Positions 1 through 50,385 of a stretch of DNA of 50,385 nucleotides are shown piece by piece; position 1 is the first letter of the stretch; every line of letters begins with the position of its first letter. A program made the position numbers and the translations under genes. The notes under the pieces are model-generated. The model was not told the origin of the DNA. It did no database searches and was given only the letters and a program-made list of their open reading frames with translations. The DNA lies in the NCBI GenBank assembly GCA_036401155.1, contig DASWVR010000096.1, forward strand, positions 1 through 50,385, written 5' to 3'. Source of the stretch: Piscinibacter sp. (lineage in GTDB: Bacteria > Pseudomonadota > Gammaproteobacteria > Burkholderiales > Burkholderiaceae_C).

Positions 1-453
1 AGCCTGCCGGAGAACGAGCCCGGCAGTTCGATCATGCCGGGCAAGGTCAACCCCACGCAGTGCGAGGCGCTGACGATGGTGTGCTGCCAGGTGATGGGAA
101 ACGACGTGGCGCTCGCGATCGGCGCCGCCGGCGGCCATTTCGAGCTCAACACCTACAAGCCGCTGATTGCGCACAACCTGCTGCAAAGCATCCGCCTGCT
201 GGCCGATGCCTGCGAGAGCTTCAACGAACACTGCGTGCGCGGACTGGTGGCCAATACCGAGCGAATCGCCGAACTGGTCAACGGCTCGTTGATGCTGGTG
301 ACGGCGCTGGCGCCGCACATCGGATACGACCGCGCGGCCAAGATCGCGCTGAAGGCTCACCGCGAAAAGCTCTCGCTGCGCGAAGCCGCGGTCGCGCTGG
401 CCGTGCCGCCGGAGGACTTCGATCGCTGGGTGCGCCCCGAGACCATGGTCTGA
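1..453 (+). CDS. fumC: Class II fumarate hydratase, 3' part (5'-truncated by window)
   Basis: Frame 1 from base 1 reads [23 protein letters not shown] (fumarase/aspartase signature [10 protein letters not shown]), plus GHFELN and [14 protein letters not shown]. Confidence 0.95.
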
Positions 454-476
454 GGGCGCACCGAAGCCTCGGCGCC

Positions 477-737
477 TCAGGGTCCGAGGTCGCGGCGGCG
501 GCTACGCGAGTCTTCGTCCGAATCCGAGCGCGGCGATTCGATGCTGCCCGGGCTGCTCGATCGTCCGCTCTCGTCGGGGGCGGAATCGGCGCTGGGCTTG
601 CGCGTGGACGGCTCGCCCTCGGGGTGGTCCTTCGGACGGCGATCCTGGTGGTCGCCTTCGCGGGTGCGCGGTTCGCCGGTGCTGGCCATGCCCCCTTGCG
701 GCAGGCTCGATTCGGGCGGGGTCTTGGGCTGGGTCAT
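477..737 (-). CDS. Small hydrophilic hypothetical protein (86 aa, MTQPKTPPESSLPQGG...)
   Basis: GGAGG RBS before ATG at 737; sigma54 motif at 789-804; low-complexity charged composition. Confidence 0.6.
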   Translation of the reverse strand: MTQPKTPPESSLPQGGMASTGEPRTREGDHQDRRPKDHPEGEPSTRKPSADSAPDESGRSSSPGSIESPRSDSDEDSRSRRRDLGP

Positions 738-788
738 CGCAAGCCTCCTGTCGCGCGGCGCGAAAGTCGCCGCTCCTGCCCGCATATC

Positions 789-804
789 GGCAAGGGGCGT
801 GCCC
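789..804 (-). promoter_or_regulatory. sigma54 -24/-12 promoter
   Basis: gGGCACGCCCCTTGCc on minus strand (GG-N10-GC). Confidence 0.75.
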
Positions 805-812
805 TGCGGTCT

Positions 813-828
813 GGGCACGGTGGTTGCC
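813..828 (+). promoter_or_regulatory. sigma54 -24/-12 promoter
   Basis: gGGCACGGTGGTTGCc. Confidence 0.75.
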
Positions 829-876
829 GCTGGATTGGATTGGAGCGCCGCTCCGTTCACCAAAGGTGCCATCGCC

Positions 877-1122
877 ATGATCAGACAAGTCATCTCAGCC
901 GGGTTGTTCGCACTCACCGTGGGCACGCTGTGGTCCCTGAGCCGCCAGCTCAACCGCAAGCATTCGGAAGATGCCGCCAAGCGCCCGCATGCCCCGGTGC
1001 ATACCTGGGAAGGAGAGGGCGGAGCCCTGCCGGCCACTGGCCCGCAAATGGGTCCGGACCCGGTGGTGCCCGCTTCCACGGCGGCGGTCAAGCCGCAGAC
1101 GGTGCCGGGCAGCGTTCACTGA
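877..1122 (+). CDS. Small membrane-anchored hypothetical protein (81 aa, WEGEGG motif)
   Basis: AAAGG RBS, N-terminal hydrophobic stretch, upstream sigma54 motif. Confidence 0.65.
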   Translation: MIRQVISAGLFALTVGTLWSLSRQLNRKHSEDAAKRPHAPVHTWEGEGGALPATGPQMGPDPVVPASTAAVKPQTVPGSVH

Positions 1123-1171
1123 CGCGCGCGGGCTGGGATGCCATCGGCGACCGGTATCCCGGCGAGATGAT

Positions 1172-1242
1172 GTCATCCCGGCGAAAGCCGGGATCCATCG
1201 TCGCGCGAACGCGATCTGGATCCCGGCTTTCGCCGGGATGAC
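1172..1242. repeat. REP-like palindromic doublet (GTCATCCCGGCGAAAGCCGGGATCCA plus its reverse complement)
   Basis: 1172-1197 and 1217-1242 are exact reverse complements, each an internal hairpin; located between convergent genes; related copies at 49964-50040. Confidence 0.85.
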
Positions 1243-1352
1243 GTGCGCTGCGGGATGACGCGCGCTGCGGGATGACGCGCGCTACGGGATGACGCGCGCT
1301 GCGGGATGACGCGCGCTGCGGGATGACACGCGCCGCTGGATGACGCGCGCTG
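1234..1352 (+). repeat. Tandem repeat, 7 x 17 bp (CGGGATGACGCGCGCTG)
   Basis: Units start at 1234, 1251, 1268, 1285, 1302, 1319, 1336 with 0-2 substitutions each. Confidence 0.9.
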
Positions 1353-1372
1353 CGTCCGTAGACCCAGCCTCC

Positions 1373-1759
1373 TCACACCTTGCGCGTCGTGGTCGAGCTG
1401 TGCACGTGGGTGGTGTCGAAGGACTTGTTCCGGTTGGCCTCGGCGATGCGTTCTTCCTCGCTCTCCGCTGCCTCGTCCTTTTCGGCATCGGTATCGGCAG
1501 CCTGCGGAGCGCCCGGCGACACCGGCTGCTCGGCGAGGCGGTCGATGTTGCCGCCTCCGCTGTAGTAATCGCCCATCTTCGGCTCGTCGGCATCACGGTC
1601 GTCGTTGCGGCGCGGCTGCCCGCGGTCGGGCACGAAGTCGCCATAGGTTCCGCCGGAGGCGCTGCGGTGCCCGCCGCTCTCCGCGGCGCGCGGGTTCTTG
1701 CCTTCGGGGTCGGTGTCGGCCCCGGCTTCGGGGCGCTTGCGGTCGTGTTCGTTCGGCAT
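1373..1759 (-). CDS. Acidic hydrophilic hypothetical protein (128 aa)
   Basis: GAGGA RBS; hydrophilin-like composition; downstream of 25-aa peptide in same orientation. Confidence 0.7.
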   Translation of the reverse strand: MPNEHDRKRPEAGADTDPEGKNPRAAESGGHRSASGGTYGDFVPDRGQPRRNDDRDADEPKMGDYYSGGGNIDRLAEQPVSPGAPQAADTDAEKDEAAESEEERIAEANRNKSFDTTHVHSSTTTRKV

Positions 1760-1777
1760 GGTGATGTCCTCGTCAGG

Positions 1778-1855
1778 TCAGCGGAAGAAGACGTACAGCA
1801 ACACCAAGACGATTGCCGGCACGCCCAGGAGCCATGCGATGAAGTACTTGCCCAT
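1778..1855 (-). CDS. 25-aa single-pass membrane peptide MGKYFIAWLLGVPAIVLVLLYVFFR
   Basis: GGAG RBS, GC3-rich codons, sigma54 motif upstream; below ORF-track cutoff. Confidence 0.75.
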   Translation of the reverse strand: MGKYFIAWLLGVPAIVLVLLYVFFR

Positions 1856-1889
1856 TCGAATCTCCGGTCATGCTTCGGTCCACTCGTCC

Positions 1890-1905
1890 GGCAAGCCCCG
1901 TACCC
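1890..1905 (-). promoter_or_regulatory. sigma54 -24/-12 promoter
   Basis: gGGTACGGGGCTTGCc on minus strand. Confidence 0.7.
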
Positions 1906-1932
1906 GGGCGTGCACCGAGCACGGGGCGGGGA

Positions 1933-2151
1933 TCAGCCGTCGGAGAAGCGTTCGCGCACTGCGATGTCGTGCTGGCGCCTGCCTTCGTCGGTCAGGCGCA
2001 GCGTGTCGCCCTCGCGCTCCCACAGCCGCTGCGCGACGTAGCGATCCACCATGTCTTTCGGGATCAGCTGCAGGCGACCCTGCTCGAGGAAGTCGACCGC
2101 CTCGCTGTAGGCAATGCGATCGGCGGCGCTGCGGAACACCGTGTCGGGCAT
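1933..2151 (-). CDS. Hypothetical protein (72 aa)
   Basis: Starts 9 nt after kinase stop with GAG RBS; natural composition. Confidence 0.7.
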   Translation of the reverse strand: MPDTVFRSAADRIAYSEAVDFLEQGRLQLIPKDMVDRYVAQRLWEREGDTLRLTDEGRRQHDIAVRERFSDG

Positions 2152-2160
2152 GGGTTGCTC

Positions 2161-3327
2161 TCAAACCAGCGCGCGGTGCTCGGCGTCGTGGCGCTGGCTC
2201 TTGGGCTCGTCGCGCGCGAGCGGCAGCACGAGCACGAACTCGGCACCGAGCCCGGGCCCGTCGCTCGCCGCGCGGATGTCGCCGCCGTGCAGCTCGGCGA
2301 GCCGCTTGGCGATCGTCAGCCCCACGCCCAGCCCGTGGTTCGTGCGCGGCTTGCTGTGGGCCTCCTGCGCGAACGGCTCGAACACGCTGGGCAGGAAGTC
2401 GGGCGCAATGCCTTGGCCGTTGTCCTTGACGTGGATGTGCGCCGAGTCGCCGTCGGCATGCGCGCGAATCCGGATCTGGCCACCCGTGGGCGTGAACTTC
2501 GCCGCGTTGACCAGCAGGTGCGAGAGGGCCTGCGCGAGCCGCATCGGATCGCCGCAGACGGCCAGCGGCGCGTCGGGCAGCTCGACGTCCACCCGATGCT
2601 CGCGCGCGTCGATCTGCGGCTGCGCATTCTCGATCGCGTGGCGCACCAGGTCGCTCACCTCGACCCGTTCCTTCTGCAGTTCGAGCTTGGCCTGGGTGAT
2701 GCGCGTCACGTCGCGCATGTCGGCGATCACGCGGCGCAGCTGTTCCAGCTGGCGCTCGACGATCTGGCGCACCGGCGTGATGGCCGGCATCTGCTTCTCC
2801 ATCATCTTCAGGATGGCCGTCGCGTTGGCGATCGGCCCGAGCGGATTGCGCAGGTCGTGCGCCAGCATCGCGAGGAATTCGTCCTTGCGACGGTCGGCCA
2901 CGCGCAGGGCGCGCGTGCGCTCGGCCAGGCGCTCCTCCAGCTCCTTGCGCTCGTGGATGTCGATGCAGCTGCCGGTGTAGCCGTGGAAGCTGCCGTCCGA
3001 GGCGGTGCGCGGAACGCCGTTGGCGAGCACCCAGCGGTGGCTGCCGTCGTGCCGGCGCAGCCGGAAGTCCATCGTGAACGGCTGGCGTGCATCGAAGCTC
3101 GCGTTGAAGATGCCGCTGCAACGCTCAAGGTCTTCGGGGTGCACCCCGCTCAGCCAACCGCTGCCGAGTTCGTCGTCCATGGCGCGGCCGGTGAACTCCA
3201 GCCAGGGCCGGTTGACCCATTCGAACTGCTTGTCCACGCCGGCGACCCAGATCATCACCGGCGCTGAATCGGCCATCAGCCGGAAGCGGTCTTCGCTTTC
3301 GCGCTGCCGCGCATCGTTGCCTTGCAT
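2161..3327 (-). CDS. PAS/PAC sensor histidine kinase (no receiver)
   Basis: RFRLMADSAPVMIW PAS; H-box FLAMLAHDLRNPL; NAAKFT; DNGQGI; GLGVGL. Confidence 0.9.
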   Translation of the reverse strand: MQGNDARQRESEDRFRLMADSAPVMIWVAGVDKQFEWVNRPWLEFTGRAMDDELGSGWLSGVHPEDLERCSGIFNASFDARQPFTMDFRLRRHDGSHRWVLANGVPRTASDGSFHGYTGSCIDIHERKELEERLAERTRALRVADRRKDEFLAMLAHDLRNPLGPIANATAILKMMEKQMPAITPVRQIVERQLEQLRRVIADMRDVTRITQAKLELQKERVEVSDLVRHAIENAQPQIDAREHRVDVELPDAPLAVCGDPMRLAQALSHLLVNAAKFTPTGGQIRIRAHADGDSAHIHVKDNGQGIAPDFLPSVFEPFAQEAHSKPRTNHGLGVGLTIAKRLAELHGGDIRAASDGPGLGAEFVLVLPLARDEPKSQRHDAEHRALV

Positions 3328-3419
3328 CGAGGATGCCTCTCGTCTCGGATCTCGTCGCCCGGATGAGATCCGGGTCCCCTGTCGCATGGATCCCGGATTC
3401 GCCCGGGGCACCCGGGGAT

Positions 3420-3435
3420 GGCAATCCGCATGCCC
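3420..3435 (-). promoter_or_regulatory. sigma54 -24/-12 promoter
   Basis: gGGCATGCGGATTGCc on minus strand. Confidence 0.75.
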
Positions 3436-3448
3436 GAAGTCGGACCGG

Positions 3449-5341
3449 TCACGTCATCGCGGGCTGGCGCTGGCGCAGCAGCTGGACCAGGCTGTCGACG
3501 TCCACGGGCTTGACGAGATGCTGGTCGAAGCCCGCGTCGCGGGCGCGCTCGCGGTCCTTCTGCTGCCCCCAGCCGGTGATCGCGACAATCACCGCGTCGC
3601 AGGTGCTGCTCTGCCGGCGCAGGCGCTGCGCCACCTCGTAGCCGTTCATGCCCGGCATGCCGATGTCCAGAAAAATGTACTCCGGCCTCAGCCGGCCCGC
3701 CGCTTCGAGCGCGGCGAAGCCGTCGTGCACGACGGTCACCTCCTGTCCCAGCGATTCGAGGATGGCGAGCAGGCTGTTGGCGAAGTCGACGTTGTCGTCG
3801 GCGACCAGCACGCGGTGGCGCGGCACCGGCGACGCGAGCGGCGCGGGCGGCTCGGGGCGCACGGGCGGGAGTTCGCGCCGCGGCAGTCGCACGACGAACT
3901 CCGAGCCCTCGCCCAGGCCTTCGCTGTGCACGCTGATGTGTCCGCCGTGCAGCTCCACCAGCTGCTTGGCGAGTGTCAGACCCACGCCCAGCCCCTTGTT
4001 GACGCGCTCGAGCGACTGGTCGACCTGCACGAACATGTCGAAGATGCTGTCCTGCTTGTCCGGCGCGATGCCGACGCCGCTGTCGCTCACGTGCACCGCG
4101 ATCTCGTCGGCGGCTTCGGTCAGTCGCACCGCGATCCGGCCGCCCGCGTCGGTGTACTTCGAGGCGTTGTTGAGCAGGTTGGCGAACACCTGCGCCAGGC
4201 GCGTCGAGTCGCCGTGCACGAACAGCGGGCCGGGCGGCAGGTCGAGCGAGAGGAGATGGCCGTGCGCCTCGATGCCGGGCAGCGCGATCTCCACCGCGCT
4301 GTTGAGCACCGCGATCAGGTCGACGCGGCCGAGGTCGAGCAGCACCTTGCCGGTGGTGATGCGCGAGACGTCGAGCAGGTCGTCGATCAGCCGAACCATC
4401 TGCTGCACCTGGCGCGACATGATGTCGATGGCGCGCTGCTGGATCGCCGGCGGCGCCGATTGGCCGGCGCGGCGCAGGATCTCCAGCGCATTGGTGATGG
4501 GCGCGAGCGGGTTGCGCAGTTCGTGCGCCAGCGTGGCGAGGAACTGGTCCTTGGTGCGCGCCGCGGCGCGCAGGGCCTCTTCGGCGCGGCGGCGTTCGGC
4601 CATCTCGGCAGACAGGTGGTTGTTCGACTGCTCCAGCGCCTCCGTGCGCTTGGCCACTTCGTCGAGCATGTTGTTGAAGGCGTCGACCAGCACGCCGGCT
4701 TCGTCGGCGGTGGTCTTGGTGGCGCGCAGCGAGTAGTCGCGCCGCGACAGCACGTTGCGCGCGACCTGCGCGACTTGAAGAATCGGCTCGGTGACGCTGT
4801 CCTGCAGCCGGCGGCTGACGAGGGTGGCCACCAGCAGGCTCGGCAGCATCACGGCGGCCAGGATCAGCAGGTAGTCGATCAGGCGGCCGACGATGTCGTA
4901 GCGCGAGCGCAGGTAGACGCTGCCGATCACGGCCTCGCCATCGCGAATCGGCTGGAACACCTCGATCAGGTCTTGTTCGATCACCACCGACTGGTCGCGG
5001 CCCTGAGGCGGCAGCCCGCGCTCGCTGCCCGACGGGTGGAGATAGCTCGCGAACAGGCGTCCGTCGGCGCCGTAGACCGCCGCAGCCATGACCCGCGGGC
5101 GCAGCTCGAGCAGGGCGAGGTTCTCCGCCACCGGCTTCGGATCGTCGAAGGTCAGCGCCGGCACGCTCGTCTGCGCAATGATGCGGGCCTGGGTGTTGAG
5201 ATCGTCGAGCCACGACTTCTGGTAGCTGCGCAGCTCGTAGATCAGCAGTGCGGTGGCGCTGAGCAGCAGCGCCATGCAGGTGGTCGCCAGCACGACGACC
5301 GTCACCTTGCGGCGCAGGGAGTGGCTGCCCGCCTGGTTCAT
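3449..5341 (-). CDS. Membrane hybrid histidine kinase (periplasmic CHASE-like sensor, HAMP, HisKA, HATPase, receiver)
   Basis: Two TM segments, HAMP, FLATLAHELRNPL, NNASKYT, receiver VLVADDN...FLDIGMPG...HLVKPVD. Confidence 0.92.
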   Translation of the reverse strand: MNQAGSHSLRRKVTVVVLATTCMALLLSATALLIYELRSYQKSWLDDLNTQARIIAQTSVPALTFDDPKPVAENLALLELRPRVMAAAVYGADGRLFASYLHPSGSERGLPPQGRDQSVVIEQDLIEVFQPIRDGEAVIGSVYLRSRYDIVGRLIDYLLILAAVMLPSLLVATLVSRRLQDSVTEPILQVAQVARNVLSRRDYSLRATKTTADEAGVLVDAFNNMLDEVAKRTEALEQSNNHLSAEMAERRRAEEALRAAARTKDQFLATLAHELRNPLAPITNALEILRRAGQSAPPAIQQRAIDIMSRQVQQMVRLIDDLLDVSRITTGKVLLDLGRVDLIAVLNSAVEIALPGIEAHGHLLSLDLPPGPLFVHGDSTRLAQVFANLLNNASKYTDAGGRIAVRLTEAADEIAVHVSDSGVGIAPDKQDSIFDMFVQVDQSLERVNKGLGVGLTLAKQLVELHGGHISVHSEGLGEGSEFVVRLPRRELPPVRPEPPAPLASPVPRHRVLVADDNVDFANSLLAILESLGQEVTVVHDGFAALEAAGRLRPEYIFLDIGMPGMNGYEVAQRLRRQSSTCDAVIVAITGWGQQKDRERARDAGFDQHLVKPVDVDSLVQLLRQRQPAMT

Positions 5342-5620
5342 CGCGGGGACACCGGCGATCGGCCGGGTTGACTCGTACCGGCCGACGGCCGGCTCAACCC
5401 CGGCGACATGACACTGGCTGGCATTCCGACTCCGTGTGCTCGATCCGTTCTGAGGATGTCGAACGTGTGGTGCTGTGCCGCACCCATCGAGCGAAGTCTA
5501 GCTTCGGAAAGCCGCCCCGGGCTGCCGATCGATGCAGGGTTTACACACTGGTTGTCCATCACGGAGGATCGGGCGTCGGAGGCAGTTCGCCAGGGCGTGG
5601 CATCCACGGTGCGACGACTA

Positions 5621-5636
5621 TGCAAGGCGCGTGCCG
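5621..5636 (-). promoter_or_regulatory. sigma54 -24/-12 promoter
   Basis: cGGCACGCGCCTTGCa on minus strand. Confidence 0.7.
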
Positions 5637-5649
5637 CGCCCGCCCGGCG

Positions 5650-5665
5650 AGGCACGGCGCTTGCC
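5650..5665 (+). promoter_or_regulatory. sigma54 -24/-12 promoter
   Basis: aGGCACGGCGCTTGCc. Confidence 0.75.
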
Positions 5666-5679
5666 GCATCGAGACATCC

Positions 5680-7827
5680 ATGCACCTGCGCGCCATGTCC
5701 GAAGCTTCCCGCAACCGCTGGCGAAAGGCCTGGCCGCTCGCGGTCCTCGCCGGCGTCGTCCTTGCCGTGGGCGTGTGCGAGTGGCAGGGGTGGCCCTTTC
5801 TCAAGGGGCCGGTACAGAGCCGGCTGACGCAGCAGCTGCACCGGCAGGTGGAGTTCGGCGACAGCTTCCGGCTCAAGCTGTTCGGGTCGATCCGCCTCGA
5901 CACCGACGCGCTGCGCGTGGGAGCGCCCGGCGATCTGCCGGACGGCTCGCCGCTCGCCGGCGACCTTGTCAACGCCCGCGACGCCCACCTGGAGCTGCCC
6001 TACGGCACGCTGATGGGCCTGTGGCGGGGCCGCGACGAGGAGACGCCGCGCATCACTTCGCTGCGCTTCGGCGCGGTCGATGCGGCGCTCAAGCGACAGG
6101 CCGACGGCCGCGCCAACTGGACGCTCGTCGCGCCGCACCCCGACACGCCGAAGAAGGCGTTCGAATTGCCGCTGGTGGACGAACTGGTGGTCGAACGCGG
6201 GCGGCTGGTCTACGACGACGCGCTGACCAAGACCGCGCTCGAAGCGCAGGTCAGTACCAGCGAAGGCGAGGCGGTGGAGCAGGGCCAGCGGCGCGGCCTG
6301 CGGGTCGAAGGCCGCGGGCGTCGCGAAGGCCAGCCCTTCGAGTTTCGCGTCGCCTCGTCGGGCGTGCTGCCGCTGGTAGCGCGCGACGCGGTGGTGGCCG
6401 TGCCGCTCACCATCCGCGCGAATTCCGGCGACTCCCGCTTCAGCTTCGATGGCCAGGGCACCGACGTGCTGAGCTTTCACGCGCTTGACGGCGACGCGGC
6501 GCTCTCGGGCCCGTCGCTGGCGAAAGTCGGCGACGCGCTGGGCCTCACCCTGCCCACCACCGAGCCGTTCAAACTCAAGGGACGCCTGAGCAAGTCCGGG
6601 CAGCGTTGGGCGCTGAAGCAGGCCGCCCTGGACGTCGGCGACAGCCAGCTGGGCGGCGAGTTCAGCTACGACCGCGCGCCGAAGGTGCCGATGCTGAGCG
6701 GCCAGCTGGTCGGCTCGCGGCTGGTGCTTGCCGACCTGCTGCCGGCCTTCGGCGCGGCGCGCCCCGGCAGCGGCAACCCGAAGCCGCCGGCGGGCCATGT
6801 GGTGCCGCAGCGCGAGTTCGACATCCCCTCCCTGCACCGCATGAACGCCGACGTCAAGGTGCGGCTGCAGCGTGCGGAACTCGGCACGCTGTTCCGCCGG
6901 CCGCTCGCCCCGCTGCAGGGCGATCTGCGCCTCGACGGCGGCGTGCTCAAGCTCAGCAACCTCGTGGCGCGGACTTCGGGCGGCGAGATCAAGGGCGCGC
7001 TGGGCCTGGACGCGACCAACGCCCGGCAGCCGCTGTGGACGGCCGACGTGCGCTGGGCCGGCATCGAGCTCGACGAGTGGCTGCGCCCGCGCAACCCGAG
7101 CTCGCAGTCCGGCAAGCCTCGGGGGGAACAGCCGGGCTACGTGACCGGCAAGCTGGGCGGCCACGCCAAGCTGCAGGCGCACGGCCGTTCGACGGCGAAG
7201 ATGATCGGCAGCACCGACGGCACCGTGCAGGCGTGGGTACGCGATGGCACGATCTCGCACCTGGTGGTCGAAGCCGCCGGTCTCGACCTCGCTCAGGGCC
7301 TGGGCCTGATGATCGTCGGCGACGACCCGCTGCCGATGTACTGCGCGGCAGTCAAGGCGAACGCACGCAACGGCGTGCTCACCCCCGAGGTGGCGATCGT
7401 CGACACCCGCGACTCGACGCTGTTCGCGAGCGGCACCGTGTCGCTCGGCGACGAACGCATGGACCTCAAACTGACCTCCAGACCGAAGGACATGAGCCCG
7501 GCGACCCTGCGCTCGCCGGTGCATGTGTCGGGCACCTTCAGCCAGCCGCAGTTCAAGCTCGAGAAGCAGCCGATGGCAGCGCGGTTGCTGGGCGCGGCGG
7601 TGCTGGCGGCGGTGCATCCGCTGGCGGCGCTGATCCCGCTGTTCGACCCCGGCGACAAGGAGTCGGCCGGAGGCTGCCAGCGTGCGCTGCAGCGGCTGCG
7701 CGATGCCGACGGCCCGGCCGGCGCACGCGACGCGCGGGCACCGCGCTCGACCGACAAGAACCTGCCGCCGGAGCGCGAACCGCGCCGCCAGGCGGAAGCG
7801 CCCGAGCCGGCGCCGGTGCGCAAGTGA
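5680..7827 (+). CDS. AsmA-family protein (YhjG-like)
   Basis: N-terminal TM anchor, DGRANW motif, beta-rich repeats, C-terminal LRSPVHVSGTFSQP...LAALIPL; start 5680 or 5695. Confidence 0.85.
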   Translation: MHLRAMSEASRNRWRKAWPLAVLAGVVLAVGVCEWQGWPFLKGPVQSRLTQQLHRQVEFGDSFRLKLFGSIRLDTDALRVGAPGDLPDGSPLAGDLVNARDAHLELPYGTLMGLWRGRDEETPRITSLRFGAVDAALKRQADGRANWTLVAPHPDTPKKAFELPLVDELVVERGRLVYDDALTKTALEAQVSTSEGEAVEQGQRRGLRVEGRGRREGQPFEFRVASSGVLPLVARDAVVAVPLTIRANSGDSRFSFDGQGTDVLSFHALDGDAALSGPSLAKVGDALGLTLPTTEPFKLKGRLSKSGQRWALKQAALDVGDSQLGGEFSYDRAPKVPMLSGQLVGSRLVLADLLPAFGAARPGSGNPKPPAGHVVPQREFDIPSLHRMNADVKVRLQRAELGTLFRRPLAPLQGDLRLDGGVLKLSNLVARTSGGEIKGALGLDATNARQPLWTADVRWAGIELDEWLRPRNPSSQSGKPRGEQPGYVTGKLGGHAKLQAHGRSTAKMIGSTDGTVQAWVRDGTISHLVVEAAGLDLAQGLGLMIVGDDPLPMYCAAVKANARNGVLTPEVAIVDTRDSTLFASGTVSLGDERMDLKLTSRPKDMSPATLRSPVHVSGTFSQPQFKLEKQPMAARLLGAAVLAAVHPLAALIPLFDPGDKESAGGCQRALQRLRDADGPAGARDARAPRSTDKNLPPEREPRRQAEAPEPAPVRK

Positions 7828-8126
7828 CGCTGAATCCGGATCTGGTCGGCTGGGCGAGCGCCGCCTTGCTGCTCGCGACCATCGTCAAGCAGGTCGTCAC
7901 GCAATGGAAGACCGGCAGCACCGCCGGCGTCTCGAAGTGGCTGTTCGCCGGCCAGACGCTCGCCTCGCTGGGCTTTGCGGTCTACAGCGCCATGACGGGC
8001 AACATGGTGTTCCTGACCGTCAACCTGGCGCTGCTGGTGAGCGCCATCGCCGGCCAGCTGATCTATTGGCGCAACAAGCGGCGCGAGGCGGCGGCGCCGC
8101 CGGCGCGCTGCGAGCCCGCGCGCTGA
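7824..8126 (+). CDS. PQ-loop/SemiSWEET-like small membrane protein
   Basis: GTGA overlap with asmA stop; three hydrophobic helices; TAGVSKWLF. Confidence 0.75.
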   Translation: MTLNPDLVGWASAALLLATIVKQVVTQWKTGSTAGVSKWLFAGQTLASLGFAVYSAMTGNMVFLTVNLALLVSAIAGQLIYWRNKRREAAAPPARCEPAR

Positions 8127-8143
8127 AGCGCGCGCCAAAACCC

Positions 8144-9610
8144 TCAGGCGGCTGCCGTGTGCTTGCGCCGCCGCTCGACTGCCGGCACCTTGAGCATCTG
8201 CCGGTACTTCGTGACGGTGCGCCGCGCCACGGTGAGTCCCTGGCGCGCGAGCTGGCGCGCGATCTCGGCGTCGGACAGCGGGTCCATCGGGTTCTCGGCC
8301 GCGATCATGTCCTGGATCACGCCGCGGATGGCGGTAGCCGAACACGCGCCGCCGCTGGCCGTCGGCATCGCACGTGAAAAGAAGTACTTCAGCTCGAACA
8401 CGCCCGAGGGCGTCGCCATGTACTTGTTGTTGGTGACCCGCGAGACGGTCGATTCGTGCAGGCCGACTTCATCGGCGATCTCGCGCAGGCCCAGCGGCTT
8501 CATCGCGAGCGGGCCGTACTCGAGGAAGTGGCGCTGGCGCTTGAGAATGGCTTCGGCCACCAGCAGTATGGTCGAGAAGCGCTGCTCCACGTTGCGCACG
8601 GTCCAGCGCGCCTCCTGCAGGTGGGCTGCCAGCTCGGCGTGCTTGGCGTTGCGGTGCTGCTGGAACAGCTCGGCATAGACGCGGTTCAGGCGCACCTTGG
8701 GCACGACGGCGGGATTGAGCTGGGCCGCCCACTGCCCCCGCACCTTCTTGACGATGACGTCCGGCACCACGAAGTGCACGTGCGACGACCCGAAGCGCCA
8801 GCCGGGGCGCGGGTCGAGGTGGCGGATGCGCTCGCACACCGCCTCGATGTGCGACGGCTCGCGCTCGAACACGCGCGCCAGGCCGGTGATGTCGCGCTGC
8901 GCCAGACGGTCCAGTTGCTCCGAGATGATGCGCCGCGCCAGCTCGCGGTCCACCGGGTCGTCGATGCACTCGAGTTGCAACAGCAGGCACTCGGAGACAT
9001 TGCGCGCGCCCACGCCGCAGGGGTCCAGCGACTGCACCAGCTTGAGCGCCGTGTTCATCTCGCAGTCCTCGACCGGGGGGTCGAGTTCGGCCAGCGCGGC
9101 CAGCTCCTCGAGCGGCAGCCGCAGGTAGCCGTCGTCGTCGAGCGATTCGATGATGGCGCACACCAGCACGCGGTCGCGGTCGGTGAGCGGCATCACGTTG
9201 ATCTGGCCGTGCAGCTGCTGGCGCAGGTCGACGTCGGCGGCCACCATCTCCATCACGCCGTCGGTGTCGCCGGAGCTGTTGGCGGAGTTGCCGCTGCCGC
9301 CGGCGCTTTGCCAGTTCTCGCGCTCCCAGGCGGCGTCGGCGTCGGCGTCGCTGCCGGAGCTGGGCGCTTCGGCCACGGCGGTGTCGGGCGCGGTCAGCGT
9401 CGCGGCGCCATTGTTGTCCTCTCCGCCGGCGGCGGGCTGTTCGGCGGACTCGTCGATCTCCAGGAAGGGGTTCTTGCCCATCGCGTCCTGGACTTCCTGT
9501 GCAAAGTCCAGCGACGACAGTTGCAGGAGCCGCACGGCATGTTGCAGCCGCGGCGTCAAGGTCTGGTGTTGTCGTTGTTCGGTACGGGTCTGGAGCGCCG
9601 GTTGATTCAT
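8144..9610 (-). CDS. rpoN: RNA polymerase sigma-54 factor (paralog, RpoN2-like)
   Basis: Region I TPRLQHAVRLLQLS; DPCGVGAR; HESTVSRVT HTH; FELKYFFS; RpoN box ARRTVTKYR. Confidence 0.97.
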   Translation of the reverse strand: MNQPALQTRTEQRQHQTLTPRLQHAVRLLQLSSLDFAQEVQDAMGKNPFLEIDESAEQPAAGGEDNNGAATLTAPDTAVAEAPSSGSDADADAAWERENWQSAGGSGNSANSSGDTDGVMEMVAADVDLRQQLHGQINVMPLTDRDRVLVCAIIESLDDDGYLRLPLEELAALAELDPPVEDCEMNTALKLVQSLDPCGVGARNVSECLLLQLECIDDPVDRELARRIISEQLDRLAQRDITGLARVFEREPSHIEAVCERIRHLDPRPGWRFGSSHVHFVVPDVIVKKVRGQWAAQLNPAVVPKVRLNRVYAELFQQHRNAKHAELAAHLQEARWTVRNVEQRFSTILLVAEAILKRQRHFLEYGPLAMKPLGLREIADEVGLHESTVSRVTNNKYMATPSGVFELKYFFSRAMPTASGGACSATAIRGVIQDMIAAENPMDPLSDAEIARQLARQGLTVARRTVTKYRQMLKVPAVERRRKHTAAA

Positions 9611-9703
9611 GGATTGCTCGATGACAGAGTGGATGGCTGCGGCCTCGCGCCACGGGTGGCGCACAGGCTGGCGGGCGCACGGCGGCACGTCCATCTCCCT
9701 TGA

Positions 9704-9719
9704 CGCAACACCTGTGCCA
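9704..9719 (-). promoter_or_regulatory. sigma54 -24/-12 promoter of rpoN itself
   Basis: tGGCACAGGTGTTGCg on minus strand, ~95 nt upstream of ATG. Confidence 0.8.
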
Positions 9720-10127
9720 GCGAGGCGATAGCGTGCGCTCAACCGCGGCCAGCTCGGTTTCCAAACGTTGCGAGGTTCGGGCGCGACGTCCGCAAGATCG
9801 CGTCAGCATTGGCTTTACGCGAATTGGCGCGGCACAGCGCAGGTCGCGCGAGGGGCCCCGCGAGTTCACTTGTACGCCTTCCTCTTGCGCAAGACCACCC
9901 CGAATCCCAGGGCAATTTGTTCGATTTGCCGCAAACAAGGATGCCACCGCCGCAGCGCCTGCGGCCGTGTTTCGAAAAGTTCCAGCAAGTGGGGTACCTG
10001 CCCGCGCGCCCCTTGTGGCGTGGGGCGGTGTTTGTGAGAACGTCTTACAGCGGTCGCGCAAGCGTTTCGCGATGCTTCGGTAAAGCGCACCGCCCGTCAC
10101 GCTGGCGAACGCAACCCCCCGAACAGG

Positions 10128-10143
10128 GGGCATGTGTTTTGCC
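10128..10143 (+). promoter_or_regulatory. sigma54 -24/-12 promoter
   Basis: gGGCATGTGTTTTGCc. Confidence 0.75.
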
Positions 10144-10190
10144 GTAGAGCCGTCACGCGATGCAGTTCGCATCTTCAACCGGAGACATCC

Positions 10191-10847
10191 ATGGCCACAC
10201 GCAACAGTTCCAGCAGCACCGCCGGCCGCGGCCGCAGCAGCCCCAAGAACCAGATCATCGAGATGCTCAAGGCGGATCACAAGAAGGTGAAGAAGGCCTT
10301 CAAGGACTTCGAGAAGCTCGACCCGCAGGAGGACCCCGAGGCATGCCAATCCCTCGTCGAGCAGACGCTTGCCGAGATCGAGGTGCATGCGCAGCTCGAG
10401 GAGCAGATCTTCTATCCGGCCGCGCGAGAGGCCATCAAGGAGGAGGAGCTGATCGACGAGGCCGAGGTCGAACACATGACGGCCAAGGTGCTGATCGAGC
10501 AGCTCAAGGGCATGAGCGCGGAGGACGAGAAGTTCGCCGCCACGTTCAAGGTGCTGGGCGAGTACATCGACCACCACGTGAAGGAAGAAGAGAACGAGAT
10601 GTTCAAGCAGATGACCCGCACCGGCGTCGACTGGGACTCGGTGCTGATCCAGATGCAGGAGCAGCGCATGGCCCTGCTCGAAGAGAAGGGCCTGCCGCCC
10701 GAGGGCGAGGCCGAGGAGGCCGCCGAAGCTGCGATGAGCGGCTCGCGCAGCGCCGCATCCGCCACGCGGGGCATGTCGCGCGGCGCAGGCGAGGCGCGCC
10801 CGCAGGCATCGTCGCGTTCGCGCAAGTCCGGCTCCGAGAAGGAGTGA
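10191..10847 (+). CDS. Hemerythrin/HHE cation-binding domain protein
   Basis: LKADH...HAQLEEQIFYP...EAEVEH...HHVKEEE; GGAG RBS. Confidence 0.9.
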   Translation: MATRNSSSSTAGRGRSSPKNQIIEMLKADHKKVKKAFKDFEKLDPQEDPEACQSLVEQTLAEIEVHAQLEEQIFYPAAREAIKEEELIDEAEVEHMTAKVLIEQLKGMSAEDEKFAATFKVLGEYIDHHVKEEENEMFKQMTRTGVDWDSVLIQMQEQRMALLEEKGLPPEGEAEEAAEAAMSGSRSAASATRGMSRGAGEARPQASSRSRKSGSEKE

Positions 10848-10910
10848 GCCGACGCAGTCTGGTGCGGGCCGCTCGGCGGCCCGCGCATCCCCCATCGAGA
10901 GGAAAGCTTC

Positions 10911-12242
10911 ATGCCCCATCTGATCGTGTTCTCGCACTTGCGCTGGGACTTCGTCTATCAACGTCCGCAGCACCTGCTGTCGCGCCTGGCGAGACACTAC
11001 GAAGTCCTGTTCGTCGAGGAGCCTCAACGCTGCGAGGGCGAGGCCCGGCTCGAGTGCAAGCAGGGAGCGCCGGGCGTCACCGTGCTCAGGCCGCACACGC
11101 CGGTGGACGCCCCCGGTTTCCATGACGACCAGCTGCCGCTGTTGCGCCCGTTGCTCGCCGGCCACCTGGCCGACGAGGGCATCGCCGACTACGTGGTCTG
11201 GTTCTATACCCCGATGGCGCTGCCGCTGCTGGCGGAGCTCAGCCGTCCGGCCGATGCGCCCGGGCAGCCCGGCGGCGCCGGCGTGCAGCCGCGTGCGGTG
11301 GTCTACGACTGCATGGACGAGCTGTCGGCGTTCAAGAATGCGCCGAGGCAGCTTCGCCAGCGCGAGGCCGCGCTGCTGAAGGTGGCCGACCTGGTGCTGA
11401 CCGGCGGACCGAGCCTGTACGAAGCCAAGCGCGGGTTGCACCACAACGTGCTGTGCCTGCCCAGCGCCGTCGACGCGCGGCACTACTCGCCGCAGTTCTC
11501 CACCAGCCGCATCGACGCGATGTTGCAGGCCGAGCAGATCCAGGGACGGATTCCCGGCCCGCGCCTGGGCTTCTTCGGCGTCATCGACGAGCGGTTGGAC
11601 ATCGCGCTGATCGACGCGGTGGCGCAGGCCGAGCCGGACTGGCAGGTCGTGATGGTGGGCCCGGTCGTCAAGATCGAACCCGAGCGCCTGCCGCGCCGCC
11701 CGAACATCCATTGGCTGGGGCAGCAGCCCTACGCGTTGCTGCCGCAGCTGGTGGCCGACTGGGACGTCTGCCTGCTGCCTTTTGCGCTCAACGAGTCGAC
11801 CCGTTTCATCAGCCCGACCAAGACCCTCGAGTACATGGCGGCCGAGAAGCCGGTGGTCAGCACGCCGGTGCACGACGTGGTGGCGATGTACGGCGACGTG
11901 GTGCGCATCGGGCACGACCACGCCTCCTTCATCGAGGGCTGCCGCTGGGCGCTGTCGGAAACCGGCTACAAGCGCGCCGAGCGCATCGGCGAGATGCTGG
12001 CGACCGTCTCGCGCTTCTCCTGGGACAACACGGCGAAGACCATCCACGAGGCGATCGAGAGCGTCCTGGCCGAGCGGGCGCTGGCGCCGCAGCCGGTCGA
12101 GCCGCGGCAGGCGCCGGTCGAGGCCGACGAGTTGCCTGCGCAAGTGGCGACGGTGGGCAACCTGGCCCTGGCAGCACCGCGCGCCGCCGTCGCGAAGGTG
12201 CAGCCGGTGCGGGCGCAGCGCAACCTCGCCCAGGCGGGCTGA
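10911..12242 (+). CDS. GT-B glycosyltransferase (type usually linked to UDP-galactopyranose mutase)
   Basis: FSHLRWDFVYQRPQHL, VYDCMDELSAF, SPTKTLEYMAAEKPVVST. Confidence 0.88.
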   Translation: MPHLIVFSHLRWDFVYQRPQHLLSRLARHYEVLFVEEPQRCEGEARLECKQGAPGVTVLRPHTPVDAPGFHDDQLPLLRPLLAGHLADEGIADYVVWFYTPMALPLLAELSRPADAPGQPGGAGVQPRAVVYDCMDELSAFKNAPRQLRQREAALLKVADLVLTGGPSLYEAKRGLHHNVLCLPSAVDARHYSPQFSTSRIDAMLQAEQIQGRIPGPRLGFFGVIDERLDIALIDAVAQAEPDWQVVMVGPVVKIEPERLPRRPNIHWLGQQPYALLPQLVADWDVCLLPFALNESTRFISPTKTLEYMAAEKPVVSTPVHDVVAMYGDVVRIGHDHASFIEGCRWALSETGYKRAERIGEMLATVSRFSWDNTAKTIHEAIESVLAERALAPQPVEPRQAPVEADELPAQVATVGNLALAAPRAAVAKVQPVRAQRNLAQAG

Positions 12243-12331
12243 GCATGACGCGCGGCCCGCGGCGCGCCCGACGGCGTGCCGCGGGTTGTCGCCGCTCGCC
12301 CGCAACCAGCGAGAAACTGGTTCCTGCAGGC

Positions 12332-12347
12332 AGGCTCGCCGGTTGCT
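12332..12347 (+). promoter_or_regulatory. Possible sigma54 promoter of enhancer-binding regulator
   Basis: aGGCTCGCCGGTTGCt (GG-N10-GC, weaker -24 element). Confidence 0.5.
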
Positions 12348-12465
12348 CCTTCGCGCCAAACAGGTGCCCGATCCGGAAAATTTCCGTCGCCCGGCAGGCA
12401 CTTTGTAGAAGTTGCCAGCAAATGCTGCGCGGCTGTTCGTCCACATGCTGTCCGGAGACATGGCA

Positions 12466-13905
<1,440 letters not shown>

Positions 13906-14040
13906 GATGTCCCCTCGGGCACCTCGGTGCCTGTCGGCGGATGAATGCACCGCTCCTCCAGCCTCCTCCGGGAGGAGGCTCCGGCCGCACGCCGATCCGT
14001 TCGGCCTGGCCTGTCGAAGGCCAGCGCGCCCCCTTTTGCG

Positions 14041-15141
14041 CTATGTCCGCCCGTGCCGGGACCCGGCGGGAAAGTGCAGCAGCACTGCGCTGCGGGCCAC
14101 GGGTGGGGGCGCGGGCGGCGGGTGGCGGCGCGGACCCATCGGCACGGCCGACGACCGCAATCGCGACCGCACGGCGGCGAGCGAGGTCGGGGGCGCCACC
14201 GTCGACGGGTGCGGCTGCTCGACGGGCGGTGCCGGCCTGTCGAAGCCGCCTGGTGCGCCCCCTGCGCGGGCGGCATCGTCGACGGTCGCGGCGACCGCTG
14301 CGCCGTAGAGCAGGATCTGCGCCGAGTAATAGACCCACATCATCACGACGACGAACGAGCCCGCCGCGCCATAACTCGAGGCGACCCCCGCCCGCGCGAG
14401 GTACAGCCCGATCAGGTGCTTGCCGATGGAGAACAGCAGCGCGCTGCAGGCGGCGCCGACCCAGACGCCGCGCCGGCTCGGCGGCACGTCGGGCAGCCAG
14501 CGCAGCAGCGCCGCGAAGGCCACCACCAGCACCGCGGTCGACACCGTCACGTCGATCAGCGCGAACAGCGGCGCGAAGCCGCCGAAGCGGTCGGTCAGGT
14601 AGGCGCCGAGGGCGGCCAAGAGCGCGCTCAGCAGCAACGAGGCAATGGCCAGGAAGCCGAAGCCCAGAACCAGCGCAAACGCCACCACGCGGGCACGCAC
14701 CAGGGCGCCGAGCATCGACGGCAGCGGGGCCACATGCCCGATGGTGTTGAGCGCGCGCCGCAGCTGGGCGAAGACGCCGCTCGCGCCGATCAGCAAGGTG
14801 ATCACGCCGAGCAGCCCTGCCCACAGCCCGTGCGGGTCGCGCCAGGCCGATTCGATCATCGTCTCGATGCTGCGCGCAGCGTCGCCGCCGACCAGTCCCT
14901 CGATCTGGCCGACGATGTGGCCGCGCGCCGCCTCGGGCCCCAGCACGGCACCGGCGATCGCGATCGCCACCACCAGCAGCGGCGCCACCGCGAACATCGT
15001 GTAGAAGGCGATCGCCGCGCCGAGCTGCGCGCCGCCGTCGCGCGACCAGCGCTTGCCTGCGGCGATGAGCAGGCGAAGCGGCCGAGGCCACGGGATCGAG
15101 CGAAGCGCAGGCATGCGGCTGCGGCGAGACAGGCTCTCCAT
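14041..15141 (-). CDS. YihY/virulence factor BrkB family membrane protein
   Basis: GAAIAFYTMFAVAPLL; YGAAGSFVVVMMWVYYSAQILLYGA; start uncertain. Confidence 0.9.
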   Translation of the reverse strand: MESLSRRSRMPALRSIPWPRPLRLLIAAGKRWSRDGGAQLGAAIAFYTMFAVAPLLVVAIAIAGAVLGPEAARGHIVGQIEGLVGGDAARSIETMIESAWRDPHGLWAGLLGVITLLIGASGVFAQLRRALNTIGHVAPLPSMLGALVRARVVAFALVLGFGFLAIASLLLSALLAALGAYLTDRFGGFAPLFALIDVTVSTAVLVVAFAALLRWLPDVPPSRRGVWVGAACSALLFSIGKHLIGLYLARAGVASSYGAAGSFVVVMMWVYYSAQILLYGAAVAATVDDAARAGGAPGGFDRPAPPVEQPHPSTVAPPTSLAAVRSRLRSSAVPMGPRRHPPPAPPPVARSAVLLHFPAGSRHGRT

Positions 15142-15441
15142 GCCGTCGTGAAGCACTTGGTATGCCCGATCCCCCGGCTCGCGGGGGAGCATGAGGCTCG
15201 GCGCGGAAGCTGCGATGTTCGCGCCGCCGGCGGCCTTCCTTCATGCTGCATGCCATCGAAAGCAATTTCATGACCTGGGTGGTGGGCTACGGGCTGCGGC
15301 TGGCTGCGCTCTCGGTGTTCCTCCCACTGCGGGGCCGCAAACCCCTGCTGCCGGCGAATGAATTACACCCCGGCTGTAGGAGTTATCCACGCACACCTCT
15401 CGGGACGGCATGTGTAGCCCGGCGCGCGGCCCGGCCGGGCG

Positions 15442-15457
15442 CGGCACGTCGTTTGCC
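15442..15457 (+). promoter_or_regulatory. sigma54 -24/-12 promoter
   Basis: cGGCACGTCGTTTGCc. Confidence 0.75.
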
Positions 15458-15534
15458 TGTGAACCACGTGACCATGCGGCGTCGCGTGGCTGCGTGCAGC
15501 CTCGCCGGCCCGCAACCAATGCTTGGAGACCCAG

Positions 15535-15693
15535 ATGCAGCAGACCCTTCGTGCCGACCGTTCCGCCGACCGCCCGACGCGCGAACCTGCGGACCACGCC
15601 AACCTCGATCCTCGCCGCCATCCCAAGCACCCGAAGAGCGCCGCACCGGCCAAGGGCGTGGCGCGGCCGGATCGGCCGTCGATGCGCGGGTAA
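15535..15693 (+). CDS. 52-aa hydrophilic peptide MQQTLRADRSADRPTREPADH...
   Basis: GGAG RBS; first well-signalled ORF after sigma54 motif; stop 17 nt before cls ATG. Confidence 0.5.
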   Translation: MQQTLRADRSADRPTREPADHANLDPRRHPKHPKSAAPAKGVARPDRPSMRG

Positions 15694-15710
15694 GCCGCGC
15701 CCGAGCTCCC

Positions 15711-17126
15711 ATGCCGGCGCCGACACCACGGGTTGAATCTTTCTCCCGCGGCGAGGCAGCGCACGGCATCCCTGTGCCCGAGGGAAGCCACGAGCACGAC
15801 AGCGCGTTGCGCCGCGGGGCGGCCAAGGCACTGCACGGCGCGCGCCGGCTGGCGGCATTGCCGCTGGCTGGGTGGTCACGGGTCATCGTGCCCGCGGATC
15901 CACCGGGCCTTCCAGGCGACCGCCGGCGCGTCGAAGCGGCGCTCGAGCGCCAGCACGCGCGCTGGCTGATGCGATCGTTGCGCCGGCCGCTCGTCGGCGG
16001 CAACCGGGCGGAACTGCTGATCGACGGGCCCGCCACCTACGCCGCGATGTTCGCAGCCATCGATGGTGCGCGCGATCACATCAACCTCGAAAGCTACATC
16101 GTCGAAGCCGACGGCCCCGGCGAGGAACTGGCGCGGCGACTGATCGCCAAGTGCCGTGAGGGCGTGCGGGTCAACCTGCTATTCGATGGTTTCGGTTCGC
16201 TGCGCACCGCCGACGCCTACTTCGACGCGCTGCGCGCCGGCGGCGTGCAGCTGTGCGAATACAACCCGCTGCGCTCGTGGCGCAAGCTGCTCAGCCGCGG
16301 CGTGCACCTGCGCGACCATCGCAAGCTGCTGGTGGTGGACGGGCGGGTCGCCTTCCTCGGCGGCGTCAACATCAGTGGCGTCTACTCGGCCGGTTCGCAA
16401 GCGTCGCACGGCGCCGGCGACCGCGAGAACGCACAGACCCCTTGGCGCGACACGCACCTGCGCATCGCCGGTCCCCTGGTGGCCGAGCTGCAGCGGCTGT
16501 TCATCGCGCACTGGAACCAACACGCCGGCGCCGCCATCCAGCCGGCGAACTACCTGCCGACGATGGTCCCGCTGGGCGGCCTGCGCGGCGCGATCGCCTC
16601 CTGCGAGGCGGGGCGGCGGCGCAACCCCTTCTACCGCGCGCTGCTGCGCGCCATCGACCATGCGCAGCACCGCGTGCTGCTGACCACCGCCTATTTCGTG
16701 CCGACACGGCGCCTGCTGCGCGCCCTGTCCGCCGCTGCGCGCCGCGGCGTCGACGTGAGCCTGCTGCTGCCGAGCGAGAGCGACGCCTGGGCGCCGCTGC
16801 ACGCCGGGCGCTCGCACTACGGGCGGCTGCTGCAGGCGGGCGTGCGCATCTACGAGCGCGAAGGCGCGCTGTTGCATGCCAAGACGACGGTCATCGACGG
16901 CGTGTGGGCGACCGTCGGCTCGGCCAACCTCGATTGGCGCAGCTTCGTGCACAACGCGGAGGCCAACGCGGTGGTGATCGACGCCGATTTCGGCGCGCAA
17001 ATGGAGCAGGTGTTCCGCCACGACGTGGCCGCCAGCCGCGAGGTGACGATCGAGTCGTGGCACCGGCGCAGTGTCGTGCAGCGCCTGCGCGAAGGTCTTG
17101 CGCGCCGGTTCGAGTTCCTTCTGTGA
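15711..17126 (+). CDS. clsB: Cardiolipin synthase / phospholipase D (ClsB-like)
   Basis: Two HKD motifs (DHRKLLVVDG, LHAKTTVIDG), WRDTH, GSANLD; start uncertain. Confidence 0.85.
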   Translation: MPAPTPRVESFSRGEAAHGIPVPEGSHEHDSALRRGAAKALHGARRLAALPLAGWSRVIVPADPPGLPGDRRRVEAALERQHARWLMRSLRRPLVGGNRAELLIDGPATYAAMFAAIDGARDHINLESYIVEADGPGEELARRLIAKCREGVRVNLLFDGFGSLRTADAYFDALRAGGVQLCEYNPLRSWRKLLSRGVHLRDHRKLLVVDGRVAFLGGVNISGVYSAGSQASHGAGDRENAQTPWRDTHLRIAGPLVAELQRLFIAHWNQHAGAAIQPANYLPTMVPLGGLRGAIASCEAGRRRNPFYRALLRAIDHAQHRVLLTTAYFVPTRRLLRALSAAARRGVDVSLLLPSESDAWAPLHAGRSHYGRLLQAGVRIYEREGALLHAKTTVIDGVWATVGSANLDWRSFVHNAEANAVVIDADFGAQMEQVFRHDVAASREVTIESWHRRSVVQRLREGLARRFEFLL

Positions 17127-17182
17127 AGCGGGTGGGTTCCGGCCCCGGGATGCGGCGACAAAGCCACGACGATGTCGATCAC

Positions 17183-17198
17183 GGGAATGGCGTTTGCT
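17183..17198 (+). promoter_or_regulatory. Possible sigma54 promoter
   Basis: gGGAATGGCGTTTGCt. Confidence 0.55.
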
Positions 17199-17232
17199 GT
17201 TCGCATGCACCGACTGCTTTGAAGGGCACGCC

Positions 17233-18390
17233 GTGCGCATTGCCTTCGTCACCGAAACCTACCCGCCCGAACTCAACGGCGTGTCGCTTACCGTCGAGCG
17301 CATGGTGCGCCACCTGCGCGAGCGCGGCCACCAGGTCGAGCTGATCCGCCCGCGGCAGAGCGGCGAACCCCCGCTCGCGAGCGACGAGGAGCTGCGCACG
17401 CTGGGCTGCCCGATCCCGATGTACCCCGATTTGCGCATCGGCCTGGCGGCCGGGGCCACGCTGCGCAAGCGCTTCGAGCGCACGCAGCCGCAATTGGTGC
17501 ACGTGGCCACCGAGGGGCCGCTCGGCTGGGCGGCCTTGCGCGCGGGCAAGGCGCTGAACCTCCCGGTCACCACCGACTTCCGCACCAACTTCCACCAGTA
17601 CAGCCGCTACTACGGTTTCGGCTGGCTGTCGCCGGTGGTGCAGGACGTGCTGCGCCGCTTCCACAACCACGCCGACCTGAGCCTGGTGCCGACCGAAGCG
17701 GTACGACGGCAGCTGGGCGGGGCCGGGTTCCAGCGGCTGGAAGTGGTCGGCCGCGGCGTCGACACCGATCTGTTCGATCCCGCCAGGAGATCGCCGCAGT
17801 TGCGCAAGCAGTGGGGCGCGGGCGACGGTCCGGTGCTGCTGTACGTCGGCCGGCTGGCGGCGGAAAAGAACGTCGAACTCGCGTTGTGCGCATTCGAAGC
17901 GGTTCGCCTGCGCACGCCGTCGGCGGCGATGGTGGTCGTCGGCGACGGCCCGCAGCGACATCGGCTGGAGGCCGAGTTCCCGGCGGCACATTTCGTCGGC
18001 GTGCAGCGCGGCGAGGAGCTGGCGCGTCACTACGCCAGCGCCGACCTGTTCCTCTTTCCGAGCCTGTCGGACACCTTCGGCAACGTGACGCTGGAGGCGC
18101 TCGCCAGCGGCTTACCGGTGGTCGCCTACAACACGGCGGCTGCGGCAGAGCATGTGGACGACTGCCTCAGCGGCCTGCTCGCGCCGCCCGGCGACGAGAA
18201 GGCGTTCATCGCGTCGGTGTGCAGCCTGGCCTGGCAACACCACCACCTCGCCAGCGTGCGCGCCGCCGCGCGCGCGGCGGGGCTGAATGCGCGCTGGCCG
18301 GAGGTGCTCGCGCAATTCGAGTCCCGGCTGGCCGACGCGCTGGCCGCGCATGCGGCGCGCAGCGTCGCGGGGGTGGCGCTTGTTGCTTGA
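17233..18390 (+). CDS. GT4 glycosyltransferase
   Basis: RIAFVTETYPPELNGV; VGRLAAEKN; DTFGNVTLEALASGLPVV. Confidence 0.92.
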   Translation: MRIAFVTETYPPELNGVSLTVERMVRHLRERGHQVELIRPRQSGEPPLASDEELRTLGCPIPMYPDLRIGLAAGATLRKRFERTQPQLVHVATEGPLGWAALRAGKALNLPVTTDFRTNFHQYSRYYGFGWLSPVVQDVLRRFHNHADLSLVPTEAVRRQLGGAGFQRLEVVGRGVDTDLFDPARRSPQLRKQWGAGDGPVLLYVGRLAAEKNVELALCAFEAVRLRTPSAAMVVVGDGPQRHRLEAEFPAAHFVGVQRGEELARHYASADLFLFPSLSDTFGNVTLEALASGLPVVAYNTAAAAEHVDDCLSGLLAPPGDEKAFIASVCSLAWQHHHLASVRAAARAAGLNARWPEVLAQFESRLADALAAHAARSVAGVALVA

Positions 18391-18931
18391 GGAGCGCCAG
18401 CGCTTGCGCGAAGCGCGCCGCCGACTCTGGATCGAGCGCGAGGCCTCGATCGCGCTGTGGATGCATGGCGCAGCGGCGCTCCCTGCCGTGCTGCTGACGC
18501 TGCTCGCGGTCAGCTGGCTCGGCGACGGCGCGCTCTGGTACGCGCTGATCGCCACGCTGCCGTGGTGGGGCGGTCCCGAAGGGGTGAAATGTGCGCTCTA
18601 CATGGTGGCGCTCGGTGGCGTCAACCTGGTCTTCTACAAGGCGCTCAAGCAACGCATCGCGCGCCCGCGGCCCTTCGTGTCGTGCGCCGGCATCCGGGCC
18701 TGCGCGCGCTCGCTGGACGAGTTCAGCTTCCCGAGCGGACACACCATGCACGCGGTGGCGTTCAGCCTGCTGCTCTCCCACTACCACCCGGCGCTCGCGC
18801 TGCCGCTGTGGGGATTTACCGCGCTGGTTGCGCTGTCACGCATCGTGCTCGGCCTGCACTACCCGAGCGACGTGGCGGCCGGCGCGCTGATCGGCTGGCT
18901 GACGGGCATGTTCATGCTGGTGATCATCTGA
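18380..18931 (+). CDS. PAP2-family lipid phosphatase
   Basis: KQRIARPRP, SFPSGH, SRIVLGLHYPSDV; TTG start overlapping GT4 stop (uncertain). Confidence 0.88.
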   Translation: MLLEERQRLREARRRLWIEREASIALWMHGAAALPAVLLTLLAVSWLGDGALWYALIATLPWWGGPEGVKCALYMVALGGVNLVFYKALKQRIARPRPFVSCAGIRACARSLDEFSFPSGHTMHAVAFSLLLSHYHPALALPLWGFTALVALSRIVLGLHYPSDVAAGALIGWLTGMFMLVII

Positions 18932-19717
18932 GGCGCTGCCCGGCTGCGTGTCCTCGGCATCGAGGCCCAGCATGTCCCAATCGGTCGCGAGGCGGAACCG
19001 TTCGGCCGCCTGCGCCAGCGTCATCGCGCGCCGACGCTCCAGTTGCGCCGCGAGCAGGCGCTGCCACGAGCGACGGATGGCCGGATGGTCGGCATCGTGC
19101 GGATGCAGTTCCAGCCGAAGCAGCGGCTTGTCGCGCAGCGTCTGCGCCAGCAGCGCGTTCCACACCAGCGAGGCCTGCCGCCGCCACAGGCTCGAGCTGC
19201 TGTAGACGAGCGCCTGGCTCACGAGGCTTTGCCGGTCGGGCAGCAGCACCAGGCGGCGCAGCGTGCAGGTGTAGCTCAGGTCGAGCCAGCGCAACGCCTC
19301 CCAGGTGCCGTGGCTCATCAGCCAGGCCGGCGCCACGAAGCCGCGCAGCACCAGCCCCTGGCGCGCGAACCAGCGCACGCCGGCGGTGAGCCGCCGCATC
19401 GCCTCGGTGATCGACAGGTCGCTGAACTCGCCTTCGCCGCGGGTGTAGTGGCGCCGCTTCACGCGGTCGACGAAGCCGCGCGGCACGCCGTCGTCCTGGT
19501 GCGTGTAGCCGTGCAGCGCGATCTCGTCGCCGGCGGCGAAGCGGTGGCCCAGCCACTGTCCGAAACTGGCCGGGCTCGGCTCGCAGTGGTAGCGCGGCAC
19601 GGCCAGCAGCGTGAGCGGCAGCTCGGCCACGTCGTGGACCGCTCGAATCACTCGTTCGCAGGCGGGCAGGGTGGCAGGCGCAACGTCGTGCAGGACTACG
19701 CAGAACGCCTGCTTCAT
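18836..19717 (-). CDS. Polysaccharide deacetylase-like protein (DUF2334)
   Basis: VVLHDVAP, LHGYTH, GEGEF, GFVAPAW, LRLELHPHD; ATG overlaps stop of upstream GT4. Confidence 0.88.
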   Translation of the reverse strand: MKQAFCVVLHDVAPATLPACERVIRAVHDVAELPLTLLAVPRYHCEPSPASFGQWLGHRFAAGDEIALHGYTHQDDGVPRGFVDRVKRRHYTRGEGEFSDLSITEAMRRLTAGVRWFARQGLVLRGFVAPAWLMSHGTWEALRWLDLSYTCTLRRLVLLPDRQSLVSQALVYSSSSLWRRQASLVWNALLAQTLRDKPLLRLELHPHDADHPAIRRSWQRLLAAQLERRRAMTLAQAAERFRLATDWDMLGLDAEDTQPGSASDDHQHEHARQPADQRAGRHVARVVQAEHDA

Positions 19718-20895
19718 TGCGGCAGGCTGGCCGCACGCCGGCGCGGCGCGATGCGGTCGTCGTGGCGGCGCGCACCGTCGCGCATCATCTGCCGGTAGTG
19801 CATCAGCAGCAGCGGCAGCATCTGGTTCCAGTCGTAGGACTCGGCGCGCTCGCGCGCGCGCCGCGACGGGCCGTTGCGATCGCGCATGAACAGGCCCGAG
19901 ATGGCCTGCGCGTAGCTGTCGGGCCGGTTGTCGTGCACTGCCGCGCCGACGCTGTCGTCCACGAGTTCGGCCAGGCCTTCGGCCGCGCGGGCGACCACCG
20001 GCGTGCCGCAGGCCATCGCCTCGAGCACCGACAGGCCGAAGGTTTCCTGATCCCCCGCATGTACGAACGCATCGGCGCTTGCGAGCACCCGCGCCAGCGC
20101 CATCGGGTCGGACAGGTGCGGCTGCACGATGACCCGGTCGCCGCTGGGCGGGGTCGGGCCGGCGCCGACGGCCAGCAGCATGTACGGCGCGCCGAGCCGG
20201 CGCACCGCCTGCGCCAGCACGTCGAGATGTTTTTCGGGCGCGAAGCGGCCGGCGTAGACGAGCAGCCGCGTGGCCGGCGCGAGACCCAGGTGGTTGCGCC
20301 ACATCGGACTGGCGCGCGCGGCATGGAAGAGCTGCGTGTCGACCCCCAGCGGCTGCGCGGCGACACGTTCGACACCCCAGTCGAGCAGGCGCAGACGCAT
20401 CGCCTCGCTGGGCGCGAGCACGAGGTCGAAGCGGCTGTAGAGCCGGCGGGCGTAGCGGCGCGCGGCACGCGCTGCCGCGCCGGCCAGGCGCGCGCCGGCG
20501 AAGCTCGCCGCGAGCAGTTCGAGGTTGGAATGGCAGAACGCGATCGCCGGCACATGCAGCGTGTCGGCGGCGTCGAGCGCCGCCCAGGCGAGCCGGTACG
20601 GGTCGCCGGCTTCGATGACGTCGGGCTGCAGCTCGACCAGTGCCTGCGCCAATGCGCGCCGGCGAATCGGCAGGCGATAGCCGCCCGAGCCGGGCAACGC
20701 GATGGCCGGCAGCTGCGTCATGCCGGGCAGATCGGCCACCGGGGCGGCGATCGTGTGCCGCCAGGCGGTGTGCCGGCCCAGCCACTGGTGCTTGGCCTGC
20801 AGGTAGCGGCGCACGCCGCCACCGGTCGAGCTCCAGAACATCGTCGCGTCGACCAGATGCGGGCCCGCCGCCGATTCGGACTGCTCGTTCGTCAT
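19714..20895 (-). CDS. GT4 glycosyltransferase
   Basis: DATMFWSSTGGGVRRYL; AGRFAPEK; ETFGLSVLEAMACGTPVV. Confidence 0.92.
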   Translation of the reverse strand: MTNEQSESAAGPHLVDATMFWSSTGGGVRRYLQAKHQWLGRHTAWRHTIAAPVADLPGMTQLPAIALPGSGGYRLPIRRRALAQALVELQPDVIEAGDPYRLAWAALDAADTLHVPAIAFCHSNLELLAASFAGARLAGAAARAARRYARRLYSRFDLVLAPSEAMRLRLLDWGVERVAAQPLGVDTQLFHAARASPMWRNHLGLAPATRLLVYAGRFAPEKHLDVLAQAVRRLGAPYMLLAVGAGPTPPSGDRVIVQPHLSDPMALARVLASADAFVHAGDQETFGLSVLEAMACGTPVVARAAEGLAELVDDSVGAAVHDNRPDSYAQAISGLFMRDRNGPSRRARERAESYDWNQMLPLLLMHYRQMMRDGARRHDDRIAPRRRAASLPQ

Positions 20896-20906
20896 GCCCG
20901 CGCTCA

Positions 20907-20922
20907 GGCAATCGATGTTCCC
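20907..20922 (-). promoter_or_regulatory. sigma54 promoter, probably giving a leaderless mRNA
   Basis: gGGAACATCGATTGCc on minus strand; predicted +1 about 20896, ATG at 20895. Confidence 0.6.
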
Positions 20923-20945
20923 GCGCTCCCTGCCGGCGCAGAGCC

Positions 20946-20961
20946 GGGCACGGCAACTGCC
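20946..20961 (+). promoter_or_regulatory. sigma54 -24/-12 promoter
   Basis: gGGCACGGCAACTGCc. Confidence 0.7.
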
Positions 20962-21018
20962 CGCATGTTCCAGGTGCGGTGGTCGCGTTCACCGCCCCTC
21001 ACACGAAAGGAAACCACC

Positions 21019-21471
21019 ATGTCCAACGACGACATCGTCGACACCCTGAACGACCTGATCGAGACCTGCAAGGATGGCGAATACGGCTTCAACGCCTGTG
21101 CCAAGCACACGTCGTCGAGCGAACTGCGCGAGCTGTTCATGCAGCGTGCCGCGGAATGCCGGACGGCGGCGGCCGAACTGCAGCCGTATGTCGTCCAGTA
21201 CGGCGGCAAACCCGACCAGGGCGGCAGCGCTTCCGGCGCCCTGCATCGCGGCTGGGTGGCAGTGCGCGGTTCGCTGGTGGGCTTCTCCGACCAGGCGATG
21301 CTCGACGAGTGCGAGCGGGGCGAAGATGCTGCGCTGGCGCGCTACCGCAAGGCCCTGAAACAGGAACTGCCCGAGCCGCTGATGGCGCTGGTGCAGCGCC
21401 AGGAAATGGGCGTGCAGCGCAACCACGACCAGGTGAAGGCGCTGCGCGACCGGCAGAAGGCCAACTCCTGA
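21019..21471 (+). CDS. PA2169-family four-helix bundle (DUF2383) protein
   Basis: LNDLIETCKDGEYGF...GALHRGW...ECERGED..LARY; AAGGA RBS. Confidence 0.92.
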   Translation: MSNDDIVDTLNDLIETCKDGEYGFNACAKHTSSSELRELFMQRAAECRTAAAELQPYVVQYGGKPDQGGSASGALHRGWVAVRGSLVGFSDQAMLDECERGEDAALARYRKALKQELPEPLMALVQRQEMGVQRNHDQVKALRDRQKANS

Positions 21472-21563
21472 GCGCGTGCCGCGGCGCTGCGTAGGATCTT
21501 CCGCATCGTTTACAGGCTAAAGGCGAGGCGCTGCCTCGCCTTGTTCAAGGAGGAGTGAAGAAA

Positions 21564-22241
21564 ATGACCACCAGCATGTCCCGCTTCGTGCTGACGGCGT
21601 CGGCGCTGGCCGCCTCGCTGGCCGTCTCCGCCTGTGGACGCGACGACCGCATTCCGCTGCCCGAGGCCGGCGCGCCGCCGGCCACCACGTCGTCCGAATC
21701 CACGAGCAGCGCCACGCCGCCATCGACAACGATGGCCGGCACCCCTGGTTCGATGATGGAGCAGAACCCGCCGGGGGCGATCGGCACGCCCGCCTCCACG
21801 GCGCTCGGACAGTCCGACCAGGAATTCATGGCCAAGGCCGTCGAAGGCGGGCAGTTCGAGCTGGAGGTCGCCAAGCTGGCGGCAGAGAAGGAGAGCGATC
21901 CGGCGGTCAAGTCGTTCGCCCAAATGCTGATCGACGACCACGGCGCGGCCAACGACCGACTGCGCGAGATCGCCACCAGCCACAACGTGGCGTTGCCGGC
22001 GGCGCTGCCCGACGAGAAGAAGAAGGAGTTGGAGCGGCTCGCCCAGCTGTCGGGCGCGGAGTTCGACCGCGAATTCGTCCGGATCGCAGGCGTGAAGGAC
22101 CACCACCACGACATCGACGAGTTCGAGAAGGCGAGCACGCAAGCGCAGAACCCGGACGTCAAGAACTTCGCCCAGAGCACCTTGCCGACGCTGAAGAAGC
22201 ACCTCGAGGCGGCGCAGAAGCTGCCCGGCGCCAAAGGCTGA
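21564..22241 (+). CDS. DUF4142 lipoprotein (ferritin-like)
   Basis: Lipobox LAVSAC; DQEFM...VKSFAQMLIDDH...FDREF...LPTLKKHLEAA. Confidence 0.9.
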   Translation: MTTSMSRFVLTASALAASLAVSACGRDDRIPLPEAGAPPATTSSESTSSATPPSTTMAGTPGSMMEQNPPGAIGTPASTALGQSDQEFMAKAVEGGQFELEVAKLAAEKESDPAVKSFAQMLIDDHGAANDRLREIATSHNVALPAALPDEKKKELERLAQLSGAEFDREFVRIAGVKDHHHDIDEFEKASTQAQNPDVKNFAQSTLPTLKKHLEAAQKLPGAKG

Positions 22242-22260
22242 ACGGGACGGCAGGCCCCGC

Positions 22261-23358
22261 TTGAGCGCCGCCGCGCACACGGACCCGCTTCCGCGGGGCC
22301 GTGCGCGCGCCGCGCCCGCGCAGCGGGCGGCGAAGGCATCGGGCGGCGATGCCGCGCCACCGGGCCTCGTCTATGTCAGCGACCGGATGCCCGGCATCCG
22401 CCGGGTGCGCCGCGGCAAACAGTTCAGCTACCGCCTGCCCGACGGCCGCCCCCTGCGCGACGATGCCGCGATCGCGCGCATCCGCCGCCTGGCGATTCCA
22501 CCGGCCTACACGGACGTGTGGATCTGCACGCTGCCGCATGGCCACCTGCAGGCCACCGGCCGCGACGCACGCGGGCGCAAGCAGTACCGCTACCACCCCG
22601 AGTGGCGGCTCGCCCGCGATGACCACAAGTTCGCCCGCATGGCCGAGTTCGGCCGCGTGCTCCCGCGCATCCGCCGCCGGGTCAAGGTCGACCTCGCCCG
22701 GGCAGGCGGCGAACGCCCGTCGCGCGAGGTGGTGCTGGCGGCGCTCGTGCGTCTGCTGGACACGACGCTGCTGCGCATCGGCAACGACGAATACGCGCGC
22801 AGCAACGGCTCCTTCGGGCTGACGACGCTGCGCAATCGGCATGCCGCCGTCGAGGGCTGCCGGCTGCGGCTGCGTTTCAAGGGCAAACACGGCGTCGTGC
22901 ACGACGTGGCGCTCGACGATGCGCGTGTCGCGCGCGTCGTGCGGCGCTGCCAGGCGATGCCCGGGCAGGAACTGTTCGAATACGAAGACGAGGGCGGCGC
23001 GATCCGTTGCGTGGGTTCGGCCGACGTCAACGACTACCTGCGCGAAGCAAGCGGCGCCGACTTCACCGCCAAGGACTTCCGAACCTGGCACGCCAGCGTG
23101 CATGCGCTCGAACTGCTGCGGCAGCCGCCGGGCGAAGGCGGCGGCGCGCGCCGCACCGCCAACGAGATCCTGGCGGAGGTGGCCCAGCGCCTGGGCAACA
23201 CGGTCGCCGTGTGCCGCAAGGCGTATGTGCATCCGCAGGTGCTCGAACTCGCACAACGTGGCGGGCCCCCGCCGGACGCCGCCGGCGCGCCGCCACGCGC
23301 CGGCCTGTCGGCGCGCGAGGCCGACCTGATGGCGTTCCTCGCGGCCGCGGCGCGTTAA
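22261..23358 (+). CDS. DNA topoisomerase IB (bacterial, poxvirus-like)
   Basis: IPPAYTDVWI, GRDARGRKQYRYH, LRIGN, FGLTTL, KDFRTW, LGNT..VCRKAY (catalytic Tyr). Confidence 0.95.
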   Translation: MSAAAHTDPLPRGRARAAPAQRAAKASGGDAAPPGLVYVSDRMPGIRRVRRGKQFSYRLPDGRPLRDDAAIARIRRLAIPPAYTDVWICTLPHGHLQATGRDARGRKQYRYHPEWRLARDDHKFARMAEFGRVLPRIRRRVKVDLARAGGERPSREVVLAALVRLLDTTLLRIGNDEYARSNGSFGLTTLRNRHAAVEGCRLRLRFKGKHGVVHDVALDDARVARVVRRCQAMPGQELFEYEDEGGAIRCVGSADVNDYLREASGADFTAKDFRTWHASVHALELLRQPPGEGGGARRTANEILAEVAQRLGNTVAVCRKAYVHPQVLELAQRGGPPPDAAGAPPRAGLSAREADLMAFLAAAAR

Positions 23359-23393
23359 TCTCCGCCCATGGCACTCGACTTCGGAGCACGACG

Positions 23394-23960
23394 TTGGCTT
23401 CTCGCATCAGATCCCTCATCTCTGCAACCCTCCTGGTGGTGCTCGGTGCCGCAGGCGCGGCGGCACAACCGACGGCATCACCCGCGGCAGCGGGTGGGTG
23501 CACCGTGGTGGCCGGCGGCGGGCGGCAGCTGCAAGGGGGCGACACCCTGCTGAAGGACCGCTGGAACCGGCTGAACTTCTCCTTCTTCGACGCCGCCGCC
23601 GCCGCGGTGGGCGCCGAGCGGCGGATCGTGCCGACGTTCTTCCCGGTCGAATCGAGCGAGCCGAACAAGAACGATGCGCGGGCCCTGTCCGAAGCCGCGA
23701 AGGCGGGCTGCACGACCGTGCTGTTCGTCAGCGTGTTCGACGACGAGACGCAGGCCGAACCCGAACTCGTGTTCGCGCTGAAGGCGCTGGCGGTGCAGGC
23801 GAAGCCGGGCCGCGAGCGGGCACCCCGCTTCGCCCCCGGCGGCGCGCTCTACGAAAAGGAGTACCGCTATCCGGCCACGCCCGAATCGCTCGCCCGCGTG
23901 GTGCCGGGCCGCATCGCCGAGCGTGCGGTGGACGACTACCTGAATAGCGTCAGGCGCTGA
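23394..23960 (+). CDS. Secreted hypothetical protein
   Basis: GGAG RBS + TTG; signal peptide ...LLVVLGAAGAAA/Q; two Cys. Confidence 0.7.
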   Translation: MASRIRSLISATLLVVLGAAGAAAQPTASPAAAGGCTVVAGGGRQLQGGDTLLKDRWNRLNFSFFDAAAAAVGAERRIVPTFFPVESSEPNKNDARALSEAAKAGCTTVLFVSVFDDETQAEPELVFALKALAVQAKPGRERAPRFAPGGALYEKEYRYPATPESLARVVPGRIAERAVDDYLNSVRR

Positions 23961-23987
23961 GCAAGCTCGAGGCGTCGGCTGGATACC

Positions 23988-24353
23988 TCAGGGCGTGCCC
24001 TCGCCGGCGACTCCGCGGATCGTCTCGCGCCCGCGTCCCTGTCCGTCGCGCAGGCGGCCGAGCGTGCTGTCGAGCGTGCGCAGCAGCTTGTCGGCGGCGC
24101 CGCCGAGTGCGTCGGCCACATTGCCGGCGTCGTGGCTCACGGCCACCGGCTGGCGCCCTGTCACGCGCGCCTCCAGCGTGCAGCGTTTGTCCTGATCGCC
24201 GACACGGGCCTTGTTGCTGTCGCTCAGGTGCACCTCGATGCGGGTGACCTGGTCGCGAAACCGCGCCAGCTTGTCCTGCAGCACGCTGTCGACCCAGGCG
24301 GCGAGCGAATCGGGGCCCTGGACATGATCGTCGGTGTTCAGTTGGACCTGCAT
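23988..24353 (-). CDS. HPF/RaiA-family ribosome-associated protein
   Basis: MQVQLNTD...TRIEVHLSD...DKRCTLEAR; AAGGA RBS. Confidence 0.9.
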   Translation of the reverse strand: MQVQLNTDDHVQGPDSLAAWVDSVLQDKLARFRDQVTRIEVHLSDSNKARVGDQDKRCTLEARVTGRQPVAVSHDAGNVADALGGAADKLLRTLDSTLGRLRDGQGRGRETIRGVAGEGTP

Positions 24354-24679
24354 GGACTTCCTTCGAGGTAGAGGTGTGAAAGTGGGAGTGGCCCCGATGG
24401 CGAAGGTTCACGCCATCACGGACAGGGTCGACAACAACGCGACGGCGACGCCGCCGCGCAGCAGATACAGCGCGCAAGGCTCCCGCCGCCGGCGCAGCGC
24501 CGGCCTCAACCAGTTCGACCGGCGCGCCGCCGCCGAACTCGGCGTTCGTGGTCGCACGCGTGCCAGAAACTCGCCGCATGTGGGGCCGGACACTGCGGCG
24601 CTCGTGTGAGCTCAATCGCAAGCGGGCCGTGGGTATGCTTGGAGAGGCTGCGCGCTCACGGCGCTGCGGTGGATGGAGC

Positions 24680-24695
24680 GGCAAGCGCCATACCC
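24680..24695 (-). promoter_or_regulatory. sigma54 -24/-12 promoter
   Basis: gGGTATGGCGCTTGCc on minus strand. Confidence 0.6.
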
Positions 24696-24711
24696 GGGCA
24701 CGCGAGCTGCC
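24696..24711 (+). promoter_or_regulatory. sigma54 -24/-12 promoter
   Basis: gGGCACGCGAGCTGCc. Confidence 0.65.
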
Positions 24712-24739
24712 ACCTCGACCCAGGCACCGAGGAATCGAC

Positions 24740-24922
24740 ATGGATCAACCGCCCACCGAACCCGCCGGTACGCCGGCACCGAACCCGCCGCACGACGCGG
24801 AGCATGCCCCGGCGCCCGTGGATCTGACCGAGGAATCCGTCGCCGGCGAAGAGGACCCCGGCGCGTCGCTCGACGACGGTTGCGCCGAGCCCGTGCCGCG
24901 TCCGCCCGGCAAGCGTAGCTGA
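24740..24922 (+). CDS. Small acidic protein (60 aa, ESVAGEEDPGA motif)
   Basis: GAGGA RBS, sigma54 motif upstream. Confidence 0.65.
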   Translation: MDQPPTEPAGTPAPNPPHDAEHAPAPVDLTEESVAGEEDPGASLDDGCAEPVPRPPGKRS

Positions 24923-25003
24923 CCGCGCGTTCACGCATCGCGTCGCAGCGCTGCACGGCGGGCGACAGGGTAGCTGGCGGCCGCTGCGCCCGACCCGGTC
25001 CGA

Positions 25004-25591
25004 TCAGTGCCTGCGATGCTCCAGCTCGCGCCCGAGCAGGTAGGCGCCGGCGAGCAGGCCACCGGCCACGAGCATGGTGCCCGCCGGCATCGTGCGCGCG
25101 GTGTTGCGTGCCATCTCGGCGGCATGCGGGCGCGCGAGCTGCAGGCGGCGCTTCGTCATCTGCGCGCCGAGCTCCGACAGCCGCCCGGCGAGCAGCCGCT
25201 CGGCCGCGGGCAGCAGCACCGCCTCTTCGTCGGCCACGTGGTGCGTGACGCCGCGCATCAGCTCCATGAAGCGGGCGTCGAACGCGGCGTCGTCTGGCGT
25301 CATGCCGCGCAGCTCGCCGATCAGGCGGCGCATCTCGTCGTGTTCGGGCGTGGCCCGGGCCAGCACCTCGTTGCCGCCGTCCACCTCGCGCAGGGCCGGA
25401 TATAAGATCTCCTCTTCCAGCTGGGCGTGGATTTCGAGGGCCAGGCAGACCGCGTCGACGATCGCGCGCTTCTTGCCGGCCGATGCGTCGGCACTGAACT
25501 TGTGGGATGTCAGCAGCACATGCGAATGATCCGCGCGGATCATCTTCGTGATGCTGGGAGACAGCTTGCCGAGAACCTTCGCCTTGTCCAT
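25004..25591 (-). CDS. Hemerythrin/HHE domain protein with C-terminal hydrophobic anchor
   Basis: RADH...HAQLEEEILYP...EH...HHVADEE; AGGAG RBS. Confidence 0.9.
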   Translation of the reverse strand: MDKAKVLGKLSPSITKMIRADHSHVLLTSHKFSADASAGKKRAIVDAVCLALEIHAQLEEEILYPALREVDGGNEVLARATPEHDEMRRLIGELRGMTPDDAAFDARFMELMRGVTHHVADEEAVLLPAAERLLAGRLSELGAQMTKRRLQLARPHAAEMARNTARTMPAGTMLVAGGLLAGAYLLGRELEHRRH

Positions 25592-25625
25592 GGAGTGCTC
25601 CTGTTCACCTTGAGACGGTGAGCGG

Positions 25626-25641
25626 TGCAATGGGCGTTCCC
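25626..25641 (-). promoter_or_regulatory. sigma54 -24/-12 promoter
   Basis: gGGAACGCCCATTGCa on minus strand. Confidence 0.65.
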
Positions 25642-25675
25642 GCGCGGTGTGCCGCGGCGCCGGCGACCCAGGGAG

Positions 25676-26266
25676 TCAGTTCTGTCCGCCGAGCGCGCGG
25701 ATCGCGCGGGCACGCCGTCCCGCCGAGGGGTGGGTGCTGTTGTCCCGGCCTTCGCCGATGCTGTCGAACAGCCGCGCGGCTTCTTCCGGGTCGAATCCGC
25801 TGTCGCGCATCAGGCGAACGGCGAAGGCGTCGGCGTCGAGTTCGTTGCGGTGCGAGATTGGCGTCAGCCCCGAGGCCACGGCGGCGCGCGCGGCGGCCTC
25901 GTCGGCCGAGCCCTGCACGGCACGCGCGACGAAGCTGCTGACGGCGGCATGATGGGCGAGGCGCAGGTGGCCCAGCTCGTGGGCCACGATGAAGAAGCGC
26001 TGGGCGGCGTTGAGCCGGCTCAGCCGTGCGCTCAGCACGATGGTCTGGCCCTTGTGCACGAAGCCGTCGACGCTGCAGTCCATCACCTCGAAGCGCACGC
26101 CGGCGGGCACGGGCGTCGCCTGCTGGAGCGCGGCCACGTCGGATTCGACCAGCTGGCGATGCGGGTGCGTGGCGGCGATGGGCGCGCAGCCGGCCGGGCT
26201 GGCCTCGAGCTGCTCGACGATCCGGTCGGCAAGCGAATTGGCGTGCGCGGCGCTGGCGAACAGCAA
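25676..26266 (-). CDS. M48-like zinc metallopeptidase (start uncertain)
   Basis: AHELGH, ELDADAFA, THPS..RR motifs. Confidence 0.8.
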   Translation of the reverse strand: MLFASAAHANSLADRIVEQLEASPAGCAPIAATHPHRQLVESDVAALQQATPVPAGVRFEVMDCSVDGFVHKGQTIVLSARLSRLNAAQRFFIVAHELGHLRLAHHAAVSSFVARAVQGSADEAAARAAVASGLTPISHRNELDADAFAVRLMRDSGFDPEEAARLFDSIGEGRDNSTHPSAGRRARAIRALGGQN

Positions 26267-26419
26267 GGCCGCGACGGTGGCGATGGTCTTGATACGGCCC
26301 CCGCGTGCATGTCTTCGATGAAGACTGCATGCTCGGGCGCCGCGCTTTTCTCAAAGCCCGGACAAGAGGCCGCTTTGCCGGCCAGTTCGGTGTTCCGCGG
26401 GGAGGCGGTCCGCGGGGCG

Positions 26420-26962
26420 TCAGGAGGGGAAGACGGCCGCGGCAGGCGGCGCGTGCACACCGCCCAGAAGCAGGCGCGCCTCTTCGAGCCACTCCGTGGG
26501 CCCGTGGCGCCCGATCGGCGGATGCTGTCCCGCCTCGTGCACCACGTAGGCCTGGGCATCGAGCCCGACGGCGAGCCGCTGGGCCGCATCGAGCTGCTCG
26601 CCCAGCAGCGGCAGCAGCCGGAGCTGCTCCTCGCTCACGAGGCGGCAGGTCGCCTCCAGGAGGACGGCCAGTCCGTCGGCGAACGCACCGGTCTCGGATT
26701 TGAGCGTGAGCAGCTCGGCGAAGGCGTGGGTCAGCCTGGCGTGGCCGATCAACAGTTCGGAACTCACGTCCTTCCAGCCGACCGACTTGAGCGCGGGGTA
26801 GACCACCTTCCGGACGGCGGTCAGGTGGCCGCCCAGCACGGCGGAAAAGTCACGGAAGCGCTGCTGCGCCGCGGCCGGCGAGACGCACGCGCGCAGCTCG
26901 TCCGCCTGCCGCGTCAGCAACGCGTGGTCGGCTCGCAGCACGGCGACGATGTCGTTCTTCAT
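26420..26962 (-). CDS. Degenerate hemerythrin-like protein
   Basis: VLRADH...GH...VVYPAL...GH...EE...LLP spacing, with several metal ligands lost. Confidence 0.65.
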   Translation of the reverse strand: MKNDIVAVLRADHALLTRQADELRACVSPAAAQQRFRDFSAVLGGHLTAVRKVVYPALKSVGWKDVSSELLIGHARLTHAFAELLTLKSETGAFADGLAVLLEATCRLVSEEQLRLLPLLGEQLDAAQRLAVGLDAQAYVVHEAGQHPPIGRHGPTEWLEEARLLLGGVHAPPAAAVFPS

Positions 26963-27001
26963 GGGTGAAAAGCATGATTCATGTCGGGTCAGACGGACAA
27001 A

Positions 27002-27017
27002 GGCAAAACCGATGCCC
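27002..27017 (-). promoter_or_regulatory. sigma54 -24/-12 promoter
   Basis: gGGCATCGGTTTTGCc on minus strand. Confidence 0.75.
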
Positions 27018-27055
27018 TGGGGCAAACCCGCGCTCGAGCGCGTCGCGCAGGCAAT

Positions 27056-27478
27056 TCATTCCACGAGGCGGCAAGGGTTGCCGTCGAACGCGATCGCCGC
27101 CGACTCCTCGTCTTCCCTGCGTCCGAGCGTCGCCAGCGTGGCGAGGGCTGCGCTCACGTCGTAGGGCTTCTGCAGGAAGGCGTCGTAGAACGAGCAGCGC
27201 GGACGCACCATGTCTTCGGGCAGCCCGCTGGTCATCACGATGGCGATCGCACGTGTCTGCTCGTTCTCGCGCAGGCGACGCGCCAGGGTCGCGCCGTCCA
27301 TGGTCGGCATGACGTAGTCGAGCATGACCACGTCCGGGCGCGCACTGCTCAGGCAGGCCAGCGCCTCGGCGCCGTTGCGCGCGCACACCACGGCGTAGCC
27401 CTCGCTGCGCAACACGTCGCCCAGCACCTCCAGGTTGGCGGTGTCGTCGTCGACCAGCAGCACTCGTTTTGCATCCAT
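27056..27478 (-). CDS. Single-domain response regulator
   Basis: VLLVDDD, MLDYVMPTMDG, MTS, QKP. Confidence 0.88.
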   Translation of the reverse strand: MDAKRVLLVDDDTANLEVLGDVLRSEGYAVVCARNGAEALACLSSARPDVVMLDYVMPTMDGATLARRLRENEQTRAIAIVMTSGLPEDMVRPRCSFYDAFLQKPYDVSAALATLATLGRREDEESAAIAFDGNPCRLVE

Positions 27479-27509
27479 CGTCCCAGCCCCCGTTGTTGGC
27501 CCTTCGGCA

Positions 27510-28991
27510 TCACTCCACGACCTTGACCAGTTGCCCCGGCTGCGGCTCGCCGCCGGCGTAGACGCCGTTGAGCAGGCGCAACTGCTCGACGGCACGCACC
27601 GGCAGTGGCGAGCGCCGCGCCAGCTCGGCGAAGCCGCCGCGAGGGTAGGGCACGCTGCGCAGCGTCCATGGCCGCGCGGCAAGGCGGTCGGAGCCGCTCA
27701 TCGCGCGGAAGGAAGCCGCCGCTTCGCGCAGCGCACCGTAGGCACGCTGCACCGCCTGCGCATCGCGGCCGGCGTACAACAGCAGGTAGTGGCGGTCCTG
27801 CGGGCCGGTGACGACCGTCACCTCGACCGGCTGCGACTGGCCCTGTTCGGTGCGGCGCGTACCGCTGAAGTGGGTGGCGGGCAGGCCGTTGAGGCTCAGC
27901 CGCTCGCTGCGGCCCTGGTCGGCACGCACCGCGTTGCGCAGGATCTCCTCGTGCGAACGGCCGGCCCGCTCCGGCACCGCCTGCATCACCAGCCCGGCCG
28001 TGCCCTCGGCATTGATGAGCGCCACCGCCTGCGAGGTGTTCTGGATCTTCCAGCCGGCAGGCGCCGTCAGCGCGATGCCCAGCGGCTCGTGATAGAAGCT
28101 GCGCCCGCGGATGACGCCTTGCTCGCGCGAATCGCCGAAGGTCATGCCGTTGATCATCTGCAGGTAGCGTGTGCGCTGGTCTTCGCCATAGGCGGCGCGA
28201 TACTGGGTCGCGATGCGCTGGATGTCGCGCAGCCGCTGGTCGTTGCTCGGGTGCGAGGCAAGCCAGCTCGGCTGCTGCGACGGCGAACGGCCTGCCGCGC
28301 GTGCTTCGTCGGCGGCGAAGCGCTCCCGGTCCTGGAGCACGCGGATCACGTCGACCATGTTGGTCGGGTTGTAGTTCACGCGCGCGAGGTACTCGGCGCC
28401 CAGCCGGTCGGCCTCGAGTTCCTGCTCGCGGCTGTACGAGGCAATGTAGCCGGCGGCGACGCTCTGCGAGACCTGCGACGCGAGGTCGCCGGCCCCGCTG
28501 ACCCCGCGGCCCTCGAGCACCGCGCCGAGGATGGTGGCCGCCAGCACGCCGAGCCCGGCGGTCTGCGTGCGTGTCGCCCGCTGGGCGCCGTGGCGCGCCG
28601 TGACATGGCCGATCTCGTGGCCGATCACGCCGGCGAGGTCGGCCTCGCTGTCCATGTAGGCCATCAGCCCGCGCGTCACGTAGATGTAGCCGCCGGGCAG
28701 TGCGAAGGCATTCACCTCCGGGCTGTCGACGACGGTGAAGTGCCAGTCGAGCTGCCCCCGGTGCGAGTTGCGCGCGAGGCGCTGGCCGATGTCGTTGACG
28801 TAGGACTGCAGGCGCGCGTCCTTGACCTCGCCGTACTCGGCCAGCACCTGCTGGTGCTGCTCGCGGCCGGTGGCGATCTCGCTGCGCTCGTCCATCACCG
28901 TGCGCTCGACCTTGCCCGATACCGGGTTTTCGACGGTCGAGCATGCCGCCAGGGCGGCGCTGAGCAACACGGCAACGAACAACGGGCGCAT
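27510..28991 (-). CDS. M48-family metalloprotease lipoprotein
   Basis: Lipobox LAAC; NAFALPGG; GHEIGH; YSREQELEAD; SHP; AGGAGG RBS. Confidence 0.93.
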   Translation of the reverse strand: MRPLFVAVLLSAALAACSTVENPVSGKVERTVMDERSEIATGREQHQQVLAEYGEVKDARLQSYVNDIGQRLARNSHRGQLDWHFTVVDSPEVNAFALPGGYIYVTRGLMAYMDSEADLAGVIGHEIGHVTARHGAQRATRTQTAGLGVLAATILGAVLEGRGVSGAGDLASQVSQSVAAGYIASYSREQELEADRLGAEYLARVNYNPTNMVDVIRVLQDRERFAADEARAAGRSPSQQPSWLASHPSNDQRLRDIQRIATQYRAAYGEDQRTRYLQMINGMTFGDSREQGVIRGRSFYHEPLGIALTAPAGWKIQNTSQAVALINAEGTAGLVMQAVPERAGRSHEEILRNAVRADQGRSERLSLNGLPATHFSGTRRTEQGQSQPVEVTVVTGPQDRHYLLLYAGRDAQAVQRAYGALREAAASFRAMSGSDRLAARPWTLRSVPYPRGGFAELARRSPLPVRAVEQLRLLNGVYAGGEPQPGQLVKVVE

Positions 28992-29066
28992 CGGATGCCT
29001 CCTTGGTGGCAAGCGCAGGGCGCACGAACACGAGGCCGTGCAGCGCGGCGTTCAACAGCGAGAAAG

Positions 29067-29082
29067 AGCAATTCGCATGCCG
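29067..29082 (-). promoter_or_regulatory. sigma54 -24/-12 promoter
   Basis: cGGCATGCGAATTGCt on minus strand. Confidence 0.8.
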
Positions 29083-29165
29083 GCCACGGTCGAGGCTCCG
29101 GCCGGCGTTGCCGGTGCGGCGACGCGGCTCCGGCAGGAGGCGTGTGTAAAGGGTGGCGGCGAACG

Positions 29166-30317
29166 TCAGCCGGCGATGCGGTCCGCCTCGGCGCTCGCCC
29201 GCTGCTGCGCGCCTTCGGCCGCGGCAATCACCATCTCCGCCGTCACGCCCTTGGCGCACGGGTGGTCGTACGGGCATTGAGCAAAGCTGCACGGCCGGCA
29301 CGGCACCAGGTGCCACAGCACCTGGTGGCGTGAGCCGTCCGGCGGCGCCCAGCGCGTCACGTCGTCGCCGGAGCTGATCACCACGCTGCGGGTGCCGAGC
29401 GCCGCGGCGATGTGCGACACGCCGGTGTCGTTGCAGATCAGCAGGCCCGCGCGTTCGATCAGTGCGCCCAGCGTCCACAGGCTGGTCTTGCCGGCCAGGT
29501 TGACCGCAGGCTGCGTCATCGCCTGCTCGACCTGGCTTGCCAGCGCCGCCTCGCCGGCGTTGCCGGTCAGCACCACGGTGAAGCCGCGGCCGGCCAGCAC
29601 GTCGGCGACCTGCGCAAATCGTGCGGCGGGCCAGCGACGCGAGGGCAGCTGCGCACCCGCATGCACGCACACGTAGGGCCGGCCCGCGTAGGCGCCGGGC
29701 CAGACGCTGGCCAGCTCGATGCGGTCGGTGTCGTTGATCGGGAACTCGAGCGCGCTGCCGCAACGCGGGATGCCGAGGTGATCGACCAGCGCGAGCAGGC
29801 GCTCGACCTCATGGCCCTGCTGCGGCCACGGCGCGAACAGAGCCGGCTCCGGCGCGAAGCCGCCGGGTTCGATGAAGCCGGCCGCGTGGCGGGCCCCCCA
29901 CGCGGCGACCAGCGGGTTGGTGATCGTGCCGCTGCCGTGCAGCTGCAGCAGCAGGTCGAAGCACTCGTCCTGCATCCGGCGCAGGAAGTCGGGCAGGGCG
30001 CCGAGATCGGCGATCGTCTCGGGCAGGCCGGGATAGCCCGGGAACTCGACGAACCGGTCGACCATGCCCAGGCGCTGCGCCAGCTCGCGGGCCCAGGGCA
30101 GGCCGATAAGCGTCAGCTCGGCGTGAGGCCAAGCGCCCTTGATCGCACGCAGGGCAGGCACGGCGCACAGCATCTCGCCCAGCATCAGCGCGCGAAACAC
30201 GCCGATGCGCACCGGCGCCAGCTCGGCCCACCAGCTGGTGTCGACGGCTGTCTGCGGATGCAGCGGGACGACGTTGGCGCTGCTGCTGCCGATGCCCGGG
30301 GGGTGCATCGTGTGCAT
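29166..30317 (-). CDS. GT9 (heptosyltransferase-like) glycosyltransferase
   Basis: RALMLGE, HAGA...RRWP, NDTGVSHIAAA, C..C...CP..H.C tail; TGATG coupling to upstream gene. Confidence 0.9.
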   Translation of the reverse strand: MHTMHPPGIGSSSANVVPLHPQTAVDTSWWAELAPVRIGVFRALMLGEMLCAVPALRAIKGAWPHAELTLIGLPWARELAQRLGMVDRFVEFPGYPGLPETIADLGALPDFLRRMQDECFDLLLQLHGSGTITNPLVAAWGARHAAGFIEPGGFAPEPALFAPWPQQGHEVERLLALVDHLGIPRCGSALEFPINDTDRIELASVWPGAYAGRPYVCVHAGAQLPSRRWPAARFAQVADVLAGRGFTVVLTGNAGEAALASQVEQAMTQPAVNLAGKTSLWTLGALIERAGLLICNDTGVSHIAAALGTRSVVISSGDDVTRWAPPDGSRHQVLWHLVPCRPCSFAQCPYDHPCAKGVTAEMVIAAAEGAQQRASAEADRIAG

Positions 30318-31498
30318 CAGTTGACTGCCCGCAGCGGCAGGCTCGCCGCCGACGTGGCCGGCAGCACCGGGCGATGGCTGTGCGGGCTCAACGGCACCCC
30401 GGGCGGCAGGCGGATCAGCGACAGCGCCGCCCGCGCGACCGCCGCGGGCTCGACCCGCCGCAGGCAGTCGTGGTGCTGCTCGGGGCAGACGCTCTGCAGG
30501 CAATTGCGGCAAGGCACGTCGTGGTTGAGCACCAGCGAGGGCACCTTCCACGGCGTGTGCTGCGGGTGGGTCAGCGCATACAGCACGGCCACCGGTGTGC
30601 CGACGGCCGCGGCGATGTGCACCGGCCCGTCGTTGTTGCAGACGATGACCTGGGCGCCGGCGATCAGCGCCGCCAGTTCGCCGAGCGTGAGTTCGCCAGC
30701 GAGGCAGATGCCCGGCTGATCGAGCTGGTCCTGCGCCTGTTCGACGAGCGGCCGTTCGTCGGCGCCGCCGATGAAGACGACCTGGCAGCCGGTGTCGTCG
30801 ACGATCGATTGCGCGGCGATGCCGAAGCGCTCCGCGGGGTAGCGGTGCGCTGCGGCGGCGGCGCCAGGGTGCACCACGATGTAGGGGCGCAGCAGGTCGC
30901 CGCCGGCGTCGACGAACTTGCGCCGCATGCCGAGCACGTCGGCGGCGGGGTAGCGGAACTGCATGCGTTCGTCGCAGGCGTGGAAGCCGACCGACCTGAC
31001 GAGCTCCAGCTGGCGCGTGACCTCGTGGCGCATGCCGGTGCGGCACACCTCGCTGTCGGGCAGCCATTGCGTCAGCAGGTCGCAGGGGTCCTCGCGGCTG
31101 TAGGCGAGCCGCAGCGCGATGCCGGCCAGCCGGCACATCAGGGCGGCCGGCAGCGAGCTTTGCGTGCATGCGGTGAAGATGATCGCGGCGTCGAACTGCC
31201 GCATCGTCAACTCGTTGATCAGCCGCTTGTCCTCATGCGCGTTGCGCCCGGCAGGCAGGCCGTGGGTCCATGGCGCGTCGTAGACGATGGCGTCGTCGAG
31301 CGCCGGGATGTGGGCGAGCGACGCCGCGCCGGCGCGCGACGTGAGCAGCGTGATCTTCGCCTCGGGGAGGCACTGCCGCACGGCGGCGATCGCCGGCGTG
31401 GTCATGATCACCTCGCCAAGCTCGTCGAGCCGCACGAGCAGCACGTTGCGCGCGTCGAACCACGGCCGCTGCGCCATCGCTTGCAGCGGATGGCTCAT
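30317..31498 (-). CDS. GT9 (heptosyltransferase-like) glycosyltransferase
   Basis: VRLDELGEVIMTTPA, VHPGA, NNDGPVHIAAAVGTP, CRNC...CP..HHDC; ATGA coupling. Confidence 0.9.
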   Translation of the reverse strand: MSHPLQAMAQRPWFDARNVLLVRLDELGEVIMTTPAIAAVRQCLPEAKITLLTSRAGAASLAHIPALDDAIVYDAPWTHGLPAGRNAHEDKRLINELTMRQFDAAIIFTACTQSSLPAALMCRLAGIALRLAYSREDPCDLLTQWLPDSEVCRTGMRHEVTRQLELVRSVGFHACDERMQFRYPAADVLGMRRKFVDAGGDLLRPYIVVHPGAAAAAHRYPAERFGIAAQSIVDDTGCQVVFIGGADERPLVEQAQDQLDQPGICLAGELTLGELAALIAGAQVIVCNNDGPVHIAAAVGTPVAVLYALTHPQHTPWKVPSLVLNHDVPCRNCLQSVCPEQHHDCLRRVEPAAVARAALSLIRLPPGVPLSPHSHRPVLPATSAASLPLRAVN

Positions 31499-32256
31499 GA
31501 AAACCGCCCGATGTCGCCGGCCTGCACACGTGCCGCGCGGGTGCCGCGTGCCAGCGCCTGCAGCGCCGAGGCGGCGTGGCGCATCAGCCCCGGCGGCTCG
31601 TCGCGTTGCGGCAGCGGCGCCTCCAGCGCCACGCCCGCGTCGTGCGGGGTCGCGGCCTCGTCCGACGCAATGATCGTGCGCGCCGCCTCGAGCAGGTCGT
31701 GCGCGCGGTGGTGCGGTGTGCGCAGCGGCGACATGCGCCACGCCGTCTCGCTGCCGACGTCCAGCATTACCGTGCGGCAGCCGGCGCGCCGGCCGGCCTC
31801 GACGTCGTCGAGAAGGTCGCCCACCATCCACGAACGCTGCAGGTCGAGGCGGTGGGTGCGAGCCGCCTGGCGCAGCAGGCCGGGCGCGGGCTTGCGGCAC
31901 AGGCAGGCAGGCACCGGGCCGGCCGGTCCGGGCGCGTGCGTGCAGGCGTAGAAGTCGGCCAGCGGCACGCCTTCGCGCTGCATCATCTCGGTGAGCGCGA
32001 GTTGCAGCCGGGTCAGCTCGGCGCGCGTGAAGCGGCCGTAGGCCAGGCCGGGTTCATTGCTCACGACGATCAGCGGGTAGCCGCGCTCGGCCAGCAGGCG
32101 CAGGGCCTCGAGCGCGTGCGCAGTGAAGCGCAGCCGTGCCGGATCGACGTTGTCGGGCACGTTTTCGAGCAAGGTGCCGTCCTTGTCGATGAAGACGGCC
32201 GCCCGGGCGGGGAGTGCATCCGCCGCGCCGTCGTGCCCTGAAAAGATCGCGCTCAT
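31495..32256 (-). CDS. HAD-IIIA phosphatase, GmhB-like (heptose-bisphosphate phosphatase)
   Basis: FIDKDGTL, CxH...CxCRKP, WMVGD..DDVEAG. Confidence 0.88.
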   Translation of the reverse strand: MSAIFSGHDGAADALPARAAVFIDKDGTLLENVPDNVDPARLRFTAHALEALRLLAERGYPLIVVSNEPGLAYGRFTRAELTRLQLALTEMMQREGVPLADFYACTHAPGPAGPVPACLCRKPAPGLLRQAARTHRLDLQRSWMVGDLLDDVEAGRRAGCRTVMLDVGSETAWRMSPLRTPHHRAHDLLEAARTIIASDEAATPHDAGVALEAPLPQRDEPPGLMRHAASALQALARGTRAARVQAGDIGRFS

Positions 32257-32312
32257 CCCGGAGTTGCTCCCAGCAGCCTGCACGCTTCGGAGGATGAAGC
32301 GCCATCTGACAC

Positions 32313-32328
32313 GGCAATTCCCGTACCC
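32313..32328 (-). promoter_or_regulatory. sigma54 -24/-12 promoter
   Basis: gGGTACGGGAATTGCc on minus strand. Confidence 0.7.
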
Positions 32329-32452
32329 GAATCGCGGGTACAGCAGTGCTGGCTGGCGCTGCTGCAGCGCGGTCGAGGCTTGGCGCAAAGCGTGGGGCGG
32401 CGTCGGCGTGCTGCGGAGCCGTCATGCTTGCCGCTGAACTTGCAGCGGCGTG

Positions 32453-32863
32453 TCAGCCGGCGAGCTCGTCGCCGGCGTCGGTCTCGTCGTCCTCTCGCGA
32501 GATGAGGTCGTCGACTTCGTCGAGCTCGACGAGGTCGAGCTCGGCGTCGATGGCCGCGCCATCGTCTTCCGCGGCCTCGGCCATGTCCTGCACGCGGTCC
32601 GGAAGAATGTCGTTGCCTTCGCGCGCGGCTTCGTCGAGCAGGGCCGAACCGCGCTCGCCGGTGCCGCCGGAGTCGCTGTCGCTGTCCAGCCCCGGCTGCG
32701 TGCCCGTCTTGAACTCGTCGAGATCGGCGGGCGACGCGAGATCGAGTTCACCCTGCACGTCGCTGCCGCTGTCCGAACTGTCGCTCGGTCCCAGGGCTTC
32801 GACGTCCCGTCCCGTGGCTTGCGAGGGCGCGCGATCCGCGCCGGTGATGCTGCTGGTGGCCAT
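32453..32863 (-). CDS. Highly acidic hypothetical protein (LGPSDSSDSGSD motif)
   Basis: AGGAG RBS; DSDSGGTGER motif; upstream sigma54 motif. Confidence 0.8.
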   Translation of the reverse strand: MATSSITGADRAPSQATGRDVEALGPSDSSDSGSDVQGELDLASPADLDEFKTGTQPGLDSDSDSGGTGERGSALLDEAAREGNDILPDRVQDMAEAAEDDGAAIDAELDLVELDEVDDLISREDDETDAGDELAG

Positions 32864-32894
32864 GTCCGTCTCCTGCTGAATGAATTCCACAGCT

Positions 32895-32910
32895 GGCAAA
32901 TGGGGTGCCG
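32895..32910 (-). promoter_or_regulatory. sigma54 -24/-12 promoter
   Basis: cGGCACCCCATTTGCc on minus strand. Confidence 0.8.
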
Positions 32911-32945
32911 CGCGCCTGTCGGCGCAGGCCTCGCCGCGGCCCCAT

Positions 32946-32961
32946 AGGCACCCGATTTGCC
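32946..32961 (+). promoter_or_regulatory. sigma54 -24/-12 promoter
   Basis: aGGCACCCGATTTGCc. Confidence 0.8.
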
Positions 32962-33006
32962 CGCCCACGGGTGTGCGATCTGCACGTTCAACCGAAGGAG
33001 TCTTCA

Positions 33007-33294
33007 ATGAACGATCAATCACGTCGAAATCAACCCCAGCAGCCGCAAGACCAGCAACGCCAGCAGGAGCAGGCGAGCACCAATCGGCCCAGCACCAAGC
33101 GCGATCAGGGCGGTCAGGCCAGCGAATCCGGCCAGCGTTCCCGCCAGAGCCGTGAGAGCGGCATGAATCGGCAAAGCGGCAGCAGCGATTCGCAATCCGG
33201 GCGTTCGAGTGCCGGCGAATCGTCACGTTCGCAACAGGGCGGCTCGCAAAGCAACCGCAGCCTGCGTTCGGACGACGAGAGCAGCCTCGACTGA
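33007..33294 (+). CDS. Gln/Ser/Arg-rich disordered hydrophilin (95 aa)
   Basis: AAGGAG RBS; promoter upstream and terminator downstream. Confidence 0.75.
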   Translation: MNDQSRRNQPQQPQDQQRQQEQASTNRPSTKRDQGGQASESGQRSRQSRESGMNRQSGSSDSQSGRSSAGESSRSQQGGSQSNRSLRSDDESSLD

Positions 33295-33327
33295 GGACCC
33301 TGCTTCGCCCTCAACGGGCGAACGATG

Positions 33328-33369
33328 AAAAAAGAAGGCCCGCCGGGCGTGGACCGGCGGGCCTTCTTC
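33328..33369. terminator. Bidirectional intrinsic terminator
   Basis: AAGAAGGCCCGCCGG-loop-CCGGCGGGCCTTCTT between convergent genes. Confidence 0.85.
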
Positions 33370-33378
33370 ATGCGTCGA

Positions 33379-33693
33379 TCAGCGCGAAGAGGCGATCTTG
33401 CTCAGCACGACACCGGCGAGCACGCCGATGGCCAGCGCGGTGAGCGGGTTCTCGCGCACGTAGCCGCGCGCGTTCTCGACCCACTGCTCCTCGATCTCGC
33501 CGAACGCGTCGGCCTTGGCGCGCAGCGTTTCCGCGGTATGGGTGGTTGTGCCGCGCAGGCGCTCGACGGCCGGCCCGGCTTTCGAGGCCAGGCGGTCGAT
33601 CGCTTCGTGCGCGGACTGCGCCACACGATCGACCGTGCTGAGCGTGCGCTCGGCTGCGGCGTCGGCGGCGTTTTCGGTGGTAATGGTATCCAT
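33379..33693 (-). CDS. DUF883/ElaB/YqjD-family membrane-anchored protein
   Basis: C-terminal YVRENPLTALAIGVLAGVVL; AGGAGG RBS. Confidence 0.88.
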   Translation of the reverse strand: MDTITTENAADAAAERTLSTVDRVAQSAHEAIDRLASKAGPAVERLRGTTTHTAETLRAKADAFGEIEEQWVENARGYVRENPLTALAIGVLAGVVLSKIASSR

Positions 33694-33780
33694 GGGGCCT
33701 CCTGATGGCGATCCAACAAAGGTTCCGCCGCCCACGCTGGCGAGGGCGGCGGAGTTCATTTCAACACGCTTCCGGGACGC

Positions 33781-34050
33781 TCAGCGCACCCTGCCGCGAC
33801 GGAACAGGTTCACGATCCCCAGCAGCACGATGGCGCCGAGCAGCGAGACCACGAACGAGCCGACGCTGAAGCCGGTATTGATGCTCGGGACGCCCACCAA
33901 CGGAGAGATCAGCCAGCCGGCGACCGCGGCACCGACGATGCCGACCACCACGTTCAGGATGACACCTTGTTGTGCGTCCGTCCGCATGATCATGCTGGCG
34001 ATCCAGCCTACCAAACCGCCAACTACCAGCCACACGATGAAGTTGATCAT
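33781..34050 (-). CDS. GlsB/YeaQ/YmgE stress-response membrane protein
   Basis: WLVVGGLVGWIAS...NVVVGIVGA...SLLGAIVLL; AAGGA RBS. Confidence 0.93.
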   Translation of the reverse strand: MINFIVWLVVGGLVGWIASMIMRTDAQQGVILNVVVGIVGAAVAGWLISPLVGVPSINTGFSVGSFVVSLLGAIVLLGIVNLFRRGRVR

Positions 34051-34128
34051 GGAAGTGGTCCTTTCATTGAATGAATCGAAGGAAAGCCGGCCACCACCAC
34101 AGAACGGCAACTGGCCTCGCCACCTCTC

Positions 34129-34144
34129 GGCAAATGGCATGCCG
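34129..34144 (-). promoter_or_regulatory. sigma54 -24/-12 promoter
   Basis: cGGCATGCCATTTGCc on minus strand. Confidence 0.8.
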
Positions 34145-34358
34145 CTGTCCAGCTGCAGCGCCGCCGGACAGCGTTTACTCGTTGATCTCCAACGGTTTTT
34201 CCGATCCGGGCAAGGCGCCGGAAGGCGCCTGCGGAGCGATCTGCACGGCGCCGCGCTTCCGGGGAAGAATTGCAGCGCGCTGTAAGCGCTGCCGACGCCG
34301 GCGCCCGTGCGCAGGTGGATTTGCTGGCTTGAAGGCCCTTTGCTGCGCTGCACCGAGC

Positions 34359-34374
34359 GGGCACGGCGCTTGCG
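34359..34374 (+). promoter_or_regulatory. sigma54 -24/-12 promoter
   Basis: gGGCACGGCGCTTGCg. Confidence 0.8.
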
Positions 34375-34416
34375 GCTTGGGGGAATGCCGCGAGGCGCCG
34401 AGCCATTAGAGAGACG

Positions 34417-36114
34417 ATGAGGCCAACACCCAAGGACACCGAGCCCCGAGCCCCCCGGCGGCGCGCGCCGTCGAAAAAAGCGGGGGCACGGGCCAGCGCA
34501 TCGACGCCGGACTCCGAAGGGGAGGCCCTGCTCGGTGAAAGCCATTTCCGACGCTTTGCGGAAAGCAGCGACGACGTCTTCTGGCTGGCCGACCTCGACA
34601 GTGGCCGCCTGCTCTACGTGAGTCCGCGTGTCGAGGCCCTGTGGGGCGTCGACGCCGGCACCCTGCTGCGCGAGCCCTCGCGCTGGGCCGACGCCGTGCT
34701 CGAAGACGACGCCGCGCAACTGCCCGATCCCTTCTTTGCCGACGATCCCGCGTGCGAAGAGAGCGTGCGCGAGTACCGCATCCGTTCGCGCAGCGGCGAA
34801 GTGCGCTGGATCCGCGACCGGCGCTTTCGCGTCGTCGGCACCGACGGCGACTCGCCTCGCATCGGCGGTATCGCCGAGGACGTGACCGAGCGCAAGTGGC
34901 GCGAGATCGAATGTGCCGAGTTGCTGCAGCGCGAACGCGAGGCGCGTTCGGACGCCGAGGCGGTGGCGCTGGCCAAGGACGAATTCCTGGCCGTCGTCAC
35001 GCACGAGCTGCGCTCGCCGCTGAACGCCATCCGCGGCTGGGCGCACGTGCTGCGACACAGCGCCGAGCTGCAGCCGGCCCAGATCCGCGCGCTCGACGCG
35101 ATCGACCGCAACACACAGGCGCAGGCGAACCTCGTCGACGACCTGCTCGACAGCCAGCGCATCCTGTGCGGCAAGCTCGAACTCGAGCGCGCCCGCGTGC
35201 AGCTGGCCGCCGTGATCGAGGAGGCGGCCGAAGCGGTGCGGCCGGCGGCGCAGGCCAAGCGCATCCGCCTGGAGCTATCGCACGACCCGGCGCTCGGCAT
35301 CGTCAACGTGGACCCCGACCGCTTGCGCCAAGCGCTGCTCAAGCTGCTCTCCAACGCCGTCAAGTTCACGCCCGAAGACGGCATCGTGAGCGTGTGCAGC
35401 CGCCATCACGCCGACGGCGTCGCGATCGACGTGCACGACACCGGCGCCGGCCTCGAGCTGTCGCAGCTGCCGCTGATGTTCGACCGCTTCCAGCAGGGCG
35501 ACAGTTCGCGCACCCGGCGCGCGAGCGGGCTCGGGCTCGGCTTGTCCCTGGCGCAGCAGCTCATCGAGCTGCACGGCGGCAGCATCCGCGTCGACAGCGC
35601 CGGCGTCGGCCGCGGCTCGACCTTCACGGTCGAACTGCCCCGCGATGCCTTGTGCGACACGCGGCAGGCGCCGGACGATCCCGCCGCACCCGCGTCGCTC
35701 GCCGGCAAGCGGGTCGTCATCGTCGAGGACGACGACGACGGCCGGGAGGTACTGGGCCTGATCCTGCGCGGTGCGCAGATCGAGCTGCACAGCTTCAGCC
35801 GCGCGGCCGCCGCCTACGACTACCTCGCGCACGCGCCGCCGCACGAGCAGCCCGACGCGCTGATCTCCGACATCGCGATGCCCGATGAAGACGGCTACCA
35901 GTTCATCCGCCGCGTGCGCGAGATGGAGGGAGGACAGCACCGTCCGCGCACCGTGGCGCTTGCGCTGACCTCCTTTGCCCGGGTGGAGGATCGGCTGCGG
36001 GCGTTGAAGGCGGGCTTCGATGCGCACGTCGCCAAGCCGATCGATCCCGAGCGGGTGCTGCGCACGCTGGCGGAGATCCTGCGCCTGACGTCCGGCGAGC
36101 GCGCGCCGGCCTGA
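34417..36114 (+). CDS. Cytoplasmic PAS hybrid histidine kinase
   Basis: PAS/PAC (GEVRWIRD, EDVTERK), THELRSPL, NAVKFT, receiver ISDIAMP...HVAKP. Confidence 0.92.
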   Translation: MRPTPKDTEPRAPRRRAPSKKAGARASASTPDSEGEALLGESHFRRFAESSDDVFWLADLDSGRLLYVSPRVEALWGVDAGTLLREPSRWADAVLEDDAAQLPDPFFADDPACEESVREYRIRSRSGEVRWIRDRRFRVVGTDGDSPRIGGIAEDVTERKWREIECAELLQREREARSDAEAVALAKDEFLAVVTHELRSPLNAIRGWAHVLRHSAELQPAQIRALDAIDRNTQAQANLVDDLLDSQRILCGKLELERARVQLAAVIEEAAEAVRPAAQAKRIRLELSHDPALGIVNVDPDRLRQALLKLLSNAVKFTPEDGIVSVCSRHHADGVAIDVHDTGAGLELSQLPLMFDRFQQGDSSRTRRASGLGLGLSLAQQLIELHGGSIRVDSAGVGRGSTFTVELPRDALCDTRQAPDDPAAPASLAGKRVVIVEDDDDGREVLGLILRGAQIELHSFSRAAAAYDYLAHAPPHEQPDALISDIAMPDEDGYQFIRRVREMEGGQHRPRTVALALTSFARVEDRLRALKAGFDAHVAKPIDPERVLRTLAEILRLTSGERAPA

Positions 36115-36119
36115 AGGCC

Positions 36120-36491
36120 TCAGGCCGCGCAGTCGTCGAGGAAACTCTCGATCACCGACGGGTCCACCGGCTTGACCAGGTGGGCGTCGAAGCCGGCCTG
36201 GGCGGTCTTTTCGCGGTCGCCGGGTTGGCCATAGCCCGTCAACGCCGCGATCACGATGTCGCGTCCGAAGGGCGTCGAGCGCAAGGCCTTGGCGACCTCG
36301 TAGCCGCTCATGCCCGGCAGGCCGAGATCGCAGAAAACGATCTCGGGCCGAAAGTCCTCCGCCAGCGCCAGCCCACGCGCGCCATCGCCGGCGATGCGGG
36401 CGTCGTGTCCCGACAGCGCCAGCAACTGGGCCAGCGATTCGGCGGCATCGATGTTGTCATCGATCAGCAGCACCCGACGGGCTGTGCTCAT
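36120..36491 (-). CDS. Single-domain response regulator
   Basis: VLLIDDN, FCDLGLPGMSG, ALTGYG, HLVKPVD; GGAG RBS. Confidence 0.92.
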   Translation of the reverse strand: MSTARRVLLIDDNIDAAESLAQLLALSGHDARIAGDGARGLALAEDFRPEIVFCDLGLPGMSGYEVAKALRSTPFGRDIVIAALTGYGQPGDREKTAQAGFDAHLVKPVDPSVIESFLDDCAA

Positions 36492-36541
36492 TCTTTTGTC
36501 TCCAGCAGGCGCTCGTGAAGTGGAGGGCCGATCGAAGGCTA

Positions 36542-36557
36542 TGCAAGCGGAGTGCCG
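36542..36557 (-). promoter_or_regulatory. sigma54 -24/-12 promoter
   Basis: cGGCACTCCGCTTGCa on minus strand. Confidence 0.8.
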
Positions 36558-36762
36558 TGTTTCGCTCCGAGGCAAGCGTGTGAAAAGACCCTTGTGTCCG
36601 GTAAGACTTGCACAGCAAATATTGCTTGTATTCCAGGATTTGCCGACGAGGCGAGCGGTCGGGACGACACGACGCGTGTGGATCGAAGCGCGATGTGCGC
36701 TACGGCCCTTCCCTCGAAACAGCCGGCGTTGCGAGGGCGCTTCCGGCGCCGTGCGGAAGAGC

Positions 36763-36778
36763 TGGTACAGCCTTTGCT
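36763..36778 (+). promoter_or_regulatory. sigma54 -24/-12 promoter of candidate sRNA
   Basis: tGGTACAGCCTTTGCt. Confidence 0.7.
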
Positions 36779-36788
36779 CTAGAGCGTT

Positions 36789-36968
36789 CAGGAGTGGCCA
36801 GCGCGCGTCGGTCCACCAGACGCCCTGCGCGAACCCTCCGCCCGTTTTTCCGGCTCGAGCATCCAACTGCGGCGCTCCTCCCCCCTTCCTCCCGACTCAT
36901 TGGGCGACGTGGGCTCGAGACGGTGTTTTTTCACCAGCAAAAGGGCCGCGCACTGCGCGGCCCTTTCT
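36789..36968 (+). ncRNA. Candidate sigma54-dependent small RNA with CU-rich anti-SD motif
   Basis: Promoter motif upstream, terminator hairpin at end, no credible ORF, CTCCTCCCCCTTCCTCCC tract. Confidence 0.5.
36939..36968. terminator. Bidirectional intrinsic terminator
   Basis: AAAAGGGCCGCGCA-CT-GCGCGGCCCTTTCT. Confidence 0.85.
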
Positions 36969-37033
36969 GCTTTCTGGTCTGCGGCGTCTGCGACGCCGCC
37001 CCGCGCGAGCGTGAGGCGGCGAGCAGGCCTCGC

Positions 37034-37549
37034 TCAGCGGTAGACGTCTTCGGCGCGGTACTCCTTCCAGGTGCGCTCGAAGTGGTCGGCGTCTTCGGCC
37101 GAGCGCGGCTTCACGCCCATCAGGATGCCGCCTTCCTTCACGCCTTGCTCGTAGCGCTTGACGCGCTCTTCCGGGATGCCCCAGCCGATCAGCGCGCCGA
37201 CGAGGCCGCCGGTGGCAGCGCCTGCACCCGCGCCCGCCAGTGCTGCCGCGACCGGGCCCGCCACCACGAGGCCGAGGCCCGGGATCGCGATGCTGGTTCC
37301 CACCGCGGCGATGGCCGCGGCGATGGCACCCAGCGTGCCGCCGATGGCGCCGCCGATGCCGGCACCCTCCGCGGCCTTGCTTCCGAGCTCGGTTTCTTCG
37401 CCGACGGCGAAGTGGCGCTTGCGCGTGTCGTCGGACATGACGAGGTTCACGTCGTCGCGGTTGTAGCCGCGTTCGGTCACCGATTGGTAGGCGCGTTCCG
37501 CGCTGTCGCGGTCGCGGAAGAGGCCGGTCACCATGGGCGATTCAGTCAT
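37034..37549 (-). CDS. General-stress-protein-like glycine-zipper membrane protein
   Basis: GLFRDRDSAERA...GSKAAEGAGIGG...IPGLG...GIPEE..KRYE; AGGAG RBS. Confidence 0.85.
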   Translation of the reverse strand: MTESPMVTGLFRDRDSAERAYQSVTERGYNRDDVNLVMSDDTRKRHFAVGEETELGSKAAEGAGIGGAIGGTLGAIAAAIAAVGTSIAIPGLGLVVAGPVAAALAGAGAGAATGGLVGALIGWGIPEERVKRYEQGVKEGGILMGVKPRSAEDADHFERTWKEYRAEDVYR

Positions 37550-37628
37550 CTCGTTCTCCTGTGAAGTTGCAAAGGGATGGACTGCTCCGCCATGGCGGGA
37601 TCACGCAGTGACCCATCTGCGCCAACGA

Positions 37629-37644
37629 GGCAAACGCGGGGCCC
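37629..37644 (-). promoter_or_regulatory. Possible sigma54 promoter
   Basis: gGGCCCCGCGTTTGCc on minus strand. Confidence 0.55.
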
Positions 37645-37763
37645 GTGCCGACGTTGCGCTGCGGCCGGGCGGACCGGTTCATCGCACACGTAAGCCTTGC
37701 GCGCGCGCGCAGTTTCTGCACGGCAAGCGGCGCCGCCACGCGCCCGAAAGCGTGCCTTGCCGC

Positions 37764-37779
37764 GGGCCTGCGATTTGCC
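37764..37779 (+). promoter_or_regulatory. sigma54 -24/-12 promoter
   Basis: gGGCCTGCGATTTGCc. Confidence 0.65.
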
Positions 37780-37842
37780 GTGGGAGCGCAGAGGCCGACG
37801 CAGGTCTCGCACATCCACTGGCAGCACTGAAAGGATCGAGAC

Positions 37843-38028
37843 ATGAACAAGGACCAGCTGAAGGGCCGCACCGAGCAGGCCAAGGGCAAGATCAAGGAAG
37901 AGACCGGCGAGCTGACCGGCAACGCAAGCCTCGAAGGCGAAGGCAAGGCCCAGAAGACGACGGGCAAGGCGCAGGCGAAGGTGGGCGATGCCAAGGAGAA
38001 GGTCAAGCGCGGCATCGACAAGATCTGA
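37843..38028 (+). CDS. csbD: CsbD-family general stress protein
   Basis: MNKDQLKGRTEQAKGKIKEETGELTGN..LEGEG. Confidence 0.95.
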   Translation: MNKDQLKGRTEQAKGKIKEETGELTGNASLEGEGKAQKTTGKAQAKVGDAKEKVKRGIDKI

Positions 38029-38040
38029 TCGGCCTCCTCC

Positions 38041-38196
38041 TTGAGAGCCCACACCCCGGCCCCCGAGCCGCAGCCCAAGCCTGAGCCCTTGCTGCCGCCG
38101 AGGCCGCCGGGTGTGGACGATCCGCCGGCACCGGGCCAGGACCCGGTGCCGCCGGTGCGCGAGCCGCCGGTGATGCCGACGCCGGTGATGCACTGA
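38041..38196 (+). CDS. Possible proline-rich peptide (51 aa)
   Basis: Open frame filling the gap between csbD and the next gene, CCG-biased Pro codons; TTG start lacks an SD. Confidence 0.35.
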   Translation: MRAHTPAPEPQPKPEPLLPPRPPGVDDPPAPGQDPVPPVREPPVMPTPVMH

Positions 38197-38215
38197 CGGA
38201 CACAAAGGAATCGCC

Positions 38216-38539
38216 ATGCCCAAGTCATGGAGCGCCAAGCGAGAGCGCCAGTACGAGCACATCAAGGAAGGCCTCGTCGAGCGAGGCAAGGACAAGGACG
38301 TCGCCGAAGAGATCGCCGCACGCACCGTCAACAAGGAACGCGCGCAGCACGGCGAGGCCAAGCAGGCGAGCCGCACCTCCATCGAGGACATGCCGGCCAG
38401 CCGGCGTGGCGGGCTGCACTCGCACGGCGGCGAGCGCGGGCGCACCTACGAGCAGCTGTACCACGAGGCGCAGGAAAAGGGCATCAAGGGACGCTCGTCG
38501 ATGAGCAAGGCCGAGCTGGAACAGCGGCTCAGCCACTGA
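38216..38539 (+). CDS. Conserved small basic protein (often labelled plasmid stabilization protein; Rho-N-like C-terminus)
   Basis: KRERQYEHIK...IAARTVNKERA...IKGRSSMSKAEL; AAGGA RBS. Confidence 0.85.
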   Translation: MPKSWSAKRERQYEHIKEGLVERGKDKDVAEEIAARTVNKERAQHGEAKQASRTSIEDMPASRRGGLHSHGGERGRTYEQLYHEAQEKGIKGRSSMSKAELEQRLSH

Positions 38540-38551
38540 CCGGGACGCAAG

Positions 38552-38581
38552 GACGAACGGCAGCCGCGGCTGCCGTTCGTC
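38552..38581. terminator. Perfect 30-bp palindrome between convergent genes
   Basis: GACGAACGGCAGCCG/CGGCTGCCGTTCGTC. Confidence 0.65.
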
Positions 38582-38619
38582 GCGTCTTGGCCGAGCCTCG
38601 CGGCTCGACCCGATCTCGC

Positions 38620-39102
38620 TTACCAGCGCTGCAGCTGGCCGTCCTGCACGCGAACGCGGTCGCCCACGCGCAGGCCGTTGATATCGGCGTAGTCGAAGTT
38701 GCGCACATCGCCGTTGTCCATCTGCACCTGCACCTGGTAGTAGACCGACGGCGCATTGCGGCCTTCTTCGATCTTGTTGCCCACCACCGCGCCGCCGACG
38801 GCGCCGATGGCGGTGGCTGCGGCCCGGCCGCTGCCCGAACCCACCTGGTTGCCGGCCACGCCGCCGATCACCGCGCCGAGCAGGGCGCCTGCGCCGGACG
38901 AGCGGCGCGCCGTTTCCTGCTGCTGGATGTTGCGCACGTAGCCGTACTGGACCGCTTCGTTCGAGCTGGTCGTCGACGGATAGGTGGAGGTGGTGCCGAC
39001 GCTGCCGTAGGTCGGCGCCGGGTCATTGCGCACTGACGAGCAGCCCGCCGCGAGGGCGAGGGTCGAAGCGAGCGCGGTGATGGTGATCAGCTTGCGTGTC
39101 AT
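38620..39102 (-). CDS. Glycine-zipper 2TM outer-membrane lipoprotein (SlyB-like)
   Basis: Lipobox AAGC; GALLGAVIGGVAGNQVGSGSGR; LRVGDRV; AAGGAG RBS. Confidence 0.9.
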   Translation of the reverse strand: MTRKLITITALASTLALAAGCSSVRNDPAPTYGSVGTTSTYPSTTSSNEAVQYGYVRNIQQQETARRSSGAGALLGAVIGGVAGNQVGSGSGRAAATAIGAVGGAVVGNKIEEGRNAPSVYYQVQVQMDNGDVRNFDYADINGLRVGDRVRVQDGQLQRW

Positions 39103-39280
39103 GTTGTGAACTCCTTTTGCCTGACATGGCGGTGAAAGCCACCGTCGCTTGCGATGGGGCGGCACACCATGCTGCAAGGACTGCCGGGCAAGCGCTGCCG
39201 GCCAGTGCCGAAAGCGGGGTCGGTGGGCGTCGCGTTCCTCTGTGCGGATTGGCCTACAAGCGCGACGGGGGGAGGATCGG

Positions 39281-39296
39281 CGGCACGCCGATTGCT
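39281..39296 (+). promoter_or_regulatory. sigma54 -24/-12 promoter
   Basis: cGGCACGCCGATTGCt. Confidence 0.8.
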
Positions 39297-39351
39297 TTAC
39301 GGGAACGTCTATCTCGCGTTCCCCCGGCGCGCCTGTGACGTGGAGAACCGA

Positions 39352-41580
39352 GTGCAGGAACAACCCGACGCTGCCGCCGAGCCCATCCGACCGGGCAGCC
39401 ACGTCGTTCAGTTCTACAAGGAAGACCATCTGCTGCTCGACGAGGTCGTCGACTTCGTCGACGGCGCACTGCGCGCGGGCGATGCCGGTCTCGTCATCGC
39501 CACCCAGGCGCATCTGGCGGAGATCGAGCGGCGTCTGCAGGGCATGCGTCTGGCGGTGGGCGCGCCATTGTGGTACCCGGGCGAGTTCATCGGCCTCGAT
39601 GCCGCACGCACGCTCGCGCAGTTCATGACCGAGGGCTGGCCGGACGAGGAGCGCTTCACCAGCGTCGTCGGCGACGTCATCGCGCGCGCTTCCAACGGCG
39701 GACAGCGCGGCGTGCGTGCTTTCGGCGAGATGGTCGCGCTGCTGTGCGCGGCCGGCAACCATGCCGCGGCCATCCGGCTCGAAGAGCTGTGGTGCGAACT
39801 CGGCCGCCATCAGGCGTTTTCGCTCTTCTGCGCCTACCCGCTGAACCTGTTCACCAAGCCCGACGACGCCCGCGCGCCCGCGCCCGGGAGCGACAGCCGC
39901 GCGCCCGTGGCGCCGACCGGCGCAGCCCCGATCGCGAACGCACATGGGGACACGCGCACCGCGACCCTCGCCGAGCTGCAGCACAAGGCAGCGGTGCTCG
40001 AAGTCGAAGTGGCCAAACGCACCCAGGCCGAGCAGACGCTGCGCCGGCGCGAGAAGGAACTGGCCGACTTTCTCGAGAACGCCGCCGAAGGACTCAACCG
40101 CATCGGCGCCGATGGCCGCATCGTGTGGGCCAACCGCGCCGAACTCGAACTGCTGGGCTACGAGCCGCACGACTACATCGGGCAGCCGGCGGCGTGTTTT
40201 CACGCCGACCCCGATGCGGGATGCCGGTTCGTCGAACGGCTGCTCGGCGGCGACGTGCTATACAACGAGCCCGCGGTGCTGCGCTGCCGCGACGGCACGC
40301 TCAGGCACGTGCTCGTGCATGCGAGCCTCGTCGGCGACAACGGCGGGCCGCGCTCGGCGCGCTGCTTCACGCGCGACGTGACCGAGCAGGTGCGCGCCCG
40401 CGAGGTTCTGGAGACGGCGCACGGCGAGCGCACGCGGCTGCTGGAGAAGCTCGAAACGGCGAACCGCGCGAAGGACGAATTCCTCGCCATGCTGGGCCAC
40501 GAGCTGCGCAACCCCCTGTCGCCGATCGTCACCGCGCTGCAGCTGATGAAGATGCGCGGCGACTCGCAGACGGCACGCGAGCAGGCCATCATCCAGCGCC
40601 AGGTCGACCACCTGACCCGACTCGTCGACGACCTGCTCGACATCTCCAAGCTCACGCGCGGCAAGATCCAGCTGCACATGGAAACGGTCGAGATCGGCGA
40701 GGTGCTGAACAAGGCGGTGGAAATGGCCGGCGTGCTGCTGGAGCAGCGGCAGCATCGGCTCGTCGTGCATGTTCCCGGCCGCGGCATGCGCTGGCACGGC
40801 GACCCCGTGCGGCTGGCTCAGGTGGTGTCCAACCTGCTGACCAACGCGGCGCGCTACACACCGATCGGCGGCGAGGTGCGCCTGAGCGCCTTTCGCGACA
40901 CATCGCAGGTGACGATCAGCGTGCGGGACAACGGCTGCGGCATCGCGCCGCACATGCTGTCGCGCGTGTTCGATCTCTTCGTGCAGGGCGAGCGCGGCGT
41001 CGACCGTGCGGAAGGCGGGCTGGGGATCGGCCTTGCGTTGGTGAAAAGCCTGGTCGGGATGCACGGCGGCACAGTGGCGGTGAAGAGCGAGGGCGTCGGC
41101 CGCGGCAGCGAGTTCATCGTCCGGCTGCCGCTGCAATGCACGGCGGCGGTCGCGACGCATGCGTCGATCGCCGCCGCCCCAGCGGCGCAGCGCCAGCGCG
41201 TGCTGGTGGTCGACGACAACGCCGACGCGGCCGACATGCTGGGCCTGGCGCTGCGTGCGCAAGGCCACGAGGTCGTGGTCGCACACGATCCGATCACGGC
41301 GCTGAAGTCGCTCGACGGCTTCACGCCCGACGTGGCCGTGCTCGACATCGGCCTGCCGGTCATGGACGGCTACGAACTCGCGGCGCGGTTGCGCGAGCGC
41401 TTGGGCGAGGGGCGTTGCCGCCTGTACGCGCTCACGGGCTACGGCCTGGAGTCCGACCGCATGCGCAGCAAGGCCGCGGGCTTCGACCTGCATCTCGTCA
41501 AGCCGGTCAACATCGACCGGTTGTTGGCGCTCGTCGACGAGGCAGCGCACGTCCCGCAGGGCCGAGAGCCTGCGCGGTAG
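39352..41580 (+). CDS. MEDS-PAS hybrid histidine kinase
   Basis: MEDS (HVVQFY, RAFGEMV, LEELW, LFCAYP), PAS, GHELRNPL, NAARYT, receiver LDIGLPVMDG. Confidence 0.92.
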   Translation: MQEQPDAAAEPIRPGSHVVQFYKEDHLLLDEVVDFVDGALRAGDAGLVIATQAHLAEIERRLQGMRLAVGAPLWYPGEFIGLDAARTLAQFMTEGWPDEERFTSVVGDVIARASNGGQRGVRAFGEMVALLCAAGNHAAAIRLEELWCELGRHQAFSLFCAYPLNLFTKPDDARAPAPGSDSRAPVAPTGAAPIANAHGDTRTATLAELQHKAAVLEVEVAKRTQAEQTLRRREKELADFLENAAEGLNRIGADGRIVWANRAELELLGYEPHDYIGQPAACFHADPDAGCRFVERLLGGDVLYNEPAVLRCRDGTLRHVLVHASLVGDNGGPRSARCFTRDVTEQVRAREVLETAHGERTRLLEKLETANRAKDEFLAMLGHELRNPLSPIVTALQLMKMRGDSQTAREQAIIQRQVDHLTRLVDDLLDISKLTRGKIQLHMETVEIGEVLNKAVEMAGVLLEQRQHRLVVHVPGRGMRWHGDPVRLAQVVSNLLTNAARYTPIGGEVRLSAFRDTSQVTISVRDNGCGIAPHMLSRVFDLFVQGERGVDRAEGGLGIGLALVKSLVGMHGGTVAVKSEGVGRGSEFIVRLPLQCTAAVATHASIAAAPAAQRQRVLVVDDNADAADMLGLALRAQGHEVVVAHDPITALKSLDGFTPDVAVLDIGLPVMDGYELAARLRERLGEGRCRLYALTGYGLESDRMRSKAAGFDLHLVKPVNIDRLLALVDEAAHVPQGREPAR

Positions 41581-41722
41581 CGCGGGTATCTTTTACACAT
41601 TGCGACGCCGAGCCGGGCGGTTCGAGCTAAGCTGCGCTCGTTTGACGGCGACGCGCTGAGCTTTCCATCGGCGTGCCCGCAACAGCCTAGGGTTTGTTGC
41701 CCCGGGTAAAGCCCTCCCAAGG

Positions 41723-41751
41723 TTGAAATGTGCAAACAGCACATTTAGACT
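41723..41751 (+). promoter_or_regulatory. sigma70 promoter overlapped by palindromic operator
   Basis: TTGAAA-17-TAGACT; AAATGTGC-N5-GCACATTT at 41726-41746. Confidence 0.75.
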
Positions 41752-41778
41752 GAACCGCTCTCGGCTCACACCCACGCT

Positions 41779-42675
41779 TTGACTCCAGCAGCACCGCCCA
41801 TTGAATCATCCGCCGGCGACTCCGGCGAGCAGGCGCTGCTGCGTGCCTTCCGCGCCGTGCTGGCCCCGCTGGCGAGTCTGGCCGTGGCCCGCGGGGTCCA
41901 CCACCGGCATCTCGACGAATTGCTGCGCGGCGCCTTCGTCGACGCGGCGCGCCAGGCCCACGCGGACGTCCCCGCCACGCGTGCGGTGAGCCGTGTGAGC
42001 GCCGCCACCGGCTTGAATCGCCGCGAGGTCACGCGGCTGATGAACGCGCAGGCGCCCGAGGTGCCGCGCCGCTCGCTGGCCACCGAGTTGTTCACGCGCT
42101 GGCTCAGCGACCCGTCGCTGAGGCGCGACGAGGAGCCGCTGCGCGTGCTGCCGCGCCACGGTCCCCGGCCGAGTTTCGAAGCGCTCGCCCAGTCGGTGAC
42201 GAAGGACGTCCACCCGCGCACGCTGCTGGAAGAAATGGTGCGCCTCGGGCTGGTTCGCCACGACGAGGAAACCGACACGGTGACGCTGCTGCGCGACAGC
42301 TTCGTGCCGGCGGGCGACGAGCCGCGCATGTTCGGATTCCTCGGCAACAACGTCGGCGACCACCTGGCGGCCGCTGTGGCCAACGTGCTCGGCCCGCAGC
42401 CTCGGCACCTCGAGCAGGCGATGTTCGCGGACCAGCTGTCGATCGAGTCGATCACGCGCCTCGACCCGGTCGTGCGCGAGCAATGGCAGTCGGTGCTGCG
42501 CCACCTGGCGCCGGCCGTGCAGGCCATGCTCGACGAAGACGAGGCGCACGACCGCGCCCGCAACCAACGTTTACGCATCGGCATGTATGCCTTTGCGTGC
42601 CCGATGCCCGTTGTGCCGCCGGCGCCCCCGTCGGCGAACGAGGCCGACACGCCGGCCGCCCCGCCGCAGGAGTAG
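41779..42675 (+). CDS. DUF6502-family protein (putative DNA-binding)
   Basis: SRVSAATGLNRREV HTH-like segment; SFEALAQSVTKDVHPRTLLEEMVRLG; HLEQAMFADQLS. Confidence 0.8.
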   Translation: MTPAAPPIESSAGDSGEQALLRAFRAVLAPLASLAVARGVHHRHLDELLRGAFVDAARQAHADVPATRAVSRVSAATGLNRREVTRLMNAQAPEVPRRSLATELFTRWLSDPSLRRDEEPLRVLPRHGPRPSFEALAQSVTKDVHPRTLLEEMVRLGLVRHDEETDTVTLLRDSFVPAGDEPRMFGFLGNNVGDHLAAAVANVLGPQPRHLEQAMFADQLSIESITRLDPVVREQWQSVLRHLAPAVQAMLDEDEAHDRARNQRLRIGMYAFACPMPVVPPAPPSANEADTPAAPPQE

Positions 42676-42680
42676 TCAGA

Positions 42681-43886
42681 ATGATCAACGGTAGTCCCCT
42701 CGTGTTTCGGTCGGCCTGGCGGTCCTTGGCGGCGATGCTTCTGGCCGTGCTTGCCGTTGCCGGCTGCGGAGGCGGCGTCGACAGCGGCGGCACCGGTGCG
42801 CCGGTGGTGTCGTTCTCGTCGGGCCCGATCTCGGGCTTTGGCTCGATCTTCGTCAACGGCGTTCACTACGACGACTCCGGCGCGACGGTGATCGACGACG
42901 AGGGCGTGTCGCATCCGCGCAGCGCGCTCAAGCTCGGCATGACGGTGGAGGTGCAGGCCGGTCCGATCACCACCGATGCGGCGACGCAGGAACGGCGCAG
43001 CGTGGCCCGCACGATCCAGTTCGGCAGCGCCATCGAGGGTCCGGTCGAAGCGGTCGATGCGGTCGGCGGCACGCTCACCGTGCTGGGCCAGACGGTGACG
43101 GTGGACGCCGACACGGTGCTCGAGGGCCTGCCGGCGGACATCGTCGTGCTGCGCCAGGGCGACCTCGTGAACATCCATGCGCTGCTCGACCCCGGCACGG
43201 GCGTCTATGCCGCCACGCGCATCGAGCGTGCGGCGAGCCTCGCGCAGTACAAGCTGCGCGGCGTCGTGTCCGCTTTCGACACCACGACCAGGACCTTCCG
43301 CATCGGCGGCGCGACGATCCGCTACAGCGGCCAGGTGCCCTCTCTTGCCGACGGCGTGCTGGCGCGCGTGAAGCTCGAGAAGGCGCAGGTCAACGGCGCC
43401 TGGCCGCTGATCCAGGCGGCGATGACGGGCACCGCGATTCCGGACCGCGCCGAAGCCGAGATCGAGGGCTTCATCACCGACTTCACGGGCCTTTCGAGCT
43501 TCAAGGTCAACGGCACCCCGGTCGACGCGAGCGGCGCCGGGGTGGTGTTCAGAAAGGGCACGGCCGGCCAACTTGCCAATGGCGTGCGCGTCGAGATCGA
43601 AGGCCGGATGGTCGACGGCGTGCTCGTGGCCGACCAGGTCGAGATCAAGCGGCGTGGCGGCGGCGAGGACGAGAACTTCCGCCTCGAAGGCGCCATCGAG
43701 TCGCTCGATGCGGCGCAGCAGTCGTTCGTGCTGCGCGGTATCACGGTGATCCACGACGCCGGCACGCGCTTCGTGCGCGGCGGCGCCGCCGACCTGCGGG
43801 TGGGCGCGCAAGTGGAGGTCAGAGGTGTGCTCACCGCCAATGGCACGCAGCTGCGCGCCAACCGAATCAAGTTCGGCAGGGATTGA
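42681..43886 (+). CDS. DUF5666-repeat lipoprotein
   Basis: Lipobox VAGC-GGG; GPISGFGSIFVNG; repeated L..G..VEV.G modules. Confidence 0.88.
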   Translation: MINGSPLVFRSAWRSLAAMLLAVLAVAGCGGGVDSGGTGAPVVSFSSGPISGFGSIFVNGVHYDDSGATVIDDEGVSHPRSALKLGMTVEVQAGPITTDAATQERRSVARTIQFGSAIEGPVEAVDAVGGTLTVLGQTVTVDADTVLEGLPADIVVLRQGDLVNIHALLDPGTGVYAATRIERAASLAQYKLRGVVSAFDTTTRTFRIGGATIRYSGQVPSLADGVLARVKLEKAQVNGAWPLIQAAMTGTAIPDRAEAEIEGFITDFTGLSSFKVNGTPVDASGAGVVFRKGTAGQLANGVRVEIEGRMVDGVLVADQVEIKRRGGGEDENFRLEGAIESLDAAQQSFVLRGITVIHDAGTRFVRGGAADLRVGAQVEVRGVLTANGTQLRANRIKFGRD

Positions 43887-43936
43887 GTGCGAGTAACGAA
43901 CCAGGTGGCCAACCTGATGCAGTAAAGGAGCAATCG

Positions 43937-45358
<1,422 letters not shown>

Positions 45359-45386
45359 GCCACACCGCGCCGACCGCGCCAAGCGG

Positions 45387-45962
45387 TCACAAGCCGATCG
45401 AACGCCCGGCGCCGGCGAGGGTGGCGACGCCCAGCACCGCGAAGATCGCGGCGGCGGCGCGGTGCACCCACACGACCGGCATGCGGTGCACGATGCGCTC
45501 GCCCAGCAGCACGGCCGGAACGTTCGCGATCATCATGCCGAGCGTGGTGCCGGCCAGCACCGCGAGCACGGCGCCCGACTGGGCGGCGAGCGCCACGGTG
45601 GCGATCTGCGTCTTGTCGCCCATCTCGGCCAGGAAAAACGCCAGCAGCGTCGTCGCGAAGACGCCGAAGCGGGCCGGCGGCGCATCGCCCTCGTCGAGCT
45701 GGTCGGGGATCAGCGTCCAGGCGGCCATCGCGAGAAACGATGCGCCGACGACCCAGCGCAGGATCTGCGGCCCCATCAGGGCCTGCAGCCAAGTGCCCAG
45801 CGCGACCGCGAGCGCGTGATTGAGCAGCGTGGCGAGCAGGATGCCGGCAACGATCGGCCACGGCTTGCGGTAGCGTGCCGCCAATACGAAGGCGAGCAGC
45901 TGCGTCTTGTCGCCGATTTCGGCGAGGGCCACGAGCCCGGTCGAGAGAAAAAAGGAAGACAA
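45387..45962 (-). CDS. TMEM165/GDT1 (UPF0016) Mn2+/Ca2+ transporter
   Basis: Two EIGDKTQ/EMGDKTQ motifs; probable TTG start at 45962. Confidence 0.92.
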   Translation of the reverse strand: MSSFFLSTGLVALAEIGDKTQLLAFVLAARYRKPWPIVAGILLATLLNHALAVALGTWLQALMGPQILRWVVGASFLAMAAWTLIPDQLDEGDAPPARFGVFATTLLAFFLAEMGDKTQIATVALAAQSGAVLAVLAGTTLGMMIANVPAVLLGERIVHRMPVVWVHRAAAAIFAVLGVATLAGAGRSIGL

Positions 45963-46031
45963 ATCGGTCGCCCCGGGGCCGGCGTGAAACCATGACCACG
46001 CGCGCTTGCCGGCCCATTCGCCAAGCGACGT

Positions 46032-46148
46032 GGTCAAAGGTCTTGCCAAGCGGTGCTGCTTGCGCCATGGCCCTCAGTGTCGGGCCAAGTGTGTTGACGC
46101 AAGCCCCTCTCGCCGGCGGCGGCGAAGGGGCGGCTACTCCCCAATGAC
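46032..46148 (-). ncRNA. yybP-ykoY manganese riboswitch
   Basis: Minus strand TGGGGAGTAGCC...CGTCAACACACTTG...CATGGCG...GGCAAGACCTTTGACC; TACAAT -10 at 46155-46160; precedes GDT1 gene. Confidence 0.9.
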
Positions 46149-46207
46149 AGGCGGATTGTAGGGCGGCGGCGCGTCGCCCTCCGGTGCCGCTCGGCGGCGC
46201 CGGCGCT

Positions 46208-47032
46208 TCAGCGCGAATTGACCGGGAAGGCGCCGCCGCTGCGGCTGGCCTCGAAGGGCAGGGTGCGCACGCAATTGCGGCCGTCCGACTTGGCCGCGTA
46301 CAACGCGGTGTCGGCCTCATGGATCATCCAGTCGAGCGAGGGCAGCTCGTTGCGCAGCGGGGCGACGCCGATGCTGACGGTGGTGGCGACCGTCGCTCCC
46401 TTCCATGGCAGGCTGAGCGCCTGCACTCGCTCGCGGATGCGTTCGGCCACGTCGAGCGCGCCCAGCGGGTCGGTGTGCGGCAGGAAGACGATCAGCTCCT
46501 CGCCGCCGAAACGCGCGAGCACGTCGGCCTGGCGCAGCGACTCGCCCACCGCGCGCGCGATGCAGCGCAGCAGCTCGTCGCCGCACAGGTGGCCGTGGTT
46601 GTCGTTGACGCGCTTGAAGTGGTCGGCGTCGATCAGCAGCAGCGCCGCCTCCGTGTTGTAGCGGCGCGCGCGCTCCCACTCGCGCTGCACCACGTTCATG
46701 AAGTGGCGGCGGTTGTGCACGCCCGTCAGGTCGTCGTGGGTTGCGAGCACCGTCAGTTGCTGATGCGCGCGCTCCAGCGCAAACACCAGGCGCAGGATGA
46801 ACGAGGCGATGATCGGCGTCAGCAGCACCGAGCACAGCGTGGCCGACGCGGCGGCGACCCAGCGATTGCCGTGGCCCGACACGCTGATGACAAGCTGCGA
46901 TATGGCGATCGCGGCGACGGCGACGATGAGTGTCGTGACCACCGTCGCACGCAGCAGACCGAGCCGCATCACGGTGCGGCTCAGCCAGCGGAACCAGGCC
47001 GGTTCGGAATCGGGGGAGAACGATGGGGCCAT
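46208..47032 (-). CDS. Membrane diguanylate cyclase (GGEEL)
   Basis: Two TM helices; DDLTGVHNRR, DADHFKRVND..GH..GD, RQAD I-site, RFGGEEL. Confidence 0.92.
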   Translation of the reverse strand: MAPSFSPDSEPAWFRWLSRTVMRLGLLRATVVTTLIVAVAAIAISQLVISVSGHGNRWVAAASATLCSVLLTPIIASFILRLVFALERAHQQLTVLATHDDLTGVHNRRHFMNVVQREWERARRYNTEAALLLIDADHFKRVNDNHGHLCGDELLRCIARAVGESLRQADVLARFGGEELIVFLPHTDPLGALDVAERIRERVQALSLPWKGATVATTVSIGVAPLRNELPSLDWMIHEADTALYAAKSDGRNCVRTLPFEASRSGGAFPVNSR

Positions 47033-47261
47033 GGCAATGCGGGAGTCCAGCGCTCGATTCGACCACATCCCGCATGGTTGCGCGCGTGCCGCGGCGGGGC
47101 CGGTCCGCGTGGCGTGAAAACATGCTGCCAAAGAGGAAGGCGGGCGAAGGATGGCGTGCGCAGGCGCGGCACGCATGGAAACGAATGCAGCGTGCGAGCC
47201 GGCTTGTCGGGCAGTCGCAAAACGGCTAGCGTGGTGCCACTCATCGACAAGGAGAAACCCC

Positions 47262-47468
47262 ATGAGCAACCACGTCTACAAGACCCTCGAACTCACCGGT
47301 TCGTCGCCGATCAGCATCGAGGAGGCGGTGCAGAACGCGATCAGCAAGGCGCACGAAACGGTGCGCAGCATCCAGTGGTTCAGCGTGAGCGAGACGCGCG
47401 GGCACGTGATCGACGGCAAGGTCGCCCATTGGCAGGTGAGCATCAAGCTCGGCTTCACGCTCGAGTGA
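47262..47468 (+). CDS. Dodecin (flavin-binding)
   Basis: [40 protein letters not shown]. Confidence 0.95.
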
Positions 47469-47698
47469 GCGTGCGCGGTCGATTGCGCTGCGGCTGACCC
47501 CGCCTCGGCCGCGCGCCGTGCGCACTTCGTCACGGCCGGGCGGGCTTCGTCGCCGGCGGCGGCATCGAGGCACTGTGCTGGCTCGATAAAGTGCCGATAC
47601 CACGACAAAGGCACGCCCGTGCGAAAGCCGGGTCGCAAGCAGTGCTGCCGCGCTCCCACTGTCTCGCATGCCGCGTCGTCAACAGCGCAGGACTTCCG

Positions 47699-48007
47699 AT
47701 GCCGGACACCGCCGATCTTCGCGAGCACCGCCCCAGCGAATCCTTCGCCGAGCGTGCCCGGCTGCTGCTCGCGTTCGTCGTCGAACGCGGACGCGAGATC
47801 GGCATCGGCACGCGCCGCCTCGAACACGAAGTGATGGAGTGGATCGGCCGCTGGCGCCGGACGGCCCCGGCGGCGCAGTATTTCGTTGCGGTGGAACTCG
47901 GCATCATCCTGCGTGCATTGAACGGTCCGGGCGACGGTGTGCGCCTCGATGCCGACCACGAGCAGTTGTGCTGGCTCATCGCCCGCTGCATGGCGCAAAC
48001 CGCATGA
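47699..48007 (+). CDS. Hypothetical protein (102 aa)
   Basis: AGGA RBS, natural composition. Confidence 0.55.
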   Translation: MPDTADLREHRPSESFAERARLLLAFVVERGREIGIGTRRLEHEVMEWIGRWRRTAPAAQYFVAVELGIILRALNGPGDGVRLDADHEQLCWLIARCMAQTA

Positions 48008-48122
48008 AGCCGACTCACGCGCCGGCGTCGACGGCCCAGGCGCGGCGCCATCCGCGCTTGCCAGCCGGATGCCCCTTGCGCGATCATGACCGCGGAGGAG
48101 CCCTCTTCGAGCTGTACTTGCC

Positions 48123-48452
48123 ATGATTCCCGGAGCCAATCGCCGCATCCACCCGCGCAAGGTCCTGCGTGGTCCCGCCACCATCGTGCTGCCGGGCCAG
48201 CCGCCGCGCGACGGCAAGACCTGGGACCTGGGTCTCGACGGCATGTCGGTGATCTCGCCGCGGCCGATTCCGCCCGGCACCCGCTGCGAGGTGCGCTTCG
48301 ACCTGCCCGGCGTCGACCATCCGACCCACGTCACCGCGCCGGTCAAGGTGCTGTACTGCTCGTACTGCGGCGCCGACGGATTCAAGGTCGGCACGGCCTT
48401 CGGCAACCTCGACGGCGAGAGTCGCGAGGCGGTGAAAGGCTTCACCGAATAG
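48123..48452 (+). CDS. PilZ-domain protein
   Basis: RRIHPR (RxxxR) and DLGLDG; C-terminal FKVGTAF. Confidence 0.85.
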   Translation: MIPGANRRIHPRKVLRGPATIVLPGQPPRDGKTWDLGLDGMSVISPRPIPPGTRCEVRFDLPGVDHPTHVTAPVKVLYCSYCGADGFKVGTAFGNLDGESREAVKGFTE

Positions 48453-48652
48453 CAGCGCGCCGGCGCGCGCAGCGCGTGCCGCGCCGCGCGTTCTTGGCGA
48501 GCGGCATGCCCGCGCGGCTCGATGTTTTCCCTAGGCGGCGCGCGTCCGCGTGGTCATCAGCTTGGCGCGCAGAGTCAGTGTCTCTTCGGTTCGACGTGAT
48601 GAAGATGGCGGCCCGCTGTCAATCGTCCACCGATCACCAAGGAGGAGACACC

Positions 48653-49930
48653 TTGAAGATGTTCACCGCATTGCGCGCGCTGCTCGCCGCGCTGGCCCTG
48701 TCGCTGCTGAGCGGCGTCCAGCCCGCGCAGGCAGGCAACAACCACCCGGTCATCCTGGTCCACGGCTTCGCGGGCTTCGGCCCCACCGAGATGCTGGGCT
48801 ACAAGTACTGGGGTGGCCTCACCAACCTCGAGTCGAAGCTGCAGGCGCGTTATCCGGACCAGCTCGTGAAGACGGCGGTGGTCGGGCCGTTCAGCTCCAA
48901 CTGGGACCGCGCGGTCGAGCTGTTCTATCAGATCAAGGGCGGCTGCGTCGACTACGGCATGCTGCACGCCAATGCGCACGGCCATCTGCGCAAGCCCGAG
49001 GAGTACTGGCGCAACGGACGCACTTGCCATCCCGGCCTGTACCCGGCGTGGGACGCCGATCATCCGGTGCACTTCGTGACGCACAGCATGGGCGGCCAGA
49101 CCGCGCGCATGCTGGTGCAGCTGCTCGCCGGCAACGGCGCGCCCAGCAATCCGGGGCTCTTCCCCGTCGCCACCAGCGCCGCCTGGGCCAAGAGCGTGAC
49201 CACCATCTCAACGCCCAACGACGGCACCACGCTCGCCTACCGCGTGGTCGACTGGGTGCCGGTGGTGCAGCAGCTCGTGACCGGCATTGCCGGCCTCACC
49301 GGCGGCACGCTGGCCGCGAGCGTCTACGACTTCAAGATGGACCAGTGGCGCATCGGGCCGCGCCGCAGCACCGAGACGTTCGAGCAGTACGTGAACCGCG
49401 TGATGACCTGGCCGCTGTGGTCGAGCGGCATCAAGGACCTGTCGCCCTACGACCTGAGCCCGGCCGGCGCGATGGTCGAGAACGACTGGGTGCACGACCA
49501 TCCGAACGTCACCTACTTCTCGGTCAGCACCGACTCGAGCTATCGGGGGCCGCTCACCGGATGGTCGTACCCCAACCTGGACACGAACCCGCTGATCTTC
49601 CTGTTCGTCGGGCCGGGCTGGATGGGCAACTTCGTGCCCGACGGCCGGCCCTTCGCGCCGGTCAACCACGCGAACTGGTACCCGAACGACGGCGTCGTCA
49701 ACACCGTCTCGCACAAGGCGCCGACCTGGGCCATGAACGCCGCCGGCAGCATCTACCCGCGCCCGGTCGTGATCAAGGACATCAGCCGCGGCGGCACGCC
49801 GCAGGCCGGCGCGTGGAACTGGAAAGGCCTGATGGACGGCTACGACCACTTCGACATCATCGGCTGGACGCTGTTCTTCGACAGCGTGGGCTGGTACAAG
49901 GCGCACATCGATCAGCTGCGCTCGTTGTAG
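48653..49930 (+). CDS. Secreted lipase, family I.5/I.6-like
   Basis: Signal peptide; PVILVHGF; SSNWDRAVEL..QIKGG.VDYG; THSMG; NDGVVNT; DHFDIIG. Confidence 0.9.
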   Translation: MKMFTALRALLAALALSLLSGVQPAQAGNNHPVILVHGFAGFGPTEMLGYKYWGGLTNLESKLQARYPDQLVKTAVVGPFSSNWDRAVELFYQIKGGCVDYGMLHANAHGHLRKPEEYWRNGRTCHPGLYPAWDADHPVHFVTHSMGGQTARMLVQLLAGNGAPSNPGLFPVATSAAWAKSVTTISTPNDGTTLAYRVVDWVPVVQQLVTGIAGLTGGTLAASVYDFKMDQWRIGPRRSTETFEQYVNRVMTWPLWSSGIKDLSPYDLSPAGAMVENDWVHDHPNVTYFSVSTDSSYRGPLTGWSYPNLDTNPLIFLFVGPGWMGNFVPDGRPFAPVNHANWYPNDGVVNTVSHKAPTWAMNAAGSIYPRPVVIKDISRGGTPQAGAWNWKGLMDGYDHFDIIGWTLFFDSVGWYKAHIDQLRSL

Positions 49931-49963
49931 GTGCCGAGACGAGGGCTGGCGGCATGCCACGAC

Positions 49964-50040
49964 GGATCCCGGCTTTCGCCGGGATGACGGGCTCCATCGC
50001 TTTGCCCTTGGCACCTCATCCCGGCGAAGGCCGGGATCCA
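49964..50040. repeat. REP-like palindromic doublet
   Basis: GGATCCCGGCTTTCGCCGGGATGAC (49964-49988) and TCATCCCGGCGAAGGCCGGGATCCA (50016-50040). Confidence 0.85.
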
Positions 50041-50050
50041 GCGCGCGGCG

Positions 50051-50385
50051 TCAGAAGCCGATCGTGTAGCGATAGCCCTTGTACTTCAGCACCGCGGCCT
50101 TGAGCTTGATCTGCTCGAGCGTGAGGTTCGGCGTGACCTTGTCGTTCTCGTGAAAGATCTGGCCGTTGATGATCAGGAAGCGGCTGGCGGCGTTGTCGGA
50201 GTAGATCGATCCGCCCACGTTCAGCGTCGGAAGCTCGCGCCGCACGTCCGGGGGCAGCTCGTTGAGTGCATAGATGCGCTCCTCGGCGGCCGATGCGCCG
50301 ACGGCGGGGGGCGCCGCGGCAGTGGCCGTGGGCAAGGTCGGCTCGGGCCGGCGCGCCGGGGCCGCGGTCTCGCGCGGTGCGGGCG
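50051..50385 (-). CDS. gspB: General secretion pathway protein B-like, C-terminal part (truncated by window)
   Basis: ELP..VRRELP.L.VGGSIYS...SRFLIING..FHE.D...L.LEQI...AVL.YKG. Confidence 0.8.
   Translation of the reverse strand, partial: PAPRETAAPARRPEPTLPTATAAAPPAVGASAAEERIYALNELPPDVRRELPTLNVGGSIYSDNAASRFLIINGQIFHENDKVTPNLTLEQIKLKAAVLKYKGYRYTIGF

Follow-up and report, generated by a model that had tools for sequence, protein, structure and literature searches.

A single base sets apart most predicted sigma-54 promoters of a survival-gene cluster in a Piscinibacter genome. A C immediately after the conserved GC marks the majority of boxes of cargo genes near rpoN2, which encodes a sigma-54 paralogue; it is missing from the promoters of rpoN2 itself and rare in ordinary sigma-54 targets, a distinction that is new here. 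Near rpoN2 orthologues, C follows the GC in 173 of 233 cargo boxes (background 30%) and is the majority base in 19 of the 23 rpoN2 loci having at least four boxes; in the window (the whole 50,385-nucleotide stretch analysed) it is found in 18 of 30 boxes. Ahead of rpoN2, two counts over orthologues gave 0/71 and 1/31, and ordinary sigma-54 targets gave 5/62 (glnK-amtB operon 0/22, near other activators 5/40), although the rpoN2 and amtB control sets each represent one orthologous promoter in genomes that are kin, so p values are overstated. Boxes near activators with a GSFTGA loop carry the C in five of six cases. Kinase and receiver genes of relatives, with C in 13/20 compared to 170/209 for cargo (p 0.14), are not significantly unlike cargo, and the split into tiers is therefore robust for rpoN2 itself only. 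T after GC is seen in both cargo and ordinary sets, and boxes of this kind may be read by both sigmas. Genome-wide, C-type strings are still numerous in RpoN2-negative genomes (median 4.0 per Mb, compared to 5.8 in RpoN2-positive genomes), counts that partly reflect coding DNA.

A two-step sigma-54 cascade would probably account for this arrangement. Transcription of rpoN2 would start at an ordinary box used by the housekeeping RpoN1, the clustered kinases (and single receivers) would signal to the GSFTGA activators, whose phosphorylation is predicted, and RpoN2 with these activators would open survival promoters carrying C right after GC. RpoN2, not RpoN1, would read the C boxes, the C itself excluding RpoN1. 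The output, including trehalose synthase, catalase, cardiolipin, hemerythrins, small hydrophilic proteins and topoisomerase IB, would guard against drying, oxidation and starvation.

The density of boxes was assessed in two ways. The fixed textbook consensus GGCAC-N5-TTGC was searched in intergenic DNA, 9,441 bp in the window and 626,058 bp in the rest of the genome. Exact matches number 11 in the window and 44 in the rest (1.17 versus 0.07 per kb; Poisson p about 1e-10), and matches with at most one mismatch 29 and 275 (p about 1e-15); this excess is absent from coding DNA. A plain search of the whole window with two mismatches allowed gave 81 matches against 65.8 expected, which is not significant; the signal is intergenic. 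A scoring matrix trained on relatives only and applied to the 6.9 kb of intergenic DNA in the cluster returned 27, 29 and 31 boxes at 12, 10 and 8 bits (shuffles 0.6, 1.7 and 3.1), and at 12 bits the cluster has 3.9 boxes per kb compared to 0.23 in the remainder of the genome, a 17-fold enrichment over the genome background. The original prediction of 28 motifs, each oriented to a gene, operon or candidate RNA, falls within this threshold-dependent range of 27-31: a called gene lies ahead of 30 of the 31 boxes, and the remaining one (36763-36777, plus strand) lies ahead of a conserved structured candidate RNA. With GG-N10-GC, CAC and TT flanks, and an intergenic, gene-facing position, the boxes qualify by sequence as predicted sigma-54 promoters. 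At least 1.5 boxes per intergenic kb occur in 23 of 30 rpoN2 loci of relatives.

The control genes and elements of the window are as follows.

2161-3327, minus strand: PAS histidine kinase; C-type box 3421-3435 (domain search, box scan)
3449-5341, minus strand: hybrid kinase with CHASE8 and HAMP domains; its box, 281 nt upstream at 5622-5636, has A after GC (domain search, box scan)
8144-9610, minus strand: rpoN2, sigma-54 paralogue, 488 aa (Pfam AID/CBD/DBD; NF009118 above cut-off; RpoN box ARRTVTKYRQ)
9705-9719, minus strand: rpoN2's own sigma-54 box, RpoN1 type, T before GG and G after GC (kept in orthologues)
9915-9937, minus strand: candidate enhancer, a conserved inverted repeat with imperfect arms, some 200 bp upstream of the box at 9705-9719 (alignment footprint)
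12466-13905, plus strand: activator EBP1, receiver-AAA+-Fis HTH, GSFTGA loop, Asp phospho-site motif; box 12332-12346 (domain search, box scan)
27056-27478, minus strand: single-domain receiver RR1, downstream of an M48 protease gene (domain search)
34417-36114, plus strand: PAS hybrid kinase; box 34359-34373 (G after GC; domain search, box scan)
36120-36491, minus strand: single-domain receiver RR2; box 36543-36557 (A after GC; domain search, box scan)
36763-36972, plus strand: sigma-54 box 36763-36777 (T after GC) and candidate sRNA of about 180 nt, C-rich loop, terminator 36940-36966 (fold z -3.3)
39352-41580, plus strand: MEDS-PAS hybrid kinase; box 39281-39295 (T after GC; domain search, box scan)
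43937-45358, plus strand: second activator EBP2, same GSFTGA clade (domain search, clade)

The rpoN paralogue, NtrC-type activator, four kinases and two single receivers anticipated from the DNA are all present; three of the kinases are hybrid, and EBP2 lies just outside the range first described. The RpoN2 protein has Region I, core-binding domain, HTH and RpoN box all intact. Its gene is the second of two rpoN copies in the genome, outside the housekeeping locus, and falls into a separate clade found in 31 of 200 family genomes; the other copy sits after an ABC gene that we take to be of the lptB type. In a tree in which E. coli forms a long branch and Ralstonia and Burkholderia RpoN1 are not included, one side of a 99-support branch holds the RpoN2 clade together with Ralstonia and Burkholderia RpoN2. 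The inverted-repeat pattern is present in 20 of 75 rpoN2 upstream regions, and 9915-9937 is the genome's best match to it; the pattern was not found ahead of cargo boxes in this genome. The candidate sRNA, which matches no Rfam family at threshold, is present in 12 of 15 same-genus genomes, with its box kept in 10/10 aligned copies.

EBP1 has the architecture of an NtrC-type activator (Asp-site receiver, AAA+ domain bearing a GxFTGA loop, Fis HTH) and does not reach the cut-off for any of the named NCBIfam activators shown, so it is not NtrC itself. An orthologue at 450 bits or more occurs in 32/32 RpoN2-positive and 2/48 RpoN2-negative genomes. GSFTGA is found in 17 of the 18 activators detected near rpoN2, all 17 in one 99-support clade, and a third activator adjoins ku-ligD elsewhere in the genome. 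Co-occurrence and neighbourhood indicate that RpoN2 likely has its own activator, and the proposal of a dedicated sigma-54 is upheld to the extent that a distinct RpoN2 clade co-occurs with its own activator clade. A shared activator site was sought in the cargo promoters, and none was found.

How the extra base might be recognized is suggested by the E. coli enzyme, in which sigma-54 flips the template base at the position after GC into a pocket of Region I and the long helix during melting, and is poorly active with C:G or G:C there, only A:T pairs being accepted (PMC10083551). RpoN1 (n=21) and RpoN2 (n=31) differ at the positions of E. coli L13, Q18, A22, I23, L329 and K331, several without exception, and the fixed RpoN2 changes lie beside the pocket, in Region I and the long helix. 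In the direct lining of the pocket, by contrast, the family's RpoN1 and RpoN2 have identical side chains (at E. coli W328, S332, S335, T339, H377, T380, L19 and L26). Nor can the E. coli preference be carried over directly, since G, likewise disfavoured by the E. coli enzyme, is frequently the last base of local RpoN1-type boxes. RpoN2 may discriminate promoters by the base after GC, given the strong sequence bias, yet the direct pocket residues are unchanged.

Those identical side chains would also suit a mechanism in which both sigma-54s read the promoters and the GSFTGA activator gives specificity; the C would raise the melting barrier and keep genes silent until strong activation, RpoN2 adding capacity. 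In favour, other rpoN mutants are partly complemented by the RpoN2 proteins of Ralstonia and Burkholderia (PMC4676750, PMC4745423), and activator and RpoN2 are nearly always together, which makes their effects hard to separate. However, in three genomes that have only one rpoN yet encode the activator (in one case a partial one), the exact boxes near it end A, A, A, G and C, hence mostly not in C (1/5), the Ralstonia locus has a GSFTGA activator yet no C bias, and the bias tracks the 31-member RpoN2 clade and its fixed residues. We regard shared reading by both sigmas as unlikely and take discrimination by RpoN2 as the likelier account.

The cluster holds about 40 survival-type genes, arranged with their boxes as follows.

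477-1122, both strands: two small divergent genes, back-to-back C-type boxes 790-804 (minus) and 813-827 (plus); also in Albitalea terrae
1373-1905, minus strand: small hydrophilic protein; C-type box 1891-1905 (box scan)
5650-8126, plus strand: C-type box, AsmA-family gene, MtN3-like small membrane protein (domain search, box scan)
10128-12242, plus strand: C-type box, hemerythrin-domain protein (PA2171-like, below cut-off), GT4 glycosyltransferase (domain search, box scan)
14041-15167, minus strand: YihY/BrkB membrane protein; box 15153-15167 (T after GC; domain search, box scan)
15442-18931, plus strand: C-type box, small ORF, cardiolipin synthase; box 17183-17197 (T), GT4, PAP2 (domain search)
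18836-20922, minus strand: C-type box 20908-20922, GT4, DUF2334 (domain search, box scan)
20946-23358, plus strand: C-type box, PA2169/DUF2383, DUF4142 lipoprotein, topoisomerase IB (domain search, box scan)
23988-24922, both strands: HPF-like gene (minus), 328 nt from its box 24681-24695, and a plus-strand small ORF with box 24696-24710; C after GC in both boxes
25004-27017, minus strand: two hemerythrin-domain genes (boxes 25627-25641, A; 27003-27017, C), short M48 peptidase
27510-29082, minus strand: BepA-like M48 protease; box 29068-29082 (T; domain search, box scan)
29166-32328, minus strand: C-type box 32314-32328, GmhB-like phosphatase, two GT9 glycosyltransferases (domain search)
32453-33294: divergent low-complexity hydrophilic proteins, 32453-32863 (minus) and 33007-33294 (plus), no family match below E 0.07; C-type boxes 32896-32910 and 32946-32960
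33379-34144, minus strand: C-type box 34130-34144, GlsB/YeaQ (33781-34050), ElaB-like (33379-33693, weak DUF883_C)
37034-37644, minus strand: YflT-like protein (weak, E 0.002); C-type box 37630-37644
37764-38539, plus strand: weak C-type box (9.8 bits), CsbD (37843-38028), 107-aa conserved protein
38620-39102, minus strand: glycine-zipper lipoprotein, no box found by scan (domain search)

CsbD, GlsB/YeaQ, ElaB-like proteins, katE, otsA, cardiolipin synthase and Ku/LigD are typical cargo of RpoS, SigB and EcfG/PhyR regulons. The stress-type cargo named in the original prediction was confirmed for CsbD, GlsB/YeaQ (PF04226), PA2169 (TIGR02284 above cut-off) and YihY/BrkB; for the remainder only looser labels hold, the cardiolipin synthase being below the ClsB cut-off, the HPF-like match weak and DUF883/ElaB a weak C-terminal match (E 0.002). 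PA2169 orthologues have a box at 15/21 loci in RpoN2-positive and 0/9 in RpoN2-negative genomes; these boxes end in C (12) or T (3), and at loci outside the matrix training the counts are 5/11 and 0/9. CsbD orthologues are mostly without one (1/8 and 0/22, respectively).

The predicted regulon extends beyond the cluster. There are 102 further oriented boxes outside the contig, 60 of them of the C type, ahead of katE (C type), otsA, two more cardiolipin synthases, ftsH and a dksA-type gene; BON and CBS genes, a penicillin-binding protein and PEP-CTERM proteins are also among the box-bearing genes. About 130 promoters are predicted in one genome, the cluster being the control centre plus about a quarter of this predicted regulon. 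These distant boxes, the third activator beside ku-ligD and the RpoN1-type promoter of rpoN2 contradict the notion of a self-contained system. The host belongs to the Albitalea/Piscinibacter group, consistent with the betaproteobacterial assignment, and gene order is colinear in Albitalea terrae. A mobile genomic island was considered and rejected (GC 0.701 versus 0.695, colinearity in A. terrae, no tRNA, and no integrase among 65 ORFs scanned).

This gene content could instead serve differentiation or dormancy (envelope and lipid remodelling, resting cells, biofilm) under RpoN2, and not a broad cross-protective stress response. The envelope cargo fits such a role (three GT4, two GT9, the GmhB-like phosphatase, cardiolipin synthases, AsmA, the BepA-like protease, the penicillin-binding protein and PEP-CTERM proteins), the HPF-like gene and PA2171-like hemerythrins point to dormancy, and Ralstonia rpoN2 is induced in minimal medium (PMC4371752). 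Against it stand the boxes of katE, otsA, BON and CBS genes, the ku-ligD neighbour of the third activator, and a Burkholderia locus containing Ku, LigD, TreY and DUF892; the two functions also overlap. A differentiation or dormancy role in place of a stress response appears improbable.

The original contrast with RpoS does not hold as worded, for rpoS is above the family cut-off in this genome and in 23 of 32 RpoN2-positive genomes. It sits elsewhere in the genome, without a sigma-54 box, and may act in parallel; SigB and PhyR were not found above cut-off in the genome, which is 74.5% complete. Were RpoS or another sigma-70 the main driver, the sigma-54 boxes would be secondary or relics. The breadth of rpoS, the link of katE to RpoS too in Burkholderia, and the existence of PA2169 and CsbD without boxes in RpoN2-negative genomes agree with this. 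Yet boxes are conserved amid diverging flanks, nine of the 32 RpoN2-positive genomes have no rpoS above cut-off, and relics would not hold a position-specific base bias across genera, which makes a sigma-70-driven regulon very improbable.

A broader proposal, to which we give somewhat less than an even chance, is that the sigma-54-to-sigma-54 cascade represents a fourth wiring of the general stress response, beside RpoS, SigB and EcfG. A rebuilt melting pocket in RpoN2 would accept a base pair that E. coli sigma-54 cannot open, and one base would insulate about 100 promoters; with a multi-kinase feed and its own small RNA, the cascade would be the sole stress switch in the 9/32 lineages without detectable rpoS. 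Betaproteobacterial rpoN2 has so far been without a clear role in print (enigmatic in PMC4371752; one target in PMC4745423). The present analysis adds a predicted regulon, a clade of partner activators, a single-base rule, and candidates for an enhancer and an sRNA. Standard sigma-54 scans requiring A or T after GC, like that in PMC4371752, would overlook C-type promoters. RpoN2 also offers a natural variant for studying, at the structural level, the capture by sigma-54 of the flipped base with which DNA melting begins (PMC10083551) and, if the proposal is true, an orthogonal sigma-54/promoter pair for synthetic circuits.

The locus is reminiscent of the megaplasmid rpoN2 of Ralstonia solanacearum (RSp1671; activators RSp1667/1668), likewise a second rpoN, which the tree places on this clade's side (99 support), with a GSFTGA activator next to it whose AAA domain is 72% identical to that of EBP1, a YihY/BrkB neighbour and an ordinary rpoN1-dependent box ahead of rpoN2. 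Its expression is lost in an rpoN1 mutant (PMC4371752); its role was called enigmatic (PMC4371752) and no regulon was given (PMC4371752, PMC4676750). In contrast to the protein described here, Ralstonia RpoN2 shows 47% identity, lies outside the 31-member clade and is without the Q16, A25, T337 and E342 residues, and its locus has few boxes (C-ending 0/8). A B. multivorans locus (NZ_CP020399) also places an rpoN copy within a survival-gene block (BON, DUF892, DUF4142, PRC-barrel, Ku, LigD, TreY), but its 16 intergenic boxes end mostly in G or T (C in 4/16). The B. pseudomallei rpoN2 mutant has less katE, the one target shown (PMC4745423), a link shared with the C-type box of katE here.

Paralogous sigma-54s of Rhodobacter discriminate at the base after GC, according to passages citing that work in PMC11999139, PMC4676750 and PMC3162934. 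As far as these passages go, RpoN1/RpoN2/RpoN3 of Rhodobacter (Cereibacter) sphaeroides, with NifA, FleQ and AprX, are likewise paralogues with their own activators. They differ in being alphaproteobacterial and in serving nitrogen fixation and flagella, not survival genes, with no paralogue-to-paralogue cascade described there. In the EcfG system, several kinases and single-domain receivers feed one switch. The RpoS, SigB and EcfG regulons resemble the cluster in their overlapping cargo and, for EcfG, in the multi-kinase, single-receiver input, whereas their master is a sigma-70-family factor and that of the cluster a sigma-54, which needs an ATP-driven activator.

The sigma-54 regulon hub at 477..41580 is real and conserved. 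Gene calling relied on a dicodon model that had been trained on the host genome, and annotation on Pfam and NCBIfam. The features central to the analysis are as follows.

Principal features of the window
8144-9610, minus strand: rpoN2, the sigma-54 paralogue
9705-9719: sigma-54 box (GG-N10-GC) of rpoN2
9915-9937: inverted repeat upstream of rpoN2
12466-13905: EBP1, activator with a GSFTGA loop
36763-36777: box upstream of a structured RNA
43937-45358: EBP2, activator with a GSFTGA loop

Boxes were counted with a fixed consensus, and the identical motif appears in PMC4371752. Exact intergenic boxes number 11 per 9,441 bp in the window versus 44 per 626,058 bp elsewhere in the genome, and intergenic boxes with one mismatch 29 versus 275 in the rest of the genome; the same fixed-consensus count gave no excess in coding DNA. 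A consensus search over the entire window with two mismatches was not significant, and intergenic counts are used instead. A matrix trained on relatives, in which the base after the GC was left unscored, placed 27, 29, and 31 boxes in the island at 12, 10, and 8 bits (0.6, 1.7, and 3.1 in shuffled controls), compared to 0.23 boxes per kb at 12 bits in the rest of the genome. The boxes proposed in the original prediction are therefore real, their density lying far above the intergenic level of the remaining genome, and 30 of the 31 point at a called gene, typically from 30-130 nt upstream. The prediction was also right in recognizing a dedicated rpoN paralogue and stress-type cargo; all regulators that it named are present with intact catalytic motifs, and they are joined by the additional activator EBP2.

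The same arrangement recurs in relatives. RpoN2 matches of at least 469 bits occur in 31 of 200 family genomes, the next score down being 393. Trees built by quick and FastTree methods were used to place these proteins: in the quick tree, RpoN1 (21 rows) and RpoN2 are split with a support of 100, and the 31 RpoN2 rows of the family form one group (support 99). The second RpoN copies of Ralstonia and Burkholderia were placed in further trees on the RpoN2 side but outside this group. In three genomes (G145, G026, and G183), the RpoN2 clade is represented twice, alongside RpoN1. Of 30 rpoN2 loci drawn from 28 of the 31 genomes, 23 reach a box density of 1.5 per intergenic kb or higher. These loci have in common, in varied order, kinases, activators, PA2169, topoisomerase IB, YihY, hemerythrins, and cardiolipin synthase; gene calls are of lower quality in the low-GC loci. 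The GSFTGA loop is found in 17 of the 18 activators detected near rpoN2, which group together.

In a panel of 80 genomes (32 RpoN2-positive and 48 hand-picked, mainly large and complete negative ones), an EBP1 orthologue of at least 450 bits is present in 32/32 positive versus 2/48 negative genomes, plus one partial match. The corresponding counts are 26/32 versus 14/48 for PA2169 and 29/32 versus 35/48 for CsbD; because the genomes are kin and hence non-independent, these panel counts are descriptive and carry no statistical test. Remnant islands that have the activator and no rpoN2 were seen at loci L259-L264 in genomes G039, G088, and G033. The activator and PA2169 of G033 appear to be split, and the G088 remnant has what we take to be a manganese-catalase-like gene, with no box before it.

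The base directly after the GC, which the Rhodobacter literature numbers -11 and structural papers -12, distinguishes the cargo promoters. In the 30 rpoN2 loci, 173 of 233 cargo boxes have C at this position (T 30, G 16, A 14), against a background of 30% C after intergenic TTGC, and C is the majority in 19 of the 23 loci with at least four boxes. In the window it follows the GC in 18 of 30 boxes. Boxes directly upstream of rpoN2 have C in 1/31 of the rpoN2 loci set and in 0/71 of another set that overlaps it in part (75 of 80 loci examined, 4 of them without a box). The glnK-amtB operon boxes of the same genomes have it in 0/22 (30 loci; this count leaves out two weak C boxes upstream of an unrelated gene). 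At loci of other activators, represented by 60 regions that take in 62 of the 74 activator matches of five genomes, C occurs in 5/40 boxes, compared to 5/6 beside GSFTGA activators, and in the host genome the box at the likely target of each non-island activator ends in A or G. T before the GG is a weaker marker of class (2/30 in the window versus 27/40 near other activators; association p 0.006).

Gene-matched comparisons used the best 30 loci of each gene. For PA2169, a box is present in 15/21 RpoN2-positive versus 0/9 negative genomes, ending in C in 12 and in T in 3; outside the loci used for matrix training the counts are 5/11 versus 0/9. The CsbD comparison was negative (1/8 versus 0/22). 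In three genomes with the activator and a single rpoN, the exact boxes near the activator end in A, A, A, G, and C, and 3 of 11 boxes overall end in C. Ralstonia (0/8) and B. multivorans (4/16) loci show no C bias. A division of the promoters into regulators with RpoN1-type (non-C) boxes and effectors with C-type boxes holds in the window and is not significant in relatives when rpoN2 itself is left out of the count. Genome-wide string counts give only a moderate separation of RpoN2-positive from negative genomes. One identical C-type string occurs at least eight times at 1.99-2.14 Mb of contig C1 in genome G162, probably as a repeat element, and therefore inflates such counts.

In E. coli sigma-54, the template base after the GC flips into a pocket bounded by Region I and a long helix; robust transcription is obtained with A:T or T:A only at this position, and template G occurs in 8% of promoters (PMC10083551). 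The next base is contacted by Q18, L19, and K331 (PMC9770992). RpoN1 and RpoN2 were compared after mapping to E. coli numbering.

Residues differing between RpoN1 and RpoN2 (E. coli residue: RpoN1, RpoN2, count)
L13: L, Q, 25/31
Q18: Q, R, 31/31
A22: S, A, 31/31
I23: I, V, 31/31
L329: F, T, 28/31
K331: K, R, 26/31
A459 (RpoN box): A, T, 31/31

The second copies of Ralstonia and Burkholderia do not have Q16, A25, T337, and E342 of the window RpoN2, and the C bias is absent there as well. W328, T339, H377, T380, L19, and L26 are identical in both paralogues, and S332 is N and S335 is Q in both alike. Since these residues are unchanged and G is a frequent last base of local RpoN1-type boxes, a link between residues and base choice is one that we infer. 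Within the RpoN2 clade, the C fraction per locus did not track residue variation when judged by eye.

The original prediction described the system as self-contained. This does not hold, as 102 oriented boxes of at least 12 bits lie beyond the contig, 60 of them ending in C (T 26, G 13, A 3). Annotation of 49 target genes and 16 neighbors outside the contig placed C-type boxes at a long catalase (katE type), a GT20 trehalose-phosphate synthase, two phospholipase-D/cardiolipin synthases, FtsH, a DksA-type finger protein, a KaiC-like protein, RecQ, and PEP-CTERM proteins; T-type boxes precede, among others, genes for BON and CBS proteins. On contig C119 (locus L280), a third GSFTGA activator comes after ligD-ku, and a receiver gene close by has a C-type box upstream. 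At C74:24144-32846 (locus L288), a gene for a 2,900-aa protein of the GH94 cyclic-glucan-synthase type lies behind a C-type box. The island had further been thought to stand in for absent sigma factors, and in this host the idea that RpoN2 replaces a missing RpoS is rejected, because rpoS scores above cut-off in the genome. It does so in 23 of the 32 RpoN2-positive genomes and in none of the other 9. Neither PhyR nor SigB exceeded the cut-off in the host genome, which is 74.5% complete.

Based on these data, the working that we consider most likely, and favor with moderate confidence, is an RpoN1-to-RpoN2 cascade with a one-base promoter code. The non-C box of rpoN2 would be transcribed by RpoN1, a step with outside support from Ralstonia, where an rpoN1 mutation abolishes rpoN2 expression (PMC4371752). 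EBP1, EBP2, or the third activator would then be phosphorylated by kinases with PAS, CHASE8, and MEDS inputs, with the single receivers acting as relays or sinks. The base bias suggests that C-type promoters, in the island and genome-wide, would be opened by the RpoN2 holoenzyme. Judging from the cargo, the cell would gain solutes, catalase, membrane and envelope changes, and hydrophilic proteins.

A candidate enhancer is the conserved inverted repeat at 9915-9937, about 200 bp upstream of rpoN2, which precedes rpoN2 in 20 of 75 loci and was not found upstream of cargo genes. No IHF-like site lies between this repeat and the rpoN2 box. The sole other strong match in the host genome, at C261:2711-2733, sits between genes that we take to be hpf-like and ptsN-like. 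Dyad counts (confounded by facing boxes), motif fitting (confounded by coding DNA), and an intergenic-only word count established no common enhancer of the cargo promoters, the last yielding, in 7-9 genomes, weak words such as GTAA-N4-TGC. Several promoters stand back to back; their boxes are 0-35 bp apart, with no constant spacing, which leaves scant room for an upstream enhancer.

Downstream of the box at 36763-36777 lies a structured RNA (z -3.3) with a terminator. Of 15 same-genus genomes, 12 have this candidate small RNA, and the box is kept in 10/10 aligned copies; two genomes of one further genus have the RNA too. It resembles known small RNAs with C-rich loops, and its own C-rich loop could pair with ribosome-binding sites. 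No Rfam family reached threshold, and there is no covariation support because the core stem is nearly invariant. A model search returned four genomes in two genera, plus three weak matches resembling another C-rich RNA. The weak matches at L305 and L306 (genomes G154 and G135) belong to a different RNA that is similar across two genera and has a terminator and a long C/U-rich loop.

The host genome (3.97 Mb; the window is its contig C96) belongs to a Piscinibacter/Albitalea-type betaproteobacterium, since Albitalea terrae is the closest cultured relative among the matches listed (RpoN2 identity 87%). The cluster is an old one rather than a recent mobile island: 30 of 45 cluster genes are matched at 45% identity or more, colinear, within 80 kb of A. 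terrae; GC content is 0.701 versus 0.695 for the genome; and the cluster has no tRNA and, in the Pfam and NCBIfam annotation of its genes, no integrase match.

Several further elements were noted. Positions 34-453, at the cluster edge, encode the C-terminal end of a class II fumarate hydratase; in 4 of 30 relatives, a fumC is found no more than 20 kb from rpoN2. In the gap between two small genes, at 1234-1354, a 17-bp unit occurs in seven copies (91% match) beside palindromic repeat-like DNA. The gene at 38216-38539 encodes a 107-aa protein with 85% identity in A. terrae; its Atlas look-alikes are for the most part actinobacterial clusters with no Pfam family in common. DUF6502 and DUF5666 genes occupy 41857-43886, between the island and EBP2, where no box was found. 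A yybP-ykoY manganese riboswitch (45970-46154, minus strand, 83 bits) precedes a GDT1-family transporter gene.

In the literature outside most subscription journals and supplements with target lists, we found no description of the regulon, promoter base, or activator clade of the RpoN2 clade. A plasmid-borne RpoN of Bradyrhizobium is reported to have a loose link to stress genes (PMC13207237).
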